From contig NC_088794.1 in assembly GCF_011386835.1 (NCBI RefSeq), forward strand, positions 2,976,001 through 3,040,000: a stretch of DNA of 64,000 nucleotides. The letters are read 5' to 3'. The notes beneath the pieces are model-generated. The model searched no databases. It worked only from the letters and a program-made list of their open reading frames with translations, and was not told where the DNA came from. The translations under genes and the position numbers were made by a program. Origin of the DNA: Chrysemys picta bellii (lineage: Eukaryota). The number at the start of each line of letters is the position of its first letter. Within the stretch, counting starts at the first letter, position 1. Positions 1-64,000 of the stretch are shown piece after piece.

Positions 1-397
1 AGCATTACCTCATTGCCGTCCCAAACGGACCCAAAGGAAGGGGGGTGACTCACTCGAGAGTCCAATACATCCTTTGTTGCTGCCTAGGCCAGTGTCCTTT
101 GTTTCTGTGAGGCTGGGCTGGGTTTGTCCCATATGTGCCCTGATGAGGTGTGAACTGTCCCTCTGCTCCTGGAGGGTTTTGCCTGGGCTTGTTTTAAGCC
201 ATGAGGACACATTTTCAGCCTCATAACAATATACATGAAATTACAACCTATAACATCACTATAACAACCATGCTCAGTGCATCATGAGCCTTCTGAAGAC
301 ACCCGAAGTGACAAACTTTGCATTGGGTACCACACAATCATTTTACAAAGATGAACATGGGGGTGCAGGGTGTTCCCCAGAGGTACAGAGCATCACA
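1..397 (-). mobile_element. LTR fragment (ERV/Gypsy-type), truncated by the window edge
   Basis: The minus strand starts TGTGATGCTCTGTACC..., a TG terminus resembling turtle LTR families as I recall them. No coding potential. Confidence 0.5.
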
Positions 398-399
398 CA

Positions 400-530
400 C
401 CCCCTCTTATATATCCCCCCTACTCTCATCTACCCACCCATCTATCCATCCATCCACCCCCTGTACATACCCACCCACCACCTAATGTACCCACCCACCT
501 CTCATCTACCCACCCATCTATCCATCCATC
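400..530. repeat. Degenerate (CCAT/CCAC)n low-complexity tract
   Basis: Repeated atccatcc/acccaccc units; a similar tract lies at 2390-2460. Confidence 0.7.
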
Positions 531-689
531 CAGTGTTTTTCCCAGGAATTGAAATGGGGGGAGGGATGTTTGAATTTACAGGGTGGAGGGGTCAGGGTCG
601 ATGAGGGATGAGACCGTGAGGGTGAAGGTGGACTGTATGGCACCACAGTAAAAACTGAAAAATGTTTCATGACCATTTTATTAGATTTA

Positions 690-2330
690 ACTCATGTTTT
701 AAAATCATCACACAAATTAAAGTTGGCTACTCAAGCCTTCTATGAAGCACGACATCTACATCCTTCTTGGTTTCTTGTTATAATTTTGCACAACTCTGTT
801 AATGAACTTCTTGAAAGCAATGCGTTCATCTTTGGTGGTGTCTCGGGTGTCCGGTACTTCAATTCCTTCAATTGAGATGCTCGTTAGTTCATTCACATGA
901 TTAGGCAGAAAGCGACTTCTTTCAGAACACAAAATTCTATTCAGTGATGAAAAAGAACGCTCAGCTGTAGCTGTTGTGACTGGGAGTAGCAAAAGACGAA
1001 TTCCGACTTTTTTCATCCCAGGAAACAGAGCACAGAGATCGGGTCGAGCCACTAGTGATGATAAAAAAGAAGTTGAAGTCAAATCTTCATTCATTCGTTG
1101 TATGATTTTCCACTCTGTGTTCAAATTCTCTATTCTGTCCTGAGCACATGGCAGCCCCATTGCTGGTAGTGCCTCACTCCACTCAACTGTCGATGTTTTA
1201 TAAGACAGGAATCTGTAAAAGCTACGTAGACGTTGAGTAGAATCTAGAAGTTGCTGTTGTAGAGTTTTAAGAATCAAGTCTGTACTTTTTCAGTTGTCTT
1301 AACAAACACTTCTTGTCCTCTTCACTTAAGGATTCAGTATAAATGCCTTCATTAGTCAACTTCTGGACTGAAGTCTTTGCTTCTCCCAGTATGTTTTCAA
1401 TGGATAGCTCTCGGATTGATCCAAACGTAGCTCCTATTGCTGGACAAAGATCTCCTACTGTTGTAGCAGATGCCTGGATGGCCTTGTGTAATGACCCAAG
1501 TGGTTTCCACAGTAGACTTACGAGAGAGAGAGAACGGCAATAGTCTTCTCTGAACATAGCAGCAAAAGGAATCCACCGACCTCACTCCTTAGATCCATCC
1601 CATCTTGGTAGATACTTTCCAAAGCCAGTAATAACGGCTGGAGTCATTTTAAGACAACAGCCAAGGATCGCTCATGAGAAAGCCAGCATGTTTTCCCAGC
1701 TTGGACTAATTTGAACTTCAGTCCCAGCGTATCTTCTCTATTTTCCAAGATATTCAGTCTTTTTGGACTCTTGCTGAAAAAAGAATATAAGGAAGACATT
1801 AAATTTATAGCTTTTTAAATGCCTTTTGAAGAGTCTGCAGCTCGTACTAGCGCTAGGTGGAGTAGATGGCCTCTGCAGTGTGTATAGGAGAGATCAGGGT
1901 TACACTTTTCTCTGAGCTAAGCCTGTACTCCACCATGTCTTCCAGAGAAGTTTGCAGCTCCATCAAATGCACAAGCAGCCATCTGTTTGGGGTCCAATAG
2001 ACAAGCATTTAACTGAAGACAGATAGTGAGCATTTGCTGGTCTTGTTCGGAACCAGTGTTCAACTTCAGGATGAACAAGTGACAATGCACTTAACATTGG
2101 CCTCCAGTTTGTAGTGTGTGGTATCTCTTGCTTAACTAGAAAGTAGGATGCCACAGCCATGTGTGTTCGCATGAACTGTGTTGTGTCTCCAGCATTCTTA
2201 AATCCATGATCCTTTTTCAGATACACGTATTTTATCATACACATGCTTTTGAAGTGTGTATTAATGTTTCAATTTCAATTCAAATTTCCAAACAATCACT
2301 ACATTGGCAAAACTGCATGTAACTAGTCCA
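690..2330 (-). mobile_element. Degraded hAT DNA transposon, ZMYM1-like transposase with C-terminal dimerisation domain
   Basis: ORF 756-1277 contains LLLLPVTTATAERSFSSLNRI, the hAT dimerisation motif. Further in-strand fragments at 1267-1557 and 1963-2244 are separated by stops, frameshifts and a deletion. Confidence 0.85.
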
Positions 2331-2489
2331 CAAAACTGGGGGGGGGAGTGTTGGGGAAATTCGGGTGTGTGTGTGTAGGGAAATCCCTGCATCCATCCAC
2401 CCCCGTATATACCCACCCACCTCCTTATGTACCCACCCCTCTATCCATCCATCCCCCCCCTATCGATAACCCTGCCCCCCACGCAGCCC

Positions 2490-2750
2490 CTTTATCTCTC
2501 CCTCGGACCCTTGGCCGGTGCTGGGTGCGGGGGGGCGCTCGGCGCGGGGGAGGGCGGGGTGTCCCCAGCGGAAGCTCCGCCTCCTCCCGCCCCTCCCCCC
2601 TCCGGCGGCCGCTTCCCCTTTAAAAACTCCGCCCGGGACGGGAGAACCCAGCCCGGCTGCTCCCGCCCCGCCCCGCCCGGCCCTTCCCCCGCCGCGGCTG
2701 CCGGAGCCGCGCACCCGGGCATCCGCTGCGAGCTCCGCAGGTTCTAGCCC
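2490..2750 (+). promoter_or_regulatory. CpG-island promoter / probable 5' end of the ORAI gene
   Basis: CpG-rich, GC boxes (ccgccccgccccgccc) and TTTAAAAA at ~2620, about 1 kb upstream of the ORAI ATG. Confidence 0.55.
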
Positions 2751-3330
2751 CGCTTCCTCGGGACCCCCGGGCCCTTCCCTCTCCCCCCCCCCCCGGACAG
2801 CGCCTCCCCCCCCCCGCACTTCCCCCTTGGGCTTCCCGGGACAGGGACCCCCGGGCCCTTCCCTCTCCCCCCCCCCGCACTTCCCTCTGCTCGCCCCCCC
2901 CCCGCACTTCCCCCTTGGGCTTCCCGGGACAGGGACCCCGCGGGCCCTTCCCTCTGCGCCCCCCCCTCGGGACAGCGCCCCCCCCCGGGACAGCACCCCC
3001 CCCCGCACTTTCCTCTGCCCCCCCCGCTCGGGACAGCGCCCCCCCCCCCGCACTTTCCTCTGCTTCCCCCCCCCCCCGGACAGCGGCCCCCCCCCGCACT
3101 TTCCTCTGCTTCCCCCGGCCGGCACAGCGGCCCCCCCCGCACTTTCCTCTGCTTCCCCCCCCGGGACAGCGCCCCCCCCCGCACTTTCCTCTGCTTCCCC
3201 CCCGGCACTTCCCCTTGGGCTTCCCGGGACAGGGACCCCCCGGCCCCCTCCGATCCCGGGTCCCCCCGGCCCCTTCCGGCAGGGACCCCTGGGCCCTTTC
3301 CTCTGCCCCCCCCCCCCCCCCCGGCACTTC
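2750..3330. repeat. C-rich minisatellite (ccccgcactt[t/c]cctctgc...gggacag units)
   Basis: Directly visible repeated units; accounts for the overlapping Pro/Gly-rich ORFs. Confidence 0.85.
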
Positions 3331-3783
3331 CCCTACTCCTTTCCCTCTGCTTCCTGGTACAGCTCCCTACCCCCACCCCTCCTCTTCCTCTGCCCCCCTC
3401 CCAAACTCCCCCCCCACCTTCCCCTTAGACAGCCCCTCCATCCCCTTTCCCTCAGATTCCCTCCCCCACACCCTGGGCTCTCTGGTTGCCCCTCCCCTGT
3501 GTGATCCCTGCCCCTGGAGGTCTCTCCCGTCCCCCCACAGGTTCCCCCTTCCTTGACCAGGGCATCCTGGTCCCCCATTTCCCCTCCCCTGCCTGAGGTC
3601 TCCCAGCCCCCTGTGCCTTCCCCTGGATACTACCCTCCCCTCATTGGCCCTGGGCGATCTGTGACCTCCCCCGCAGTCTGCCTACCCCCCCATTGTCTGC
3701 CCCCCCCATTGCACCTCTCTCCCCGCCCCCATTGCCTAGGTCTCCTCTCCCCGCCAAGCGGCGGATCTTACCGCCCGGTCCCG

Positions 3784-4032
3784 ATGCAGGCCGGCGGGGG
3801 TGCCGAGGGGGAGCTGGGAGGCGAGGGGGAGCGGGAGCCCCTGAACCCGGAGGCGGCGGACACACTGGGGGTCTCCCCCACCTACCGGGAGTTTGTGCGG
3901 CACAGCTACCTGGAGCTGATGGGTGCCAACCAGCACTCGCTGCACGCCCTCAACTGGCGACGTCTCTACCTCAGCCGGGCTAAGCTTAAGGCCTCGAGTC
4001 GCACCTCAGCCCTGCTCTCCGGCTTCGCCATG
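3784..4032 (+). CDS. ORAI3: CRAC channel subunit ORAI3-like, coding exon 1 (83 codons)
   Basis: MQAGGG...EPLNPE...[51 protein letters not shown] followed by a GTGAGC donor. The N-terminus resembles human ORAI3 (PLNPE...[21 protein letters not shown]). Confidence 0.9.
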
Positions 4033-5729
4033 GTGAGCGGACCCCGGCGTCCGGGTGCCCAGCACCCACTAGGCTCCACTTCCCTCCCAGAGCTGGGGAG
4101 AGAACCCAGGAGTCCTGGCTCCCAGCCCCTCCCTGCTCTGACTCCCCTTCCCTCCCCAGAGATAGAACCCAGGCATCGGGGCACCTAGCCCCCCACCTCA
4201 CCTGCTCTAACCACTGGACCCCACTGCCCTCCCACAGCTGGACATGGAACCCAGGAGTTCTGACTAGCTATAGCGGTGTTGGGGGGGGGGGCGGGTCAGG
4301 GCAGTTAGGAAGCCCCTCTAATCTACATCCCTTACTAGAGTTTAGTACCCAGGGTAGGGCCCAGCCCCAGGGCTGGGGAATAATTCACTGAGGACATGGA
4401 ACCAGGACTCCTGGGTTCCATCCCTGGCTCTGGCAGGGGAGTGGGGTCCAGTGGTTAGAGCGGGGGGGCCAGGAGGACTGTCACACAGGCCCACATCTAC
4501 CCCTCCTCCTCCAGCTAGCCTGGTAACCGGTAACCTCGTTTCCTTCCCCTCAAGGCCAGAGTTGTGGCCACTGCCCACGTGTTGATTGTGGTTAATTGGC
4601 CCCAGGGCAGTGGCATGTGCCAGCGGATGTGACACTGTCTCAAACCTGGCAACAAGATAAGACCTCTCTTCCTGCCCCCCCAGCTCTGCCGGTGCCCCTC
4701 ACTCCTGACCCACAGTCCCCTGCCAGCCCAGCTCTGCCCCCCCCCGCTCTGCCGGTGCCCCTGATCTTTCCCCTTCAAGGCCCTCCTGTCTCTCTGGGAA
4801 GATAATTTTGCTTCCACCCATCCCCAGGCGAAATTCCAGCCCTGGGGATGATCTCACTCCTGTAACCGCAGCAACTGATTAGGATGGAACCTACTGCTGC
4901 AGCCTGGGGATGGGGTCTGGAGCCTCTCCCCTCTAGGGGGCACCAGCTCTTATCCAGCCCCCTGGGTGTGGGTGTTGGTTTGTTGGCCCGTTGCTCTGAC
5001 CCTGTTAATTAGATTGAGGAGGCCTGACTGCCAATTCCCAGCCGTGCCAGCCTGTGCCCAGCCCCCAGTCTGGGAAACACCTGTGCTCCTGATCCCCTCT
5101 AGTAGGGGGCAGCGCTGCCCACACAACCCCTCTCCCAGAGTCGGGGATCGAACGCAGGAGTCCTGGCTCCCCAGTCCCGTGTTCTGGCTTCCTAATTACT
5201 CCCCTCTTGCCCTGGGGTGGGGTTAGATCAATCTGGAGTTGTGACCCCTCTGGCACTGTGAGGGTTAACTGCCCCCTTCCCTTCTGGGGGCCAGGATGAA
5301 GGGCCCAGGATGGCGGATCCCTTACCCCTGCCCACTGCCCCCCCTCTTGGGCTTAATTCCTGGCAATGTCTTCTTCAGGCCCTCTGGCGCTGCCCCATGA
5401 ATGTGACCCCGCCTCTTCTCCCTGGCCCTGCTTTGCCCCTGAGCTGGGCCAGGCTCTGAGACCCACTTTGTGCCCCCTGCCAAGCCCCCCACTCTCCGCA
5501 GCAGTCCGAGCCCCCCCACCCCAACCCTGCCACAAGGGTTAAACGCAAGCTTTATTATGCTGCCCTCCTGCCTCCGTTCCCCTGTCTGAGACTGCCTTAA
5601 ACACAGTGACTGAGCTGTCAGAGCTGGGGAAATATTTGGTGTTTGCTGAGCCCGCCCTGCACCCCAGAGCAGTGGGAAAGGAATTTGGCTCCAGCTGTGA
5701 TGTGTTAAAGGAGTGGGGGAGGGGACACA

Positions 5730-5990
5730 GGGCCTTTCCCCTCTAGGGAAGGCTGGCTTGGATCTGGGCCCAGGGTGAGGACTGGCTGGCTCAGGGGATG
5801 GGGAATGGGACCTGGGGCCTTTCCCCTCTAGGGGGCGCTGGCTCTGATCTGGGCCCAGGGTGGGGACTGGCTGGCTCAGGGGATGGGGAATGGGACCTGG
5901 GGCCTTTCCCCTCTAGGGGGCGCTGGCTCTGATCTGGGCCCAGGGTGGGGACTGGCTGGCTCAGGGGGGTGGGGAATGGGACCTCACACG
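5730..5990. repeat. ~85-bp GC-rich tandem repeat (ggcctttcccctctagggggcgctggctc...), 3 copies; family is dispersed through the window
   Basis: Visible tandem copies; related single copies at ~8860-8990, 15430-15550, 19790-19930, 27040-27200 and 53830-54030. Confidence 0.85.
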
Positions 5991-6032
5991 AGCCAGGAGT
6001 GGGGCTGACGGTGTCTCCGGCGCCCCCTGCAG

Positions 6033-6530
6033 GTGGCGATGGTGGAGGTGCAGCTGGAGGACTATGACTACCCGCCGGGGCTGCTGATCGCCTTCAGTGC
6101 CTGCACGACGGTGCTGGTGGCCGTGCACCTCTTTGCCCTCATGGTCAGCACCTGCATCCTGCCTAACATCGAGGCCGTCAGCAACATCCACAACCTCAAC
6201 TCGGTCAACGAGTCGCCCCACGAGCGCATGCACCGCTACATCGAGCTGGCCTGGGGCTTCTCCACCGCCCTGGGCATCTTCCTCTTCCTCACCGAGGTGG
6301 TGCTCATCTGCTGGGTCAAGTTCATGCCCGTGGCCGGCGGCGGCTGGGACGCCGCCGTGGCCTCCACCGTCATCATGGTGCCGGTGGGGGTGGTGTTTGT
6401 GGTGTTCGCCCTCCACTTCTACCGCTCGCTGGTGAGCCACAAGACCGACCGGCACCAGCAGGAGCTGGAGGAACTCAGCAAGATTAAGTACCAGCTGGAC
6501 GGAGAGGCTACCGCGGTGCAAACTGTGTGA
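6033..6530 (+). CDS. ORAI3: ORAI3-like coding exon 2 (TM1 end to C-terminus, stop at 6528-6530)
   Basis: cctgcag acceptor, phase 0. VAMVEVQL (pore Glu), [38 protein letters not shown]. Joins exon 1 in frame to give 248 aa. Confidence 0.92.
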
Positions 6531-8146
6531 GGCCGGATCCGGCTCCTGACCGCAGGGGGTGCCTGGAGCTGGCCGGTTCCCCCGGCTGCCCCGGGGATGG
6601 CCAGAAGACGTTAGCGGCTCCCCCGAGCGGAGGCTACTTGAGCCAGACAGGAGAGACAGCTGCTGGCTGGGGGCTAATCCACAGCTGGGGTCATTCCCAG
6701 CCATCGTCTCCTCCTGCCTCTGCTGCTTTCGGGCTGGGTTTTCTGTCCCTCGCCACCTCAGCCGTGGGGGAAGTGGGGCTGGTTTGTCCGGCCTGACCAG
6801 GCACTGCCCAGGAGAATCGCTCCCTGTCCCCTCTCCTTCCCGGCCATGCTTCCCCTGCTGAGGCTGTGGTAATGACGCCCAGCCGGCAGCTCGTCCTGGG
6901 GGGTGGGGGGTGCTGTGTGGGGCACACAGGTACAGATCGGGGAAAGTGTAGACACAGATACGGCCAAGCTGGGGTCTGCAGTGGGGCATACGCACAGATC
7001 TGGGGCTCAGCCACCATTCGGGTACAGCAGTCCCGGAGCTGGGGTAGATGGGGTGTGGTGGGGGTTATTCTCAGCCATGTTGCCTCAGCGCTGCCCCCTA
7101 GTGGTCGATCTCGGCATCGACGGCCTCTCCAGCCTTTGGCGGCTATGGGAGTGGGGCGCTTGTCCCTGGGCTGAGAGCCAGTCAACTCATGTCCTACCAA
7201 CCCCTCAGCCCTGTACCGGAGGGCAAGGCCCCGTGTCCCTCTAAGCCAGCCAGTCCCTCTCCCCGGGGCTGGATCGGCACCAGTGCCCTGTGTCCTCTTC
7301 CCCACTGGTCATTAATGACTGACTAGCTGATATAGCGACCTTTGCTCTCTAACTACGGTCAGAGCTCCACTGCAGAGAACAAAACAGTAGCTAGCATTAA
7401 TGTAGGCCCTCTGATAATATGGTCCATTCCCTGTCCCAGCAGAGGACAACACCCCTTGCTAAACCAAAACAAAAGCCAGTTCTGTAGGACCTATAATGTC
7501 TTGTGCTTGGCTTCTATCAAGCAGGAACAGGTACTTAAGCAGAGCAAAACAGACTATATTTTTGTAGGACCTACGATATGTGGCATTGATTGCGGATGGG
7601 AGGGGAGCCCATCTTGCTTGCCGAATCAGTGTTTTTGGTAGGACCTGTAATAATGTGGTGTTGCAGGTCCAGCCAGCTGCTTAACTGAAACAGCCAGCCA
7701 GTGGTCTTTTTTTTTTTTTTTTTTTTTTTTGGGGGGTAGGGCCTATAATATGTTGTCACACATTCAGCCAATGTGCAGGCAAGTAGCTTAATGGAAACAA
7801 ACTGCCAGTGCTTAGTTGGAGGGCCTATAATATTGTGTACTCTGCCCTGCAGGGTGGCGAGCAGAAATGTGTGGTTTAGCTGGAAGGACAGAACCTTTTG
7901 CAAGAGAGCCAGAGACCTTATTAACGTCTGCAGAGCAATTCACAGCCATACTGCAGTGCCTTATAATCACCAGCAGCCTGGTGCTTGGAGGGGAGTGGGG
8001 TCTAGTGGTCAGAGCAGGGGGGTGCCTGGCCCCTCTGATGCCGACAGTGCGATCCCGCACCAAGGATTGTGGCTGGCTCCAGCCCCCTGGGGTCTGCTGG
8101 TGGATTTTCTGGTCTTTTTGTGCCTGTCATTTTTTTGCAGTTTGTA

Positions 8147-8152
8147 AATAAA
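8147..8152 (+). terminator. Probable ORAI3 polyadenylation signal (AATAAA)
   Basis: First AATAAA downstream of the stop, followed by a GT-rich sequence; implies a ~1.6-kb 3'UTR. Confidence 0.6.
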
Positions 8153-9294
8153 CGATTGTCTTTGGCAAAGGGCCCGGCTGGGGACAGTTATTTGCAGGGG
8201 CAGCCCTGGGGCGATTGTAGATGCAGGTGGTTCTCTGGTGGCAAAGCGGTCTCTGACTAACAGCTGGACCCACATGCATGGCCCTGACTCCCTCCACGAG
8301 AGGGGCTGGGAGCCAGGACTCCTGGGTTCTCTCTCTCCATCTAGGATGGGGGTGGGGGTTATTGGGTTCTCGCAGGGGGAGCCCACATCTCTCCCACCCC
8401 ACCCCAGACTGAGCCCTGAGTTGGGACAGACTCTGATGCCCCCTGTCCCCGATTCAGAATAAACATTTACCCTGCCTGGAAGCAGACACTGCTGGCCAAA
8501 GAGGGAGCGGGGAAGCTGGGCCCAGGGCCAGAGCAAGAGGGGCCAGGCTGCCTCTGCCACAGGCTGCAATGAGCCTGGCATAGGATAGGAGTGGATGTTG
8601 CCATCCCAGCCTCGCCCAGCAGGGGGCACTGTGGGGAGCAGGGCAGGAGCGCTGGCGGTGGGGGGTGCTCCTAGCTACTCCAGGCCCAGCCTTTCCCAGC
8701 AAGGGGGTGTTGGTGAGACTCAGGGAGGGGCAGGTTTAGGGTGTGCCTGGTTTTAGGGACGCCATGAACCGAAACCCCCAGGGCTGAACTCAGGTCTGGA
8801 CTAGTCAGGGGTGGAGAAAATGAATTAATAGCTGTTCAGTGTGAAACTTTAGCTGGGGAATGGGATGCGGGCCCTTTCCCTTGTAGGGGCCCCAGCTCCC
8901 ATCTGGCCCCAGGGGGTGAGGAATGGGCATGGGGCCTTTCCCCTCTAGGGGATGCCAGCTCCCATCCTAGCCTCTGGCTGGGAACCAGCTGGCTCAGGGC
9001 CAGAGGTAACCCCAAAGGACAGAAAAGTTTGTAGGTAGCAAGCTAGTTTTAAGCTACGTCTGAAATATCTGGGTGACTGCTGCCCTCTGGTGGGGGAAGT
9101 GAGCCATTTACACCAGGGGATTGTCGAGGTGACCTGCAACAAGGAAAATCAAATGCAGTGTTGCTATTAGTTATTTCTACTTCATCTCATTCTCTGTCGT
9201 GCCATGTTTCCTACGGGCCCTGACTGAGGTCAGGATCCCTGTCCCAGAGAGCTCGTGTTCTAAATAGATCAAGGTAGGATCATTCCTCCCACTT

Positions 9295-9410
9295 CAGATG
9301 GGGAAGCTGAGGCCCAGAGAGATTCAGTGATTGGCTCAAAGTCCCCGAGGGAGGCTGTGGTGGAGATGGACATAGAACCTAGCTGTCCAGTGTCTTCACC
9401 ACAAGAATGA
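9295..9410 (+). mobile_element. MIR-like SINE fragment
   Basis: gggaagctgaggcccagagagattcagtga...tagaacc resembles the MIR core. Confidence 0.6.
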
Positions 9411-9429
9411 CCGTCACAATGGGTTTGTG

Positions 9430-9719
9430 TAGGGTGACCAGATGTCCTGATTTTATAGAGACAGTCCTGATGTTTGGGGCGTTTTCTTATACAGGTGCCT
9501 ATTAGAATATCAGGGTTGGAAGGGACCTCAGAAGGTCACCTAGTCCAACCTCCTGCTCAAAGCAGGGCCAATCCGCAGACTTTTTTTTACCCCAGTTCCC
9601 TAAATGGCCCCCTCAAGGATTGAACTCACAACCCTGGGGTTAGCAGGCCAGTGCTCAAACCACTGAGCTATCCCCTCACCCTTGTCCTGATTTTTCACGT
9701 TTGCTATCTGGTCACCCTA
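9430..9719. mobile_element. Non-autonomous hAT (Blackjack-like) MITE
   Basis: TIRs TAGGGTGACCAGAT (9430) and ATCTGGTCACCCTA (9719). Imperfect 8-bp TSD ggtttgtg / tgtttgtc. Confidence 0.8.
9504..9674 (-). mobile_element. Tortoise-type tRNA-derived SINE with CR1 3' tail, nested in the MITE
   Basis: Minus strand reads gggatagctcagtggtttgagc...gtgagttcaatcc (A and B boxes), then the CR1-like tail ggttggactaggtgacc...ccttccaaccctgatattct. Confidence 0.85.
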
Positions 9720-11822
9720 TGTTTGTCTTTTTTTTTTTTTTCTGCTTTCCTCTGCATACATAAGCCCTGAAGGAGTTTTGTAATTCATGTCACTTTAGTC
9801 TTGGAACAAACAGTACTTTGCCTATGTCTGTTGGCTGGGAGTCTCCTAGGAGTCCCCAGAGAGGTGGATCAGGGCTGTCACGGCCTTAAATTGAAACCAT
9901 GTTGGGTATTTCACATAACAAACTTTTCTCACCAGTGGTTGGCAGGTGTTTGAGTTAAATAGGGAGATTAGTAAAGGACAAAGACCACTAAGTGGCCTTT
10001 ATCGCTACACCAGGGTCAGCGGCTGGTTAGGAGGGTCACTTTTGTTAATAAGCAGGCATGGCCTTCTCCATCTATGCTCCATCCACCTTTATGTGGTAAC
10101 AAGACTCATTTATACATGTCCCACCCCAATGTGGTTGAATCTGCTGGGGGGCAGGGCATCTGTGGGTGCTATCTGCTTATTGTCCCTGTGCAATGTTAAT
10201 ATGCCCATTGGTGGCAGATCTTGGGTACAATGGGTTTATTACCCCACCCGCTAAATAAAGATGGGCAGGACTCAGAATGTGGCTTGCTGGTGGGTGTCAA
10301 GGGAGACTGGTATAACATGTACATTAAGGAGGAGACTAGCTGGGGGCACCTCGAACATCTCCTTGCATTCAACACTGTGTTTACTCCTTGTGGCAATGCT
10401 ACAACAGGTGTGTGCATTGAGGACCGTAGATTCAACACTTGTGAAAACTACATATGGAAATATATTGAACCATTTGTAATCAAAGGCCTCCTCCTCCTCT
10501 AAATGTGAATGGCTGGGGCTGATTTAAAAAAATAGGGAGAATCTGTGGTAATTAATTGTTTTGAAAGTACTTCCAGCTATCAAAAGATAGGTCAGAGGAT
10601 GCAAAATTGGTCCCGGAGGGCACAAGATAGGTCTCAGGAGGTTGTAATTGAGCCTATGGAAGGGCACTAGCAGATTCAACAGACTCCCTCTTCTCCTCAA
10701 GTACATGACAAAAATCAGCCTTGATGAATTAGCATTTTATTTGGGGGTCTCATGAGATTTTGGATGGTTTTATTAATTACTTGGATTTATTTAAATTTAT
10801 TGACCTTTTCCACAATGAAGAAAATGCTGAAGGTGAGTCACTTTTTTTTTATTGCCTTCCTTAGGGGAAAGGGATGGATTAGCTGTGTAGATTCCACACA
10901 ATTTACCCATGGCCTAAAAAAAAAAAAAAAAAAAAAAAAAAGTTTTTGAAGTAGTAGTTGAATTTCTGCTCTCTGATGTTGTTTAACTTAATTTATTTAA
11001 TGGTTTTTCTACCCTGTGACGAAAGTGCTGGCAGCAGATGAGAGTCGTTTTTTCTTGTTCTTCCTCTCATCTCTACTTGGCTCCAGCTGTAGTTGGCTTT
11101 AACAGGTTCGGCATAACCCTTAACATTAAATAATTATATTATGTTAATTCAGGAGCTGATTCCTCTCCTACTCGTAATCTTTTAAAGGGAGGAAGTTATT
11201 TATTTGAATGTATCGTAATTTGTTGCACCCCGTGGCAAAAGTGCGGTAGCCCAATCAATCCCCTAGGATTCCTCCTAGCCATTGGAACTCGCTGTGATTT
11301 CTCCTGTGCAGATTCAATCCTGTGATATCCAATTACTCCCTTTTAAATAATAATATATAATCAGTGGACTCATTTGCCTCCCTCTGATTCTGCTCTAGCA
11401 TTGTAATTCGTTACTTTAATATATTTAAATTTCTTCTATTTCATAGTGAAAGTGCAAGGTATGAATAACCGACTCCCTTTTCCCACCTTCCCTTCTATGG
11501 AACTAGCTGACATTTTGCCAAAGCAGATTAAATACTTGAACCTCCCATTTCTTTCCGCACAAATAATATGGTGATTTTTTTGGAGGATGGGGTCACTTTC
11601 GTCCTATTGGCTCTGTTCTTAGGGTATGAATAATTATGTAAAATTAATCAAATTTATTTAATCATATGACGAAAGTGCGGGGCACAAATAAACTACTAGG
11701 TTTCCCCTCCCTTCCTTGGTACTAAATACAATTTCGCCAAAGCAGATACTATCTCTCAATCTCCTATTTCCCCAGTATAAAATGATATGATATATTGGGG
11801 ATTTCATTCCTTTATTGGCTTT

Positions 11823-12322
11823 NNNNNNNNNNNNNNNNNNNNNNNNNNNNNNNNNNNNNNNNNNNNNNNNNNNNNNNNNNNNNNNNNNNNNNNNNNNNNN
11901 NNNNNNNNNNNNNNNNNNNNNNNNNNNNNNNNNNNNNNNNNNNNNNNNNNNNNNNNNNNNNNNNNNNNNNNNNNNNNNNNNNNNNNNNNNNNNNNNNNNN
12001 NNNNNNNNNNNNNNNNNNNNNNNNNNNNNNNNNNNNNNNNNNNNNNNNNNNNNNNNNNNNNNNNNNNNNNNNNNNNNNNNNNNNNNNNNNNNNNNNNNNN
12101 NNNNNNNNNNNNNNNNNNNNNNNNNNNNNNNNNNNNNNNNNNNNNNNNNNNNNNNNNNNNNNNNNNNNNNNNNNNNNNNNNNNNNNNNNNNNNNNNNNNN
12201 NNNNNNNNNNNNNNNNNNNNNNNNNNNNNNNNNNNNNNNNNNNNNNNNNNNNNNNNNNNNNNNNNNNNNNNNNNNNNNNNNNNNNNNNNNNNNNNNNNNN
12301 NNNNNNNNNNNNNNNNNNNNNN
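11823..12322. other. Assembly gap (500 N)
   Basis: Run of N. Confidence 1.
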
Positions 12323-13689
12323 GCACATCAATGACCTACGTCCAAGAGAAAAATGTTAAACCCTTTATTACACAGAAAAAGCTTTCAATAAACTTTAAAA
12401 TCTCACTTGGTGCCTGCATCTCTTTTGCCTCAATTTTAGTTGCCGTATAGAATAAAAATCCCTCTTTTCTCCTAGCCAGAGGAACTATTTCCTTTCTGCA
12501 AACCCTTTACAATAAACGTCAAACTGTGGAAATTCCCCGTCCAAAACCTTTGTGATGCTAAAGAACTTTTAACAAATGACTTTCGATATTTTCCTGCCTG
12601 ATCTTATTTCTCTGTCATGTTATTTGCACTGGAGAATAAAATCCGTCTTTGTTGCCAGACAGAAAGGCTTTTTGCCAACGCTGTACTTTAAAAAGAAAAA
12701 GGGAATTCTCAGCTAAAAACTTGGTTGTGATAAAGAAATTCAATATATCGTTAACAACTGACTTTAGATACGTTGCTGCCTGATTTGATTTCAGTTAATT
12801 TGTATTTGGACCGATGAATACAGCCACTCTTTATATTTTGGAAGAGAGATTTTGAGAAGAATCTGCACTTCTGCAAATATTTCGAAATTCCGAGACAAAC
12901 ATCTGTGTTAAGGGGAAGTGAAGGATGCAAATGTATATCCCGAAGTTAAAAAAAAAATAGCCGAGATCAAAATTCAGCAAGAGGTTTTGTTGTTAAAAGA
13001 AAGATCCTTTTTGCAAACAATTTCCTTAAAAAAATGGAAATTTCAAAGCAACCCTCTCCCGCACAGTTAAGGATGAAAATAACTTTTCTGTTATTGAAAG
13101 AGAAAATAACATCACAGAATGATCAAGATCACAAACAAACACACACAGACACAACCAACCAAAACAAATGGAATAGACCAAAAACAAAAACAAAAAAAAA
13201 CAAAAAACCCCAAAACTAAGGAAAGTTCAAGGCAAAAAACTTTAAGGCTGAAAATAACTTCTCCTTAAAGAGAAAATAATTTAAAAAAATGATTGAGATT
13301 GCAAACAAACAAATTGAATAGACAGGAAAAAAAACCCTGAAGGACGTTCCGAGGAAATTGTGTCCTTGGTGCCTCAGTTTACCCACCTGTGATTCGGGGA
13401 TAATAACCCCTGCGTCCCGTTCTGAGAGGATGAAGTCCTTTATGTCAGCAGAGCGATTTGAGCTCCCTGCATGCGGGGTGAGAGGTGGACATCTTTCTGA
13501 GCATGCATTGTGGGTTGGAAACAAACGTTATCTTATCGGGGCAGCTGCTGAAATGACCCTGGTGATAAGTGCCCCTTTGTGGCACGTCCGATTTATCTCT
13601 TCCCCTCCGTGCCATGCTCTGACCCCATGCCCCGTAAGACAAATAGCTTGAGAAGTGACCGGTGCATGGCAGGAAGCGATAAGAGATGT

Positions 13690-14250
13690 TGGTCCAACCT
13701 AGGTTGGACGCATGCTCCTGAGAAGCCGGCTGGAGCCTACGTTGTTCCCGTGGTTCATTACGCTCACCCTAAAGAATTTCCGCCTTATTTCCCGTCTGAA
13801 CTGGTCTAGCTTCAGCCTCCAGCCATTGGCTCGTGTCAGACCTTTCTCTACTAGACTGAGGAGCCCACGATCACGTCTGTTCCCCATGGAGATACTTGTA
13901 GACCATGATCTAGTCGCCCCGTGGCCTTCTCTTTGTTCCTCTAAACAGCTTGAGCTCCGGGAGTCTCTCACTCTAAGGCAGGTTGTCCAATCCTTTAATC
14001 ATTCTCCTGGCTCTTCTCCGACCCCGCTCCAGTCAATCCACGTCCTTCTTGAGTGGTGGGCACCAGAACTGGACACAGGACCCCAGCTGCGGTCGCACCA
14101 AGGCCAAATAAACCCTCGGCTCCTTCTCGCCATTCCCCTGTTTGTGCATCCTGGGATCACACCAGCTCTTTGCGCTGGGAGCCCACTCTGGGTTGCTTGT
14201 CCTCAAGGACCCCGAGAGCCTTTTCCGAGCCCCTGCCTGGCAGGATACGG
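13690..14250 (-). mobile_element. Old CR1 LINE ORF2/3' fragment
   Basis: Minus-strand translation contains LALVRPQLGSCVQFWCPPLKKDVD, the CR1 RT C-terminal motif. Confidence 0.8.
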
Positions 14251-15300
14251 CCTGGCCTTGTGCTCGGCGCTGCACGTTAGTAATTATCGGTGTGGTGGTG
14301 GCGCCTTGGACTCCAGCGACAGATCAGGAGCCCACGGTGCCAGGCCGTGCCTCATCTGAACCAACCCTGCTGCCGCTCCTCACTTGCTCCTAGCAGGAGC
14401 CGGACTTTAAGGACAAACCTGCCCCGTGAACCATTCCGGTGCTAAGAGGCAGAGATGGGGCGGCCATTACAGCGTCAGCGGGGGAGGCAGGACTCTGGGG
14501 TTCTCCTTGTCGGGGGACTTATTTCCACCCTGAATTGCTTCGAGATCTAAACATCGCTGACAGTGGCACTGGACTATTTTCAGTCGTGGGGGTGCTGGAA
14601 GCCAGACCCCTTACCCCTGGGCTGTGTCTCTGGGAGGGGGGGACCCGGACAGGGGGAAGGGGGCTGAGGTGTGGTCACAGCTGGAGGGGTGGGTGTGGAG
14701 CCAGGAGTAGGGGCCGGCAGCCGGGACTCCATGTGCGGGGCCAGGAGCAGAGCCCCGGCCATGGGGCTGGGTTTGGGGCACTGGGAGTGGAAGCCTGGGA
14801 GCAGGGAGTGGGGCTGGGCCTGGGGCCAGCGGTCAGGGAGTAGGGCTGGCAGCCAGGGCCCCAGAAACAGAGCCCCAGGGGCGGGGCTGGGAGTGGGGCC
14901 CTGGGCGTGGGCCTCGGGCACAGGGCCAGTGGCCGGGGAGTGGGGCTGGCAGCTGGGACCCAAGCCCCAGGTGCGGGGTTGGGGAGCGGAGTGCGTGGCG
15001 TGGGGCCAGTGGCTGGTGGCTGGCCCCCGGGACCCGAGCCGAGGAGTGGATCCCCGGGCGTGGAGCTGGCGGCCCCGCATAAAACCTGCACCCCCCGCAC
15101 CCACACTTCCCGCGCCTGTGTCTGTTGATTGAGGAATCGAATTAGCAAACGGGCAGAGGTGGGCAAATGTAGGAATAGAGGGACTCGGATAAAATCAGTC
15201 CCGTGGGCTGGTCACATCAGTAACGGCCGCGCTCTGGGCAGATAGGGATCTTAGAAACTGATTCCCCCCCCAGCCCCCGCTGAGGGCCTGCCTTGGGCTT

Positions 15301-15353
15301 TATAAAACCGCCCAGGCCGATGTGATTGAGAGGAATCAGACAGAGAGCGGGAG
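15301..15353 (+). promoter_or_regulatory. TATA box and short non-coding exon 1 of ART copy A
   Basis: TATAAAA at 15301, donor gag|GTAAGAG at 15354, acceptor ttttcag at 15599 ahead of the ATG exon. The same layout is conserved in copy B. Confidence 0.7.
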
Positions 15354-15640
15354 GTAAGAGCTACCCCTCCTACATGGCCCCGTGTCCCATCCCCCCCCCG
15401 CCCCGAGCCAGCCAGTACCCCAGGCTGGGGCCGGATGGGAGCAGGCGCCCCCTAGATGGGAAAGGCCCCGTGTCCCATTCCCCCCCCACCCGAGCCAGCC
15501 AGTGCCCTGCCCTGGGGGTGGAGGGGAGCTGACGCCCCCTAGAGGGGAATGTTCCTACGTGGCTGGCTATTCTGATCTGGCCAGTTTGGGGTTTTTCAGC
15601 TGAAGCCCCTCAGTGAATTATTCAGGGATCGGCTACCAGC

Positions 15641-15709
15641 ATGTCCCCCGAGAAAGTCGCCCTCCTGCTTTTCACTGCGGCTTGGGTGCTGCCTGCTGGA
15701 ACCTCAGAG
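15641..15709 (+). CDS. Ecto-ADP-ribosyltransferase copy A, signal-peptide exon
   Basis: MSPEKVALLLFTAAWVLPAGTSE followed by a GTAAGT donor, phase 0. Confidence 0.85.
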
Positions 15710-15734
15710 GTAAGTGGCTTCGATACAATATCCC

Positions 15735-15915
15735 TGCCCCACCCCAGAGGTGGCTGCATCTTAGTGCTGGGTGAGTCATCCCGGTGAGGTGTTACATGCA
15801 GCTGTTCCCCAGCTGCCCCACCCCAGAGGTGGCTGCATCTCAGCTCAGGGCAAGCCATCCCTGTGCAACATTATGTGTGGCTGTTCCCCCGCTGCCCCAC
15901 CCCAGAGGAGGCTGA
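15735..15915 (+). mobile_element. Ancient SINE-like motif (ccccagaggtggctgcatct), 3 copies in the ART-A intron
   Basis: Resembles an AmnSINE-type segment as I recall it. One copy lies at the equivalent position in ART-B (26820-26845, minus). Confidence 0.4.
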
Positions 15916-16432
15916 AACATTCTGTGCTTGAATTTCCAACAATCTGTAAAAGGCAGATATTGGCCACTTGCTGGTATAATTTGTGTTGGAGAAGCACCGG
16001 AAAGCCCCATCCACCAGCCCAGACCCAAGGGGAGCGATCGAGGCCCCCGGTGTGCCGGGTACAACACAAACACAGGCCCTGCCCTGAAGAGCTGCTACTC
16101 TGACGAGACGAAGGGTAGGACAGGAAACAATCTCCACAGAAACATGTGGAGATTTGCCCAAGGTCATCCAGTGATGGCAGAGCCAGGGATAGAACCCAGG
16201 AGTCCTGGCTCCCAGCCCCCTACCCCGATCTAGCCCCCTAGACTCCCCTCCCCTCCTAGAGCTGGGAATTGAAACCAGTCCCCTCTCCAGCTCTAACCAT
16301 TAGGCCCCACTTCTGGAAATTCCCCTCAGCAGAAACCCCCTGTGTGCAATCCCCGTTCTTCCCTGCATGGGTCATTTCTGAAGCATTGTCCATGAAGGTT
16401 CACGCCTGACCTTGAGCTGATGGTTGTTCCAG

Positions 16433-17153
16433 CCCCGCCCCGATGAGATCCGCACGGCGGAGGGGAACCCCACCCTGAACTTGGCCTCCAACTCCCTGGA
16501 CGACCTCTACAGAGGTTGCGTGAAGGCCATGAAACGGCGCCTCCCATCCTTGCTGGAAGAGGAGCTGGAGGAGAACCAGCTCTTCCGTGAGGCGTGGGAC
16601 CAAGCCAAGGAGATGTGGATGCAGATGGAGAACCAAACAATCTTCCCCAAGACATTGAGGGCCCTCTACAGCGTCGCTGTCTTGGCCTACACTTTGGAAG
16701 AGCCACCACTCTATGCGTTGTTCAACGTGGCGACCAGAACGGCATGGAAGAGCCCCCAGGCATATGCCGGCTTTGCCTTCAAGTCCTTGCATTTCCTCCT
16801 GACCCGGGCGGCCGAGAAGCTAGGAGCCAAGGAGCCCAGTTGTGCCAAAGTCTACCGAGGAACCAAGGTGAAGTTCTCCATCGAGGGTTTGTTCCGCTTC
16901 GGCCAGTTCACGTCCACCTCAGAGAAGAGGCAGGAGGCGGAGGAATTTGGATGCACGACTTTCTTCGTGCTGGTCTCGTGCCAGGGGTTCCCGGTGGGGA
17001 ATCTGTCCCGCTTCCCGGGGGAAGAGGAGATGGTGGTGCCGCCCTACGAGATGTTCCGGGTCACCGGGGTCAAGGAGACGCCAAGGAAGAAGATGGTGCA
17101 CGCCAAATCGGTGCGCGTCTGCAGCGACCAGAACTGCGCCTACCTGGGGAAAG
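16433..17153 (+). CDS. Ecto-ADP-ribosyltransferase (ARTC family) copy A, catalytic exon
   Basis: DDLYRGC, FKSLHFLLTRA, VYRG, RFGQFTSTS, FPGEEEMVVPPYE, CSDQNC. Acceptor ttccag, phase-1 donor GTGAGG. Confidence 0.93.
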
Positions 17154-17385
17154 GTGAGGGGGAGGACGCGAGGAGGGACGTGAGCTATGGAAGGCCACCA
17201 GGGAGATAAAAACTAGCCCCTAGGGGGTGACAGCTCAGGTCTGGCCCGGGGGTGGGGTGGGGTGAGGAATAGAACACAGGGCCTTTCCCCCTAGGGGGCG
17301 CCAGCTCCTATCCCACTCCAGGCCAGGGGACTGGCTGGCTTGGAGGGTGGCAGGGAAAATTAATTGTCTGTTTTCTGTTTTCCAG

Positions 17386-17421
17386 AAGGGAACAGTACAA
17401 TGAGCTGCCCTGATCACCAAG
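17386..17421 (+). CDS. ART copy A 36-nt micro-exon (EGNSTMSCPDHQ)
   Basis: Polypyrimidine tract plus ccag acceptor and GTATGG donor, phase 1-1. Same size as the homologous exon of copy B. Confidence 0.8.
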
Positions 17422-17489
17422 GTATGGGGGTCGGGGTGGGGGCTCATCCCTTGGCTGGGCAGGGGGCGTGCATGGGGCTTGAGACAATT

Positions 17490-17840
17490 ACTTGCAGGAC
17501 TCCTGGGTTCTCTCCCTGGCTCTGGGAGGGGAGTGGGGTTTAGTGGGTCAGAGCAGGGGGGCTGGGAGCCAGAACTCCTGGGTTCTCTCCCCAGTGCTGG
17601 GAGGGAAGTGGTGTCTAGTGGTTAGAACAGGGGGGGCTGGGAGCCAGGACTCCTGGGTTCTCTCTCCAGCACTGGGAGGGAAGTGGGGTCTAGTGGTTAG
17701 AGCAGGGGCTAGGAGCCAGGACTCCTGGGTTCTCTCCCTGACTCTGGGAGGGGAGTGGGGTCTAGTGGGTCAGAGTGGGGGGGGGTGCTGAAGCCAGGAT
17801 TCCTGGGTTCTATCCCCAGCTCTGGGAGGGGAGTGGGGTA
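17490..17840. repeat. ~76-bp satellite array (ggagccaggactcctgggttctctccccagctctgggaggggagtggggtctagtggttagagcaggg)
   Basis: Visible tandem units. Confidence 0.9.
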
Positions 17841-18052
17841 TAGAAGGTTGGGCGGGGGCCTGTTCTGCAACTGACTCCCTGGGTGAGTTTGGGGGCATCT
17901 CTGCCCCCCTCCGTGCCTCAGTTTCCCCCACTATGTTGGAGGGCACTGGCACTGATCCAGTCGGGCAAAGTGCCGTGGCGGGGGTGGGTGTGGGTCTGTG
18001 GCTCAGGCGCGTGCGGATGGCTAACGTGGCGTGCGCTTGTGTCTCCCTGCAG

Positions 18053-18066
18053 TGCTGTATTTGTGA
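18053..18066 (+). CDS. ART copy A last coding exon (VLYL*); polyA signal AATAAA at 18257-18262
   Basis: Branch point ctaac plus ctccctgcag acceptor; homologous to the copy B terminal exon. Confidence 0.8.
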
Positions 18067-18769
18067 GGTGCCCGCCGCACCGGAGCAAGGAGAGGAAGCA
18101 GCAACCCCCTGGGATGTTTTTAGCCAGGAACGTTGTGTGTGTGTGTGTGTGTGTGTGGGTGTGGAGGGGATCAGGGCCAGGTGTGTGTGTGTGTGTATGT
18201 GTATGAGCCTGTGACCTTTCCACCCTCATATTCTCCAGCCCTGTATCTGCTACTGCAATAAACGCCCGCATTGCAAAGTGTTGGATTTTTTTAACCGCCA
18301 CGTCTCCAGCGGGGCCTGGGGTGCGGGGGGGAGGGGGGGGGAGGGGACAGCAGAGGCAACATAGATTTTGTCGACAGTTGCAGGATTTAATCGTTTGGGG
18401 AAATGAACCCCTGAGATCTAATCACCTCCAGCGTGGCCACTATTTGAACATGCTAGCCGGGGAGAGGTGCTATAAACGCCGAGCGGCTGGCGCGGGGCGC
18501 AGAGTTTCTCTCTGCCCAGCAGGCCGGGGACCCAGAGTGACATTTAAATCTAGAGCCGAGTGGAAGTTTTCATACCAAACTTTTCTTTCCGGGGAAAAAA
18601 ATGGAGATTTGGTGAGTGTGAAACGTTCTGTCAATTTCACCAACTTCTTTATTTCGGGGCGGGGGGGGGGGGGGGAAATGAAGAAAACCAAACAAATTAA
18701 AAAAAGAATATTTGCGGCTGGCAGTCACAGATCGGCTACATGTCCCCTCATACCGGCCCCTCCATAAAC

Positions 18770-19000
18770 TGATCAAGCTCTGTCTTGAAGCCAGGTAGGT
18801 TCCCCCCCCCCCCCCCCACTGCTCCCCTTGGGAGGTTGTTCCAGAGCTTCACTCCTTGGATGATTAGAAACCTTCATCTAATTTCAAGTCTAAACTTCCT
18901 GATGGTCAGTTTATATCCATTTGTTCTTGTGTCCACCTTGGTACTGAGCTTAAATAATTGCTCTCCCTCCCTGGTGTTTATCCCTCTGATGTATTTATAG
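18770..19000 (-). mobile_element. CR1 3' fragment
   Basis: gaaaccttcatctaatttcaagtctaaacttcc...ttatatccatttgttcttgtgtcc is a CR1 3' end in antisense. Confidence 0.75.
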
Positions 19001-19268
19001 GCAGCCATCATAAAGGAAAAATCAAAAAGGAACTAGATAAGTTCATGGAGGACAGGTCCATCAATGGCTATTAGCCAGGATGGGCAGGGATGGTGTCCCA
19101 GCCTCTGTTTGCCAGGACTGGGAATGGGCGACAGGGGATGGATCACTTGCTGATTCCCTGGTCTGTTCATTCCCTCTGGGGCACCTGGCACTGGCCCCTG
19201 TCGGAGGACAGGACACTGGGCCAGATGGACCTTTGGCCTGACCTAGTCTGGCTGTTCTTATGTTCTTA
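19000..19268 (+). mobile_element. PsCR1-like 3' UTR fragment
   Basis: aaaggaactagataagttcatggaggacaggtccatcaatggctattagcc...gttcttatgttctta; homologous to 57349-57600. Confidence 0.85.
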
Positions 19269-20484
19269 TACCCCCCTGCAATCTGCCTGGTTGCACCCCT
19301 GGGTGCTAGGACTCTGGCCAGCAAACGGCGACTGGGGTGCAGCGGAAGGGTCCCTGCGAGGTGGGAAATGGAGGCAAAGGGCAACAGCCCAAAATACCAG
19401 GGCCGGGGTTTAGCTTTGCCAGATTTCCCAGGGTTTTTGTTCTGTACTCTGAAGAGGAACCCCCGGCTATTGAACCCGGCCTTTGGAGCTGCCGACGCCA
19501 CCGGTGTCGGGGGTCCTTGGAGAGGGTCACCCCTTTATTCCTACCCGTTCCCAGGCTCTTAGATGGCTCCGCTCCTTGCATCACTCACCACTAGGGGGAG
19601 CTCGTGTGTAGCAAATTCCTTTGCTCCTTCTCTTCTCAGAGTTTGTTTCCGAGCTCGAGATTTAAACAGCTTTGATCCCGGTACCGTCAGGGCCGTGCCA
19701 TCTCGGAGCCGCCTGTCTTCCATGGGCACCAGGTTATATGGGTACCAGTGGCTGGGCCTCACCTATATTCTGAGGCTGGATTGGAGCCAGCGCCCCCTAG
19801 AGGGGCAAGGCCCCATGTCCCATTCCCCAGCCCGAGCCAGCCAGTCTCCTGCCCTGGGGCTGGATCGGGGCCAGCGTCCCCTAGAGGGGAAAGGCCCCAT
19901 CTCCCATTCCCCACCCCTGGAGCCAGCCAGCCCGTCACCCTCTTCCTTGTCCTTCTTCATGCCCTTATACTCCTGAAGCCGCACAGGGCCTGGGCTCACA
20001 GGGTAGCAGAAGGCCAAGCCCAGAGCTTCCGGAGTAAACGCGGCAGAGCTGGATAAAGGGAACAGAGCCCATTGCTGGCGGCTGCAGCATATCCACCCTT
20101 TGCCATGAGGCCCAGTCACAAACCCGGCACCTCCCTTTCCAGCGCGGCTTTCCTAGCCCCCCTACCCCAGCTGGTACGCTCGCCGGCGTCCGCGTCACGG
20201 CCGCGAACCTCTAACGGGCTCATGTCAATAAAGGGTCAAATGTGGTGACCTCCAATTCTCCTCCCCTGGCAGCACGGCAGGGTCTATAGAAAGCCAAACA
20301 CATTGCAATGCGGGTGTGTTTATTGTAGGGGCAGACACAGAACGAGAATAAGCATCAGTTGGATGGTTGAAGAGCGGGCAGAGAAGAACCAGGTGAGTGA
20401 CTAAAGGCTTAGACAACTTGCCTCCTGGAGCTCAATCTATTTAGCTTAGCAAAGAGACACTCCCGGGGTGACTTGGGCCCAGTC

Positions 20485-20815
20485 TAGAAGGACCTATGTG
20501 GGGAACAAATATTTGATAATGGGATCTCCAAGCTAGCAGAGAAAGGTCTGATGTGAGCCACTGGCCGGATATTGAAGCTGGACAAATTCACACGGGAAAG
20601 ACGGTGTAAATTTTTGACCGTGAGGGGAATTGACCATCGGCGCAATTAACCAAGAGTCATGGTGGATCCTCCATCACTGATGATTTTAACCTAGATTGGA
20701 TGGTTTTCTAAAAGATCTGCCCTAGGCCTTTGTTTGGGGGAAGTTCTCTGGCTGGCGTCAGACCAGATGACCACAACGGTTCCTGCTGATCTGGGAATCT
20801 ATGAACCCAGAGCTT
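20485..20815 (+). mobile_element. Old CR1 3' fragment inside the 3'UTR of ART-B (antisense to it)
   Basis: ttgaagctggacaaattca...ccatcactg...ttcctgctgatctgggaatctatgaa. Confidence 0.7.
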
Positions 20816-20847
20816 GCAGGGCTAAGGCCTTTCTGTTGATGAGCTTC

Positions 20848-20886
20848 GGGTTAGGGTTAGGGTTAGGGTTAGGGTTAGGGTTAGGG
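20848..20886 (+). repeat. Interstitial telomeric repeat GGG(TTAGGG)6
   Basis: Six perfect TTAGGG units at 20851-20886. Confidence 0.97.
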
Positions 20887-21327
20887 TCCCATCAATGGCC
20901 CTCATACAACTGGAGAACCTCAACGGAGCAAACCCACGAGCACCCTCGTCTGCACGGCTGGGGTTGCCAGTTTGGGTTGGACGTATTCCTGGAGGTTTGA
21001 TCATCACTCTACTTTCCTGTCCTCCTGCAGTGCACCCTAGGAAAAAATCCCACCAGGCACAGGGCCATGCACCGGGGAAACCGGCTCCGGTTGTGGTACA
21101 GCTGTCGGGGAAAGCGCAGACCTGCGAGGGAAGAAGCTTAAACAGGAGTAAACAGAGCGGTGGAGACGAGGTGTGTTTTGCTACAGCGATTCCCCGTTAG
21201 TGGCAGCAGAAAAGCACATGGGGAATATTTGCCGGCCTAGGTAGACAAGGCCACGCGCACGATGCTCCACGGAGCTCCTGGCTAAAGGCAGCCCTGGATT
21301 GCTGCGGCCCCTCCTCGCTCTGGGGCC

Positions 21328-21341
21328 TCACAAGTGCAGCA
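21328..21341 (-). CDS. ART copy B last coding exon (VLHL*); polyA signal AATAAA at 20319-20324 on the minus strand
   Basis: ctaacg...ctccccgcag acceptor. The polyA context caataaac..cccgcattgcaa matches copy A. Confidence 0.8.
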
Positions 21342-21499
21342 CTGCGGGGAGACACAGACACGCCCCACGTTAGACAGCAGGACACCCCTCAGCCACAGCC
21401 AAGACCCCACTTAGCAGAGCCTGGTCAGTTCTATTCTTCCCCCGGCATGGGGGGTAGTTGGGGTACACGGATGTGCCTAAACTCAACCAGGGGGTCAGT

Positions 21500-22130
21500 G
21501 GCTGAGCCGGGAAAAGAACCCAGGAGTCCTGGCTCCCAGCCCCCCTGCGCTAACCCACCAGCCCCCACTCCCCTCCCAGAGCCAGGGAGAGAACCCAGGA
21601 ATCCTGGCTCCCAGCCCCCCCTGCTCTAGCCCCTAGACCCCACTCCCCTCCCAGAGCTGGGGAGAGAACCCAGGAGTCCTGGCTCCCAGCCCCCCCTGCT
21701 CTAACCCCTAGACCCCACTCCCGTCCCAGAGCCAGGGAGAGAACCCAGGAGTCCTGGCTCCCAGCCCCCCTGCGCTAACCCACCAGCCCCCACTCCCCTC
21801 CCAGAGCCAGGGAGAGAACCCAGGAATCCTGGCTCCCAGCCCCCCCTGCTCTAACCCCTAGACCCCACTCCCCTCCCAGAACTGGGGAGAGAACCATGGA
21901 GTCCCGGCTCCCAGCCCCCCCGCTCTAACTAGGGTGACCAGACGTCCCAATAAAATTCTTCCCCCGGCATGGGGGGTATTTGGGCACACGGATATGCCTA
22001 AACTCAACCAAGAAGTCAGTGGCTGAAGTGGGGAAATAACCCAGGAGTCCTGACTCCCAGCCCCCCTGCTCTAACCACTAGACCCCACTCCTCTCCCAGA
22101 GCTGGGGACAGAACCCAGGAGTCCCGCAAC
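21500..22130. repeat. ~76-bp satellite array, C-rich strand on +
   Basis: Visible tandem units; begins from a MIR-like segment at 21470. Confidence 0.9.
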
Positions 22131-22187
22131 TACTGGCTCTACCCTCCCACCCACAACCTGCCCAGCCGAGGGTTGAGCCCCTCGTAC

Positions 22188-22223
22188 CTTGGTGAGGAGG
22201 GCATTTCTTCAGATTGGGGTCTC
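22188..22223 (-). CDS. ART copy B 36-nt micro-exon (GDPNLKKCPPHQ)
   Basis: ctattttccag acceptor and GTACGA donor, phase 1-1. Confidence 0.8.
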
Positions 22224-22405
22224 CTGGAAAATAGGAAAGAGGCAGTTCATTTTCCTTGTCACCCTGAGACACCCCATCCCCTTCCCTGCGGCTGGACTGA
22301 AGCCGGCGCCTCCTAGTGGGGAAAGGCCCCGTGTCTCACTGAGCCAGTTCTTAACCCCCTGGTGGAACTCCATAGCTCACGTCCCTCCTGCCTCCCCATC
22401 CTCAC

Positions 22406-23132
22406 CTTTCCCTGTGTAGGCGCAGTTGTGGTTGCTGCAGACCCCCACCGACTTGGCATAGACAGCCTGCCTCGTCCATGTGCGCTTGATCTCAGTGACC
22501 AGGAACATCTCAGAGGGCAGCACCAACACCTCTTCTTCTTTAGGGAAGGGGGACAGGTCCTGAACCGCATACCCGATGCAGGAAACCAGGATGAATATGG
22601 TCTTTTTGCCGAAATTGGTTGCCACCGTCAAGCTCTTTGAGGTGGAAGTGAACTGGCCAAAGCGGAACAAGCGTCTGTAGGTGACGGAGAACATTACGTC
22701 AGTTCCTCTGTAGACGATGGCACAACTGGGAGTTATCCCCCAGATGTCTTTGGGTGCCCGGGTCAGCAGGAAATGCAAAGCCTTGAAGGGGTAGCTGGCG
22801 TAGGCATCGGGTCCCGTCCAGCCCGTCCTGGTGGCGGTGTCGAAGTCCTTGTACAGAGGCGGGTCTTTTAAGGTGTAGGCCATCACTGCAACGCTGCAGA
22901 AAGCTCTCATCGTGTTGGGGAAGATTAACATATTCTTCTTCCTCATCCACTCCTCCTTGGCCTTGTTCCAAGCCAGGTGGAAGTTCTTGTTCTTGGTCAG
23001 CTCGTTTTTTAACAGGGACAGGAGTTGTTGCCTCATGGCAGGCGTGCAGCCTTCGTACAGGTCATCCACCGAGGAGAAGGCCAAATCGAGCGTGGGGTTT
23101 CCTTCTCCCACGCCGGTCCCGGGGGGGCTGGC
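22406..23132 (-). CDS. Ecto-ADP-ribosyltransferase (ARTC family) copy B, catalytic exon
   Basis: DDLYEGC, FKALHFLLTRA, VYRG, RFGQFTSTS, FPKEEEVLVLPSE, CSNHNC. ctcctag acceptor in frame, GTGAGG donor. Confidence 0.93.
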
Positions 23133-23269
23133 CTAGGAGAGGGTTTGGCTCATGGTCAGGTGTGACACGAGGCGCATGGGGACGTCATTTAATTCATTCC
23201 GGTCGCTCATGCTGGGAAGAAGGTGGGGCTGATTGCAACGGGAATGGCCAACTCTAGTGGTCGGAGCAG

Positions 23270-23720
23270 GGAAGGTATTGGAGGAGCCAGAACACCTGGG
23301 TTCTCTCTCCGGCTCTGGGAGGGGAGTGGGGTCTAGTGGGTTAGAGCGGGGGGGGGGAGGGGGCTAGGAGCTAGGATGCCTGGGTTCTATCCCCAGCTCT
23401 AGGAGGGGAGTGGGGTCTAGTGGGTTAGAGAAGGGGGCTGGGAGCCAGGACTCCTGGATTCTGTCCCTGGCTCTGGGAGGGGAGTGGGGTCTAGTGGTTA
23501 GAATGGGGGTGCTGGGAGCCAGGACTCCTGGGTTCTCTCCCCAGCTCTGGGAGGGGAGTGGGGGTCTAGTGGTTAGAATGGGGGGGGGGGAGCTGGGAGC
23601 CAGGACTCCTGGGTGCTATCCCCGGCTCTGGGAGGGGAGTGGGGGCTAGTGGTTAGAGCAGGTGGGGCTGGGAGCCAGTACTCCTGGGTTCTCTCCCTGG
23701 CTCTGGGAGGGGAGTGGGAT
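23270..23720. repeat. ~76-bp satellite array
   Basis: Visible tandem units. Confidence 0.85.
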
Positions 23721-23924
23721 CTACCGATTCGAGGGAGCTCAGCGCCTGGCTGGTCCTTGGGCACGAGCATAATCAACAGGGTGAATCTGGCCCCAGGCCC
23801 ATCTCGCACGGGGTCCGTGGCTACGCTCCGGGCGCTGCAGGGAATACCGCCGCAGCATCGTAGTGGAGACGCGACTGACTCCCCCTCGCCGAGAGACAGG
23901 AGCGAGGCCCAGGGAAGAGTTCTT

Positions 23925-24039
23925 AGCTGCGTCTACACTGGTGGGTGGGTTGGCTTAACGACAGGGCTCAGGGGGGTGAGTTTTTCACCCCCCCGAGCGA
24001 TGGCACAAGGGGGATCCACATTTTAAGTGTAGATCTGGC
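23925..24039. mobile_element. Harbinger-type MITE
   Basis: Imperfect TIRs gcgtctacact / agtgtagatc. A related fragment lies at ~42550-42720. Confidence 0.6.
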
Positions 24040-24104
24040 GTGTGTGTCTGTGCAGTGCCTGACACAACGGGGGCCCCGAAGTCGGTCAGGGTCTGTGCAG
24101 TGCC

Positions 24105-26100
24105 TGACACATGCCCCGCTCCCCCTGGCCCCCCATCCAACTCCCCCGCTCCTTGTCCCCTGACCGCCCCCTCCCGGGACCCCCCGTCCCTAACCGCCCC
24201 CCTGGGATCCCACCCCCCATCCAACTCCCCCGCTCCTTGTCCCCTGACCGCCCCCTCCCGGGACCCCCCGTCCCTAACCACCCCCCTGGGATCCCACCCC
24301 CCATCCAACTCCCCCGCTCCTTGTCCCCTGACCGCCCCCTCCCGGGACCCCCCGTCCCTAACCACCCCCCTGGGATCCCACCCCCCCATCCAACTCCCCT
24401 GCTCCTTGTCCCCTGACCGCCCCCTCCCGGGTCCCCCCGCCCCTAACCACCCCCCTGGGATCCCACCCCCCCATCCAACTCCCCCGCTCCTTGTCCCCTG
24501 ACCCCCCCTCCCGGGACCCCCCGTCCCTAACCGCCCCCCTGGGATCCCACCCCCCATCCAACTCCCCCGCTCCTTGTCCCCTGACCGCCCCCTCCCGGGA
24601 CCCCCCGTCCCTAACCGCCCCCCTGGGATCCCACCCCCCATCCAACTCCCCCGCTCCTTGTCCCCTGACCGCCCCCTCCCGGGACCCCCCGCCCCTAACC
24701 ACCCCCCTGGGATCCCACCCCCTATCCCACCCCCCCTGCTCCTTGTCCCCTGACCGCCCCCTCCCGGGACCCCCCGTCCCTAACCACCCCCCTGGGATCC
24801 CACCCCCTATCCAACCCCCCCCTGCTTCCTGTCCCCTGCCTGCCCCGCCCTCTATCCACACCCCTTCCCCCTGACAGCCCCCCCTGGGACTCCCACCCCC
24901 TATCCAACCCCCCCTGCTCCCTGTCCCCTGACTGCCCGCCCCCTATCCACACCCCTGCCCCCTGACAGCCCCCCCTGGGACTCCCACCCCCTATCCAACC
25001 GCCCTCTGCTCCTTGTCCCCTGACTGCCCCTTCCTGGGATCCCACCCCCTTATTCAACCCCTCCTGCTCCCTGTCCCCTGCCTGCCCCGCCCTCTATCCA
25101 CACCCCTTCCCCCTGACAGCACCGCCTGGGACTCCCACCCCCTATCCAACCGCCCTCTGCTCCTTGTCCCCTGACTGCCCCTTCCTGGGACCCCCCGCCC
25201 CTAACCGCCCCCCCTGGGACCCCACCCCCTATCCAACCCCTCCTGCTCCCTGTCCCCTGACTGCCCCCTCCTGGGACCCCTCGCCCCTAACCGCCCCCCC
25301 TGGGACCCCACCCCCTATCCAACCCCTCCTGCTCCCTGTCCCCTGACTGCCCCCTCCTGGGACCCCTCGCCCCTAACCGCCCCCCCCTGGGATCCCACCC
25401 CCTATCCAACCCCCCCTGCTTCCTATCCCCTGCCTGCCCCGCTCCCTATCCACACCCCTGCCCCCTGACAGCCCCCCCTGGGACTCCCACCCCCTATCCA
25501 ACCGCCCTCTGCTCCTTGTCCCCTGACTGCCCCTTCCTGGGACCCCCCGCCCCTAACCGCCCCCCCTGGGACCCCACCCCCTATCCAACCCCTCCTGCTC
25601 CCTGTCCCCTGACTGCCCCCTCCTGGGACCCCTCGCCCCTAACCGCCCCTCCTGGGATCCCACCCCCTATCCAACCCCTCCTGCTCCCTGTCCCCTGACT
25701 GCCCCTTCCTGGGACCCCCCGCCCCTAACCGCCCCCCTGGGACCCCACCCCCTATCCAACCCCTCCTGCTTCCTGTCCCCTGCCTGCCCCGCCCCCTATC
25801 CACACCGCTTCCCCCTGACAGCCCCCCCGGGACTCCCACCCCCTATCCAACTGCCCTCTGCTCCTTGTCCCCTGACTGCCCCTTCCTGGGACCCCCCGCC
25901 CCTAACCGCCCCCCTGGGACCCCACCCCCTATCCAACCCCCCCTGCTCCCTGTCCCCTGACTGCCCCGCCCCCTATCCACACCCCTGCCCCCTGACTGCC
26001 CCCTCCAGGGTCCCACCCCCCTATTCAACCCCTCCTGCTCCCTGTCCCCTGACTGCCCCGACTCCTATCCACACCCCCTGACAGCCCCCCCCGGGACTCC
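24105..26100. repeat. C-rich minisatellite (~75-90-bp units, ccctgaccgccccctcccgggacccccc...cccacccc[c/ta]tccaac), probably the expanded interior of a non-autonomous hAT element ending near 26340
   Basis: About 2 kb of visible tandem units; hAT-like end motif cgggccgtagtttgccc at ~26317. Confidence 0.8.
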
Positions 26101-26399
26101 CACTCCTAACCCTTCTTGTTCCCCATCCCCTGACTGTCCCCCAGGAACCCCCGCTCCCCGCCCCCAGACCAGCAGCAGGAGCTCGCAGCCGCGACACCCG
26201 GCCAGAGCCAGCTGCGTTCCCCACGCTGCCCAGCGGGAGTGACTGGGCAGCGTGTCCCGCTCCGGCCGGGAGTTCAGGGGCCGGGTAGGACAGTCACGCG
26301 GGCCGGATGTGGCCCACGGGCCGTAGTTTGCCCTCATCTCCTCTAGTGGTCACCTATTTTTTATAGATTGCTGGAAAATGAGGTGTAGGGTGTGTCACT

Positions 26400-26750
26400 G
26401 GAATAGAACGCAGGAGTCCTGGCTCCCAGCCCTCCCTGCTCTAACCACAAGACCCCACTCCCCTCCCAGAGCTGGGGAGAGAACCCAGGAGTCCTGGCTC
26501 CCAGCCCCTCCTGCTCTAACCACAAGACCCCACTCCCCTCCCAGAGCCAGGAGAGACCCAGGAGTCCTGGCTCCCAGCCCCCCCTGCTCTAACCACAAGA
26601 CCCCACTCCCCTCCCAGAGCTGGGGAGAGAACCCAGGAGTCCTGGCTCCCAGCCCCCCTGCTCTAACCACAAGACCCCACTCCCCTCCCAAAGCTGGGGA
26701 GAGAACCCAGGAGTCCTGGCTCCCAGATTCCCTCCCCACAAACCACTAGA
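26400..26750. repeat. ~76-bp satellite array
   Basis: Visible tandem units. Confidence 0.9.
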
Positions 26751-26872
26751 CACCATAGCCTGACATTTTCCATGCAGAAAACCTTCCCCTGTTCTTCAGG
26801 ACATCTGTGTGGGATGGGTGAGATGCAGCCACCTCTGGGGCGGGGCAAGGATACTGTATTGAAGCCACTTAC

Positions 26873-26941
26873 CTCTGCGGTTCCAGCAGGCAGCAGCCAA
26901 GCCGCAGTGAAAAGCAGGAGGGCGATTTTCTCGGGGGACAT
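26873..26941 (-). CDS. ART copy B signal-peptide exon
   Basis: MSPEKIALLLFTAAWLLPAGTAE followed by a GTAAGT donor; 20 of 23 residues identical to copy A. Confidence 0.85.
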
Positions 26942-27211
26942 CCTGGTATCTGATCTCCGAATAATTCACTGAGGGGCTTCAGCTGAAAAAACTAGAATGA
27001 CCAGGAGTCAGAATAGCCAGAAATGTAGGAACATTCCCCTCTAGGGGGCGCTGGCTCCCATCCACCTCCTGGGGTCAAGATGGCTCAGGGGTGGGGTGGG
27101 GAATGGGATACGGGGCCTTTCTAAAGGGAGCCAGCTCCAATCCTGCCCCAGGGCAGGGGACTGGCTGGCTCCGGGGAGGGGGATGGGACATGGGGCTCTA
27201 TTGGAGGGTTA

Positions 27212-27523
27212 CAGCTTGGCCAACTCTCATGATTTTGTCATGAGTCTCATGCTAATTCTTGTTTTCCATAAAGCCCCAGCTCCTGGAGTCAGGTGGATAC
27301 GTGACGCCGTCAGCCTTCGTTCATAAAGGAAAAGGCAGTTTCCAGCCCTGGTGGCTGTGGAGAAAGTTTCCAAATGTGACCCCAGTGTACCCTAGAGGCT
27401 CCGAAAGCAGAATGCAAATCAAAAGAACCCGAAAGTTTGTTGTTTTTACAGAATCTCACGGTTTGAAAGCCAATCTCATGAGTTCTGCTGAGCCGGACAC
27501 TCAGTTTGGGATTGGCAATTCTG
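27212..27523. mobile_element. hAT-type MITE in the first intron of ART-B
   Basis: Imperfect TIRs cagcttggccaac / ttggcaattctg with subterminal ctcatga repeats at both ends; absent from copy A. Confidence 0.6.
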
Positions 27524-27537
27524 GGGTGATCTCTTAC

Positions 27538-27590
27538 CTGCCACTCTCTGTCTGCGTCCTCCCGATGGCATTGGGCTGCAGGGTTTTAAT
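27538..27590 (-). promoter_or_regulatory. TATA-like box and non-coding exon 1 of ART copy B
   Basis: Minus strand cattaaaacc...cagacagagagtggcag|GTAAGAG aligns with copy A tataaaacc...cagacagagagcgggag|GTAAGAG. Confidence 0.7.
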
Positions 27591-27829
27591 GACAGCTCTT
27601 GGGCGGGGGGGCGGGGGGGGGGGACATGTTATCAAGATCTTCGTTATTGGCAAGAAACGTGGCTGTTACTGAAACACCCAAATTTGGCAACTTTGGGTTT
27701 AACGGGCTGATTTTATCTGACACCCCTTTACAGCATTTCCCTACCTCGGCTCCTGGGCCAAGCTCATTGCTCAGATGTTCAAATCTTGCAGGAGTTTGGG
27801 GTTGAAATATCTCCCCCTCCAAAGGGGTC

Positions 27830-28270
27830 CCAGGAGTCCTGGCTCCCAGCCCCCCCTGCTCTAACCCACTAGCCCCCACTCTCCTCCCAGAGCTGGGGAG
27901 AGAACCCAGGAGTCCTGGCTCCCAGCCCCCACCTCTCTAACCCACCAGCCCCCACTCCCATCCCAGAGCTGGGGAGAGAACCCAGGAGTCCTGGCTCCCA
28001 GCCCCCCCTGCTCTAACCCACTAGCCCCCACTCCCCTCCCAGAGCTGGGGAGAGAACCCAGGAGTCCTGGCTCCCAGCCCCCCCCTGCTCTAACCCACCA
28101 GCCCCCACTCCCCTTCCAGAGCTGGGGAGAGAACCCAGGAGTCCTGGCTCCCAGCTCCCCCCTGCTCTAACCCACTAGCCCCCACTCCCCTCCCAGAGCT
28201 GGGGAGAGAACCCAGGAGTCCTGGCTCTGAGCCCCCACTTCTCTAACCCACTAGCCCCCACTCTCCTCCC
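27830..28270. repeat. ~76-bp satellite array
   Basis: Visible tandem units. Confidence 0.9.
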
Positions 28271-28309
28271 AGAGCCGGGGATAGGAAACAGGTGGAGTCC
28301 TGCAACTAC

Positions 28310-29300
28310 TAATGGTCTCCAGCCTCAAGTGCGTCTCTGTTTCCTCCTGCGTGCCACACACTGTTCCTGACAATGCAGCCCCACGTCTCGAAAGCCAGGA
28401 ACGCTTCCAGCCGCCCATCCCCCAGCTCCGCGCAAGGCCTGTGCCGCGCTCCGCAAGTCGATGTGGGGCGAGGGGGATCCGCTGCCAGCCTGAGCGCCAG
28501 GTCCCTCCATCCACCCTTGAGTCTCCCCAGCCCGCACGGCACTGCCCGCGCTCAGAGCAGAACGGAAAAGCTCCTTCCCACCGCCCGGGTGTCCCGTGAA
28601 CGGCTCCAGCACCCACAGGAGCGGCCAGAGAAGCTGGTGCCCAGCTGGGCTTGGAAGCAAACATCCCTTTTCTTCCTGGGCTGCGTTTCGGAAGGCCTCC
28701 GCATCATGGACCTTTGTTGACCACCCCAATATTAGGGAACCTACCGTGGTGGCCAGCCAGGCCTCAGAGCGTCACGGGGATATCCCTCTTCTCTTGACAA
28801 CCCCTGGGGCCCGGTGGGTGGGTGGGCGGGGGCAGAGCCTGGGTCCCATCAGTGGTCCCAGTATAACAGGAGGACAGAAGATGTTCAGGTCCATCAGTAA
28901 CCTCCTGGGCAGTGCCACATTTCATGATCCAGGCCATCAGCCCTCGCTCCAGAGCAGAGCAGGGCCTCTCAGAGCAGACCCGGCGGTTGGTTGACCGGTG
29001 ACAACTGATGGGTAGAGCCACTCGCTTTTCCATGCTGAGGGCGTCTGCCATGGAGGTGTTCGGCTGCTGCCGATCCCGGCTGGGCGCTGAACCGATCTAA
29101 GAGGAATCGTGGGAATGATTCGCTGTGACCCCAACCCCCCTACAATTCCACTCCTGCAACGCGCAGCCCGAGAGAGCCCAGCATACAGACGGCTCCACAA
29201 CACCCACCACAAGTGGCAAGGGTGGCCTAAGAGAAGACGCACTTCTCACCATTTCCAACATCAGGTGGGTTCTAAGATAGACGCCCATCTCTAACCCCTC
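28310..29300 (-). mobile_element. Heavily degraded PIF/Harbinger transposase (HARBI1-like DDE)
   Basis: Frame-shifted motifs ALSMEKRVA, TDGTQ (cf. AIDGTH), GWSTKVHDA (cf. GWxGKVHDA), PFTGH and GRLKGGWR appear in the expected order. Confidence 0.7.
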
Positions 29301-29349
29301 ACCGGGCAAATCGCTCTACTGACAATCACAGGACTCCAGGCACCTCCGT

Positions 29350-30950
29350 CTGGAAGGGAACTTGGGAGGTCATCTAGTCCAACCCCCTGCTCAAAGCAGG
29401 ACCAATCCCCAACTAAATCATCCCAGCCAGGGCTTTGTCAAGCCTGACCTTAAAAACCTCTAAGGAAGGAGATTCTACCACCTCCCTAGGGAACCCATTC
29501 CAGTGCTTCACCACCCTCCTAGTGAAATAGTGTTTCCTAATATCCAACCTAGACCTCCCCCACTGCAACTTGAGACCTCTGATCATTTTTGTTGCTCTTC
29601 TCCGGACTCTCTCCAATTTGTCCTGATCTTTCTGAAAGTGCGGTGCCCAGGCTTGGACACAGGATATCAGCTGAGGCCTCACCAGTGCCAAGAAGCGTTG
29701 TCTTCAGCATGTGCCAAGAACTCATTGGCTATTTTGCGTTACTTTTCCAGTGGCTGGCTGGCTGGGTGGCTCAAGGCTCCCATTACTACAAAGTATTGTG
29801 GTTGGGATCTTTCGTGAGTTGTTCTAGAAATGCCTCTTCCACCCCCTGATTTGGTGGTCTACAGTAGATCCCTACCATGACCTTGTCCCCTATTTCCACC
29901 CTCCCCTGATTGTATCTTCACCCAGAGGCTTTCAACAGGGATCGGTCTGGACCTCAGAACAAGTATATACATTTCGGATATATAAGGCAACACCCCCTCC
30001 CTTTTTTTCTTGCTTGTTCTTCCTCAACAATCGTCCCCTCTAGACCAATATTCCCGGCATGAGATTCATCCGACCAGCTCTCTGGGATGCCAATGAAGGC
30101 ATGATTGACCTTCTGTACCAAGACTTCCAGTTCTTCCCGTTTCTTCCCCATACTCCGAGCATGTGTGTAGAGATGTCTAAGATGTTGTTGCTCCTAAGAC
30201 GCTATTGTAATTTTCCATGTCCCCACCCCCAATGATTAACCATCTGTTAAGGTCACCTTTTTTTATACCTGTCTGTGGGCTTTTGTCAGCTGCCATCTTT
30301 GAAGCTAATTCAAAGCCCACCTGATTACGTTGGGGAATCAGTGCGTGAACATGCTCTTCCCCTTCTTGGCCAGGTGGACCCCATCTCTATGCCCCCTCAG
30401 ACGGTGTCTCCAACCACCAGCACCCAATGTCTTCTCTTGGATGTGGTGGCCAAGAACCTCCCAGCCTGGGGGAGCAGGTTCCTTCTTCTCAGCCACTAGG
30501 ATCTGCTTCTCTCCTCCAGTCACCACTCCAGCATCCTGGGGGACCTGGCTGGAGGGTGGAGCTCTGTGGCCAGCAGGCAGCATCCTCCCCAGAGAGGAGC
30601 CGGTTCTCCTTCCTCTTTGGTGCTGCTGTAGTTTTCTCTAGTCAGCCAGCATTCCCCATCCCAGATGTCTCCACAGGCATCCTGTCCACATTGTCCTCAT
30701 GTCCTGGATGCTAAGCAACCAAGCCATCTCCTTCTGCCGTTCTTACCCGCTTCCTGTCACCAAAAAAACCCTCTCACGCTGGTTGGTTCCCCCTGCCTAG
30801 GTCTATACGGCAGGGGGGTTCTGGCTGCATTCCCAGCAAGTCAAGACCAGGACCCTGTTTCCTGTCTGGTCAGGCACCTTGTCTCCCTCTGTGGGTTCTT
30901 CCTTCTAGAGTGCCTGTAAAATCAATGAAAACCCCTCTAGCTCTCCTGCC
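29350..30950 (-). mobile_element. Internally deleted CR1: ORF1 esterase fragment, ORF2 endonuclease start and 3' end
   Basis: DGVHLAKKGKS (ORF1), GKKREELEVLVQ...IGIPESW (endonuclease) and LDIRKHYFTRRVVKHWN (RT 3' end). Confidence 0.85.
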
Positions 30951-32874
30951 GAACTCCGGTCGTCTCGTAGCTGCCTCAGTCTTTCCAGCCATTGACCTCC
31001 TGTGTGCTTTTTAAGAGAACGAATCCTTTCCAAACCCAACCCCCCCCCACCAAATTAAAGTTTTTTGCCTAGGAATTTCCTTAGTTTTTTAAAAAAGAAA
31101 TTCTCTGCCTAAAAGGATCTTTCTTCTAATGGCAAAACCGCCTGCTAAAGGTCCATCTCAAATGGACTTTGAAGGTAAGGATTCGTAACGACACCCTTCA
31201 CGTCACAACGTTTCTGTCTTGGAATTTCCTTTTATTTGCAGAAAGGCAGGGTCTTCTAACACGCTACCTCTTCCTATCTATCAATAGTGTCTTCAAGGTA
31301 AACATGGGTAAAGGGTGTTCTCCTTTGGGGTATATGGCCTTTACCCACATCTCAATGGGGAAATATCAAATCTACCGTACCCACTTCTTTTCTTTAACCC
31401 CCTACACCATGTCTGTATATAAAGAATGGCTGTATTCTTCAGTGGAAACCAAATGAGATGAAATCAAATCAGACATCAAGGAGCCAAGGACTATGGTTAA
31501 CAATTTACTGCCTTTATTCACCATCACAAAGTTTTTTGGCTGAGAATTTCCTTAGTTTTTATTTTGTAAACGTACAGTGTAAAGCCCTCTGTCCAGGCGT
31601 AAAGGTGGAGTTTGATTCTGCAGAGCAAATGAAGCTAAGGGAAAAGCAAAGCAGACCCCAGTTCTCGGCCGTTGGTGGTTAAACGTTTAAGCGGACGTTT
31701 TATTTGCTTCAGTGGCATAAAGCGTTTCAAACATTCACTCTTGGGACTAAGTAGTGCAGCTGTGATTGAGGCTGGTCAGTGGGGACAGCTTGGGACTGGC
31801 ATGAATGGTGGTTGCAGAGGTATTGTAATGCTCGAGGGAAATTTGAAAGCCTGCTACACGTGACTCAGTTTCCCTTTCCACATTCTATTGCTACCCGCTG
31901 GGTGAGAAGGGTTTCAGTTGTTCCGGGGCATGAGGGCAGGATGGCCAACCCGGGTAGACCCCGGCGATGGATCCCAAACCCCTGAGATGCAACATCTATA
32001 AGACAGGGAATAAATTGGCCAGCTGCCCAGTGAAGGTCTAACTCGGGTGTGTGTGTGTGTATGAATGCCGCCCCCCCCGCCCCAGTTAGGGTGCCTGGAT
32101 CAAAGACACACTTGATATGGGGAGGGGCACAAAGAGGTCAGGTTGCATGATGGGAAATAATCTGGACACCAGCACCTGACCCATGGGCCCAGCCCAGCAC
32201 GCTGCTGCCTCTGGCTTGGCAAGGAGAAGTGTCGTGTCCCCCCCAGCCCCCCCGCTAGGGCAGACGTGAGTGGAGCTAGGGAAGAGGTGTCTTCCAAAAA
32301 TGGGGAAACTGAGGCACAACTACTTGAGCTGGAGGCCCCAAAGCTGGGACTCCTGGCTTCAAATGCCCCCCCAGAGTGAGTGCCATGCGCGGCGTGTGGG
32401 GGGGGGGTCTTCATTCTGAGCCACACATGGGTTGTGAACCAGTTTTTTCCAACACGCACACACTGCCCCGATTCCCTCCAGCAGGGGGCAGCACTGCACG
32501 CATGTAGAACTCCCTCCCCGCGCACACACACAACATATATAGCTCGTTTTATTCCATTTCTGCCTTGGAAACATTCACGACTGAAAAGCGTCTGTATCCC
32601 CTGCCCGCAGCAAACCAGGCGTGTTATTGTTCCACACGGGCTGAGGGTGTGATTATCAACACCCTTGTGTCTCCAGTCCCCCGCTTTTCTCTCCTCCCCG
32701 CACTGCTCTATTTTCATTTGCCATCTATCCATATACTACCCGCAGGGCGACACCGTTCTGTGGTGTATTAGAATGCATTAAACCCAGCCATTAGTATTAA
32801 ATAGTTATATGAATTAGTAAATAATAGTTATTAAAAACAACAAAAGAAGATGAAAGGAATTGTCCTTATTCCCC

Positions 32875-33880
32875 ACCTCCAGCTCTGCCGGTGCCCCTCA
32901 CTCCCAACCCGCAGCCCCTGCCAGTCCAACCCTGCCCCCCCCCAGCTCTGCCGGTGCCCCTCACTCCGGACCCGCAGCCCCTGCCAGTCCAACCCTGCCC
33001 CCCCCCAGCTCTGCCAGTGCCCCTCACTCCCGACCCGCAGCCCCTGCTAGCCCAGCGCTGCCTCCCCCCCCGCTCTGCCGGTGCCCCTCACTCCCGACCC
33101 GCAGCCCCTGCTAGCCCAGCCCTGCCCCCCCCAGCTCTGCCAGTGCCCCTCATTCCCGACCCGCAGCCCCTGCCAGCCCAGCCCTGCCCCCCCACAGCTC
33201 TGCCGGTGCCCCTCACTCCCGACCCGCAGCCCCTGCCAGCCCAGCCCTGCCCCCCCCAGCTCTGCCAGTGCCCCTCACTCCCGACCCGCAGCCCCTGCTA
33301 GCCCAGCGCTGCCTCCCCCCCGCTCTGCCGGTGCCCCTCACTCCGGACCCGCAGCCCCTGCCAGTCCAACCCTGCCCCCCCCCCCAGCTCTGCCAGTGCC
33401 TCTCACTCCCGACCCGCAGCCCCTGCTAGCCCAGCCCTGGGCTCCCCCCCAGCTCTGCCGGTGCCCCTCACTCCCGACCCGCAGCCCCTGCCAGCCCAGC
33501 CCTGCCCCCCCAGCTCCGCCGGTGCCCCTCACTCCCGACCCGCAGCCCCTGCTAGCCCAGCCCTGGGCTCCCCCCAGCTCTGCCGGTGCCCCTCACTCCC
33601 GACCCGCAGCCCCTGCTAGCCCAGCCCTGCCTCCCCCCCACTCTGCCGGTGCCCCTCACTCCCGACCCGCAGCCCCTGCCAGCCCAGCCCTGCCTCCCCC
33701 CCGCTCTGCCAGTGCCCCTCACTCCCGACCCACAGCCCCTGCTAGCCCAGCCCTGGGCTCCCCCCAGCTCTGCCGGTGCCCCTCACTCCTGACCCGCAGC
33801 CCCCTGCTAGCCCAGCCCTGCCTCCCCCCCGCTCTGCCGGTGCCCCTCACTCCCGACCCACAGCCCCTGCTAGCCCGGCC
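32875..33880. repeat. ~62-65-bp minisatellite (cagctctgccggtgcccctcactcccgacccgcagcccctgctagcccagccctgcccc)
   Basis: About 16 visible units; same family at 43150-43770 and 4660-4765. Confidence 0.92.
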
Positions 33881-33899
33881 CTGCGATAACCCTGCAGCA

Positions 33900-35387
33900 A
33901 GGCGTCCCCTACTGGGCTTTCCACCCCTTTCCCTGCAGCCGGCAGGGTGCCTGGATTCGCACTGCAGGGGGCTCTGGAGTCTCCGATCCCCATGACACCG
34001 CTGGGCGCACCTGGGACGTGCTCCTGTACCCAGTGGCTGTAGGCGCTGACTCGGCTGTAGACCCCTGGGCAGTTGGGGGGCCATGCACATGTCCCCCCTG
34101 CTCACTACCCCTGCCAGGAGCCAGGCTCCCCGCCATGGACAGATCAGGCACCCCCCCGGAGTCACCCTGAAACAGAAAGGGGGGAGTTAGTCACCCAGCC
34201 AGGGATGTCACCCCTTTTCCTTCCCCCACCTAGCCAGGGGGCCTCCAATCACACTGATGCCATCCCCACTGGGACATCCCTCCCCTCCCCCCCAACCCTC
34301 TGGGGTGCCCCATCCTCCGCCCACCCACAGGTCTTCCATCACACCCCCCGCAGCCGGCAAGGGCAACTGGGCAACTTCTGGGCAAATGCATTGTGGCTAC
34401 AGCGCCCAGGAAGAGCTGATGGCAGTCACAGCTACCGCCCCAGTGCATTGTGGGAAGGCTGAGGCACTGCAATAACGGCCCTGGAGCTGTGCAATGCATT
34501 GTGGGAAGGCTGAGGTTGCCATGCAGCAAGGGCTCCGGGGTAATTTCCCCCCAGAGATGGGGTAACGAATTGAACGTGCGATGCCCGTCGGCACTCCATT
34601 CCCTGGCTTTCAGCCCTGGAACTAAAGGGTTAACTCCTGGGGCGGTGGGAGGGGGTGTGGGGGTGGGGGAGGGAATTGAGCTGGGAGCAGGAGGAGGCTG
34701 CAGTTACAGAGAGCAGCCACTAGAGGGCAGGGCAGGAGGCTGCAGTTACAGGGCGCAGCCACTGGGGGGGCGTTACTTGGCAGGCATCTCTCTGCCCCTC
34801 GGGGTACCCAGCGCACATCATGTCGTCCTGGATCTGCCGGGTCCCGGCGGGTCTGGAGGAGCCCAGGAAGCTGAGGGCCTCGCAGGTCGGGGTGTCCACC
34901 AGCGGGACGGACACCTCCTGCGGGGGCTCTGGGGTGGGGAGGGGAACTGGAAGAGGAGGAGGGGAGTCAGGACACCTGGGTGCTATTCCTGGCTCTAACC
35001 ACTAGACCCCCACGCCCCTCACAGAGTCAGGGATAGAACCCAGGAGTCCTGGCTCCCAGCCTCCCACCCCATCTCTAACCCTAAGACTCCACTGGCTTCC
35101 CAGAGAACCCAGGCGTCCAGACTCACCTCCTTGGCAGATATCCCCCCAGCTGGTGACACAGCACCCGGTGCCCCGGGGGAATCAGACCCTGGCGTCCGGG
35201 AGGCACACTGGGGGTGAGGTTGGCGGGGGACTGGAGCTGCAGCAGCCCCTTGTCCCCGCTGGCTCGGAAGACGGTGTAGCAGGGGTGGAGGACGAGATGG
35301 CTCATGGGGACGGAGACGGCGCCAGGGCCGGGGGCTGACAGCACGCGGGCCCCCAGGAGGACCGTGTACAGGGCAGGGTCATAGAGG
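33900..35387 (-). pseudogene. Trypsin-family serine protease (tryptase/PRSS27/PRSS33-like) pseudogene; exons 35127-35387, 34777-34946 and ~33900-34166
   Basis: LYTVLLGA...GDKGLLQL, QEVSVPLVDTPTC...MCAGYPEGQRDACQ and GDSGG...WLLAGVVS...PGVYSRV. Correct splice phases, but with a net frameshift and a TGA (35182-35184) in the Asp exon and two +1 shifts in the Ser exon. Confidence 0.85.
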
Positions 35388-35620
35388 CTGCAGAGGGCGA
35401 GACCGGGATGAGGAATAGAACCAAGGCATCCGGGAGCGGGACCCGCAGAGCTGCCAGAGCCCAGGGCAGTGAATGGGACCCAGAGATCCAGGATGTCATC
35501 ACTCCGAGCCCCCCCGCCCCGGGTGTGATTGGATGAGACCCTGGAGTCTGGGTCAGCAGTGCCCCCGGCTCTATGAGGAGAGATTGGATGGGACCCAGGC
35601 ATCCGGGACGCCCTGCTCCC

Positions 35621-37390
35621 CTGGCTGTATTTTAAAGAATCCTTATTGAGGTTGTGTAGAAAGAACAGTAAATATGGCAGGCGACCAGCTTGGCTAAACA
35701 GTGAAATCCTTGCTGATCTTCAACACAAAAAAGAAGCTTACAAGAAGTGGAAGATTGGACAAATGACCAGGGAGGAGTATAAAACTATTGCTCAGGCATG
35801 CAGGAGTGAAATCAGGAAGGCCAAATCACACTTGGAGTTGCAGCTAGCAAGGGATGTTAAGAGTAACAAGAAGGGTTTCTTCAGGTATGTTCGCAACAAC
35901 AAGGTGGTCAGGGAAAGTGTGGGCCCCTTACTGAATGAGGGAGGCAACCTAGTGACCGAGGATGTGGAAAAAGCTAATGTACTCAATGATTTTTTCGCCT
36001 CTGTCTTCACGAACAAGGTCAGCTCCCAGATTCCTGCCCTGGGCAGCACAGTATGGGGAGGAGGTGACCAGCCCTCTGTGGAGAAAGAAGTGGTTCGGGA
36101 CTATTTAGAAAAGCTGGACGAGCACAAGTCCATGGGTGTGCTGCATCCGAGGGTGCTAAAGGAGTTGGCGGATGAGATTGCAGAGCCATTGGCCATTATC
36201 TTTGAAAACTCATGGCGACCGGGGGAGGTCCCGGATGACTGGAAAAAGGCTAATGTAGTGCCCATCTTTAAAAAAGGGAAGGAGCGGGATCCGGGGAACT
36301 ACAGGCCAGTCAGCCCAATCTCAGTCCCTGGAAAAATCATGGAGCAGGTCCTCAAGGAATCAATTCTGAAGCACTTAGAGGAGAGAAAAGTGATCAGGAA
36401 CAGTCAGCATGGATTCACCAAGGGCAAGTCATGCCTGACTAACCTAATTGCCTTCTATGAGGAGATAACTGGCTCTGTGGATGAGGGGAAAGCAGTGGAC
36501 ATGTTATTCCTTGACTTTAGCAAAGCTTTTGATACGGTCTCCCACAATATTCTTGCCAGCAAGTTAAAGAAGTATGGGCTGGATGAATGGACTGTAAGGT
36601 GGATAGAAAGCTGCCTAGATCATTGGGCTCAACGGATAGTGATCAATGGCTCCATGTCTAGTTGGCAGCCGGTATCGGGTGGAGTTCCCCAAGGGTCGGT
36701 CCTGGGGCCAGTTTTGTTCAATATCTTCATGAATGATCTGGAGGATGGCGTGGACTGCACCCTCAGCAAGTTTGCAGATGACACTAAACTAGGAGGCGTG
36801 GTAGATACACTAGAGGGTAGGGACAGGATACACAGGGACCTAGACAAATTAGAGGATTGGGCCAAAAGAAACCTGATGAGGTTCAACAAGGACAAGTGCA
36901 GAGTCCTGCACTTAGGACGGAAGAATCCCATGCACTGCTACAGACTAGGGACCGAATGGCTAGGTAGCAGTTCTGCAGAAAAGGACCTAGGGGTTACAGT
37001 GGACGAGAAGCTGGATATGAGTCAGCAGCGTGCCCTTGTTGCCAAGAAGGCTAACGGCATTTTGGGCTGTATTAGTAGAGGTATTGCCAGCAGATCGAGG
37101 GACGTGATCATTCCCCTCTATTCGACATTGGTGAGGCCTCATCTGGAATACTGTGTCCAGTTTTGGGCCCCACACTACAAGAAGGATGTGGAAAAATTGG
37201 AAAGCATCCAGCGAAGGGCAACAAAAATGATTAGGGGGCTGGAACACATGAGTTATGAGGAGAGGCTGAGGCAACTGGGATTGTTTAGTCTGCAGAAGAG
37301 AAGAATGAGGGGGGATTTGATAGCAGCCTTCAACTACCAGAAGGGGGGTTCCAAAGAGGATGGAGCTCGGCTGTTCTCAGTGGTGGCAGA
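35621..37390 (+). mobile_element. Young 5'-truncated CR1 (PsCR1-like) reverse transcriptase, open up to the gap
   Basis: Uninterrupted ORF of about 580 codons with [26 protein letters not shown] and FADDTKL. Confidence 0.97.
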
Positions 37391-37890
37391 NNNNNNNNNN
37401 NNNNNNNNNNNNNNNNNNNNNNNNNNNNNNNNNNNNNNNNNNNNNNNNNNNNNNNNNNNNNNNNNNNNNNNNNNNNNNNNNNNNNNNNNNNNNNNNNNNN
37501 NNNNNNNNNNNNNNNNNNNNNNNNNNNNNNNNNNNNNNNNNNNNNNNNNNNNNNNNNNNNNNNNNNNNNNNNNNNNNNNNNNNNNNNNNNNNNNNNNNNN
37601 NNNNNNNNNNNNNNNNNNNNNNNNNNNNNNNNNNNNNNNNNNNNNNNNNNNNNNNNNNNNNNNNNNNNNNNNNNNNNNNNNNNNNNNNNNNNNNNNNNNN
37701 NNNNNNNNNNNNNNNNNNNNNNNNNNNNNNNNNNNNNNNNNNNNNNNNNNNNNNNNNNNNNNNNNNNNNNNNNNNNNNNNNNNNNNNNNNNNNNNNNNNN
37801 NNNNNNNNNNNNNNNNNNNNNNNNNNNNNNNNNNNNNNNNNNNNNNNNNNNNNNNNNNNNNNNNNNNNNNNNNNNNNNNNNNNNNNNNNN
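37391..37890. other. Assembly gap (500 N)
   Basis: Run of N. Confidence 1.
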
Positions 37891-39769
37891 CTTTCCCGGC
37901 CTCAGTTTCCTCATCCGTACAATGGGGCTAATGACACCAATCATCTTTATAAACAGGCCTTGGTGCAACTTGGTTTTTATTTTTTATGTCGGAAAATATC
38001 CGTGTTTGTTTTATTTTCAATTCTTCCCATTGAAATTATGGGGTTTACATGTTTTCCCCCATTTTTATCTATTTAAATTTTCATAGTTGCAGAGACTTAT
38101 AGGGGAAGGATGAAATGATCCTTATTTAAGACAGCAGAGGTTTGATTGAAAGCGTTAAAGCTTTATAAACCATCAAAACAAATTGTCAGTGACATATGTC
38201 AAAGTCTGCAGAGTAAATATTTTTAAATCAAACTCTAATACATCCAAAACCAGCATTTTACTCGTTTTGCTTAGCTGTACATTTTGATTATTCTTGATGG
38301 AAATATTTTTCCTCGGTTGGTGTGTGTTTGGTGAAACTGACATGTACCAGCATTCACCGATAACAATGTAATATATGAAACATTTTGATTTTACTTTGAA
38401 ACTTATTTCATTTTGTGTGATTAAATTATAATAGCAAATTTTAAATAGTCAAAATTGAAATGAAATGATTTTATGTAAATGAAACATTTTCGATTGGCCT
38501 AAAATGAAATGTTCTCAAAAATTGCTTTTCATGGGAAATGTATTTTTTTTTATTTTGTTTTTACTGATTTGGAATGAAAAAAAATTCCCAAATCACAGAT
38601 TTTTCCACAAAACAGTTTATTCGGGTTCCCACACATCGTCCCGCAAACCTGCAGACCTCATTGCCAACAGAAATTGCCAACTAGAGTTTAATAGGCATCA
38701 TAGGGGGGAAATAAATAAATAAATAAATAAAAATCAAACTAGCCAGAGTTAGACAGGAAAGGATTAAAATGACTGGCAGTGGTTTAACACTCATGCTTCA
38801 GAGCTCAGAATAACCGATAGCTGAGGGAGGTCAGGAGCCAATTTTTCCTGGCATATTATGCCAGAGCTGTCCACTAGGGGGGCCCATTGTACATTCCTCT
38901 GAAGCAGCTGGGACTGGCTACTGTGAGAAACCAGATACGGGGCTAGATGGGCCCATGGGTCTGATCCCGGGGGACAGGGAGGAGGTGGGATACCAGCATA
39001 AATGGCCCTTGGTTTTTTAGCCCATGAGAGTCGCAACTGATGAAAGAAAGAAAGAAAGAAAGAAAGAGATTTGGGATGTCAGTTATCCATTGGGGGAACA
39101 CATGGCAAAGTGGTGCTATGAAAGGGTCGAAAGAAAGGCCAAAAAGTGTGTGTGGGGAGCTTTCACCCCCAAAATTTTAGAACAAAATGACAAGAACTAG
39201 GAGGTTTGCCACACACAAAAACAAGAGCGAAATGACCACAATAGATTTGCTTCCGGCAACATTTATAAAGAAAAGACAAAAACTGGATATTTCTCCCTCA
39301 TTTTTTTTTTTTTTTTTGTAGAAAGAATGACAAAAATCAGCCTTTCCCACAAAAAAAGTAGAAAAGATTGACAACAACTGGTGTTCGTCCCCCAAATTGT
39401 ATTTAGAAAGAAATGACAAAAAATGGATATCCCCCCTCCCCCCGAAAAATGTGGTTAGAAAGAATGGCCCAAATCAATTTTTTCCTGCAAAAAAAAAGAA
39501 AATAAATTAGCAAGCTTTCCACAAAAAATTTTTAGAAGGAAATTAACAAAGTAGGTTTGTTCCCTCCAAAATTTAGAAAGTAATGGTTCGTTTTTAGCCA
39601 CTGGATGGCGCTATGACCACATGCATTATGGGTGGGAGCCAACGTCCACTGAAGCCAATGGGAATGCTCCTGCAGCTCGTCTGCCCCTACCCACAATCCC
39701 CTGGGTGAGGTGGCCTCTCACGCCTACCCCCAGTCTCCCAGCAGGAGGAAAACGGACTCACTGCTGAAG

Positions 39770-40577
39770 ATTGGTGTGAATCGTGTCAACTGCTCTCCCA
39801 AGATGGCTTCCTTGTCCGCTCGCAATATGGCTGCCTTTGCCGTCTCCTAACCCTTACCATCTCCGACCCCCAGGCTGCTATAAGCCTCGGTGCTCAAGGT
39901 TGGCGTGAGTGGCATCAACTGCTCTTCCAAGATGGTCGCCCTGCCTGTGCCCAAGATGGCCGCCTTCACCGTCCCATAACCCTTGACGTCTCCAGCCTGC
40001 TGTAGGCCTTGGTGCCGAGGGTTGGCATGAGCCATCCCACATGATCTCTCAAGATGGCTGTCTTACCCTCACCCAATATGGCCGCCTTCACCTTCCCATG
40101 ATTCTTGTTGTGTCTGGCCTCCAGGCTGCTGTAGGCCTGGCTGCTGAGAGTCACATCAACTGCTCTCCCAAGATGGCCGCCTTCGCCTTCCCATAATGCT
40201 CAGCACGGCCGGCCTCCAGGACGCTGGAGGCCTTGGCGCCAAAGGTTAGCGTGAGTCACGACAAGCTCCCCTCAGGGTGACAGGCAGGTGCGAGCCAGAC
40301 GGGGCCCTGGTGCTGTCTCCTGGCCGATGTCCCGTCTCCCCTCTCACATTGGGTCTGCGGAACCTTCTGCCACTGGACCTCCCAGCACCGGGGCGTCTCC
40401 TCAGGCTGGGTCCGCCGTGGGGCTGCCCAGGGCAGGCCCTCCGCCGCCAGCAGGGCCAGCCTATCCCAGGGGTGGCGTCTCCGGCGCGGCTCTCATCTTG
40501 TCATGTACCTCGGGAACGTCCTTCCCAGCCCCTGGGGATTGTGGGTGACTCCCTGGAGGAGGAACTGGGGGACCCTG
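39770..40577 (-). pseudogene. Degraded reptile-type ZSCAN/SCAN pre-domain exon (Gypsy-gag-derived) with about 4 tandem copies of one segment
   Basis: Frame-shifted peptides RCWEVQWQ (cf. RWEAQWQ), QAYSSLEARHNKNHGKVKAAIL and KGYGTVKAAIL (cf. AFSSLEARDREDYGKVKAAIL); ctttctccag acceptor at 40578. Confidence 0.65.
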
Positions 40578-40699
40578 CTGGAGAAAGGTGGGAGAGATTA
40601 GAGGGTTGTGGAAATGTGAGCAGGACACCCCAGAATGAGCCCAGGGCCCCCCCAAGTACCACCCCATTCCACAGTTTTTAGCCTCAGCCCCCTACCTCC

Positions 40700-41360
40700 A
40701 TCCAGCTCCTCAGAACTGGGAAAGAACCCAGGAGTCCTGACTGCCAGGCCCCCCAACCGCTAGACACCGCTCCCCTCCCAGAGGCAGAGAAAGAACCCAG
40801 GAGTCCTGGCTCCAAGCCCCGCCTGCCCCAAGGCCCACTCTGTTCACACTCTCTCATTAAGCGCTGTCTCTCTGGTGCCAGCCCGACAGGTCGGAGTTGC
40901 CCAACCGGTTCCTGGTGCCGGCGGGGTGAGGGTGGGATCATCGAAAGCCCCCACACAACCTCCTCCCACCATGCACTCTTCCCCTGGCCCCACCCCCACA
41001 CCAAATTCCAGCTCCCCTCCTGCTCCCAGAGCCACGGAGAGAACCCAGGAGTCCTGGCTCTCAGCCCCTCTGCTCTAACCACTGGACCCCACTCCCCTCC
41101 CAGAGCTGGGGAGAGAACCCAGGAGTCTGGACTCCCAGCCCCCCTGCCCTAGCCCACCAGCCCCCCTCCCCTTCCAGAGCTGGGGAGAGAACCCAGGAGT
41201 CCTGGCTCCCAGCCCCCGTGCTCTGACTCACTAGACCCCACTCCCCTCCCAGAGCTGGGGAGAGAACCCAGGAGTCTGGGCTCCCAGCCCCCCTGCCCTA
41301 GCCCACCAGCCCCCACTTCCCTCCCAGAGCTGGGGAGAGAACCCAGGAGTTCTGGTCAGC
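40700..41360. repeat. ~76-bp satellite copies, interrupted array
   Basis: Visible units. Confidence 0.8.
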
Positions 41361-43149
41361 ACTGACTGCGAGGGGAGAGCACCCCCTCCCCTCCTGCGAC
41401 CTCAGCCCTGGGTTCCCCACAGCCTGAAGGAAATTGGGTTTGGCTCCCAGCCCCCCCGTACACTGAAGAATGATCACCCTCATTTCTGAGGGGGTAAATG
41501 CCGCTGGTCACAGAGGCTGGGGCCACTGACAGGCGGTTATTTGGTGTGACCCTCAGATGCCGGAGGCCGGTGACCCCCAGCGACATTCCCCCAGGAGTCA
41601 GACCCCGGAGTCAGACCGGGGCAGGGCGGTGGCTTTCTGCATCCTTCCCGCCGACAGACCCTGGCCCGTGGGCACTGAGAACCTACTGGGCCCGTCTCCC
41701 CGGCGAGCCAGGACCCCGGGGCTGGGCGCTCCCGGGTCTCGGCCTGCAGGGCTCCCGAACCGCCGCGTGGACGGGATCTCCGGAGCCGCGACACGGCCTC
41801 TGTGTGGACGCACCCCTGGAGCCCATCGGCGACAAGACAAGGGAGTGGCGCCCAGCCGAGGGGCGCGCCTGGTTCACCCTGATCCCAAGGAGACGGGCAC
41901 TGGCTGGGGGGATCTGACATCCTCCTTTCTGGGACTAGGATGGCCACAGCCCATCTTTGATCCTGGTTATTTCTCAGCAGTTCCTCTACGGACATGTGGG
42001 GTAAGCGGTGAGATCCCCCCAGCAACCCGACCGAACAGCCCCCCGCCCCTCTCACCTCACGGCACTGCCTGGCGTGCGACGCCCCGGGGGGGGGGGGGCG
42101 GGGATCACCCTCCGGCTCCCAGAACCAGAGGGGAAAATGTCTCAGATGGGCTTGGGCCCAGCAGCTGGCTTTGTGGCTGCTCAAGGCCCCGCTGCTCTGA
42201 CCCACCTGACCCCACGCCCCTCCCAGAGCCCGGAGAGAACCCAGGAGTCCTGGCTCCCAGCCCGCCCTGCTCTGACCCACCTGACCCCACTCCCCTCCCA
42301 GAGCCAGGGAGAGAACCCAGGAGTCCTGGCTCCCAGCCCCCCCTGCTCTGACCCACCTGACCCCACTCCCCTCCCAGAGCCAGGGAGAGAACCCAGGAGT
42401 CCTGGCTCCCAGTCCCCCCTGCTCTAACCCGCCAGCCCCCACTCCCCTCCCAGAGTTGGGGAGAGAACGGCCTCCTCGGAGCCTATTCTGTGGGCTCCGA
42501 GGCCTGGGAATTAAGTCGCAACGTCGCTCGGGGGTGTGAGCCCCTCTCCCCCCCCCCAGAAGACATAGATTTACCGACCTGAGCCCCGGTGCGGACGGCG
42601 CTCGGTGGACACCAGACCCAGCCGCTGCTTGCCGACGAGGCGGATTCACTCCACCAAGCAGCCCGGCCGGCCCCAGGTGCGTCTACATGGGGCTGGAGCG
42701 TTTTGTGTGTAGACAAGGCTGGCGGCGGATCGGAGACATCTCCGGGGGGGTGGCATGGCTGGCGTGGGGTGGGATGGCCAGGCGGTGGGTGCCCGCAGCC
42801 GGCAGGGGGCAGCAGCAGTGAGGTTGGGGGGATGGGTATGAGATTGTGGGGAGTGGGGGCTAGTGGTTAGAGCTGGGTGGGGGATGGGCTGGGAGCCAGG
42901 ACTCCTGGGCTCTCTCCTGGGGGTTTGTGGTTGACTCTCCCTTCATCGCTCTCCCAGCTCCCACCTGCAACCCCCACCCCTCACCCCACCCTGCCCCAAG
43001 GGATTCTGGGGCCTCCATTCCCAGAACAGGTTCCCGCAGGCCCTGACTCCCAGCCACTCTGTTCTCCCTGCGCGGAAACCCCCGGACACCGATCGCTCAG
43101 ACAGGGACGCCCCGGCCCTCCCCCATCCCCCCGTCCCCCAACCGCCCAG

Positions 43150-43770
43150 CCCTGCCGGTGCCCCTCACTCCCGACCCGCAGCCCCTGCTAGCCCAGCCCT
43201 GCCCCCCCCTCCAGCTCTGCCGGTGCCCCTCACTCCCGACCCGCAGCCCCCCGCTAGCCCAGCCCTGCCCCCCCCAGCTCTGCCGGTGCCCCTCACTCCC
43301 GACCCACAGCCCCCTGCCAGCCCAGCCCTGCCCCCCCTAGCCCTGCCGATGCCCCTCACTCCCGACCCGCAGCCCCTGCCAGCCCAGCCCTGCCCCCCCC
43401 CAGCCCTGCCGGTGCCCCCACTCCCGACCCGCAGCCCCTGCTAGCCCAGCTCTGCCCCCCACAGCTCTGCCGGTGCCCCTCACTCCCGACCCGCAGCCCC
43501 TGCTAGCCCAGCCCTGCCCCCCCCCCCAGCTCTGCCAGTGCCCCTCACTCCCGACCCGCAGCCCCTGCTAGCCCAGCCCTGCCCTGCCCCCCGCAGCTCT
43601 GCCAGTGCCCCTCACTCCCGACCCGCAGCCCCTGCTAGCCCAGCCCTGCCCTGCCCCCCCAGCTCTGCCAGTGCCCCTCACTCCCGACCCGCAGCCCCTG
43701 CTAGCCCAGCCCTGCCCCCCCACAGTTCTGCTGGTGCCCCTCACTCCCGACCTGCAGCCCCCTGCTAGCC
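43150..43770. repeat. ~62-65-bp minisatellite
   Basis: Same unit as 32875-33880. Confidence 0.9.
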
Positions 43771-43779
43771 CAGACGGGA

Positions 43780-44360
43780 TCCGACCAGGGTCTAGTGGGT
43801 TAGAGCAGGACGGCTGGGAGCCAGGACTCCTGGGTTCTCTCCCCGGGCTCAGAGGGAAGTAGGCTCTAGTGGGTTGGGGGGGCAGGACTCCTGGGTTCTC
43901 TCCCCAGCGCTGGGAGGGCAGTGTGGTCTAGTGGGTTTGGGGGGGGCAGGACGCCTGGGTTCTCTCCCTGGGCTCGGAGGGAAGTGGGGTCTGGTGAGTT
44001 AGAGGGGGGGCAGGACGCCTGGGTTCTCTCCCCGGGCTCGGAGGGAAGTGGGGTCTAGTGGGTTAGAGCGGCGGGGGGGGGGCAGGACGCCTGGGTTCTC
44101 TCCCCGGGATCGGAGGGAAGTGGGGTCTAGTGGGTTGCGGGGGGCAGGACGCCTGGGTTCTCTCCCCGGGCTCGGAGGGAAGTGGGGTCTAGTGAGTTGG
44201 GGGGGGGGCAGGACGCCTGGGTTCTCTCCCCGGGCTCGGAGGGAAGTGGGGTCTAGTGGGTTGGGGGGGGCAGGACGCCTGGGTTCTCTCCCCGGGCTCG
44301 GAGGGAAGTGCGGTCTAGTGGGTTGGGGGGGGGGCAGGACGCCTGGGTTCTCTCTCCCCG
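43780..44360. repeat. Shortened (~58-bp) variant of the satellite (ggcaggacgcctgggttctctccccgggctcggagggaagtggggtctagtgg)
   Basis: Visible tandem units. Confidence 0.85.
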
Positions 44361-44900
44361 GGCTCGGGCCGGGCGGATGGCTGCCGCTCCCAGCCGCCTG
44401 GCCGGCATCCCAGGCAGGGCTCGGGTTTCAAGGGCTGCGGGAGATGTGAGGCGGCCTGGGCCCTCCCCGTGGGGGCGGAGGGGGGGAGCTGGGACGTCCC
44501 GGGGGGGCGGGGAGACTCCGTGTCCCAGGACCGGGGCTGGAGACGGGCGAATGGAGCAGGCAGAGCCCAGCGGGGAGCTGCGCGCCCCTAGTGCGGGGCA
44601 TCGGACCCTGCCCGCCCCCTAGCCCGGCACTCGCCACCCCCCCGCTCCCCCATCGCGGGGCAGGGCAGGTGGGGCAGGGGCTCCGGAGCGGAGCCGGCGC
44701 GGAGACCGTTTCCACGGGGCTCCGGACCAGAACCAGCCTCTCCGCATCCACGGGGCCGGGATCCGAGCCGCGGGGGCTGAACCGGACCGGACCGGACCCA
44801 GCACAGGATCCAGTGGGTCCCCGACCCGCTCAGTGGCTGGGAAACCACAAGGACCCGAGCTCCGATCAGCACGTAGCCCCGGGGCCAGGCTCACCAGGAG
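44360..44900 (+). promoter_or_regulatory. CpG island / probable KREMEN2 promoter and 5'UTR
   Basis: CpG-dense unique sequence 0.4-0.9 kb upstream of the signal-peptide exon. Confidence 0.55.
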
Positions 44901-45303
44901 TGGGATCCCCGGACGGGATCCACTGGGATCCACTCATGAAAGGATCCACCTGGGACCCGAGCCCACCTTCCCTTCAGCTCCCACCTGGGGCTTGATCAGT
45001 CCGGTCACGGGATCCACTGGGACCGCAGCCTGGCCAGGACTCGGGATCCACTGGGATCCTGGATCTCCCAGGACCGGCCCCGGGGGAAGTAGATCCCACT
45101 CCTCCCCCAGCTACGGGATCTGCCCTGGGAATCTGCTTCCTCCCCCCCCTGCACTGACCTGGGAGAGGCTCCCCGGGGTCACCGGATCTGTTGGGATCCC
45201 AGGAGCACTGGATCCACCCTGCCCCCGCCCTGGCGGCCCCATTGGATAAGGGGGCAGATCCCTGCGCTGGCTCCCCCTTCTGGCGGGGCCGCCTGGAGTC
45301 GAG

Positions 45304-45367
45304 ATGTTCTGGATTCGTGGATTCCTTCTTCTGGTCCTCCGGAGCTCGGCTGGGCTCCAGGGAGAAG
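45304..45367 (+). CDS. KREMEN2: KREMEN2 signal-peptide exon (MFWIRGFLLLVLRSSAGLQGE)
   Basis: Hydrophobic leader with a phase-1 GTGAGT donor that matches the phase of the kringle exon. Confidence 0.7.
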
Positions 45368-45379
45368 GTGAGTCCCTGC

Positions 45380-48300
45380 CTCTGAGCCCAGGACTCCTGG
45401 GTTCTCTCCCCGGCTCTGGGAGGGGAGTGGGGTCTGGTGGTTAGAGGGGGAGAGGCTGGGAACCAAGACTCCTGGGTTCTGGCTCTGGGAGGGGAGTGGG
45501 GTCTGATGGTTAGAGCAGGGTGGGTGGGAGCCAGGACCCCTGGGTTCTGGCTCTGGGAGGGGAGGGGGGGTCTGGTGGTTAGAGGGGGGGAGGCTGGGAG
45601 CCAGGACTCCTGGGTTCTCTCCCCGGCTCTGGGAGGGGAGTGGGGTCTGGTGGTTAGAGCAGTGTGGGTGGGAGCCAGGACCCCTGGGTTCTTTCCCCAG
45701 CTCTAGGAGGGGAGTGGGGTCTGGTGGTTAGAGCAGGGGGGGCTGGGAACCAGGACTCCTGGGTTCTCTCCCTGGAGATCTCTGTGCGTCAGTTCCCATC
45801 CAGGGGTTGACCTGGGGGCATAGATGAAGGGCAGGGGGGTAGCGTTACACCCTGCAGGGGGGCATTGGGAGGTGAGGGCCGTAACCCCCAAAGTCCCCGC
45901 TCCCCAGAGATCCCCTCCTGCGTGGGCGCCCCTGGAGGAGGAGGAGGGCAGGGCTGGGCAGAGGGCTGTCAGCTGTGGAAGGAGGATCCCCGGCCTGCCA
46001 ACCTCCCACCAGCCAGAGACTGGCCAATTTCCCCTCCTCCCCACACGGCTGCCAGGCCCCCCAGAGGGGACAGGCCCCAGCCCCCTGAGACAGCCAGCCC
46101 CTGCCTTGGGGCCCGACGGGACCAGACAATACAGGCTCTGCAGAGGGTGTAGCCGAGGGCCAAGGCACCATGTGCGGAGCGAAAGAAACAGGCTAAGCAG
46201 GGCTGGGTGGGGTCACGACTTGGCAGGCAGATGGGGTAACACACAGTGCTGTGGGGCTGGGAAGGGGGCGCCGTGCTGCAGGGAGCAGGGGAGGGGTCCC
46301 CCCCCGCTCTCTGTGTGAGTGGCAGCTCCGGCCTGCCGAGTATCCCGAGGGAGTGGGGGCTGCCAGCCCCTGGCGGCGTTTGGGGAGTCCCCACAAATCG
46401 ATTTGTCAGGCAGCCCAGGCAACGGAAACTCAGACCCCATCCGCCCCGGGGAGAGGGCAGCCCAGGATCCAGGAGATGCCACATTTTATAACCCAGAACC
46501 AATGTCTGGAAACGGTGCCCAGTTTGGGGAATCTCTGCTTGGCACAGACCAGAGCTGGCTGCTCTAACCCATTAACTGGGGAGAGAACCCAGGAGTCCTG
46601 CCTCCCAGCCCCCCTGCTTTAACCACGAGCCCCCACTCCCCTCCCAGAGCTGGGGAGAGAACCCAGGAGTCCTGCCTCCCAGACCCCCCCTGCTTTAACC
46701 ACAAGCCCCCACTCTCCTCCCAGAGCCAGGGAGAGAACCCAGGAGTTCTGGCTCCCAGCCCCCCCTGCTCTAACCACTAGACCCCACTCCCCTCCCAGAG
46801 CCAGGGAGAGAACCCAGGAGTCCTGGCTCCCAGCCCCCCCCTGCTCTAACCCACTTGACCCCACTCCCCTCCCTTCCCAGATCTGGGGATAGAACCCAGG
46901 AGTCCTGCCTCCCAGCCCCCCCCTGCTTTAACCACGAGCCTCCCCTCCCAGAGCCAGGGAGAGAACCCAGGAGTTCTGGCTCCCAGCCCCCCCCCTGTTC
47001 TAACCACTAGACCCCACTCCCCTCCCAGAGCCAGGGAGAGAACCCAGGAGTTCTGGCTCCCAGCCCCCCCTGCTCTAACCACTAGACCCCACTCCCCTCC
47101 CAGAGCCAGGGAGAGAACCCAGGAGTCCTGGCTCCCAGCCCCCCTTGCTCTAACCACTAGACCCCACTCCCCTCCCAGAGCCAGGGAGAGAACCCAGGAG
47201 TCCTGGCTCCCAGCCCCCCCTGCTCTAACCCACTTGACCCCACTCCCCTCCCTTCCCAGAGCTGGGGATAGAACCCAGGAGTCCTGGCTCTCAGCCCCCC
47301 CCTGCTCTAACCACTAGACCCCACTTCCCTCCCAGAGCCAGGGAAGGAACCCAGGAGTCCTGGCTCCCCCTTCCTCTTTTTCCCTCCCCTTCAGGGTGAA
47401 CCCCATTTCTTACCACTGCCCTGCTCCCTGATGGGAGTTAAGGCTGCAGACAGCTGCCTGGACCAGCTGCCAGGCGCCAGGAAACCTATCGCCTCCTGCG
47501 GCAGGCTCCGCGCCCGCCCCACAAAGCCCCTTGTGAGGGATCCGAGCCCCCCATGGCGCCGCCCCCCCAACCACCTGTCCATCATAACGCCGGCTATTTT
47601 CATGCATGACAACAGGTGGGACGGGTCCCCAGAGCCCTGTGTCTGCTGCGGAGGCGCTGAAACGGGGAGGTGTGTGGGGGGGGTCTGGTTACAGGACTAG
47701 GGGGGCTGATCCTGCCCCAGAGGGGAGGAGGAATGGGCTAGATGGGCCCCAGTGGGGCATCTCCATCTTTGCTGGGGAATAGATTGTTGATAGAACCCAG
47801 GAGTCCTGGCTCCCAGCCCCCCACCTCTCCCTGTTCAAACTCCCTAGACCCTACTCCCCTCCCAGAGCAGAGGACAGGATTCCCAGCTCTGGGAGGGGTG
47901 GGAGGCTGGGGGGTCAGAGCGGGGGGACTGGGAGCCAGGACTCCTGGGTTCTCTTCCCGGCTCTGGGAGGGCAGTGGGGTCTGGTGGGTCAGAGCAGGAG
48001 GGGCTGGGAGCCAGGATTCCTGGGTTCTCTCCCCAGCTCTGGGAGGGCAGTGGGGTCTGGTGGGTTAGAGCAGGGGGGGCTGGGAGCCAGGACTCCTGGG
48101 TTCTCTCCCGGCTCTGGGAGGGCAGTGGGGTCTGGTGGGTTAGAGCAGGAGGGGCTGGGAGCCAGGATTCCTGGGTTCTCTCCCCGGCTCTGGGAGGGCA
48201 GTGGGGTCTTCTTCACCTTGTGCTCTAAGGGCTGTCATGGCCCCCACATCCTGTTTCCTGTGCTGTTGACGTGGTGTGTGGCAGGGCTGCCCGCCCCCAC

Positions 48301-48670
48301 GCCCTCCCAGACCAGCATCTCTCGGGAAGGGAGGCACTCCAGCTGTTCCAGCAGCAGCTGTCGCAGCCCTTCCAGATGTGGCAGGCCATGAAATGGGCCT
48401 GGATCCCTCCCCGCCCTGCCACAGCTCTGCTGTCAGACACCTGCCCTGCTCTAGCCACCAGACCCCACTCCCCTCCCTGAGCCAGAGATGGAACCCAGGA
48501 GTCCTGACTCCCCCTGCTCTAGCCACCAGACCCCACTCCCCTCCCTGAGCCAGAGATGGAACCCAGGAGTCCTGGCTCCCCCCTGCTCAAACCAGTAGAT
48601 CCCACTCCCCCCCAGAGCTGGGGAGAGAACCCAGGAGTCCTGGCTCCCAGCCCCCTCTGCTCTAACCATT
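45380..48670. repeat. Several ~76-bp satellite arrays in KREMEN2 intron 1 (45380-45780, 46560-47370, 47790-48200, 48440-48670)
   Basis: Visible tandem units in both orientations. Confidence 0.85.
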
Positions 48671-49181
48671 ACCTGGTAATCACCTGCTGTTCATATGCTG
48701 ATCTACCTGTTCGCTATCAGGACAGGATCATCCAGACTGTCTGTTCTCCCAGCGGAGATGGAGCCAACCCATCGGGGCCTATCTCACCCGGGGCTGGATC
48801 CTCCCTGACAAAGCGCTCTGTAATCCGGTCCCGGCACACCTAACTCCGCCACCGCCCCACAGCTAGATGCGTCTTCTGATTCATCTTGGGGCAAGCCGGA
48901 GCCCTGAGCCCTGGCTCTCTGCTGGGCAGCGTCGTCACGCCCAGTCGTTAATTATAACCCCCCTGGGAAGGTCTCCCCCCAACTTCTCGCGCCTTTGAAG
49001 GGCTCCGGCGCTGATGCCAGGTCCTCGGCTGGGTTTTCCAGAAGCGCCGTCCGGAGACGGGAGCATGTCTCCAGCTTGCCCGTCCCTCCACTCCCCAGAC
49101 CTCTGAGGTGTCCTCTCTGGGATGAACCTCTTCACCGATGGTCCATCCTTCCCTCCAACTTCTAACATCTTTCATCTCAGG

Positions 49182-49391
49182 GGGAGGGAGAGCTCAGTGG
49201 TTTGAGCATTACCCTGCTAAACCCAGGGTTGTGAGTTCAATCCTTGAGGGGGCCACTTAGGGATCTGGGGCAAAATCAGTACTTGGTTCTGCTAGTGAAG
49301 GCAGGGGGCTGGACTTGATGACCTTTCAAGGTCCCTTCCAGTTCTAGGAGATGGGATATCTCCATTAATTTAATTTAATTTTTAATTTAAT
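49182..49391 (+). mobile_element. Tortoise-type tRNA-derived SINE with CR1 tail and AT-rich 3' end
   Basis: agctcagtggtttgagc...gtgagttcaatcc...ggtcccttccagttcta...(ttaat)n; possible TSD tcttcatctc. Confidence 0.88.
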
Positions 49392-49758
49392 CTTCATCTC
49401 CTGCTCCATCCCCCCATCTTCCCCATCGTCCATTCTCCATGCAAACCCTCATCTTCCATTGATTTCAAACGTCTTAAAGCCAGAAGGCACCATCTCATCT
49501 GACCTCCCAGATAACCCAGGCAGGAGACGTTCGCCCAGTGACCCCCTGTATTGAACCTAATAACGTGTGTATTGACTAAAGTATCATCCACCAGGAAGAC
49601 CTCCAGTCTTGAGTGGAGTCTGGTGGGTCAGAGCAGGGGGGGCTGAGAGCCAGGACTCCTGGGTTCTCTCCCTAGCTCTGGGAGGAGTGTGGGTAGAGTG
49701 GGAGGGCTGGGAGTCAGGACTCCTGGGTTCGCTAACCCCTCTCTCTTTCCTCCCCCAG

Positions 49759-50025
49759 CGCCCTCCGAGTGCTTCACGGTGAACGGCGCCGATTACCGGG
49801 GGGCCCAGAACCACACATCCCCTGACGGCCGGGGCCAGCCCTGCCTCTACTGGAACCAGACCCAGAAGCACGCCTACAACACGGCCAAGTACCCCAACGG
49901 GGAGTGGGGCCTGGGCAGCCACAACGCCTGCCGGAACCCGGACGGGGATGTCCAGCCCTGGTGCTACGTCCTTGAAACCGAGGAGGGGATCTACTGGAAA
50001 TACTGTGACATCCCCAGCTGCCACA
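49759..50025 (+). CDS. KREMEN2: KREMEN2 kringle exon (267 nt)
   Basis: ECFTVNGADYRG...CLYWNQT...HNACRNPDGDVQPWCYV...IYWKYCDIPSCH; AG/GT, phase 1-1. Confidence 0.95.
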
Positions 50026-50144
50026 GTGAGCGGCGGGGGGGCGCCGGGCCCTGCCGTGGCAGGGAGGGAATGGCAGGGGTGCCGGGCTGCAGCGGGGGTG
50101 GGGGGGGGCTCGTTACACCCTAACCCCGTCTCTCCTTCCCTCAG

Positions 50145-50269
50145 TGCCTGGATATATCGGCTGCTTCCTGGACTCAGGCAACCCCCCGGCACTGAGCGGC
50201 AGCAGCGGCACCTCCAGCAAACTGACCATCCAAGTCTGCATCCGATACTGCCGGAAGCGAGGGTACAAG
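50145..50269 (+). CDS. KREMEN2: KREMEN2 WSC exon a (125 nt)
   Basis: MPGYIGCFLDSGNPPALSG...KLTIQVCIRYCRKRGYK; AG/GT. Confidence 0.95.
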
Positions 50270-50390
50270 GTAACCCCCCCTCCGGCCCTCCCCGAGCCAG
50301 CCAGGCCCCTGCCCCGGGGTCGGGTGGCAGCCGGCGCCCCCTAGAGGGGCGGTGGCCGGGCAGGTGGATGTAACCCTTTGTTCCCTGCAG

Positions 50391-50544
50391 TTCGCCGGCG
50401 TGGAGGCCGGATGCGCCTGCTTCTGTGGCAGCGAGGGGGACCTGCGGTGGGCCCAGCCCGTGGGGGCCGTGGAATGCGACCAGGTCTGCTTCGGCAAGGC
50501 CAGCGAGCTGTGCGGGGGGGACGGCCGCATCGGGGTCTACGACG
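50391..50544 (+). CDS. KREMEN2: KREMEN2 WSC exon b (154 nt)
   Basis: FAGVEAGCACFCG...ECDQVCFG...CGGDGRIGVYD; AG/GT. Confidence 0.95.
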
Positions 50545-50619
50545 GTGAGCGGGGTCTGGGGAGGAGGGAGAAGGGGGGGAATCTAGGGAAGATGGGGCTG
50601 TGCTGCAGGGAGCGGCATG

Positions 50620-50880
50620 GGATCAGCAGGGGGCGCTCTCCCCTGGCGGTCAGGGCTGGCCCCGATGCCCCAGTGCGGCGCTAGGGGGCGCTGTGCTGCA
50701 GGGAGTGGGGGATCAGCAGGGGGCGCTCTCCCCTGGCAGTCAGGGCTGGCCCCGATGCCCCAGTGCGGCGCTAGGGGGCACTGTGCTGCAGGGAGCGGGG
50801 GATCAGCAGGGGGCGCTCTCCCCTGGCGGTCAGGGCTGGCCCCAATGCCCCAGTGCGGCGCTAGGGGGCGCTGTGCTGAA
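50620..50880. repeat. 90-bp tandem repeat, 3 copies, two CTCF-like motifs per unit
   Basis: gatcagcagggggcgc recurs at 50621, 50711 and 50801. Confidence 0.9.
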
Positions 50881-50971
50881 GATCACCATCCTCCCAGATC
50901 ATTAACCTTTTCTGCACCTCAGCCCGGTTGGCCTCCCCTCCACGGCTCACCCCTGCTCTCCCCCCCTCCAG

Positions 50972-51304
50972 TGTCTGTGGGGGCCTGCCAGGGGAACTTC
51001 AGTGCCCCCTCCGGGGTCATCTACTCCCCGGATTTCCCAGACGACTACGGCCCCGACAGTAATTGTTCCTGGGTCCTGCGCCCGCCGGGCTCCAGCGCCG
51101 TGGAGCTCCGCTTCCAGATCTTCGAGATCCGGGACCCCAACGACCGGCTGGAGCTGCGGGATGGGCGCAGCCACCGACTCCTGGCTCAGTTTGACGGGCA
51201 TCACCGCCCCGGCCCCGCCCTCCTCCTCCCCACCGACGTCCTCTTCCTCAGCTTCCGCTCCGACCAGCTCCTGCACGCCCAGGGGTTCGCCGTGGCCTAC
51301 CGGG
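50972..51304 (+). CDS. KREMEN2: KREMEN2 CUB exon (333 nt)
   Basis: SVGACQGNFSAPSGVIYSPDFPDDYGPDSNCSW...FRSD...QGFAVAYR; AG/GT. Confidence 0.95.
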
Positions 51305-51629
51305 GTGAGTGGGAGCTGTTCCTACGGGGACCCCTCGCCCGGCGCTGAGATGCGGCCCCTCTGGGGTGGGGCGGCTGGGTTCATAAGCTGTAGCCACCTC
51401 AGGCTCTTGGATTGGGGGGCGGGGGAGAGCTGCCTTTGAACTCGGATCCTCAGCCCAGGTGCTGTTAATGATGCCCTGGGGGCTGGAGCCGGGGTCTGTA
51501 ATTAGGCGCTTGAACACCTGCATGGGAAGGGGGGCTGGGGCGCGGATGTCACTGCTTGGCAGCAGATATGCGGGAAAATTCCCTCCAGGGAATCCCCTCC
51601 CGTCTAATCCCCCCGGAGAGCGCCAGGGC

Positions 51630-53670
51630 GGGGGGCTCCCTAGGGGGCGCTCTCTCCTGGCCGTAAGGGCTGGCCCCGGTGCCTCGGTGCGGTGCTAGGG
51701 GGCGCTGTGCGGCAGGGTGTGGGGCAGGGGGGCTCCGTAGGAGGCGCTCTCCCCTCGCAGGGACTGCTGGTCCCCGGGGGGCGCTAGGGGGCGCTGTGCG
51801 GCAGGGAGTGGGGCAGGGGGGCTCCGTAGGAAGCGCTCTCCCCTGGTGTCCCTACCTGCTGGTCCCCGGGGGGCGCTAGGGGGCGCTGTGGGGCAGGGGG
51901 GCTCCGTAGGAGACGCTCTCCCCTCGCAGGGACTGCTGGTCCCCGGGGTGGCACTAGGGGGCGCTGTGCGGCAGGGTGTGGGGCAGGGGGGCTCCGTAGG
52001 AGGCGCTCTCCCCTCGCAGGGACTGCTGGTCCCCAGGGCGGCGCTAGGGGGCGCTGTGCGGCAGGGAGTGGGGCAGGGGGGCTCCGTAGGAGGCGCTCTC
52101 CCCTCGCAGGGGCTGCTGGTCCCCAGTGCGGCGCTAGGGGCCGCTGTGCGGCAGGGAGTGGGGCAGGGGGGCTCCGTAGGAGGCGCTCTCCCCTCGCAGG
52201 GACTGCTGGTCCCCGGGGGGCGCTAGGGGGCGCTGTGCGGCAGGGAGTGGGGCAGGGGGGCTCCGTAGGAGGCGCTCTCCCCTGGTAGGGACTGCTGGTG
52301 CCCAGGGCGGTGCTAGGGGGCGCTGTGCGGCAGGGAGTGGGGCAGGGGGGCTCCGTAGGAGATGCTCTCCCCTCGCAGGGGCTGCTGGTCCCCGGGGCGG
52401 CGCTAGGGGGCGCTGTGCGGCAGGGAGTGGGGCAGGGGGGCTCCGTAGGAGGCGCTCTCCCCTCGCAGGGACTGCTGGACCCTGGGGGGCGCTAGGGGGC
52501 GCTGTGCGGCAGGGAGTGGGGCAGGGGGGCTCCGTAGGAGGAGCTCTCCCCTCGCAGGGACTGCTGGTCCCCGGGGGGCGCTAGGGGGCGCTGTGCGGCA
52601 GGGAGTGGGGCAGGGGGGCTCCGTAGGAGGCGCTCTCCCCTCGCAGGGACTGCTGGTCCCCGGGGGGCGCTAGGGGGCGCTGTGCGGCAGGGAGTGGGGC
52701 AGGGGGGCTCCGTAGGAGGCGCTCTCCCCTGGTAGGGACTGCTGGTCCCCAGGGCGGTGCTAGGGGGCGCTGTGCGGCAGGGAGTGGGGCAGGAGGGCTC
52801 CGTAGGAGATGCTCTCCCCTCGCAGGGGCTGCTGGTCCCCGGGGCGGCGCTAGGGGGCGCTGTGCGGCAGGGAGTGGGGCAGGGGGGCTCCGTAGGAGGC
52901 GCTCTCCCCTCACAGGGGCTGCTGGCCCCCGGGGCGGCGCTAGGGGGCGCTGTGCGGCAGGGAGTGGGGCAGGGGGGCTCCGTAGGAGGCGCTCTCCCCT
53001 CGCAGGGACTGCTGGCCCCAGGGCGGCGCTAGGGGGCGCTGTGCGGCAGGGAGTGGGGCAGGGGGGCTCCGTAGGAGGCGCTCTCCCCTCGCAGGGACTG
53101 CTGGTCCCCAGGGCGGCGCTAGGGGGCGCTGTGCGGCAGGGAGTGGGGCAGGGGGGCTCCGTAGGAGGCGCTCTCCCCTCGCAGGGACTGCTGGTCCCCA
53201 GGGCGGCGCTAGGGGGCGCTGTGCGGCAGGGTGTGGGGCAGGGGAGCTCCGTAGGAGGCGCTCTTCCCTCGCAGGGGCTGCTGGTCCCCAGGGCGGCGCT
53301 AGGGGGCGCTGTGCGGCAGGGTGTGGGGCAGGGGGGCTCCGTAGGAGGCGCTCTCCCCTCGCAGGGGCTGCTGGTCCCCAGGGCGGCGCTAGGGGGCGCT
53401 GTGCGGCAGGGTGTGGGGCAGGGGAGCTCCGTAGGAGGCGCTCTCCCCTCGCAGGGGCTGCTGGTCCCCAGGGCGGTGCTAGGGGGCGCTGTGCAGCAGG
53501 GAGTGGGGCAGGGGGGCTCCGTAGGAGGCGCTCTCCCCTCACAGGGGCTGCTGGTCCCCAGGGCGGTGCTAGGGGGCGCTGTGCGGCAGGGTGTGGGGCA
53601 GGGGGGCTCCGTAGGAGGCGCTCTCCCCTCACAGGGACTGCTGGCCCCCGGGGCGGCGCTAGGGGGCTCA
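51630..53670. repeat. 90-bp tandem repeat, about 22 copies
   Basis: gcgctagggggcgctgtgcggcaggg recurs every 90 bp (e.g. 53021, 53111, 53201). Confidence 0.95.
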
Positions 53671-53691
53671 CGGCTGACTCTCTCTGTCCAG

Positions 53692-53829
53692 GGGTGAAGG
53701 GCCCCGTGTTGGAGACCTCGGAGGGTGACTCCCAGACGTTGCCCAGTGACCTGCTGCATCCAGCCTTCACGGACCAAGTCAACTCCAGCTGGACCCGCAG
53801 CGCCGACGACATGGCCATCGGGGCAGGAG
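53692..53829 (+). CDS. KREMEN2: KREMEN2 stalk exon (138 nt)
   Basis: ctgactctctctgtccag acceptor, open frame, phase 1-1. Confidence 0.75.
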
Positions 53830-54184
53830 GTGGGGAATGGGACCCGGGTCTCTCCCCTCCAGGGGGCGCTGGCTCCCATCCCACCCCAGGGCTGGAGACT
53901 GACTGGCTCCGGGGGCAGGGAATGGGGCGGGGTCCTCTCCCCTCCAGGGGGCGCTGGCTCCGATCCGGACCCAGGGTCGGGGACTGGCTGGCTCTGGGGG
54001 CAGGGGAATGGGACACGGGGCCTCTCCCCTCCACTGACCCTTATTCCGGCCCTGCTGCACTTCCATACCCTGCCAAGGGTCTCCCCCACCAGCTAGCATT
54101 CAACTGCCCGTACTCACAAACACTGTGCTTTGTCAGCCATTTTTGTAGGTCCTACATAATCTCTACCTATTCCTTCTCTCCCAG

Positions 54185-54257
54185 GCTGGATGATGTACAC
54201 AGCTTCAGGGGCCTTCCTCCTCATGCTCCTCATCATCTCATACCACCTGCGGAAGAG
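54185..54257 (+). CDS. KREMEN2: KREMEN2 transmembrane exon (73 nt)
   Basis: GWMMYTASGAFLLMLLIISYHLRKR; AG/GT. Confidence 0.85.
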
Positions 54258-54279
54258 GTGAGATCCTGGGACGGGCATG

Positions 54280-55410
54280 GTGGGTCAGAGCAGGGGCGAC
54301 TGGGAGCCAGGACTCCTGGGTTCTCTCCTGGTTCTGGGAGGGGAGTGGGGTCTGGTGGGTTAGAGCAGGGGGGACTGGGAGCCCGGACTCCTGGGTTCTC
54401 TCCCAGCTCTGGGAGGGGAGTGGGGTCTGGTGGGTTAGAGCAGGGGGGACTGGGAGCCCGGACTCCTGGGTTCTCTCCCAGCTCTGGGAGGGGAGTGGGG
54501 GCTGGTGGGTGAGAGCAGGGGGGACTGGGAGCCAGGACTCCTGGGTTCTCTCCTGGTTCTGGGAGGGGAGTGGGGTCTGGTGGGTTAGAGCAGGGGGGAC
54601 TGGGAGCCCGGACTCCTGGGTTCTCTCCTGGTTCTGGGAGGGGAGTGGGGTCTGGTGGGTTAGAGCAGGGGGGACTGGGAGCCCGGACTCCTGGGTTCTC
54701 TCCCAGCTCTGGGAGGGGAGTGGGGGCTGGTGGGTGAGAGCAGGGGGGACTGGGAGCCAGGACTCCTGGGTTCTCTCCCAGCTCTGGGAGGGGAGTGGGG
54801 GCTGGTGGGTTAGAGCATGGGGGGCTGGGAGCCAGGACTCCTGGGTTCTCTCCCGGCTCTGGGAGGGGAATGGGGGCTGATGGGTTAGAGCAGGGGGGAC
54901 TGGGAGCCAGGACTCCTGGGTTCCCTCCCGGCTCTGGGAGGGGAGAGGGGTCTAGTGGGTTAGAGCAGGGGGGGCTGGGAGCCAGGACTCCTGGGTTCTC
55001 TCCCTGTCTCTGGGAGGGGAGTGGGGCTTGTGGGTAGAGTAGGGGGGCTGGGAGCCAGGACTCCTGGGTTCTCTCCTTGGCTCTGGGAGGGGAGTGGGGC
55101 TGGTGGGTAGAGTAGGGGGGCTGGGCACCAGGACTCCTGGGTTCTCTCCCCAGCTCTGGGAGGGGAGTGGGGTCTGGTGGGTCAGAGCAGAGGGGGCTGG
55201 GAGCCAGGACTCCTGGGTTCTCTCCCGGCTCTGGGAGGGGAGTGGGGTCTGGTGGGTCAGAGCGCGGGACTGGGCACCAGGACGCCTGGGTTCTCTCCCG
55301 GCTCTGGGAGGGGAGGGGGGCTGGTGGTTAGAGCAGGGGGGCTGGGCACCGGGACGCCTGGGTTCTCTCCCTGGCTCTGGGAGGGGAGGGGAGGGGAGTG
55401 GGGGCTAGTG
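54280..55410. repeat. ~76-bp satellite array, about 14 copies
   Basis: Visible tandem units. Confidence 0.92.
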
Positions 55411-55487
55411 CTTGCTGCACTGCTCCCTAGTGGCAGCCGCCAGCACTGCAGCACCCTGTCCCACCTGCGCCCGGTCTCTCTCCGCAG

Positions 55488-55758
55488 GACCTGCCTGTTT
55501 GTGCAGAAGAAGAGCGGGGGGCTGCCCGGCTCCTTCTCCTCCGCTGCGGGCCCCCGGTGCCGATGCCAGTGCCTGGGCGGGGAGGCCTGGGCTGTGGCCT
55601 ATCGGCACACGGGGGTGCTGATCTGCTCCCGCCACCCCCGTCCGCTCCCCGGCTCCGACGACGAGACTGTGTCCGACTGCACCTGCCTGTGTCACAGCTA
55701 CGAGAACCTGGCGCCCAGCAGCCAGTCCTCCCTCAAGTCGCTCCTGTCCCCCAGCTGA
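55488..55758 (+). CDS. KREMEN2: KREMEN2 last coding exon (cytoplasmic tail; total 474 aa)
   Basis: TCLFVQKK...WAVAYR...SSQSSLKSLLSPS* resembles the KREMEN2 C-terminus (SQSSLRSL). Exon lengths sum to 1425 nt. Candidate polyA signal ATTAAA at 56542. Confidence 0.88.
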
Positions 55759-56589
55759 GCTGGGTGGGCGGGCGGACCCCCGCAGGACTCCCCTCCAGAG
55801 CCGGGGGCAACCGCAGAACCACTGCTTCGGAGGAGAGCTGGGGGGACCCCGGAAACGAGCATTCGTGCCCCCAGTGTCTGCTGCCCCCTGCAGCCCCCAA
55901 CTCCACAGAGACCCCAGAACTGGGGGTTCATGCCCCTCCCACTGTCTGCTGCCCCCTGCTGTCCGTGAGCCCCACAGAGAGACCCCCCAGAAATGGGGAT
56001 CACAATTCCCAGCGTCTCATGCTGCCCTGGAGCTACGCAGCCCTACGAATGGACCCCGCCCCCCAAAATGGGGTGTCTGCTTCAGGGTCTGAAACAACCA
56101 CTGCCTCGCCATACCACCGGAGACGGCATCTTAGGTGGGGTGGGTGGCCCTGTCTAATGCTGTGCCCTGGGCCCCACAGATGTACCCCAAAATGGGGTTT
56201 GTGCCCTCCCAGTGCCTAACGCGACGGCCACCCCTTGACGATGATGCTGGTTTGAGCCCCTGAAAGAAGTGGCTCCAATCCAGCCCCAGGGCAGGGGACT
56301 GGCTGGGTCGGGGGGCACGGGGTGGGACACGGGGCCTTTCCCTCCAGCAGATGGCGAAGAGCAGCTCTGTGCCATGGGGCACCTATGGACACGTGGGGAG
56401 TAGGGGGCAGGGATCTGTGGATGGGGTGTAGCTCCCCTGCAGGGGGTGCTGTGTCCCATATGGGGTGCACGAATGCCCCCCCGGGGGACCCGCAGCAACA
56501 TGCCCTGAACCAGGAAGAAAGATGATATGAGAATGATCCAGATTAAATTATTTTACATATGGGAATGTCTCTTCATTAGCATCGCGGGG

Positions 56590-57150
56590 AGGGGGCTGGG
56601 AGCCAGGATGCCTGGGTTCTCTCCTGGCTCTAGGCAGGAGGTAGGCACGGGGCTGGGAGCCAGGACGCCTGGGTTCTCTCCTGGCTCTAGGCAGGAGGTA
56701 GGCACGGGGCTGGGAGCCAGGACGCCTGGGTTCTCTCCTGGCTCTAGGCAGGGGGTAGGCACGGGGCTGGGAGCCAGGGTGCCTGGGTTCTCTCCTGGCT
56801 CTAGGCAGGGGGTAGGCACGGGGCTGGGAGCCAGGACGCCTGGGTTCTCTCCTGGCTCTAGGCAGGGGGTAGGCACGGGGCTGGGAGCCAGGGTGCCTGG
56901 GTTCTCTCCTGGCTCTAGGCAGGGGGTAGGCACGGGGCTGGGAGCCAGGACGCCTGGGTTCTCTCCTGGCTCTAGGCAGGGGGTAGGCACGGGGCTGGGA
57001 GCCAGGACGCCTGGGTTCTCTCCTGGCTCTAGGAGAGGGGTGGGCGTGAGGCTGGGAGCCAGGACGCCTGGGTTCTCGCCTGGCTCTAGGAGGGGGGTGG
57101 GGTTGGCTGGTTGGGCGAGGGCGGCGGGCTGGGAGCCAGAACTCCTGGGT
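56590..57150. repeat. ~60-bp variant of the satellite (ggggctgggagccaggacgcctgggttctctcctggctctaggcagggggtaggcac)
   Basis: About 9 visible units. Confidence 0.9.
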
Positions 57151-57348
57151 CCCGACCCTGATGGCATGTTGAGGGAGGTTTAGGCTGGGCACAATTCAGT
57201 GTGGGCTGAGTCGGGTCCAGGAGGTCTTATGCTAATGAACTGCTTTGCGTGACTATTTTATGCTAATGAGGTGAGCAGAGGCAGTTGGCTGTATAATCTG
57301 TTCTTCCGCTGGGAGGGGCATTTATGATGCTATTGAGCCAGTTGTTAC

Positions 57349-58612
57349 ATCAGAACATGAGAACGGCCAGACAGCGTCAGACCAAGGGTCCATCCAGCCC
57401 AGCGGCCTGTCTGCCGACCGCGGCCAAGGCCAGGTGCCCCCAAGGGAATGAACAGACCAGGGAATCATCAAGTGATCCATCCCCTGTCGCCCATTCCCAG
57501 CTCCTGGCAAACAGAGGCTGGGACACCATCCCCGCCCAGCCTGGCTAATAGCCATTGATGGACCTGTCTCCCATGAATTTATCTAGTTCTTTTTTGACCC
57601 CCGTTATGGTCTTGGCCGTCACAACACCCTCTGGCAAGGAGTTCCACAGGTTGACTCTGTGTTGTGTGAAGAAATACGTCCTTTGGTTTGTTTTAATCCT
57701 GCTGCCTGTTACTTTCATTGGGTGACCCCTAGTTCTTGTGTTATGAGAAGTAATAAACAACACTTCCTTAACTACTTTCTCCACACCAGTCATGATTTTA
57801 TAGACCTCAATCATATCTCCCCTTTGCCGTCTCTTTTCCAAGCTGAAAAGTCCCAGACTCATTCATCTCTCCTCATACGGAAGCCGTTCCAGACCCCTCA
57901 TCATTTTTGTTGCCCTTTTCTGAACCTTTTCCAATTCCACTAGATCTTTTTTGAGATGGGGCGACCACATCTGCACGCAGTATTCAAGGTGTGGGCGTCC
58001 CATGGGTTTATACAGAGGCAATATGATATTTTCTGTCTTATTCTCTATCCCTTTCTTAATGATTCCCAACATGCTGTTCGCTTTTTTGACACCACTGCAC
58101 ATTGAGGGGATGTTTTCAGAGAACTCTCCACAGTGACGCCGAGACCTCTCTCTCGAGTGGGAACACTTCCTTTAGACCCCATCGTCGTAGATGTATAGTT
58201 GGGATCATGCTTTCCAATGGGCATCACTTTGCATTGATCAATGCTGAATTGCATCTGCCATTGTGTTGCCCGGTCACCCCATTTAATGAGATCCCTTTGT
58301 AGCTCTTCGCAGTCTGCCTCGTCAGCAGTTTTCTATCAGCTGCAAAATTCGCCCCCCCCCCAATGTTGACCCCTTTTTCCATCTCATTTATGAATAGATT
58401 GAAGGACTGGGCCCAGTACAGACCCCTGGGGAACCCCACTATCTATTGCTCCCCATTCTGAAAATGGACCTACCCTTCGTTCCCTGTCTCTTAACCAGTT
58501 CCCGACCAGTGGGAGCATCTTCCCCTTATCCCATGGCAGCGCCCTTTGCTTCAGAGCCTCTGGGCAGGGACCTTGTCAAAGGCTTTCTGAAGATCTAAGT
58601 ACATTATATCTG
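57349..58612 (-). mobile_element. PsCR1-like LINE, 3' 1.25 kb, frameshifted
   Basis: [38 protein letters not shown] and the CR1 3'UTR. Confidence 0.93.
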
Positions 58613-58620
58613 CATGATAG

Positions 58621-59560
58621 ATTTGCATATGATATGCTAATAAGGGGCGTGGCCTGCTGCTGAAATGCCCGGGTGAGCAGGTTTTACCCAGGGGGCAGCA
58701 GGGGGCATGAGGCTAATTAGGCGAGCCTATTTGCGGCAAGGTTCTGGGCTGGCTCTTGGGGCGTGGCCTTTACGTATTATGCAAATGATGCAAAAGGCAG
58801 CAAATGAAGCTGTGGGCGTGGCCTGTATAAATAATCGAACTCTTGGTTTCTGGGGCCGGCATCCAGTGAGGGGGCGGGGCATATATTATGCTAATACAGG
58901 GGAATTCCGTCGCGCCCCTGCGGAACTTCGTGGGCGTGATCCGCATATATTATTCAAATTATGGAATTCCGGCGATCCTGCCGCTACGACCCCGCTGGCA
59001 GTATCAAGCAAAAGAGGGCGCCGCTGTTGTCCAATAGGCAGCGGCCGGCAGGCTTTATGCTAATGAGGAAGGACTCTATTTGGCCGGAAAGGCTGTGGGG
59101 CGGAGGATGTGGGCGCGGCCTGCATATGTTATGCAAATAAGGGCACTCGGGGACTTGACAAGCTGCGCGCGCGGCCACTTCCCTGCTACTGAGGAAGGCG
59201 GGGCGGGCCTGTTTTATGGAAATGAGGGGGCGTGTATTTATTATGTAAATAAAAAAGCTCCCGGGAGTCCTTGCAGCCCGAGCTCGGCCACTTTCCCTGC
59301 CGCTGAACGGCGGCGGCGGCGGCGGGGGGGTATGCAAAATGTATGCACATGAAGGGGCGGTGCACCACCATGCAAATCGAGAGTGAGCATTTCTCATGCA
59401 AATAAAGGCACCTTCACGTCCCTGCTCCGGGGAAGGCGGGGAAGCCCAGAGGCAAGCGAGGGGGCGGGGCAGCGGCATGCTAATGAGGGCGGTGGGCGGG
59501 GCGAGTGAGCTCACAGCGGGCGGGGGCGGGGCGCGGCTGCCGCTGGCCGGGCGGGCGGAG
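58621..59560 (+). promoter_or_regulatory. PAQR4 CpG-island promoter with clustered octamer motifs and GC boxes
   Basis: ATGCAAAT x5, ATGCTAAT x4, several GGGCGGGGC/GGGCGTGGCC boxes and GGGGAATTCC, directly upstream of the ATG. Confidence 0.75.
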
Positions 59561-59616
59561 GGAGGCGGCGGCGCCGGGATGCGGCGGAGCTGACCGCGGG
59601 GGGGGGGCCCCGGGCC

Positions 59617-59782
59617 ATGGCCTACCTGGGGGGGCCCCGGCTGCTGGACTGGGCCAGCTCCCCCCCCCACCTGCAGTTCAACCGCTTCGTGCTGACGGGC
59701 TACCGGCCGGCGAGCTCGGGCTCGGGCTGCCTGCGGAGCCTCTTCTACCTGCACAACGAGCTGGGCAACATCTACACGCACG
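59617..59782 (+). CDS. PAQR4: PAQR4 coding exon 1 (166 nt); later exons not identified in the window
   Basis: MAYLGGPRLLDWASSPPHLQFNRFVLTGYRPASSGSGCLRSLFYLHNELGNIYTHG with Kozak gccATGG and a GTGAGC donor. Lies next to KREMEN2, as in human. Confidence 0.93.
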
Positions 59783-59789
59783 GTGAGCC

Positions 59790-60990
59790 CGGGCCCCGAT
59801 CCCCCCCGGGCAGTGCCCGATCCCTCCCCTGTACCCCGATCCCCCCCGGCCCCGGGTACCCCGATCCCCCCCGGCCCCGGGTACCCCGATCCCCCCCGGG
59901 CCCGGCCCCCACCGACACCCCGATCCCCCCCCGGGCAGTGCCCGAACCCCCCCGGGTACCCCGATCCCCCCCGGGTACCCCGATCCCCCCCGGGTACCCC
60001 GATCCCCCCTGTACCCCGATCCCCCCCGGGCAGTGCCCGATCCCCCCCGGGTACCCCGATCCCCCCTGTACCCCGATCCCCCCCGGGTACCCCGATCCCC
60101 CCCGGGCAGTGCCCGACCCCCCCTGTACCCCGATCCCCCCCGGGCCCGGCCCCCACCGACACCCCGATCCCCCCCGGGCAGTGCCCGATCCCCCCCCGTA
60201 CTCCGATCCCTCCCGGCCCCCCGATCCCCCGTACCCCGATCCCCCCCAACACCCCGATCCCCCTGGCCCCGGGCCCCCGATCCCCCCCCCGTACCCTGAT
60301 CCCCCCCCCCGGACCCCCTGATCCCCCAGGCCCGGGCACCCCGATCCCCCCCGGCACCCTGATCCCTCCCCAGGCAGTGTCCCATCACCCCCATGTACCC
60401 CTGGCCCCCCCGATCCCGCCCCGGGCACCCATATCCCCACGGCCCGGCCCCCCCAATCCCCTCCGGCACCCCGATCCCACCCCAGGCCCAACCCCTGGCA
60501 GTGCCCGCATGACCCAATCCCCCCCGCCCGAGCCCCCCAGCAGTGCTCCAATGCACCCTGATCCCTCCCGGCACCCCGATCCCGCACCCTGATTTCCCCC
60601 CGGGCCTGATCCCCCCCCCCCCCCCCCCAGGCAGTGGCCGCATCGTCCTATCCCCCCAGGCCCGATTCCCCCGGCAGTGCTCCAATGCGCCCTGATCCGC
60701 CCCCCCGCCCGATCCCCCCAGGCACCCCTATCCCATCCCCTGGTAGTGTCCGCATGTCCTCATCCCCCTTGGCCTGACCCCCCGGGCAGTGCCCCAATGC
60801 ACCCCAATTCCCCTGGCCCCAGGCACCCCAATCCCCCCGGGCAGTGCCCCAATGCGCCCTGATCCACCCCGGCCCCGATCTCCCTGGGTATCCTGATTTC
60901 CCCCCCCCTGAGCACTGCGCCCTGATCCCCCCTGGCCCAATCCCCCCCGACCCCCAGGCACTCTGATTTCCCCCCCTCCTGCACCAGCCA
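59790..60990. repeat. C-rich ~20-bp minisatellite (ccccgatcccccccggg[tac/cagtgc]) in PAQR4 intron 1
   Basis: Visible units; accounts for the Pro/Gly ORFs. Confidence 0.88.
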
Positions 60991-61919
60991 CCTACACCCA
61001 CTGCGCCCCAGTTCCCCTGCACCTTGATCCCTCCTGCACCGGCCCTCTACATGCCCTGCAGGTTCATCCGCCCACATGCGCTGGCACCCTGCCCCCCGAC
61101 CCCGCTGCACTGACTCCATACCCACTCCCCGACCCGTTGAGCATGCCACGGTCCTATATACCCCAGTCCCTGAGCCCCATGGACTCAACCCCAATCCCCC
61201 AGCTCCTACAACCCACAGCACCAAGACTCCCTGCCCATGCACTGAGACCCGCCCTGGACCGCTGTCCCCAATTCCCCACCGATGCACCGGGCCCCTGAAC
61301 TGGTCGGTTCCCTCTCCTGGGCTCCCCAGCAGCCAGTCCCCACATCGGGCTCCTATGCCCACGGGGGATCTGGAGAGCATGGGGGTTCCCCCCAGCAGGA
61401 GAAGAACCCGGGAGATTGGCTCTGCTGGGGCTGGGAGCCAGGACTCCTGGGTTCTATCCCAGCTCCGGGTGGGCAGGGCCTCTCTGACGTGTGATAAGGC
61501 CCTTGACTGCAACCATGCCAAGTGAGGCCTAAGTTCATGAGCAGAAACTGCTTCCTGGGTCCCCACCCAGCCTGCGCAGGAATGTGCCACCTGGCTCCCC
61601 TGGGAGCCCAGCTGACGTCAGTTCCCCCTCGATCTGCTGAGCGGAGCACAAAATCAGCCCCAAGGTGCCATTGGGATCCAGGAGGCCTGGCTCCTACCCA
61701 GCCCCCGCGCTCTGCCCCACCAGACCCCACTCCCCTCCCAGAGCCAGGGATGGAACCCAGGAGTCCTGGCTCCCAGCCCCCGGGGAATGGGATGTGGGTG
61801 GGGCATCCCTGGTCCTAGGAGATGGGTTTGGGCAGTTCCATCCTGTTACCCCGCAACCCCACCTAATGGTCGGTGGCAGAGGAATGCGCTGGGGATGCCC
61901 CAGATCAAGTTAATAGCTT

Positions 61920-62980
61920 CCTAGGACTCCTGGGTTCCATCTGTGCCTCTGGGAGGGGAGGGGAGTGGGGGCTGGTGGGTTAGAGCAGGGCGGGCAGGGA
62001 GCCAGGACTCCTGGGTTCTATGCCCAGCAGGGTCTCTGTGTTCTGCATCCCCTGCTGAGCTCACCCCTGGCCTTCAGGGACCTTGGTCCTAGAGCCTATG
62101 GGGCCAGGTGGGACCGTTGGCTGGGGCAGGAGTGACAGTGGATCCCTGTTGAGCCGTGACCTTCTCTGCCTCCTCCAGCATCCCCGCGGCCCCCCCTTCC
62201 TGGTGCCTGAGACATCTCCTGGGATTAGCTGGGATCAGCTCAGCTCAGGGGCAGATTCACCTGAAGAGGCAGAGGCAGCCGGATGGTTTAGAGGTCAGAT
62301 CAGGACTCCTGGGTTCTCTCCCTGGCTCTGGGAGGGCAGTGGGGGCTAGTGGGTTAGAGCAGGGGGGGCTGGGAGCCAGGACTCCTGGGTTCTCTCCCTG
62401 GCTCTGGGAGGGCAGTGGGGGCTAGTGGGTTAGAGCAGGGGGGGCTGGGAGCCAGGACTCCTGGGTTCTCTCCCTGGCTCTGGGAGGGGAGTGGGGTCTA
62501 GTGGTTAGAGCAGGGGGCTGGGGGCCAGGACTCCTGGGTTCTCTCCCCAGCTCTGGGAGGGGAGTGGGGGCTGGTGGTTAGAGCAGGGGGGGCTGGGAGC
62601 CAGGACTCCTGGGTTCTCTCCCTGGCTCTGGGAGGGGAGTGGGGTCTAGTGGTTAGAGCAGGGGGCTGGGGGCCAGGACTTCTGGGTTCTCTCCCCAGCT
62701 CTGGGAGGGGAGTGGGGGCTGGTGGTTAGAGCAGGGGGGGCTGGGAGCCAGGACTCCTGGGTTCTCTCCCTGGCTCTGGGAGGGAGTGGGGTCTAGTGGT
62801 TAGAGCAGGGGGGCTGGGGGCCAGGACTTCTGGGTTCTCTCCCTGGCTCTGGGAGGGCAGTGGGGGCTAGTGGTTAGAGCAGGGGGGGCTGGGAGCCAGG
62901 ACTCCTGGGTTCTCTCCCCAGCTCTGGGAGGGGAGTGGGGGCTGGTGGTTAGAGCAGCGGGGGCTGGGAGCCAGGACTAT
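61920..62980. repeat. ~76-bp satellite array
   Basis: caggactcc recurs at 62301, 62377 and onward. Confidence 0.9.
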
Positions 62981-64000
62981 GCATGTGTCTGAACTGGCAT
63001 AGATCATCCATTCAGCCCCCAGTTATGTCCCTGCTGGAGGATATGGGGGTCCCTATTCCTGGGTGAGGATCTGGGGCTGTGTCATTGGCCGGTTTACCAA
63101 TACGCCCTGCTTAGATCCCTGCCTCGTTCATAGCCCTCAAGCCCTTTCCTCCAGAGTCAGGGCGTGAACCCTGGCGTCCGGGCCAAACCCCAGCTCCCGT
63201 CTGCATTCCTCAATCAGATTAAATTGGATACAGGCTTCTTCACGTCCTGTCCCATACCCTGTGGTGGTGTGTGTGGCTTTTACTAGTTGCCCTGCCCCAG
63301 AAGTGGCTGCGTCTCAGGTTCAGGGATCCCTTCACTGAAGGAGGTGGATGGCTCAAGGCCAGGAGCCAGTTCTCTGGCGCCAGTTCCTGCTGTTGTTCTC
63401 CGCCTGGCAGTGCCAGGATCGATGCTTCCTGCCATGTGAGGGGCCGGGGAACTGCCCCCTTGACACACAAGCTGTGGGGAGGGATGGATTGATCCTGTCA
63501 GGGCAGGTGGGTCAGGGGAGTTGTGTTTTGGGAGAGAAGGGATATCGAGGGAGGGGGCTTGGAATGTGAGGGGCAGAGACCAGGAGGATTTGGGGGAGAT
63601 GTGTATGGGGGGACAGGGATATGGGGTTCTGGTAATGTGGGGAGACATGGGGGGATCAGAGGAAAGTGCAGGCTGGGGCTATACGGAAGGGGCTGATAAT
63701 TTGGGGGGGGAACTGTGGGGGGCTGGAGATTTGGGGGGCTGGGGCCCCTGCGCAGGGATGTTGGTGGGGGGAATGGGATCCTGCCTGGCGGAGCCCTGTT
63801 GGGAGTGGAGGCCAGAAGGAATTGGGGGGAGACATGCAGGAGGGGATCGTGTGAACTGAGCTGATCTCTCTCATCCCCGATGATTTTGAGAGCGGGGAGC
63901 CCAGGCGGGACATGGTTCCATGAGGGGAAATGGCCTCCCCTTCCCTGGTGCTGTGATGCGGCCCCCTCTGGGGTGGGCAGCGGGGGCTGGTTACACCGGG

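Follow-up and report, generated by a model that had tools for sequence, protein, structure and literature searches.

ORAI3 is usually studied as a redox-resistant, 2-APB-activatable and "mammal-specific" subunit of CRAC channels, and reviews restrict it to mammals and derive it from ORAI1 (PMC9532584; PMC8174158). The position of ORAI1 Cys195, which upon oxidation partners Ser239, is occupied by Gly170 in ORAI3 (PMC8347056), and the human ORAI3 mutant G170C is sensitive to H2O2 (Bogeski et al. 2010, in the form summarised in PMC8347056). The nexus of the three human proteins reads 261LVSHK265 in ORAI1, 222LVRHK226 in ORAI2 and 270LVAHK274 in ORAI3 (PMC8347056). Basic residues of loop 3, the connection between TM3 and TM4, are described as competing with Ca2+ at the acidic loop 1 of ORAI1, and the role of loop 3 is still unsettled according to the same review (PMC8347056). 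The structurally best-characterised CRAC channel, Drosophila Orai (PDB 4HKR, 6BBF, 6BBG and 7KR5), is encoded by an invertebrate single-copy gene and has a natively minimal TM3-TM4 connection. A search of the literature on ORAI3 in reptiles, on its synteny and on non-mammalian taxa found nothing relevant.

The gene analysed here lies in a stretch of 64,000 nucleotides from the turtle Chrysemys picta bellii (the window), and its features are collected in Table 1. The two exons join in phase 0 to encode an ORAI product of 248 amino acids. The first comprises the N-terminus with the motifs EREPLNPE and TYREFV, and the beginning of TM1 together with its conserved N-terminal extension, and is directly followed by GTGAGC; the second, with 165 codons between a CAG acceptor and the TGA stop, contains the remainder of TM1, TM2 to TM4 and the C-terminal coiled coil. 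The Pfam family Orai-1 (PF07856) matches exon 2 with 179 bits (cut-off 25) and exon 1 at 3e-11. Both the two-exon structure and the phase-0 junction after SGFAM are kept in the ORAI3 genes of Emys, Anolis and Podarcis. After splicing, the product has the same sequence as the RefSeq "protein orai-3" (P0212) of Chrysemys picta bellii and Malaclemys terrapin, and the Emys orbicularis protein differs from it at 2 residues; the gene has already been annotated and belongs, as an ordinary member, to a known family. GC content (58-66%) and the amount of repeats are high at the locus, and two N gaps are present elsewhere in the window.

Table 1. Features of the turtle ORAI3 gene, in coordinates of the window
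Feature	Position	Strand	Basis
ORAI3 exon 1 CDS, Met1-Met83	3784..4032	+	ATG at 3784, GT donor at 4033
Sole intron, 2,000 bp, GT..AG, phase 0	4033..6032	+	splice sites
Tandem repeat, 85 bp x3, inside the intron	5730-5984		repeat in the window
ORAI3 exon 2 CDS, Val84-Val248 and TGA	6033..6530	+	Pfam Orai-1, 6.4e-53
Glu88 in MVEVQL, counterpart of ORAI1 E106	6045..6047	+	alignment with the Drosophila Orai pore helix
Extracellular loop 1, EDYDYPPG, three acidic residues	6057..6080	+	sequence comparison
Cys176, outer end of TM3, counterpart of ORAI1 C195 and human ORAI3 G170	6309..6311	+	alignment
TM3-TM4 connection MPVAGGGWD, variable insert VAGGG at 6330-6344	6324..6350	+	sequence
Ser194 in TM4, counterpart of ORAI1 S239	6363..6365	+	sequence position
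Nexus/hinge LVSHK, Leu216-Lys220	6429..6443	+	motif match
C-terminal helix, 14 residues, with both leucines (counterparts of ORAI1 L273/L276)	6456..6497	+	sequence position

The turtle protein is 78% identical over aligned positions to mammalian ORAI3 (gibbon, P0138, 295 amino acids, as in human), with which it has in common an identical TM1 pore helix, the PLNPE and TYREFV motifs and a loop 3 devoid of an N-glycosylation sequon. It differs from mammalian ORAI3 by Cys176 in place of Gly170, by LVSHK in place of LVAHK, by a loop 3 that is 60 residues shorter and lacks the two cysteines of the mammalian loop, by a loop 1 that is one residue shorter, by a longer, ORAI2-like C-terminus, and by its gene neighbours. 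With human ORAI1 it shares the cysteine (C195) and its partner Ser239, the LVSHK nexus, three acidic residues in loop 1 and the pore and gating residues. ORAI1 is nevertheless a separate paralogue, turtle ORAI1 being only 74-76% identical to the window protein, and turtle ORAI3 has neither the Pro/Arg-rich N-terminal extension of human ORAI1 nor its N223-type glycosylation site, while its loop 3 is 26 residues shorter. The original prediction had described exon 2 as a mosaic, minimal ORAI3 with an almost absent loop 3, an ORAI1-type redox cysteine, an LVSHK nexus and a shortened loop 1, and had proposed that it may represent an oxidant-sensitive ancestral state, the mammalian features having been acquired later. 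All four sequence observations are present at 6033-6530, and every string quoted for them was found. As the gene is a conserved one, chance plays no part in them. A mosaic that arose by gene conversion with ORAI1 was considered and rejected, since each of the "ORAI1-type" states is shared with non-mammalian ORAI3 or with fly Orai.

Among 331 parsed sequences, the sensor position in TM3 (within VLICWVKF at 6300-6323 in the turtle gene) is a cysteine in 268 and a glycine in 63, and all 63 are mammalian ORAI3, including those of platypus, echidna and marsupials; fly Orai also has the TM3 cysteine. Judged by this distribution, the cysteine is the ancestral ORAI state, and it would have been replaced by glycine in the mammalian stem lineage. 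The difference from human ORAI3 that had been pointed out for this position matches the published pair C195/G170 (PMC8347056). As Cys176 and Ser194 are both present, inhibition by H2O2 is predicted for the turtle channel, which in this respect should resemble ORAI1 and ORAI3 G170C and differ from wild-type human ORAI3. In the turtle protein and in the engineered G170C alike, an ORAI3 backbone is combined with a cysteine at the redox-sensor site; however, G170C is a laboratory point mutant that retains the long human loop 3, whereas the natural turtle protein also differs from it elsewhere.

The length assigned to loop 3 depends on the anchors. With WVKFMP and WDAA, from which the initial figure was derived, it amounts to 5 residues here and to 14 to 86 in other ORAI proteins, with 14-21 in side-necked and soft-shelled turtles, 29-36 in squamates and 61-86 in mammals; the 5-residue insert occurs in seven hard-shelled cryptodire families. 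As a second measure, the residues between WVKF and the ST.IMVP of TM4 were counted, which gave 13 for the window protein versus 73 for gibbon ORAI3, a gap of 60, and confirmed that the loop is much shorter than in mammalian ORAI3. By this count, the stretch comprises 12-13 residues in durocryptodiran turtles (Emydidae, Geoemydidae, Testudinidae, Platysternon, Cheloniidae, Dermochelys and Chelydra), 22 in the side-necked Pelusios, 23 in Pelodiscus, 29 in Carettochelys, 37-44 in squamates, 29-34 in amphibians, 30 and 29 in the ORAI3-like proteins of lungfish and coelacanth, respectively, 22-32 in sturgeons and paddlefish, and 69-94 in mammalian ORAI3, and the ranges for ORAI1 and ORAI2 are 23-42 and 22-30. 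Similarly short loops (10-16 residues) among the 331 parsed vertebrate sequences are confined to a few Ensembl or de novo gene models, which may be annotation artefacts.

Because longer loops are found in Pleurodira, Trionychia, squamates, amphibians, lungfish, coelacanth and chondrosteans, parsimony favours one late deletion, and the simplest history would be that the stem lineage of the durocryptodires lost about 9-10 residues in a single in-frame event, the result of which has been kept since. The Pelodiscus sequence MPVGR-PTNSSTHARG-AGWD without its middle part approximates the sea-turtle form MPVGRGGWD. The alignment with other turtle and squamate ORAI3 proteins thus bears out a short loop for the durocryptodires, whereas the remaining turtles and the squamates have longer ones, and the short loop as an ancestral character does not hold.

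The idea of a natural loop-deletion mutant loses some of its novelty in the light of Drosophila Orai, the best match of solved structure, which aligns with the turtle protein with an E value of 2e-72 over residues 47-239 and shares with it the cysteine (in ILCWVKF) and the LVSHK nexus. The fly connection, with the sequence YDLSPPAAW, is even 3 residues shorter than that of the turtle, and the fly loop 1 is one residue longer. That the structurally best-known channel of the family manages with a minimal loop 3 makes the turtle loop less surprising; Drosophila Orai shows that a short loop is compatible with function, and turtle ORAI3 gives no pointer to a new mechanism. It should be noted that permeation or pharmacology could differ in a nearly loopless channel that lacks the basic loop 3 residues of ORAI1. 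As loops 1 and 3 form the outer vestibule in ORAI1, such differences cannot be predicted from the sequence.

The nexus has a more complex distribution. As originally stated, the turtle LVSHK matches ORAI1 and not the LVAHK of human ORAI3 (PMC8347056). LVAHK was found in all mammalian ORAI3 proteins sampled and in no non-mammal; LVGHK is present in squamates, amphibians, sturgeons and Carettochelys, with LLGHK in lungfish; and LVSHK is present in turtles other than Carettochelys, in coelacanth, in ORAI1 and in fly Orai. The polarity of LVSHK is ambiguous because most non-mammalian ORAI3 proteins carry LVGHK, and its interpretation as a retained ORAI1-type state is not clear in view of the glycine in squamates, amphibians, lungfish and sturgeons. 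The turtle serine codon, AGC, is one transition away from the glycine codon GGC, so that retention and reversal are indistinguishable; Ser218 may have been either retained or regained in turtles by a single-base Gly-to-Ser change.

Compared with ORAI1, ORAI2 and mammalian ORAI3, loop 1 of the turtle protein lacks one residue, a shortening that had been noticed (compare DADHDYPPG of primate ORAI1 and ESDHEYPPG of gibbon ORAI3, each longer by one). The form with four residues (EDYD or EKYD) is found in all squamate ORAI3 proteins and in all turtles except Pelodiscus (DDKYDYSRE), while every other group has five residues at this site. Loop 1 shortening is, by its distribution, a derived character shared by squamates and most turtles.

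It is very unlikely, then, that the original ORAI3 combined the short loop 3, the cysteine, LVSHK and the short loop 1, and that mammals added everything else later. The cysteine is indeed ancestral, Gly, Ala and the long loop are derived states of mammals, and fly Orai likewise has a short loop, the cysteine and LVSHK, all of which would suit such a minimal ancestor; however, the short loop 3 is limited to Durocryptodira, with 22-44 residues from WVKF to ST.IMVP in the other non-mammalian groups, only squamates and most turtles have the loop 1 deletion, and LVGHK is the nexus of most non-mammalian ORAI3 proteins. What stands of the ancestral-state proposal is the cysteine, shared by all 268 of 268 sequences other than mammalian ORAI3 and by the fly; the short loops 3 and 1 do not belong to it. 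On the evidence of the compared sequences, turtle ORAI3 combines ancestral features that were kept with others that are specific to its lineage, and it does not preserve the ancestral form as a whole. The later acquisition of the mammalian features is corroborated, as Gly170, LVAHK and the long loop 3 were found in all mammals sampled and in no non-mammal. Since Gly170, LVAHK and a loop 3 of more than 60 amino acids are confined to mammals, they mark the mammalian branch and not the orthology group.

Orthology of the turtle gene to mammalian ORAI3 was judged by best-hit ranking, by phylogeny without interference from long branches, and by the microsynteny in fish and monotremes, and it is highly probable that the gene is ORAI3, and thus that an ORAI3 orthologue exists in a non-mammal, as proposed. 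When mammalian ORAI3 served as the query, the first matches beyond the mammals were turtle and squamate ORAI3 (about 1e-111 to 1e-107), ahead of ORAI2 and ORAI1 at about 1e-100 or weaker; turtles have a separate ORAI1 (P0273, P0285). It is very unlikely that the reptile "ORAI3" is a mis-assigned paralogue, with mammalian ORAI3 being, as the literature has it, a duplicate of ORAI1 peculiar to mammals and the turtle gene a third or ORAI2-like lineage lost in mammals. Some records label these genes orai-2-like, the turtle microsynteny is unlike the mammalian one, and a sparse tree with five ORAI1 sequences joins mammalian ORAI3 to ORAI1 (support 100/99), in agreement with the published grouping, a clade of mammalian and sauropsid ORAI3 being marginally rejected by the AU test on this set (p-AU 0.044). 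This join dissolves, however, with denser sampling. When 18 ORAI1 sequences from fish to mammals were included, it collapsed to a polytomy, and holding all ORAI3 and ORAI3-like sequences together cost 1.42 lnL (p-AU 0.465). In this tree ORAI1 is placed on a stem with a length of 2.18 within the amniote ORAI3 region, a position that is ruled out by the presence of ORAI1 in fish. When ORAI1 is omitted, the ORAI3 sequences of mammals, turtles and squamates group together (97/94), the branching of the ORAI3-like genes agrees with the species tree, and the mammalian stem is very long (1.78), as is typical of long-branch attraction. None of the ORAI trees carries an invertebrate outgroup. In view of the later trees, the grouping of mammalian ORAI3 with ORAI1 in the first tree was treated as a case of long-branch attraction.

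The gene neighbourhood also speaks against a mis-assigned paralogue. In the paddlefish, the ORAI3-like gene is located between a gene of 755 amino acids with FBXL19-type domains and a gene of 2108 amino acids, the RRM exon of which is closer to SETD1A (2.8e-49) than to SETD1B (2.8e-38), and both neighbours are of the type found at mammalian ORAI3. Platypus ORAI3 has an FBXL19-type gene upstream, with zf-CXXC, PHD, F-box and LRR domains. In Huso, a syntaxin gene of 288 amino acids is located 8 kb downstream of ORAI3, in keeping with the location of STX1B near human ORAI3. The position of paddlefish ORAI3 between FBXL19-like and SETD1A-like genes indicates that ORAI3 predates mammals, contrary to current reviews.

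In the window, which extends 3.7 kb upstream and 57 kb downstream of ORAI3, FBXL19 and SETD1A were not found, nor were they found within 10 kb of ORAI3 in Emys, Anolis and Podarcis, where these 10-kb flanks contained no called neighbour. Upstream of turtle ORAI3 are hAT-like and repeat sequences, and in Emys the only ORFs upstream of the gene are likewise of these kinds. The downstream part of the window contains two ART genes, a LINE reverse transcriptase, KREMEN-like exons encoding Kringle and CUB domains, and a first exon that was not recognised by Pfam and is probably PAQR4-like by its resemblance to the human sequence. The human counterparts KREMEN2 and PAQR4 are located on 16p, like ORAI3, and these exons would thus also weigh against mis-assignment. 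No ORAI3 of birds, crocodilians, frogs or teleosts appeared among the matches listed, which suggests that these groups lack the gene.

A more far-reaching view, which is probable, is that ORAI3 would be an old paralogue of at least bony-vertebrate age and not a mammal-specific offshoot of ORAI1. It would have been retained in paddlefish, sturgeons, coelacanth, lungfish, salamanders, caecilians, squamates and turtles, and is apparently missing in chicken, Xenopus and zebrafish. The ancestral ORAI3 would have been ORAI1-like, cysteine-bearing and presumably H2O2-sensitive; the redox-insensitive, long-looped ORAI3 known from human and mouse, with the change from Cys to Gly, the change of the nexus to Ala and the expansion of loop 3, would be an innovation of the mammalian stem; and the published grouping of ORAI1 with ORAI3 would be a long-branch artefact, with the durocryptodiran loop 3 cut down to a fly-like minimum.

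If ORAI3 is indeed an old paralogue, redox insensitivity is a mammalian novelty. Turtle ORAI3 is evidence against the statement that ORAI3 is mammal-specific, and it has some value as part of a series of natural variants. Non-mammalian ORAI3 proteins offer a graded series of loop 3 lengths (5, 14-21 and 29-36 residues, versus 61-86 in mammals), in all non-mammalian members of which the sensor cysteine is present, and chimeras within this series could separate the effects of loop 3, of Cys/Gly and of the nexus on redox inhibition, permeation and drug action.

There is good confidence that the window contains a functional emydid turtle ORAI3, most likely a pore subunit of a store-operated (CRAC) Ca2+ channel. 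In ORAI1, Glu106 is the selectivity-filter glutamate, Arg91, the hinge Gly98 and the gate Val102 are further key positions, together with His134 in TM2 and Pro245 in TM4, and a C-terminal leucine pair in ORAI1-3 forms the coiled coil that binds STIM1. Counterparts of R91, G98, V102, E106, H134, P245 and of the C-terminal leucine pair (ELEEL) are all present in the turtle protein, the C-terminal helix of which would function likewise, and a stretch of 28 residues in TM1 is identical to the other vertebrate ORAI sequences compared. The pore and gating parts (the TM1 helix with Glu88, the TM2 histidine, the TM4 proline, the nexus and the Leu-x-x-Leu helix) are unchanged, and a hexameric, STIM-gated, Ca2+-selective channel is therefore to be expected; a role as CRAC subunit is most likely. 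The protein is 93.5% identical to Pelusios ORAI3 and 88.7% identical to Anolis ORAI3. The gene is under purifying selection, with dN/dS values of 0.05 versus Emys and of 0.10 versus Anolis and Podarcis, counted over 229 codons with residues 147-165 excluded.

An assembly or annotation artefact, by which a longer true loop 3 would have been collapsed or deleted, might be suspected from the base composition and repeats of the locus and from the gaps in the window, and has practically no probability left. At least 12 turtle species show the same stretch of 12-13 amino acids in their independent assemblies, as do Logan cDNA contigs; the pattern MPV[GA][GR]GG[WR]DA was found in Emys, Chrysemys/Malaclemys, Mauremys reevesii, M. 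mutica, Pangshura, Gopherus and Chelonoidis, and also in Platysternon (one residue shorter), Cheloniidae, Dermochelys and Chelydra. All sampled 31-mers of 6033-7000 (105/105) were recovered in five runs from two studies, none of them labelled as the source, and 91-93% in seven further runs from other studies. The reading frame is intact and, as noted, under strong constraint by its dN/dS of 0.05-0.10. For practical purposes, an assembly deletion in loop 3 is excluded.

Hardly credible, finally, is a decaying or unexpressed relic gene: ORAI3 does seem to be dispensable in those lineages that apparently lack it among the matches listed, but the turtle ORF is intact, its splice sites are canonical, its dN/dS is low, every pore and gating residue is conserved, and spliced cDNA contigs exist for a related turtle. 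For a Mauremys-like turtle, the coding sequence of both ORAI3 exons is found in each of two Logan contigs (995 and 2451 bp), which thus represent spliced cDNA.

Short-loop ORAI3 gene models are also found outside the turtles. In several mammalian models (P0090, P0127, P0141, P0143 and P0146, annotated as isoforms X2 or X4 and encoding 243-253 aa) most of the long loop 3 is absent, the missing stretch lying within the exon; in Ochotona, loop 3 comprises 21 aa in X4 versus 76 aa in the main form. These models suggest that the coding stretch of loop 3 can be removed by splicing as an internal intron, and, if this is true, a short-loop ORAI3 would also be made by mammals. The Ensembl model of Naja naja (P0004) has a loop 3 stretch of 16 aa versus 37 aa in other snakes (Candoia, Pantherophis and Thamnophis), which is probably due to an intron introduced by the annotation, and thus warns against relying on the short-loop models of a single pipeline.

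Loop 3 also varies in its cysteines and its sequon. All squamate ORAI3 proteins compared (P0006, P0009, P0011, P0012, P0016, P0019, P0021 and P0028) conserve a K/Q-C-C pair together with an N-x-T sequon, mammalian ORAI3 has two cysteines that are spaced apart, and the durocryptodiran turtles have lost both the cysteines and the sequon.

Among the matches listed, ORAI3 was found in turtles, squamates, caecilians, salamanders, lungfish, coelacanth and chondrosteans, and the top 120 included none from birds, crocodilians, frogs or teleosts. Such an absence does not prove that the gene was lost, but a loss from chicken, Xenopus and zebrafish would explain why ORAI3 was thought to be mammal-specific.

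The surroundings of ORAI3 contain further genes and mobile elements (see the table). In the intron, a tandem repeat stops about 50 bp short of the acceptor. The hAT-derived ORF upstream of ORAI3, present in the window and in Emys, is either an old insertion in common or a domesticated copy. Downstream, the two ART ORFs are convergent, and the reverse-transcriptase ORF is interrupted by an assembly gap (37391-37890). The Kringle and CUB exons lie on one strand, the same arrangement as in KREMEN. The ORF start beyond them resembles the first exon of PAQR4 but was not recognised by Pfam; in human, PAQR4 adjoins KREMEN2 at 16p13.3.

Features around ORAI3 (window positions unless Emys is named)
Feature	Position	Strand	Remarks
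hAT-transposase-derived ORF, upstream of ORAI3	756-1277	-	hAT dimerisation domain, 1.9e-07
302-aa ORF upstream of Emys ORAI3	Emys flank locus L001, 6456-7364	-	matches the window hAT-derived ORF; longer
Tandem repeat, ORAI3 intron	5730-5984		85-bp unit x 3.0, 95% matches
ART (NAD:arginine ADP-ribosyltransferase) ORF, single exon	16424-17209	+	Pfam ART, 3.9e-60
ART ORF, single exon	22377-23111	-	Pfam ART, 4.3e-53
Long LINE-type reverse-transcriptase ORF	35646-37390	+	RVT_1, 3.9e-35
Kringle exon	49689-50120	+	3.2e-18
CUB exon	50617-51345	+	3.2e-17
ORF start resembling PAQR4 first exon	59617-59790	+	~8 kb beyond Kringle/CUB exons

The two proteins annotated as Trachemys ORAI1 isoforms X2 (P0273) and X1 (P0285) differ all along loop 1 as well as loop 3, with EPTHVYPPG/LPLKRHPL... 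in the one and ERDYPYPPG/LPQGTPRI... in the other. Such differences would be expected if the second exon were duplicated or if two genes lay in tandem, and not from ordinary splicing. The proteins P0295, P0297 and P0278 are listed alongside these two isoforms.

Follow-up and report, generated by a model that had tools for sequence, protein, structure and literature searches.

A convergent pair of ADP-ribosyltransferase genes in Chrysemys picta bellii from an inverted duplication of the turtle stem lineage

The stretch of Chrysemys picta bellii DNA analysed here (64,000 nt of contig NC_088794.1, positions 2,976,001 to 3,040,000, hereafter the window) carries two ADP-ribosyltransferase (ART) genes facing each other in what reads as a mirror image, raising the questions of whether the mirror is a true duplication, how old it is, and whether its genes are known ARTs or, as the original prediction proposed, a reptile-lineage and undescribed system. 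We utilized blastn of the window to identify a colinear inverted duplication (12323-31660) around a spacer of ~2 kb, each arm of which holds one intact five-exon ART gene (Pfam PF01129), the two genes being convergent and placed tail-to-tail. The left arm (12323-18282, + strand) runs from the edge of a stretch of Ns (11823-12322), which the duplication abuts, as far as the left gene's polyA region, the arm start given here being this gap edge; it is 95 % identical to a Malaclemys locus (L005), the match starting exactly at 12323. The right arm (20297-31660, - strand) is enlarged by satellites, and the unique spacer between both 3′ ends (18283-20296) forms the axis of symmetry, within which only repeat fragments gave inverted blastn matches. 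Four colinear matches (66-75 %) join the outer AT-rich blocks (12408-13245 and 31055-31660), the best of which scored 94 bits where 50 shuffles never exceeded 26.5 bits. Further inwards 15303-15367 pairs with 27588-27523, 15362-15761 with 27211-26821 (83 % over 405 nt), 16400-17838 with 23165-21788 (68 %, E 1e-144), 17986-18129 with 21407-21276 and 18229-18282 with 20350-20297. These matches, together with two ORFs carrying PF01129, bear out the predicted convergent pair, and the mirror homology claimed at every level was recovered down to all of its small features.

Such features are evident on the promoter side of both genes. An upstream element at 14511-14555 (+) is identical at 33/44 positions to the reverse complement of its mirrored partner at 27774-27817 (-), and its 19-nt core occurs within the window only at these two sites (chance expectation 0.03) and again 5′ of ART genes in Emydura and Malaclemys. 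A TATAAA (15301-15306) and a short non-coding exon 1 with a putative transcription start were read from the sequence of the left arm at 15301-15353 (+), the exon ending at a GTAAGAG donor (15354); TATAAAA and the donor are likewise found in the left copies of Malaclemys, Gopherus and Emydura, and in Lacerta. The homologous segment of the right arm (27538-27591, -) contains a degenerate TATA, CATTAAAA (27591-27584), and a non-coding exon 1 ending at 27538.

Left exon 2 (15600-15709, +) comprises 41 nt of 5′UTR and the signal-peptide codons from an ATG at 15641 to a phase 0 donor; residues 1-23 of the RefSeq protein P0001 match it at 100 % (tblastn), and it is bounded by a TTTTTCAG acceptor and a GTAAGT donor. 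There follow the catalytic exon (16433-17153, +; ART domain with R-S-EXE, PF01129 E 3.9e-60), which P0001 matches at 99.6-100 %, a 36-nt exon (EGNSTMSCPDHQ; 17386-17421, +) in phase 1 on both sides, a terminal CDS of 14 nt (18053-18066, +; …VLYL, stop), to the last base of which the annotated gene end in L001 maps, and an AATAAA (18257-18262, +) lying within the innermost inverted match. The right gene repeats this order on the - strand, with exon 2 at 26873-26982 (5′UTR and signal-peptide codons, ATG 26941), the catalytic exon at 22406-23132 (ART domain with R-S-EXE, PF01129 E 4.3e-53), a 36-nt exon (GDPNLKKCPPHQ) at 22188-22223, a 14-nt terminal CDS (…VLHL, stop) at 21328-21341 and an AATAAA at 20319-20324 homologous to the left signal. 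AG/GT splice sites are present at all exon boundaries and the intron phases are 0, 1, 1 in both genes; the catalytic exons measure 721 nt (left) and 727 nt (right) and the signal-peptide coding segment 69 nt. The two genes are already catalogued: P0001 is 100 % identical to the left gene as read here, P0034 is 99 % identical to the right gene as read here, and a 281-aa model is annotated on the right gene, all RefSeq models being predictions. Their RefSeq names, 'erythroblast ART-like' and 'ART 2-like', are best-hit labels. Calling the locus an undescribed system was therefore an overstatement, since both genes are RefSeq models and ordinary members of a well-known enzyme family.

The inflation of the right arm had been put down in part to satellites, and these are indeed present as extra 75-nt arrays (23359-23723, 26405-26726 and 27829-28281) and a GC-rich satellite of 84-86 nt (24129-26059) in intron 1 of the right gene, the latter providing much of the length excess. 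The left gene contains a 75-nt array in its last intron (17495-17843), to which an array of the right gene (21504-21929) is homologous. In the assembly a candidate second copy with ~98 % identity lies 0.92 Mb from the window locus, at 3.92 Mb; it is intact, and its protein, P0034, differs from the right catalytic exon by 4 nt (3 synonymous and 1 non-synonymous change) and 1 amino acid. Abundant satellites, two 500-N gaps in the window, one of them touching the left arm at 12322, and a 10-N gap at which the 0.92-Mb copy ends are what would be expected if a subtelomeric region rich in repeats had been misassembled into the mirror structure or the distant copy. We consider this extremely improbable. 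At the protein level the catalytic-exon products of the two arms share just 58 % identity, and the convergent pair recurs in the independent Emydura, Malaclemys and Gopherus assemblies, so the inverted pair is real; with four turtle assemblies showing it, a misassembly is not likely.

Both catalytic exons score far above the curated PF01129 cut-off (203 and 180 bits vs 22.3). The R-S-EXE residues (VYRGT, FTSTS and GEEEMVVP on the left; VYRGT, FTSTS and KEEEVLVL on the right) align with the R, S and QEE of rat ART2.2, and alignments of 13 and 26 ARTs show no variation at R165, S184, S186 or E222 and almost none at E220. As the turtle 'GEEE' lies over the 'DQEE' of ART2.2, the motif is of the arginine-specific EXE type (PMC3102197). 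In the same alignments C52 and C258 are invariant and C160 and C206 nearly invariant, and these four cysteines are predicted to form the two disulfides of the family. An AlphaFold model (pLDDT 78.6) has 1GXY as its best PDB match (E 3.6e-18, TM-score 0.85 by target length), and sequence comparison likewise puts rat ART2.2 first among solved relatives (E 1e-31, 33 % identity). The N-terminal signal peptide, MSPEK followed by VALLLFTAAWVL and PAGTSE, lies on a separate exon and the mature domain on one large exon. Judged by eye, as was the signal peptide, the C-termini …SCPDHQVLYL (left) and …KCPPHQVLHL (right) contain no hydrophobic run that could serve as a GPI signal, whereas turtle ART1 has the hydrophobic tail …LLGGVLLLASALGTPGFL. 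With R-S-EXE and no GPI signal, both proteins are predicted to be secreted arginine-specific enzymes, and the 'ecto' label first given to them should read 'secreted', neither having a GPI-signal tail.

To which ART branch do the genes belong? In a maximum likelihood tree sampling ART1, ART4, ART5 and bird ARTs, the turtle genes form one clade (100/99) with single-copy lizard/squamate genes. ART1 orthology, including bird ART6/ART7-type proteins, was rejected as the ART1 clade (100/98), which holds marsupial and turtle ART1 and the bird 'NARE', 'erythroblast' and 'NAR1-like' proteins, excludes the turtle pair, as does the ART5 clade of bat ART5 and turtle ART5-like (98/98), and crocodile ART4 forms a clade of its own (100/100) apart from it. 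The expectation that neither gene is a one-to-one orthologue of a characterised ART thus holds for ART1 with its bird members, ART4 and ART5. The sampling stops short of ART2 and ART3, so that a distant orthology with ART2, for which the one figure is the 33 % identity to rat ART2.2, keeps a formal possibility; a rabbit candidate (P0245) proved not to be ART2. Searches of annotated proteins returned no mammal, bird or crocodilian protein closer than 35-44 % identity. Both window genes encode, in two micro-exons, a C-terminal tail of the form Cys-x-x-His-(Gln/Arg/Thr)-Val-Leu-x-(Leu/Phe), which among 343 fetched ARTs was confined to 17, each of them from a turtle, a squamate or Ambystoma (axolotl). 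The axolotl protein P0148 shares this tail and is a weak sister of the turtle-squamate clade (87/68), so the branch would be older than reptiles and 'reptile-lineage' is too narrow a description. Tree and tail place the genes in a little-studied ARTC branch that has no name and is represented in turtles, squamates and an axolotl. An Orai gene lies upstream of the pair, and a downstream CUB-domain exon fits the KREMEN2 neighbour that had been proposed.

The convergent pair is present in Emydura, a pleurodire, as well as in Malaclemys and Gopherus, and the tree resolves left and right copies as two reciprocally monophyletic types (100/97 and 100/99), with squamates as sister group. Synonymous divergence between the paralogues (dS 0.76-0.91) lies between that of cryptodires and pleurodires (0.37-0.45) and that of turtles and lizards (>2). 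These comparisons show a duplication that predates crown turtles and date it to the turtle stem lineage, after the split from lizards.

The two copies have since evolved at different rates. With a dN/dS of 0.27-0.49 the left copy is, by this measure, under purifying selection, whereas the right copy gives 0.96 between C. picta and Malaclemys (dN 0.111 vs 0.022 for the left copy), its rate at amino-acid-changing sites being roughly fivefold higher, and its branch in the tree is longer in C. picta than in Gopherus (0.20 vs 0.051). Damage is found on both sides: the Emydura right copy has a stop codon, the Malaclemys right copy has lost 1 nt of the signal exon downstream of the ATG, its RefSeq model starting at an internal Met, and the Gopherus left copy is truncated and frameshifted. 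In C. picta the right copy is substituted at a proline that is nearly invariant elsewhere (…EVLVLPSE), and it lacks any N-glycosylation sequon. Could the left gene alone be working, the C. picta right gene being recently inactivated or dying with its ORF open by chance? The damaged right copies of Emydura and Malaclemys, the substituted proline and a dN/dS of ~1.1 on the C. picta branch, obtained from a three-way comparison with Gopherus in which the branch was split by hand, are all compatible with this, and a ratio near 1 fits drift towards loss as well as diversifying selection. Nevertheless we regard it as rather unlikely, given that the right reading frame, six splice sites, R-S-EXE, conserved cysteines and tail are all intact, that the 0.92-Mb copy is intact too with its mostly synonymous changes, that Gopherus, Lepidochelys and Dermochelys have right-type models of full length, and that ~50 neutral substitutions would escape a stop codon with a chance we estimate at roughly 0.1. 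The fast change of the right copy and its damage in some turtles form a birth-and-death pattern, which could reflect relaxed or diversifying selection.

A different history is recorded around the signal exon. In a 5′ core of 248 columns containing the acceptor, 5′UTR, signal exon and start of intron 1 (approximately 15513-15760, +, in the left copy and roughly 26825-27060 in the right), identity between the paralogues (90.7 %) is at least as high as that between the left copies of C. picta and Emydura (88.2 %). Strong purifying selection on the promoter-proximal region, 5′UTR and signal peptide might produce such similarity, as the segment holds a splice acceptor, start codon, signal peptide and splice donor and is kept in all turtle copies, Pelodiscus included (about 80 %). 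It would however leave unexplained the derived states of single lineages that are common to both copies (Emydura 6, Gopherus 4), some of which sit in UTR or intron; these 10 lineage-specific sites compare with 1 fixed type-specific site. Emydura left and right cores moreover cluster together (99/97), against the deep left/right split of the catalytic exon. Purifying selection is on this evidence an improbable account of the segment, which by its pattern of shared sites shows gene conversion between the copies.

Taken together, the locus very probably comprises two ARTC paralogues of an unnamed branch, derived by inverted duplication along the turtle stem and encoding predicted secreted arginine-specific enzymes. 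Each gene combines a TATA-type promoter with a short non-coding exon, a signal-peptide exon, a large catalytic exon and two micro-exons encoding the short conserved tail Cys-x-x-His-Gln-Val-Leu-x-Leu. Secretion, catalysis, targets and tissue are predicted from homology: after cleavage of the signal peptide the product would be released as a soluble enzyme, whose intact Arg / Ser-Thr-Ser / Glu-x-Glu site would use extracellular NAD+ to place one ADP-ribose onto the arginine side chains of other proteins, either extracellular or on the cell surface. The left copy is retained by purifying selection and the right evolves fast, with damage in some turtles; sequence continues to pass between the copies by gene conversion around the signal exon. 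We hold more tentatively, as a possibility well short of even, that these genes represent an ancient tetrapod ARTC subfamily, secreted and with a conserved tail that a third disulfide may link to the body, which was lost in mammals and archosaurs, the turtle duplicates evolving by birth and death with a 5′ segment homogenised by conversion and a right catalytic domain under diversifying selection. If true, the pattern would fit a secreted immune effector ADP-ribosylating host or pathogen proteins. New here, for genes already catalogued under borrowed names, are the age of the duplication, the constraint on the left copy vs the fast right copy, gene conversion and the candidate second copy 0.92 Mb away.

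Among known systems rat/mouse ART2.2 (RT6) is the one ARTC for which structures have been solved (PDB 1GXY, 1OG3), and a signal peptide on its own exon followed by one large catalytic exon is a feature of the ARTC family. The turtle proteins share with ART2.2 the Pfam family, fold, R-S-(Q/E)XE positions and the four aligned cysteines of the two family disulfides; ART2.2 is however GPI-anchored on T cells whereas the turtle proteins have no hydrophobic tail, and rat ART2 is QXE and mainly an NADase (PMC3102197) where the turtle proteins are EXE. ART1 and ART4 are of the same family, and the intron phases 0 and 1 are those of the chicken ART4 gene (PMC2576468), but turtle ART1 (P0047, P0044) and crocodilian ART4 (P0228) fall in separate clades and ART1/ART4 proteins carry hydrophobic GPI-signal tails. 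Chicken heterophil AT1/AT2 (ART6.1/6.2) and erythroblast ART (ART7), from which the turtle RefSeq names were borrowed, are likewise sauropsid arginine-specific ARTs, this activity being predicted for the turtle pair, and the ART6 enzymes are soluble (PMC2576468); the bird proteins nevertheless lie inside the ART1 clade and share only 33-39 % identity with the pair. Mammalian ART5 resembles the turtle proteins in being R-S-EXE and predicted secreted with no GPI signal, but it lacks the Cys-x-x-His-Gln-Val-Leu tail and belongs to another clade, bat ART5 grouping with a turtle 'ART5-like' gene on another chromosome.

Comparing the two halves of the locus by inverted blastn (12323-20000 against 20001-31740) recovered a colinear series of matches. 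These comprised an AT block (12408-13245 versus 31660-31055), the promoter and non-coding exon (15303-15367 versus 27588-27523), the signal-exon region (15362-15761 versus 27211-26821, 83 % identity over 405 nt), the catalytic exon with the last intron (16400-17838 versus 23165-21788, 68 %, E 1e-144), the terminal exon (17986-18129 versus 21407-21276) and the polyA region (18229-18282 versus 20350-20297), all in inverted orientation. The AT-block match between the arms is real: none of 50 shuffles exceeded 26.5 bits, whereas the match itself scores 94 bits. Blastn, shuffles and exon borders read directly from the window sequence thus confirmed each element of the mirror-image homology proposed in the original prediction. 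Past the outer ends of the arms no homology was seen, the left end abutting a run of Ns (11823-12322). The greater length of the right arm comes from three additional 75-nt satellite arrays and, in intron 1, a 1.9-kb GC-rich satellite of 84-86-nt units. An assembly artefact could also produce such a mirror structure, an origin we rejected because the same convergent pair is present in three other turtle assemblies, those of the pleurodire Emydura macquarii, Malaclemys and Gopherus.

The left gene (+ strand) has a TATAAA at 15301, a non-coding exon ending at 15353, a second exon carrying 5′UTR and signal codons (15600-15709, ATG at 15641), a catalytic exon (16433-17153), a 36-nt exon (17386-17421), 14 nt of terminal CDS (18053-18066) and an AATAAA at 18257. 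The corresponding elements of the right gene (- strand) are a TATA element, CATTAAAA, at 27591-27584, a non-coding exon ending at 27538, exon 2 at 26982-26873 (ATG at 26941), the catalytic exon at 23132-22406, the 36-nt exon at 22223-22188, the terminal CDS at 21341-21328 and an AATAAA at 20324. The introns of both genes are in phases 0, 1 and 1, and those of the first two introns agree with the phases reported for ART4 genes (PMC2576468). A 45-nt upstream element is identical at 33 of 44 positions between the arms, and its 19-nt core, confined within the window to the two mirrored sites, is present again upstream of the ART genes of other turtles. On either side of the left signal exon lie short tandem duplications of 87-nt and 79-nt units (15376-15549 and 15734-15914; about two copies of each unit), which displace the left-gene TATA upstream relative to its position in other turtles.

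The left gene has an Orai-domain gene upstream of it. A RING-PRY-SPRY (TRIM) protein of 471 amino acids is encoded immediately upstream of the left ART in Malaclemys (locus L005, 20925-21570) and Emydura (locus L003, 2775-5680); this interval is obscured in C. picta, where similarity to the Malaclemys sequence sets in precisely at the edge of the gap, 12323. The neighbour in the squamates Lacerta and Heteronotia (L004, 1-428; L008, 1-3910) is a 7tm_3/NCD3G gene, not Orai or TRIM, and a look-up of the gecko protein P0017 found no encoding contig. Searching the window by tblastx with neighbours from other species (TRIM, kinase, 7tm_3) gave repeat and CR1 retrotransposon matches only. Downstream of the pair a KREMEN2-type gene, as originally predicted, is plausible: an ORF at ~50986-51300 (+) encodes a CUB domain (PF00431, E 3e-17), the sole domain in ten long ORFs from 40-62 kb, which fits such a gene, but a search downstream for the KREMEN2 kringle signature found nothing. 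The 75-nt satellite of the ART introns was also observed at 41010-41355, 45384-45775, 46576-47368, 47882-48210, 54273-55402 and 62301-62978, and so many arrays indicate a regional or genome-wide repeat family. Fragments of the 3′ end of a CR1-type LINE reverse transcriptase occur at 13699-14275, 29413-29691, 37100-37390 and 57548-58171, and explain several non-colinear matches between the arms and to other loci.

The left catalytic ORF is encoded on CM062321.1 (GCA_011386835.2) near 2.98-3.00 Mb. A right-type RefSeq protein (P0034) is encoded outside the window, 0.92 Mb away (L007, CM062321.1:3,906,999-3,933,190), in a segment ~98 % identical to window positions 30612-17060 and thus covering both the right gene and the spacer as well as the left gene's 3′ end. 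A 10-N gap terminates the match, and a gene for a 1148-amino acid kinase follows it; a similar kinase gene adjoins the sole ART gene found in Pelodiscus. Of 732 nt, 4 differ between the right-gene catalytic exons of the window and this distant copy, and one of these changes is non-synonymous. A recent segmental duplication and an assembly duplicate are the two explanations for this copy.

In Lacerta and Heteronotia there is one ART gene within 10 kb, adjoining the 7tm_3 receptor gene. Synonymous divergence (dS) is 0.37-0.45 between cryptodire and pleurodire orthologues, 0.76-0.91 between paralogues and >2 between turtle and lizard, an order that places the duplication on the turtle stem. Judged by a dN/dS of 0.27-0.49, the left copy is constrained. 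Between the two emydids, C. picta and Malaclemys, dN is 0.111 for the right copy versus 0.022 for the left, with a right-copy dN/dS of 0.96, and the tree branch of the C. picta right copy is four times that of Gopherus; this copy may be under either relaxed or diversifying selection. Damage was identified in the Emydura right copy (an in-frame stop codon, L003 18982-18272), the Gopherus left copy (loss of the first ~70 catalytic-exon codons and a frameshift, L002 23725-22664) and the Malaclemys right copy (a 1-nt deletion directly 3′ of the ATG, L005 about 7151). This patchwork is a birth-and-death pattern.

The signal exon has a different history. Within a 248-column core comprising the exon-2 acceptor, 5′UTR, signal codons and initial ~55 nt of intron 1, identity between the C. 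picta copies is 90.7 %, compared with just 68 % in the catalytic exons. Orthologues across the deepest turtle split are 88.2 % identical in this core, so that the C. picta paralogues are at least as similar. A tree of the core pairs the left and right copies of Emydura (branch support 99/97), and at ten sites the two copies of one lineage, and of no other, share a derived state (Emydura at six, Gopherus at four), while only one site is fixed between left and right types. Unlike the core, the micro-exon tails are type-specific across species. The inverted copies therefore exchange sequence near the signal exon and diverge elsewhere. The locus is a clear case of mosaic evolution in an inverted duplicate, combining a conversion tract with a strongly diverged catalytic exon, and also shows reciprocal loss of one copy or the other depending on the turtle.

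Both catalytic exons match the Pfam ART domain (PF01129) at E 4e-60 and 4e-53, and are 58 % identical to each other. Window exons were searched singly, and full-length comparisons were made with the database proteins P0001 (the RefSeq protein of the left gene) and P0034. Structures of rat ART2.2 are the sole solved relatives by sequence (E 1e-31), and the AlphaFold model of P0001 (pLDDT 78.6) superimposes on 1GXY with a TM-score of 0.85 by target length. Both proteins contain the Arg, Ser-Thr-Ser and Glu-x-Glu elements aligned with the ART2.2 active site. The first residue of Glu-x-Glu is Glu rather than Gln, and Glu at this position distinguishes arginine-specific transferases from NADases (PMC3102197). 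The two proteins have a typical hydrophobic signal core at the N-terminus. Their C-termini (…SCPDHQVLYL and …KCPPHQVLHL) lack the hydrophobic stretch present in turtle ART1, and for this reason we predict that both products are secreted and carry no GPI anchor. Homology is the basis on which secretion, activity and targets are inferred.

To place the pair we built a careful maximum-likelihood tree of 62 ARTs, leaving out ART2 and ART3. The input came from word searches, an exhaustive representative search (647 relatives, E ≤ 0.001) and cluster names, with mammalian and crocodilian anchors from an all-against-all search plus cluster look-ups; cyprinid fish ARTs dominated the output of a third word-based search of proteins, run with a 13-sequence alignment, in which no mammalian ART appeared. 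The rabbit protein P0245 was considered as an ART2 anchor and rejected, its score against rat ART2.2 being no better than that of the turtle protein, and ART2 is consequently unplaced. Turtle genes of the left type form a monophyletic group (100/97), as do those of the right type, including Pelodiscus (100/99), and these two groups are each other's sister (99/95). The turtle genes have the squamate genes (100/98) as their sister, and support for the whole clade is 100/99. An axolotl ART (P0148), ending in …CPDHTVLFL, is its sister with weak support (87/68). The tail Cys-x-x-His-x-Val-Leu-x-Leu/Phe occurs in 17 of 343 fetched ARTs, from turtles, squamates and axolotl only, and this distribution together with the axolotl position suggests that the branch is probably as old as tetrapods. 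The reptile-lineage locus originally proposed stands insofar as no mammalian, avian or crocodilian member was found among the annotated proteins searched, but the axolotl tail extends the branch beyond reptiles.

Both genes are already RefSeq models, the right called as a 281-amino acid product and the left (P0001, C. picta bellii, 100 % to the left catalytic ORF) named 'erythroblast NAD(P)(+)--arginine ADP-ribosyltransferase-like'; the searchable literature library yielded no publication on turtle ARTs or this ART branch. Names such as 'erythroblast ART-like' and 'ART 2-like' imply orthology with bird and rodent enzymes, for which the tree gives no support. The turtle pair's clade lies outside the ART1 clade (100/98; opossum ART1, turtle ART1 and all bird 'NARE', 'erythroblast' and 'NAR1-like' proteins), the ART5 clade (98/98; bat ART5 and a separate turtle ART5-like gene) and the crocodile ART4 clade, and the RefSeq names are therefore best-hit labels and not statements of orthology. 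The main value of the analysis is thus a corrected and sharpened annotation. The genes mark a branch of their own within the toxin-related ART family, seen in turtles, lizards and an axolotl. This contributes one piece to the history of extracellular ADP-ribosylation in non-mammals, which is poorly mapped. Since birds and fish are known to have lineage-specific ART expansions, the pattern at this locus will not surprise a specialist. Rather than the undescribed system first envisaged, the pair are ordinary, if uncharacterised, members of the known ARTC family of vertebrate cholera-toxin-like ARTs.
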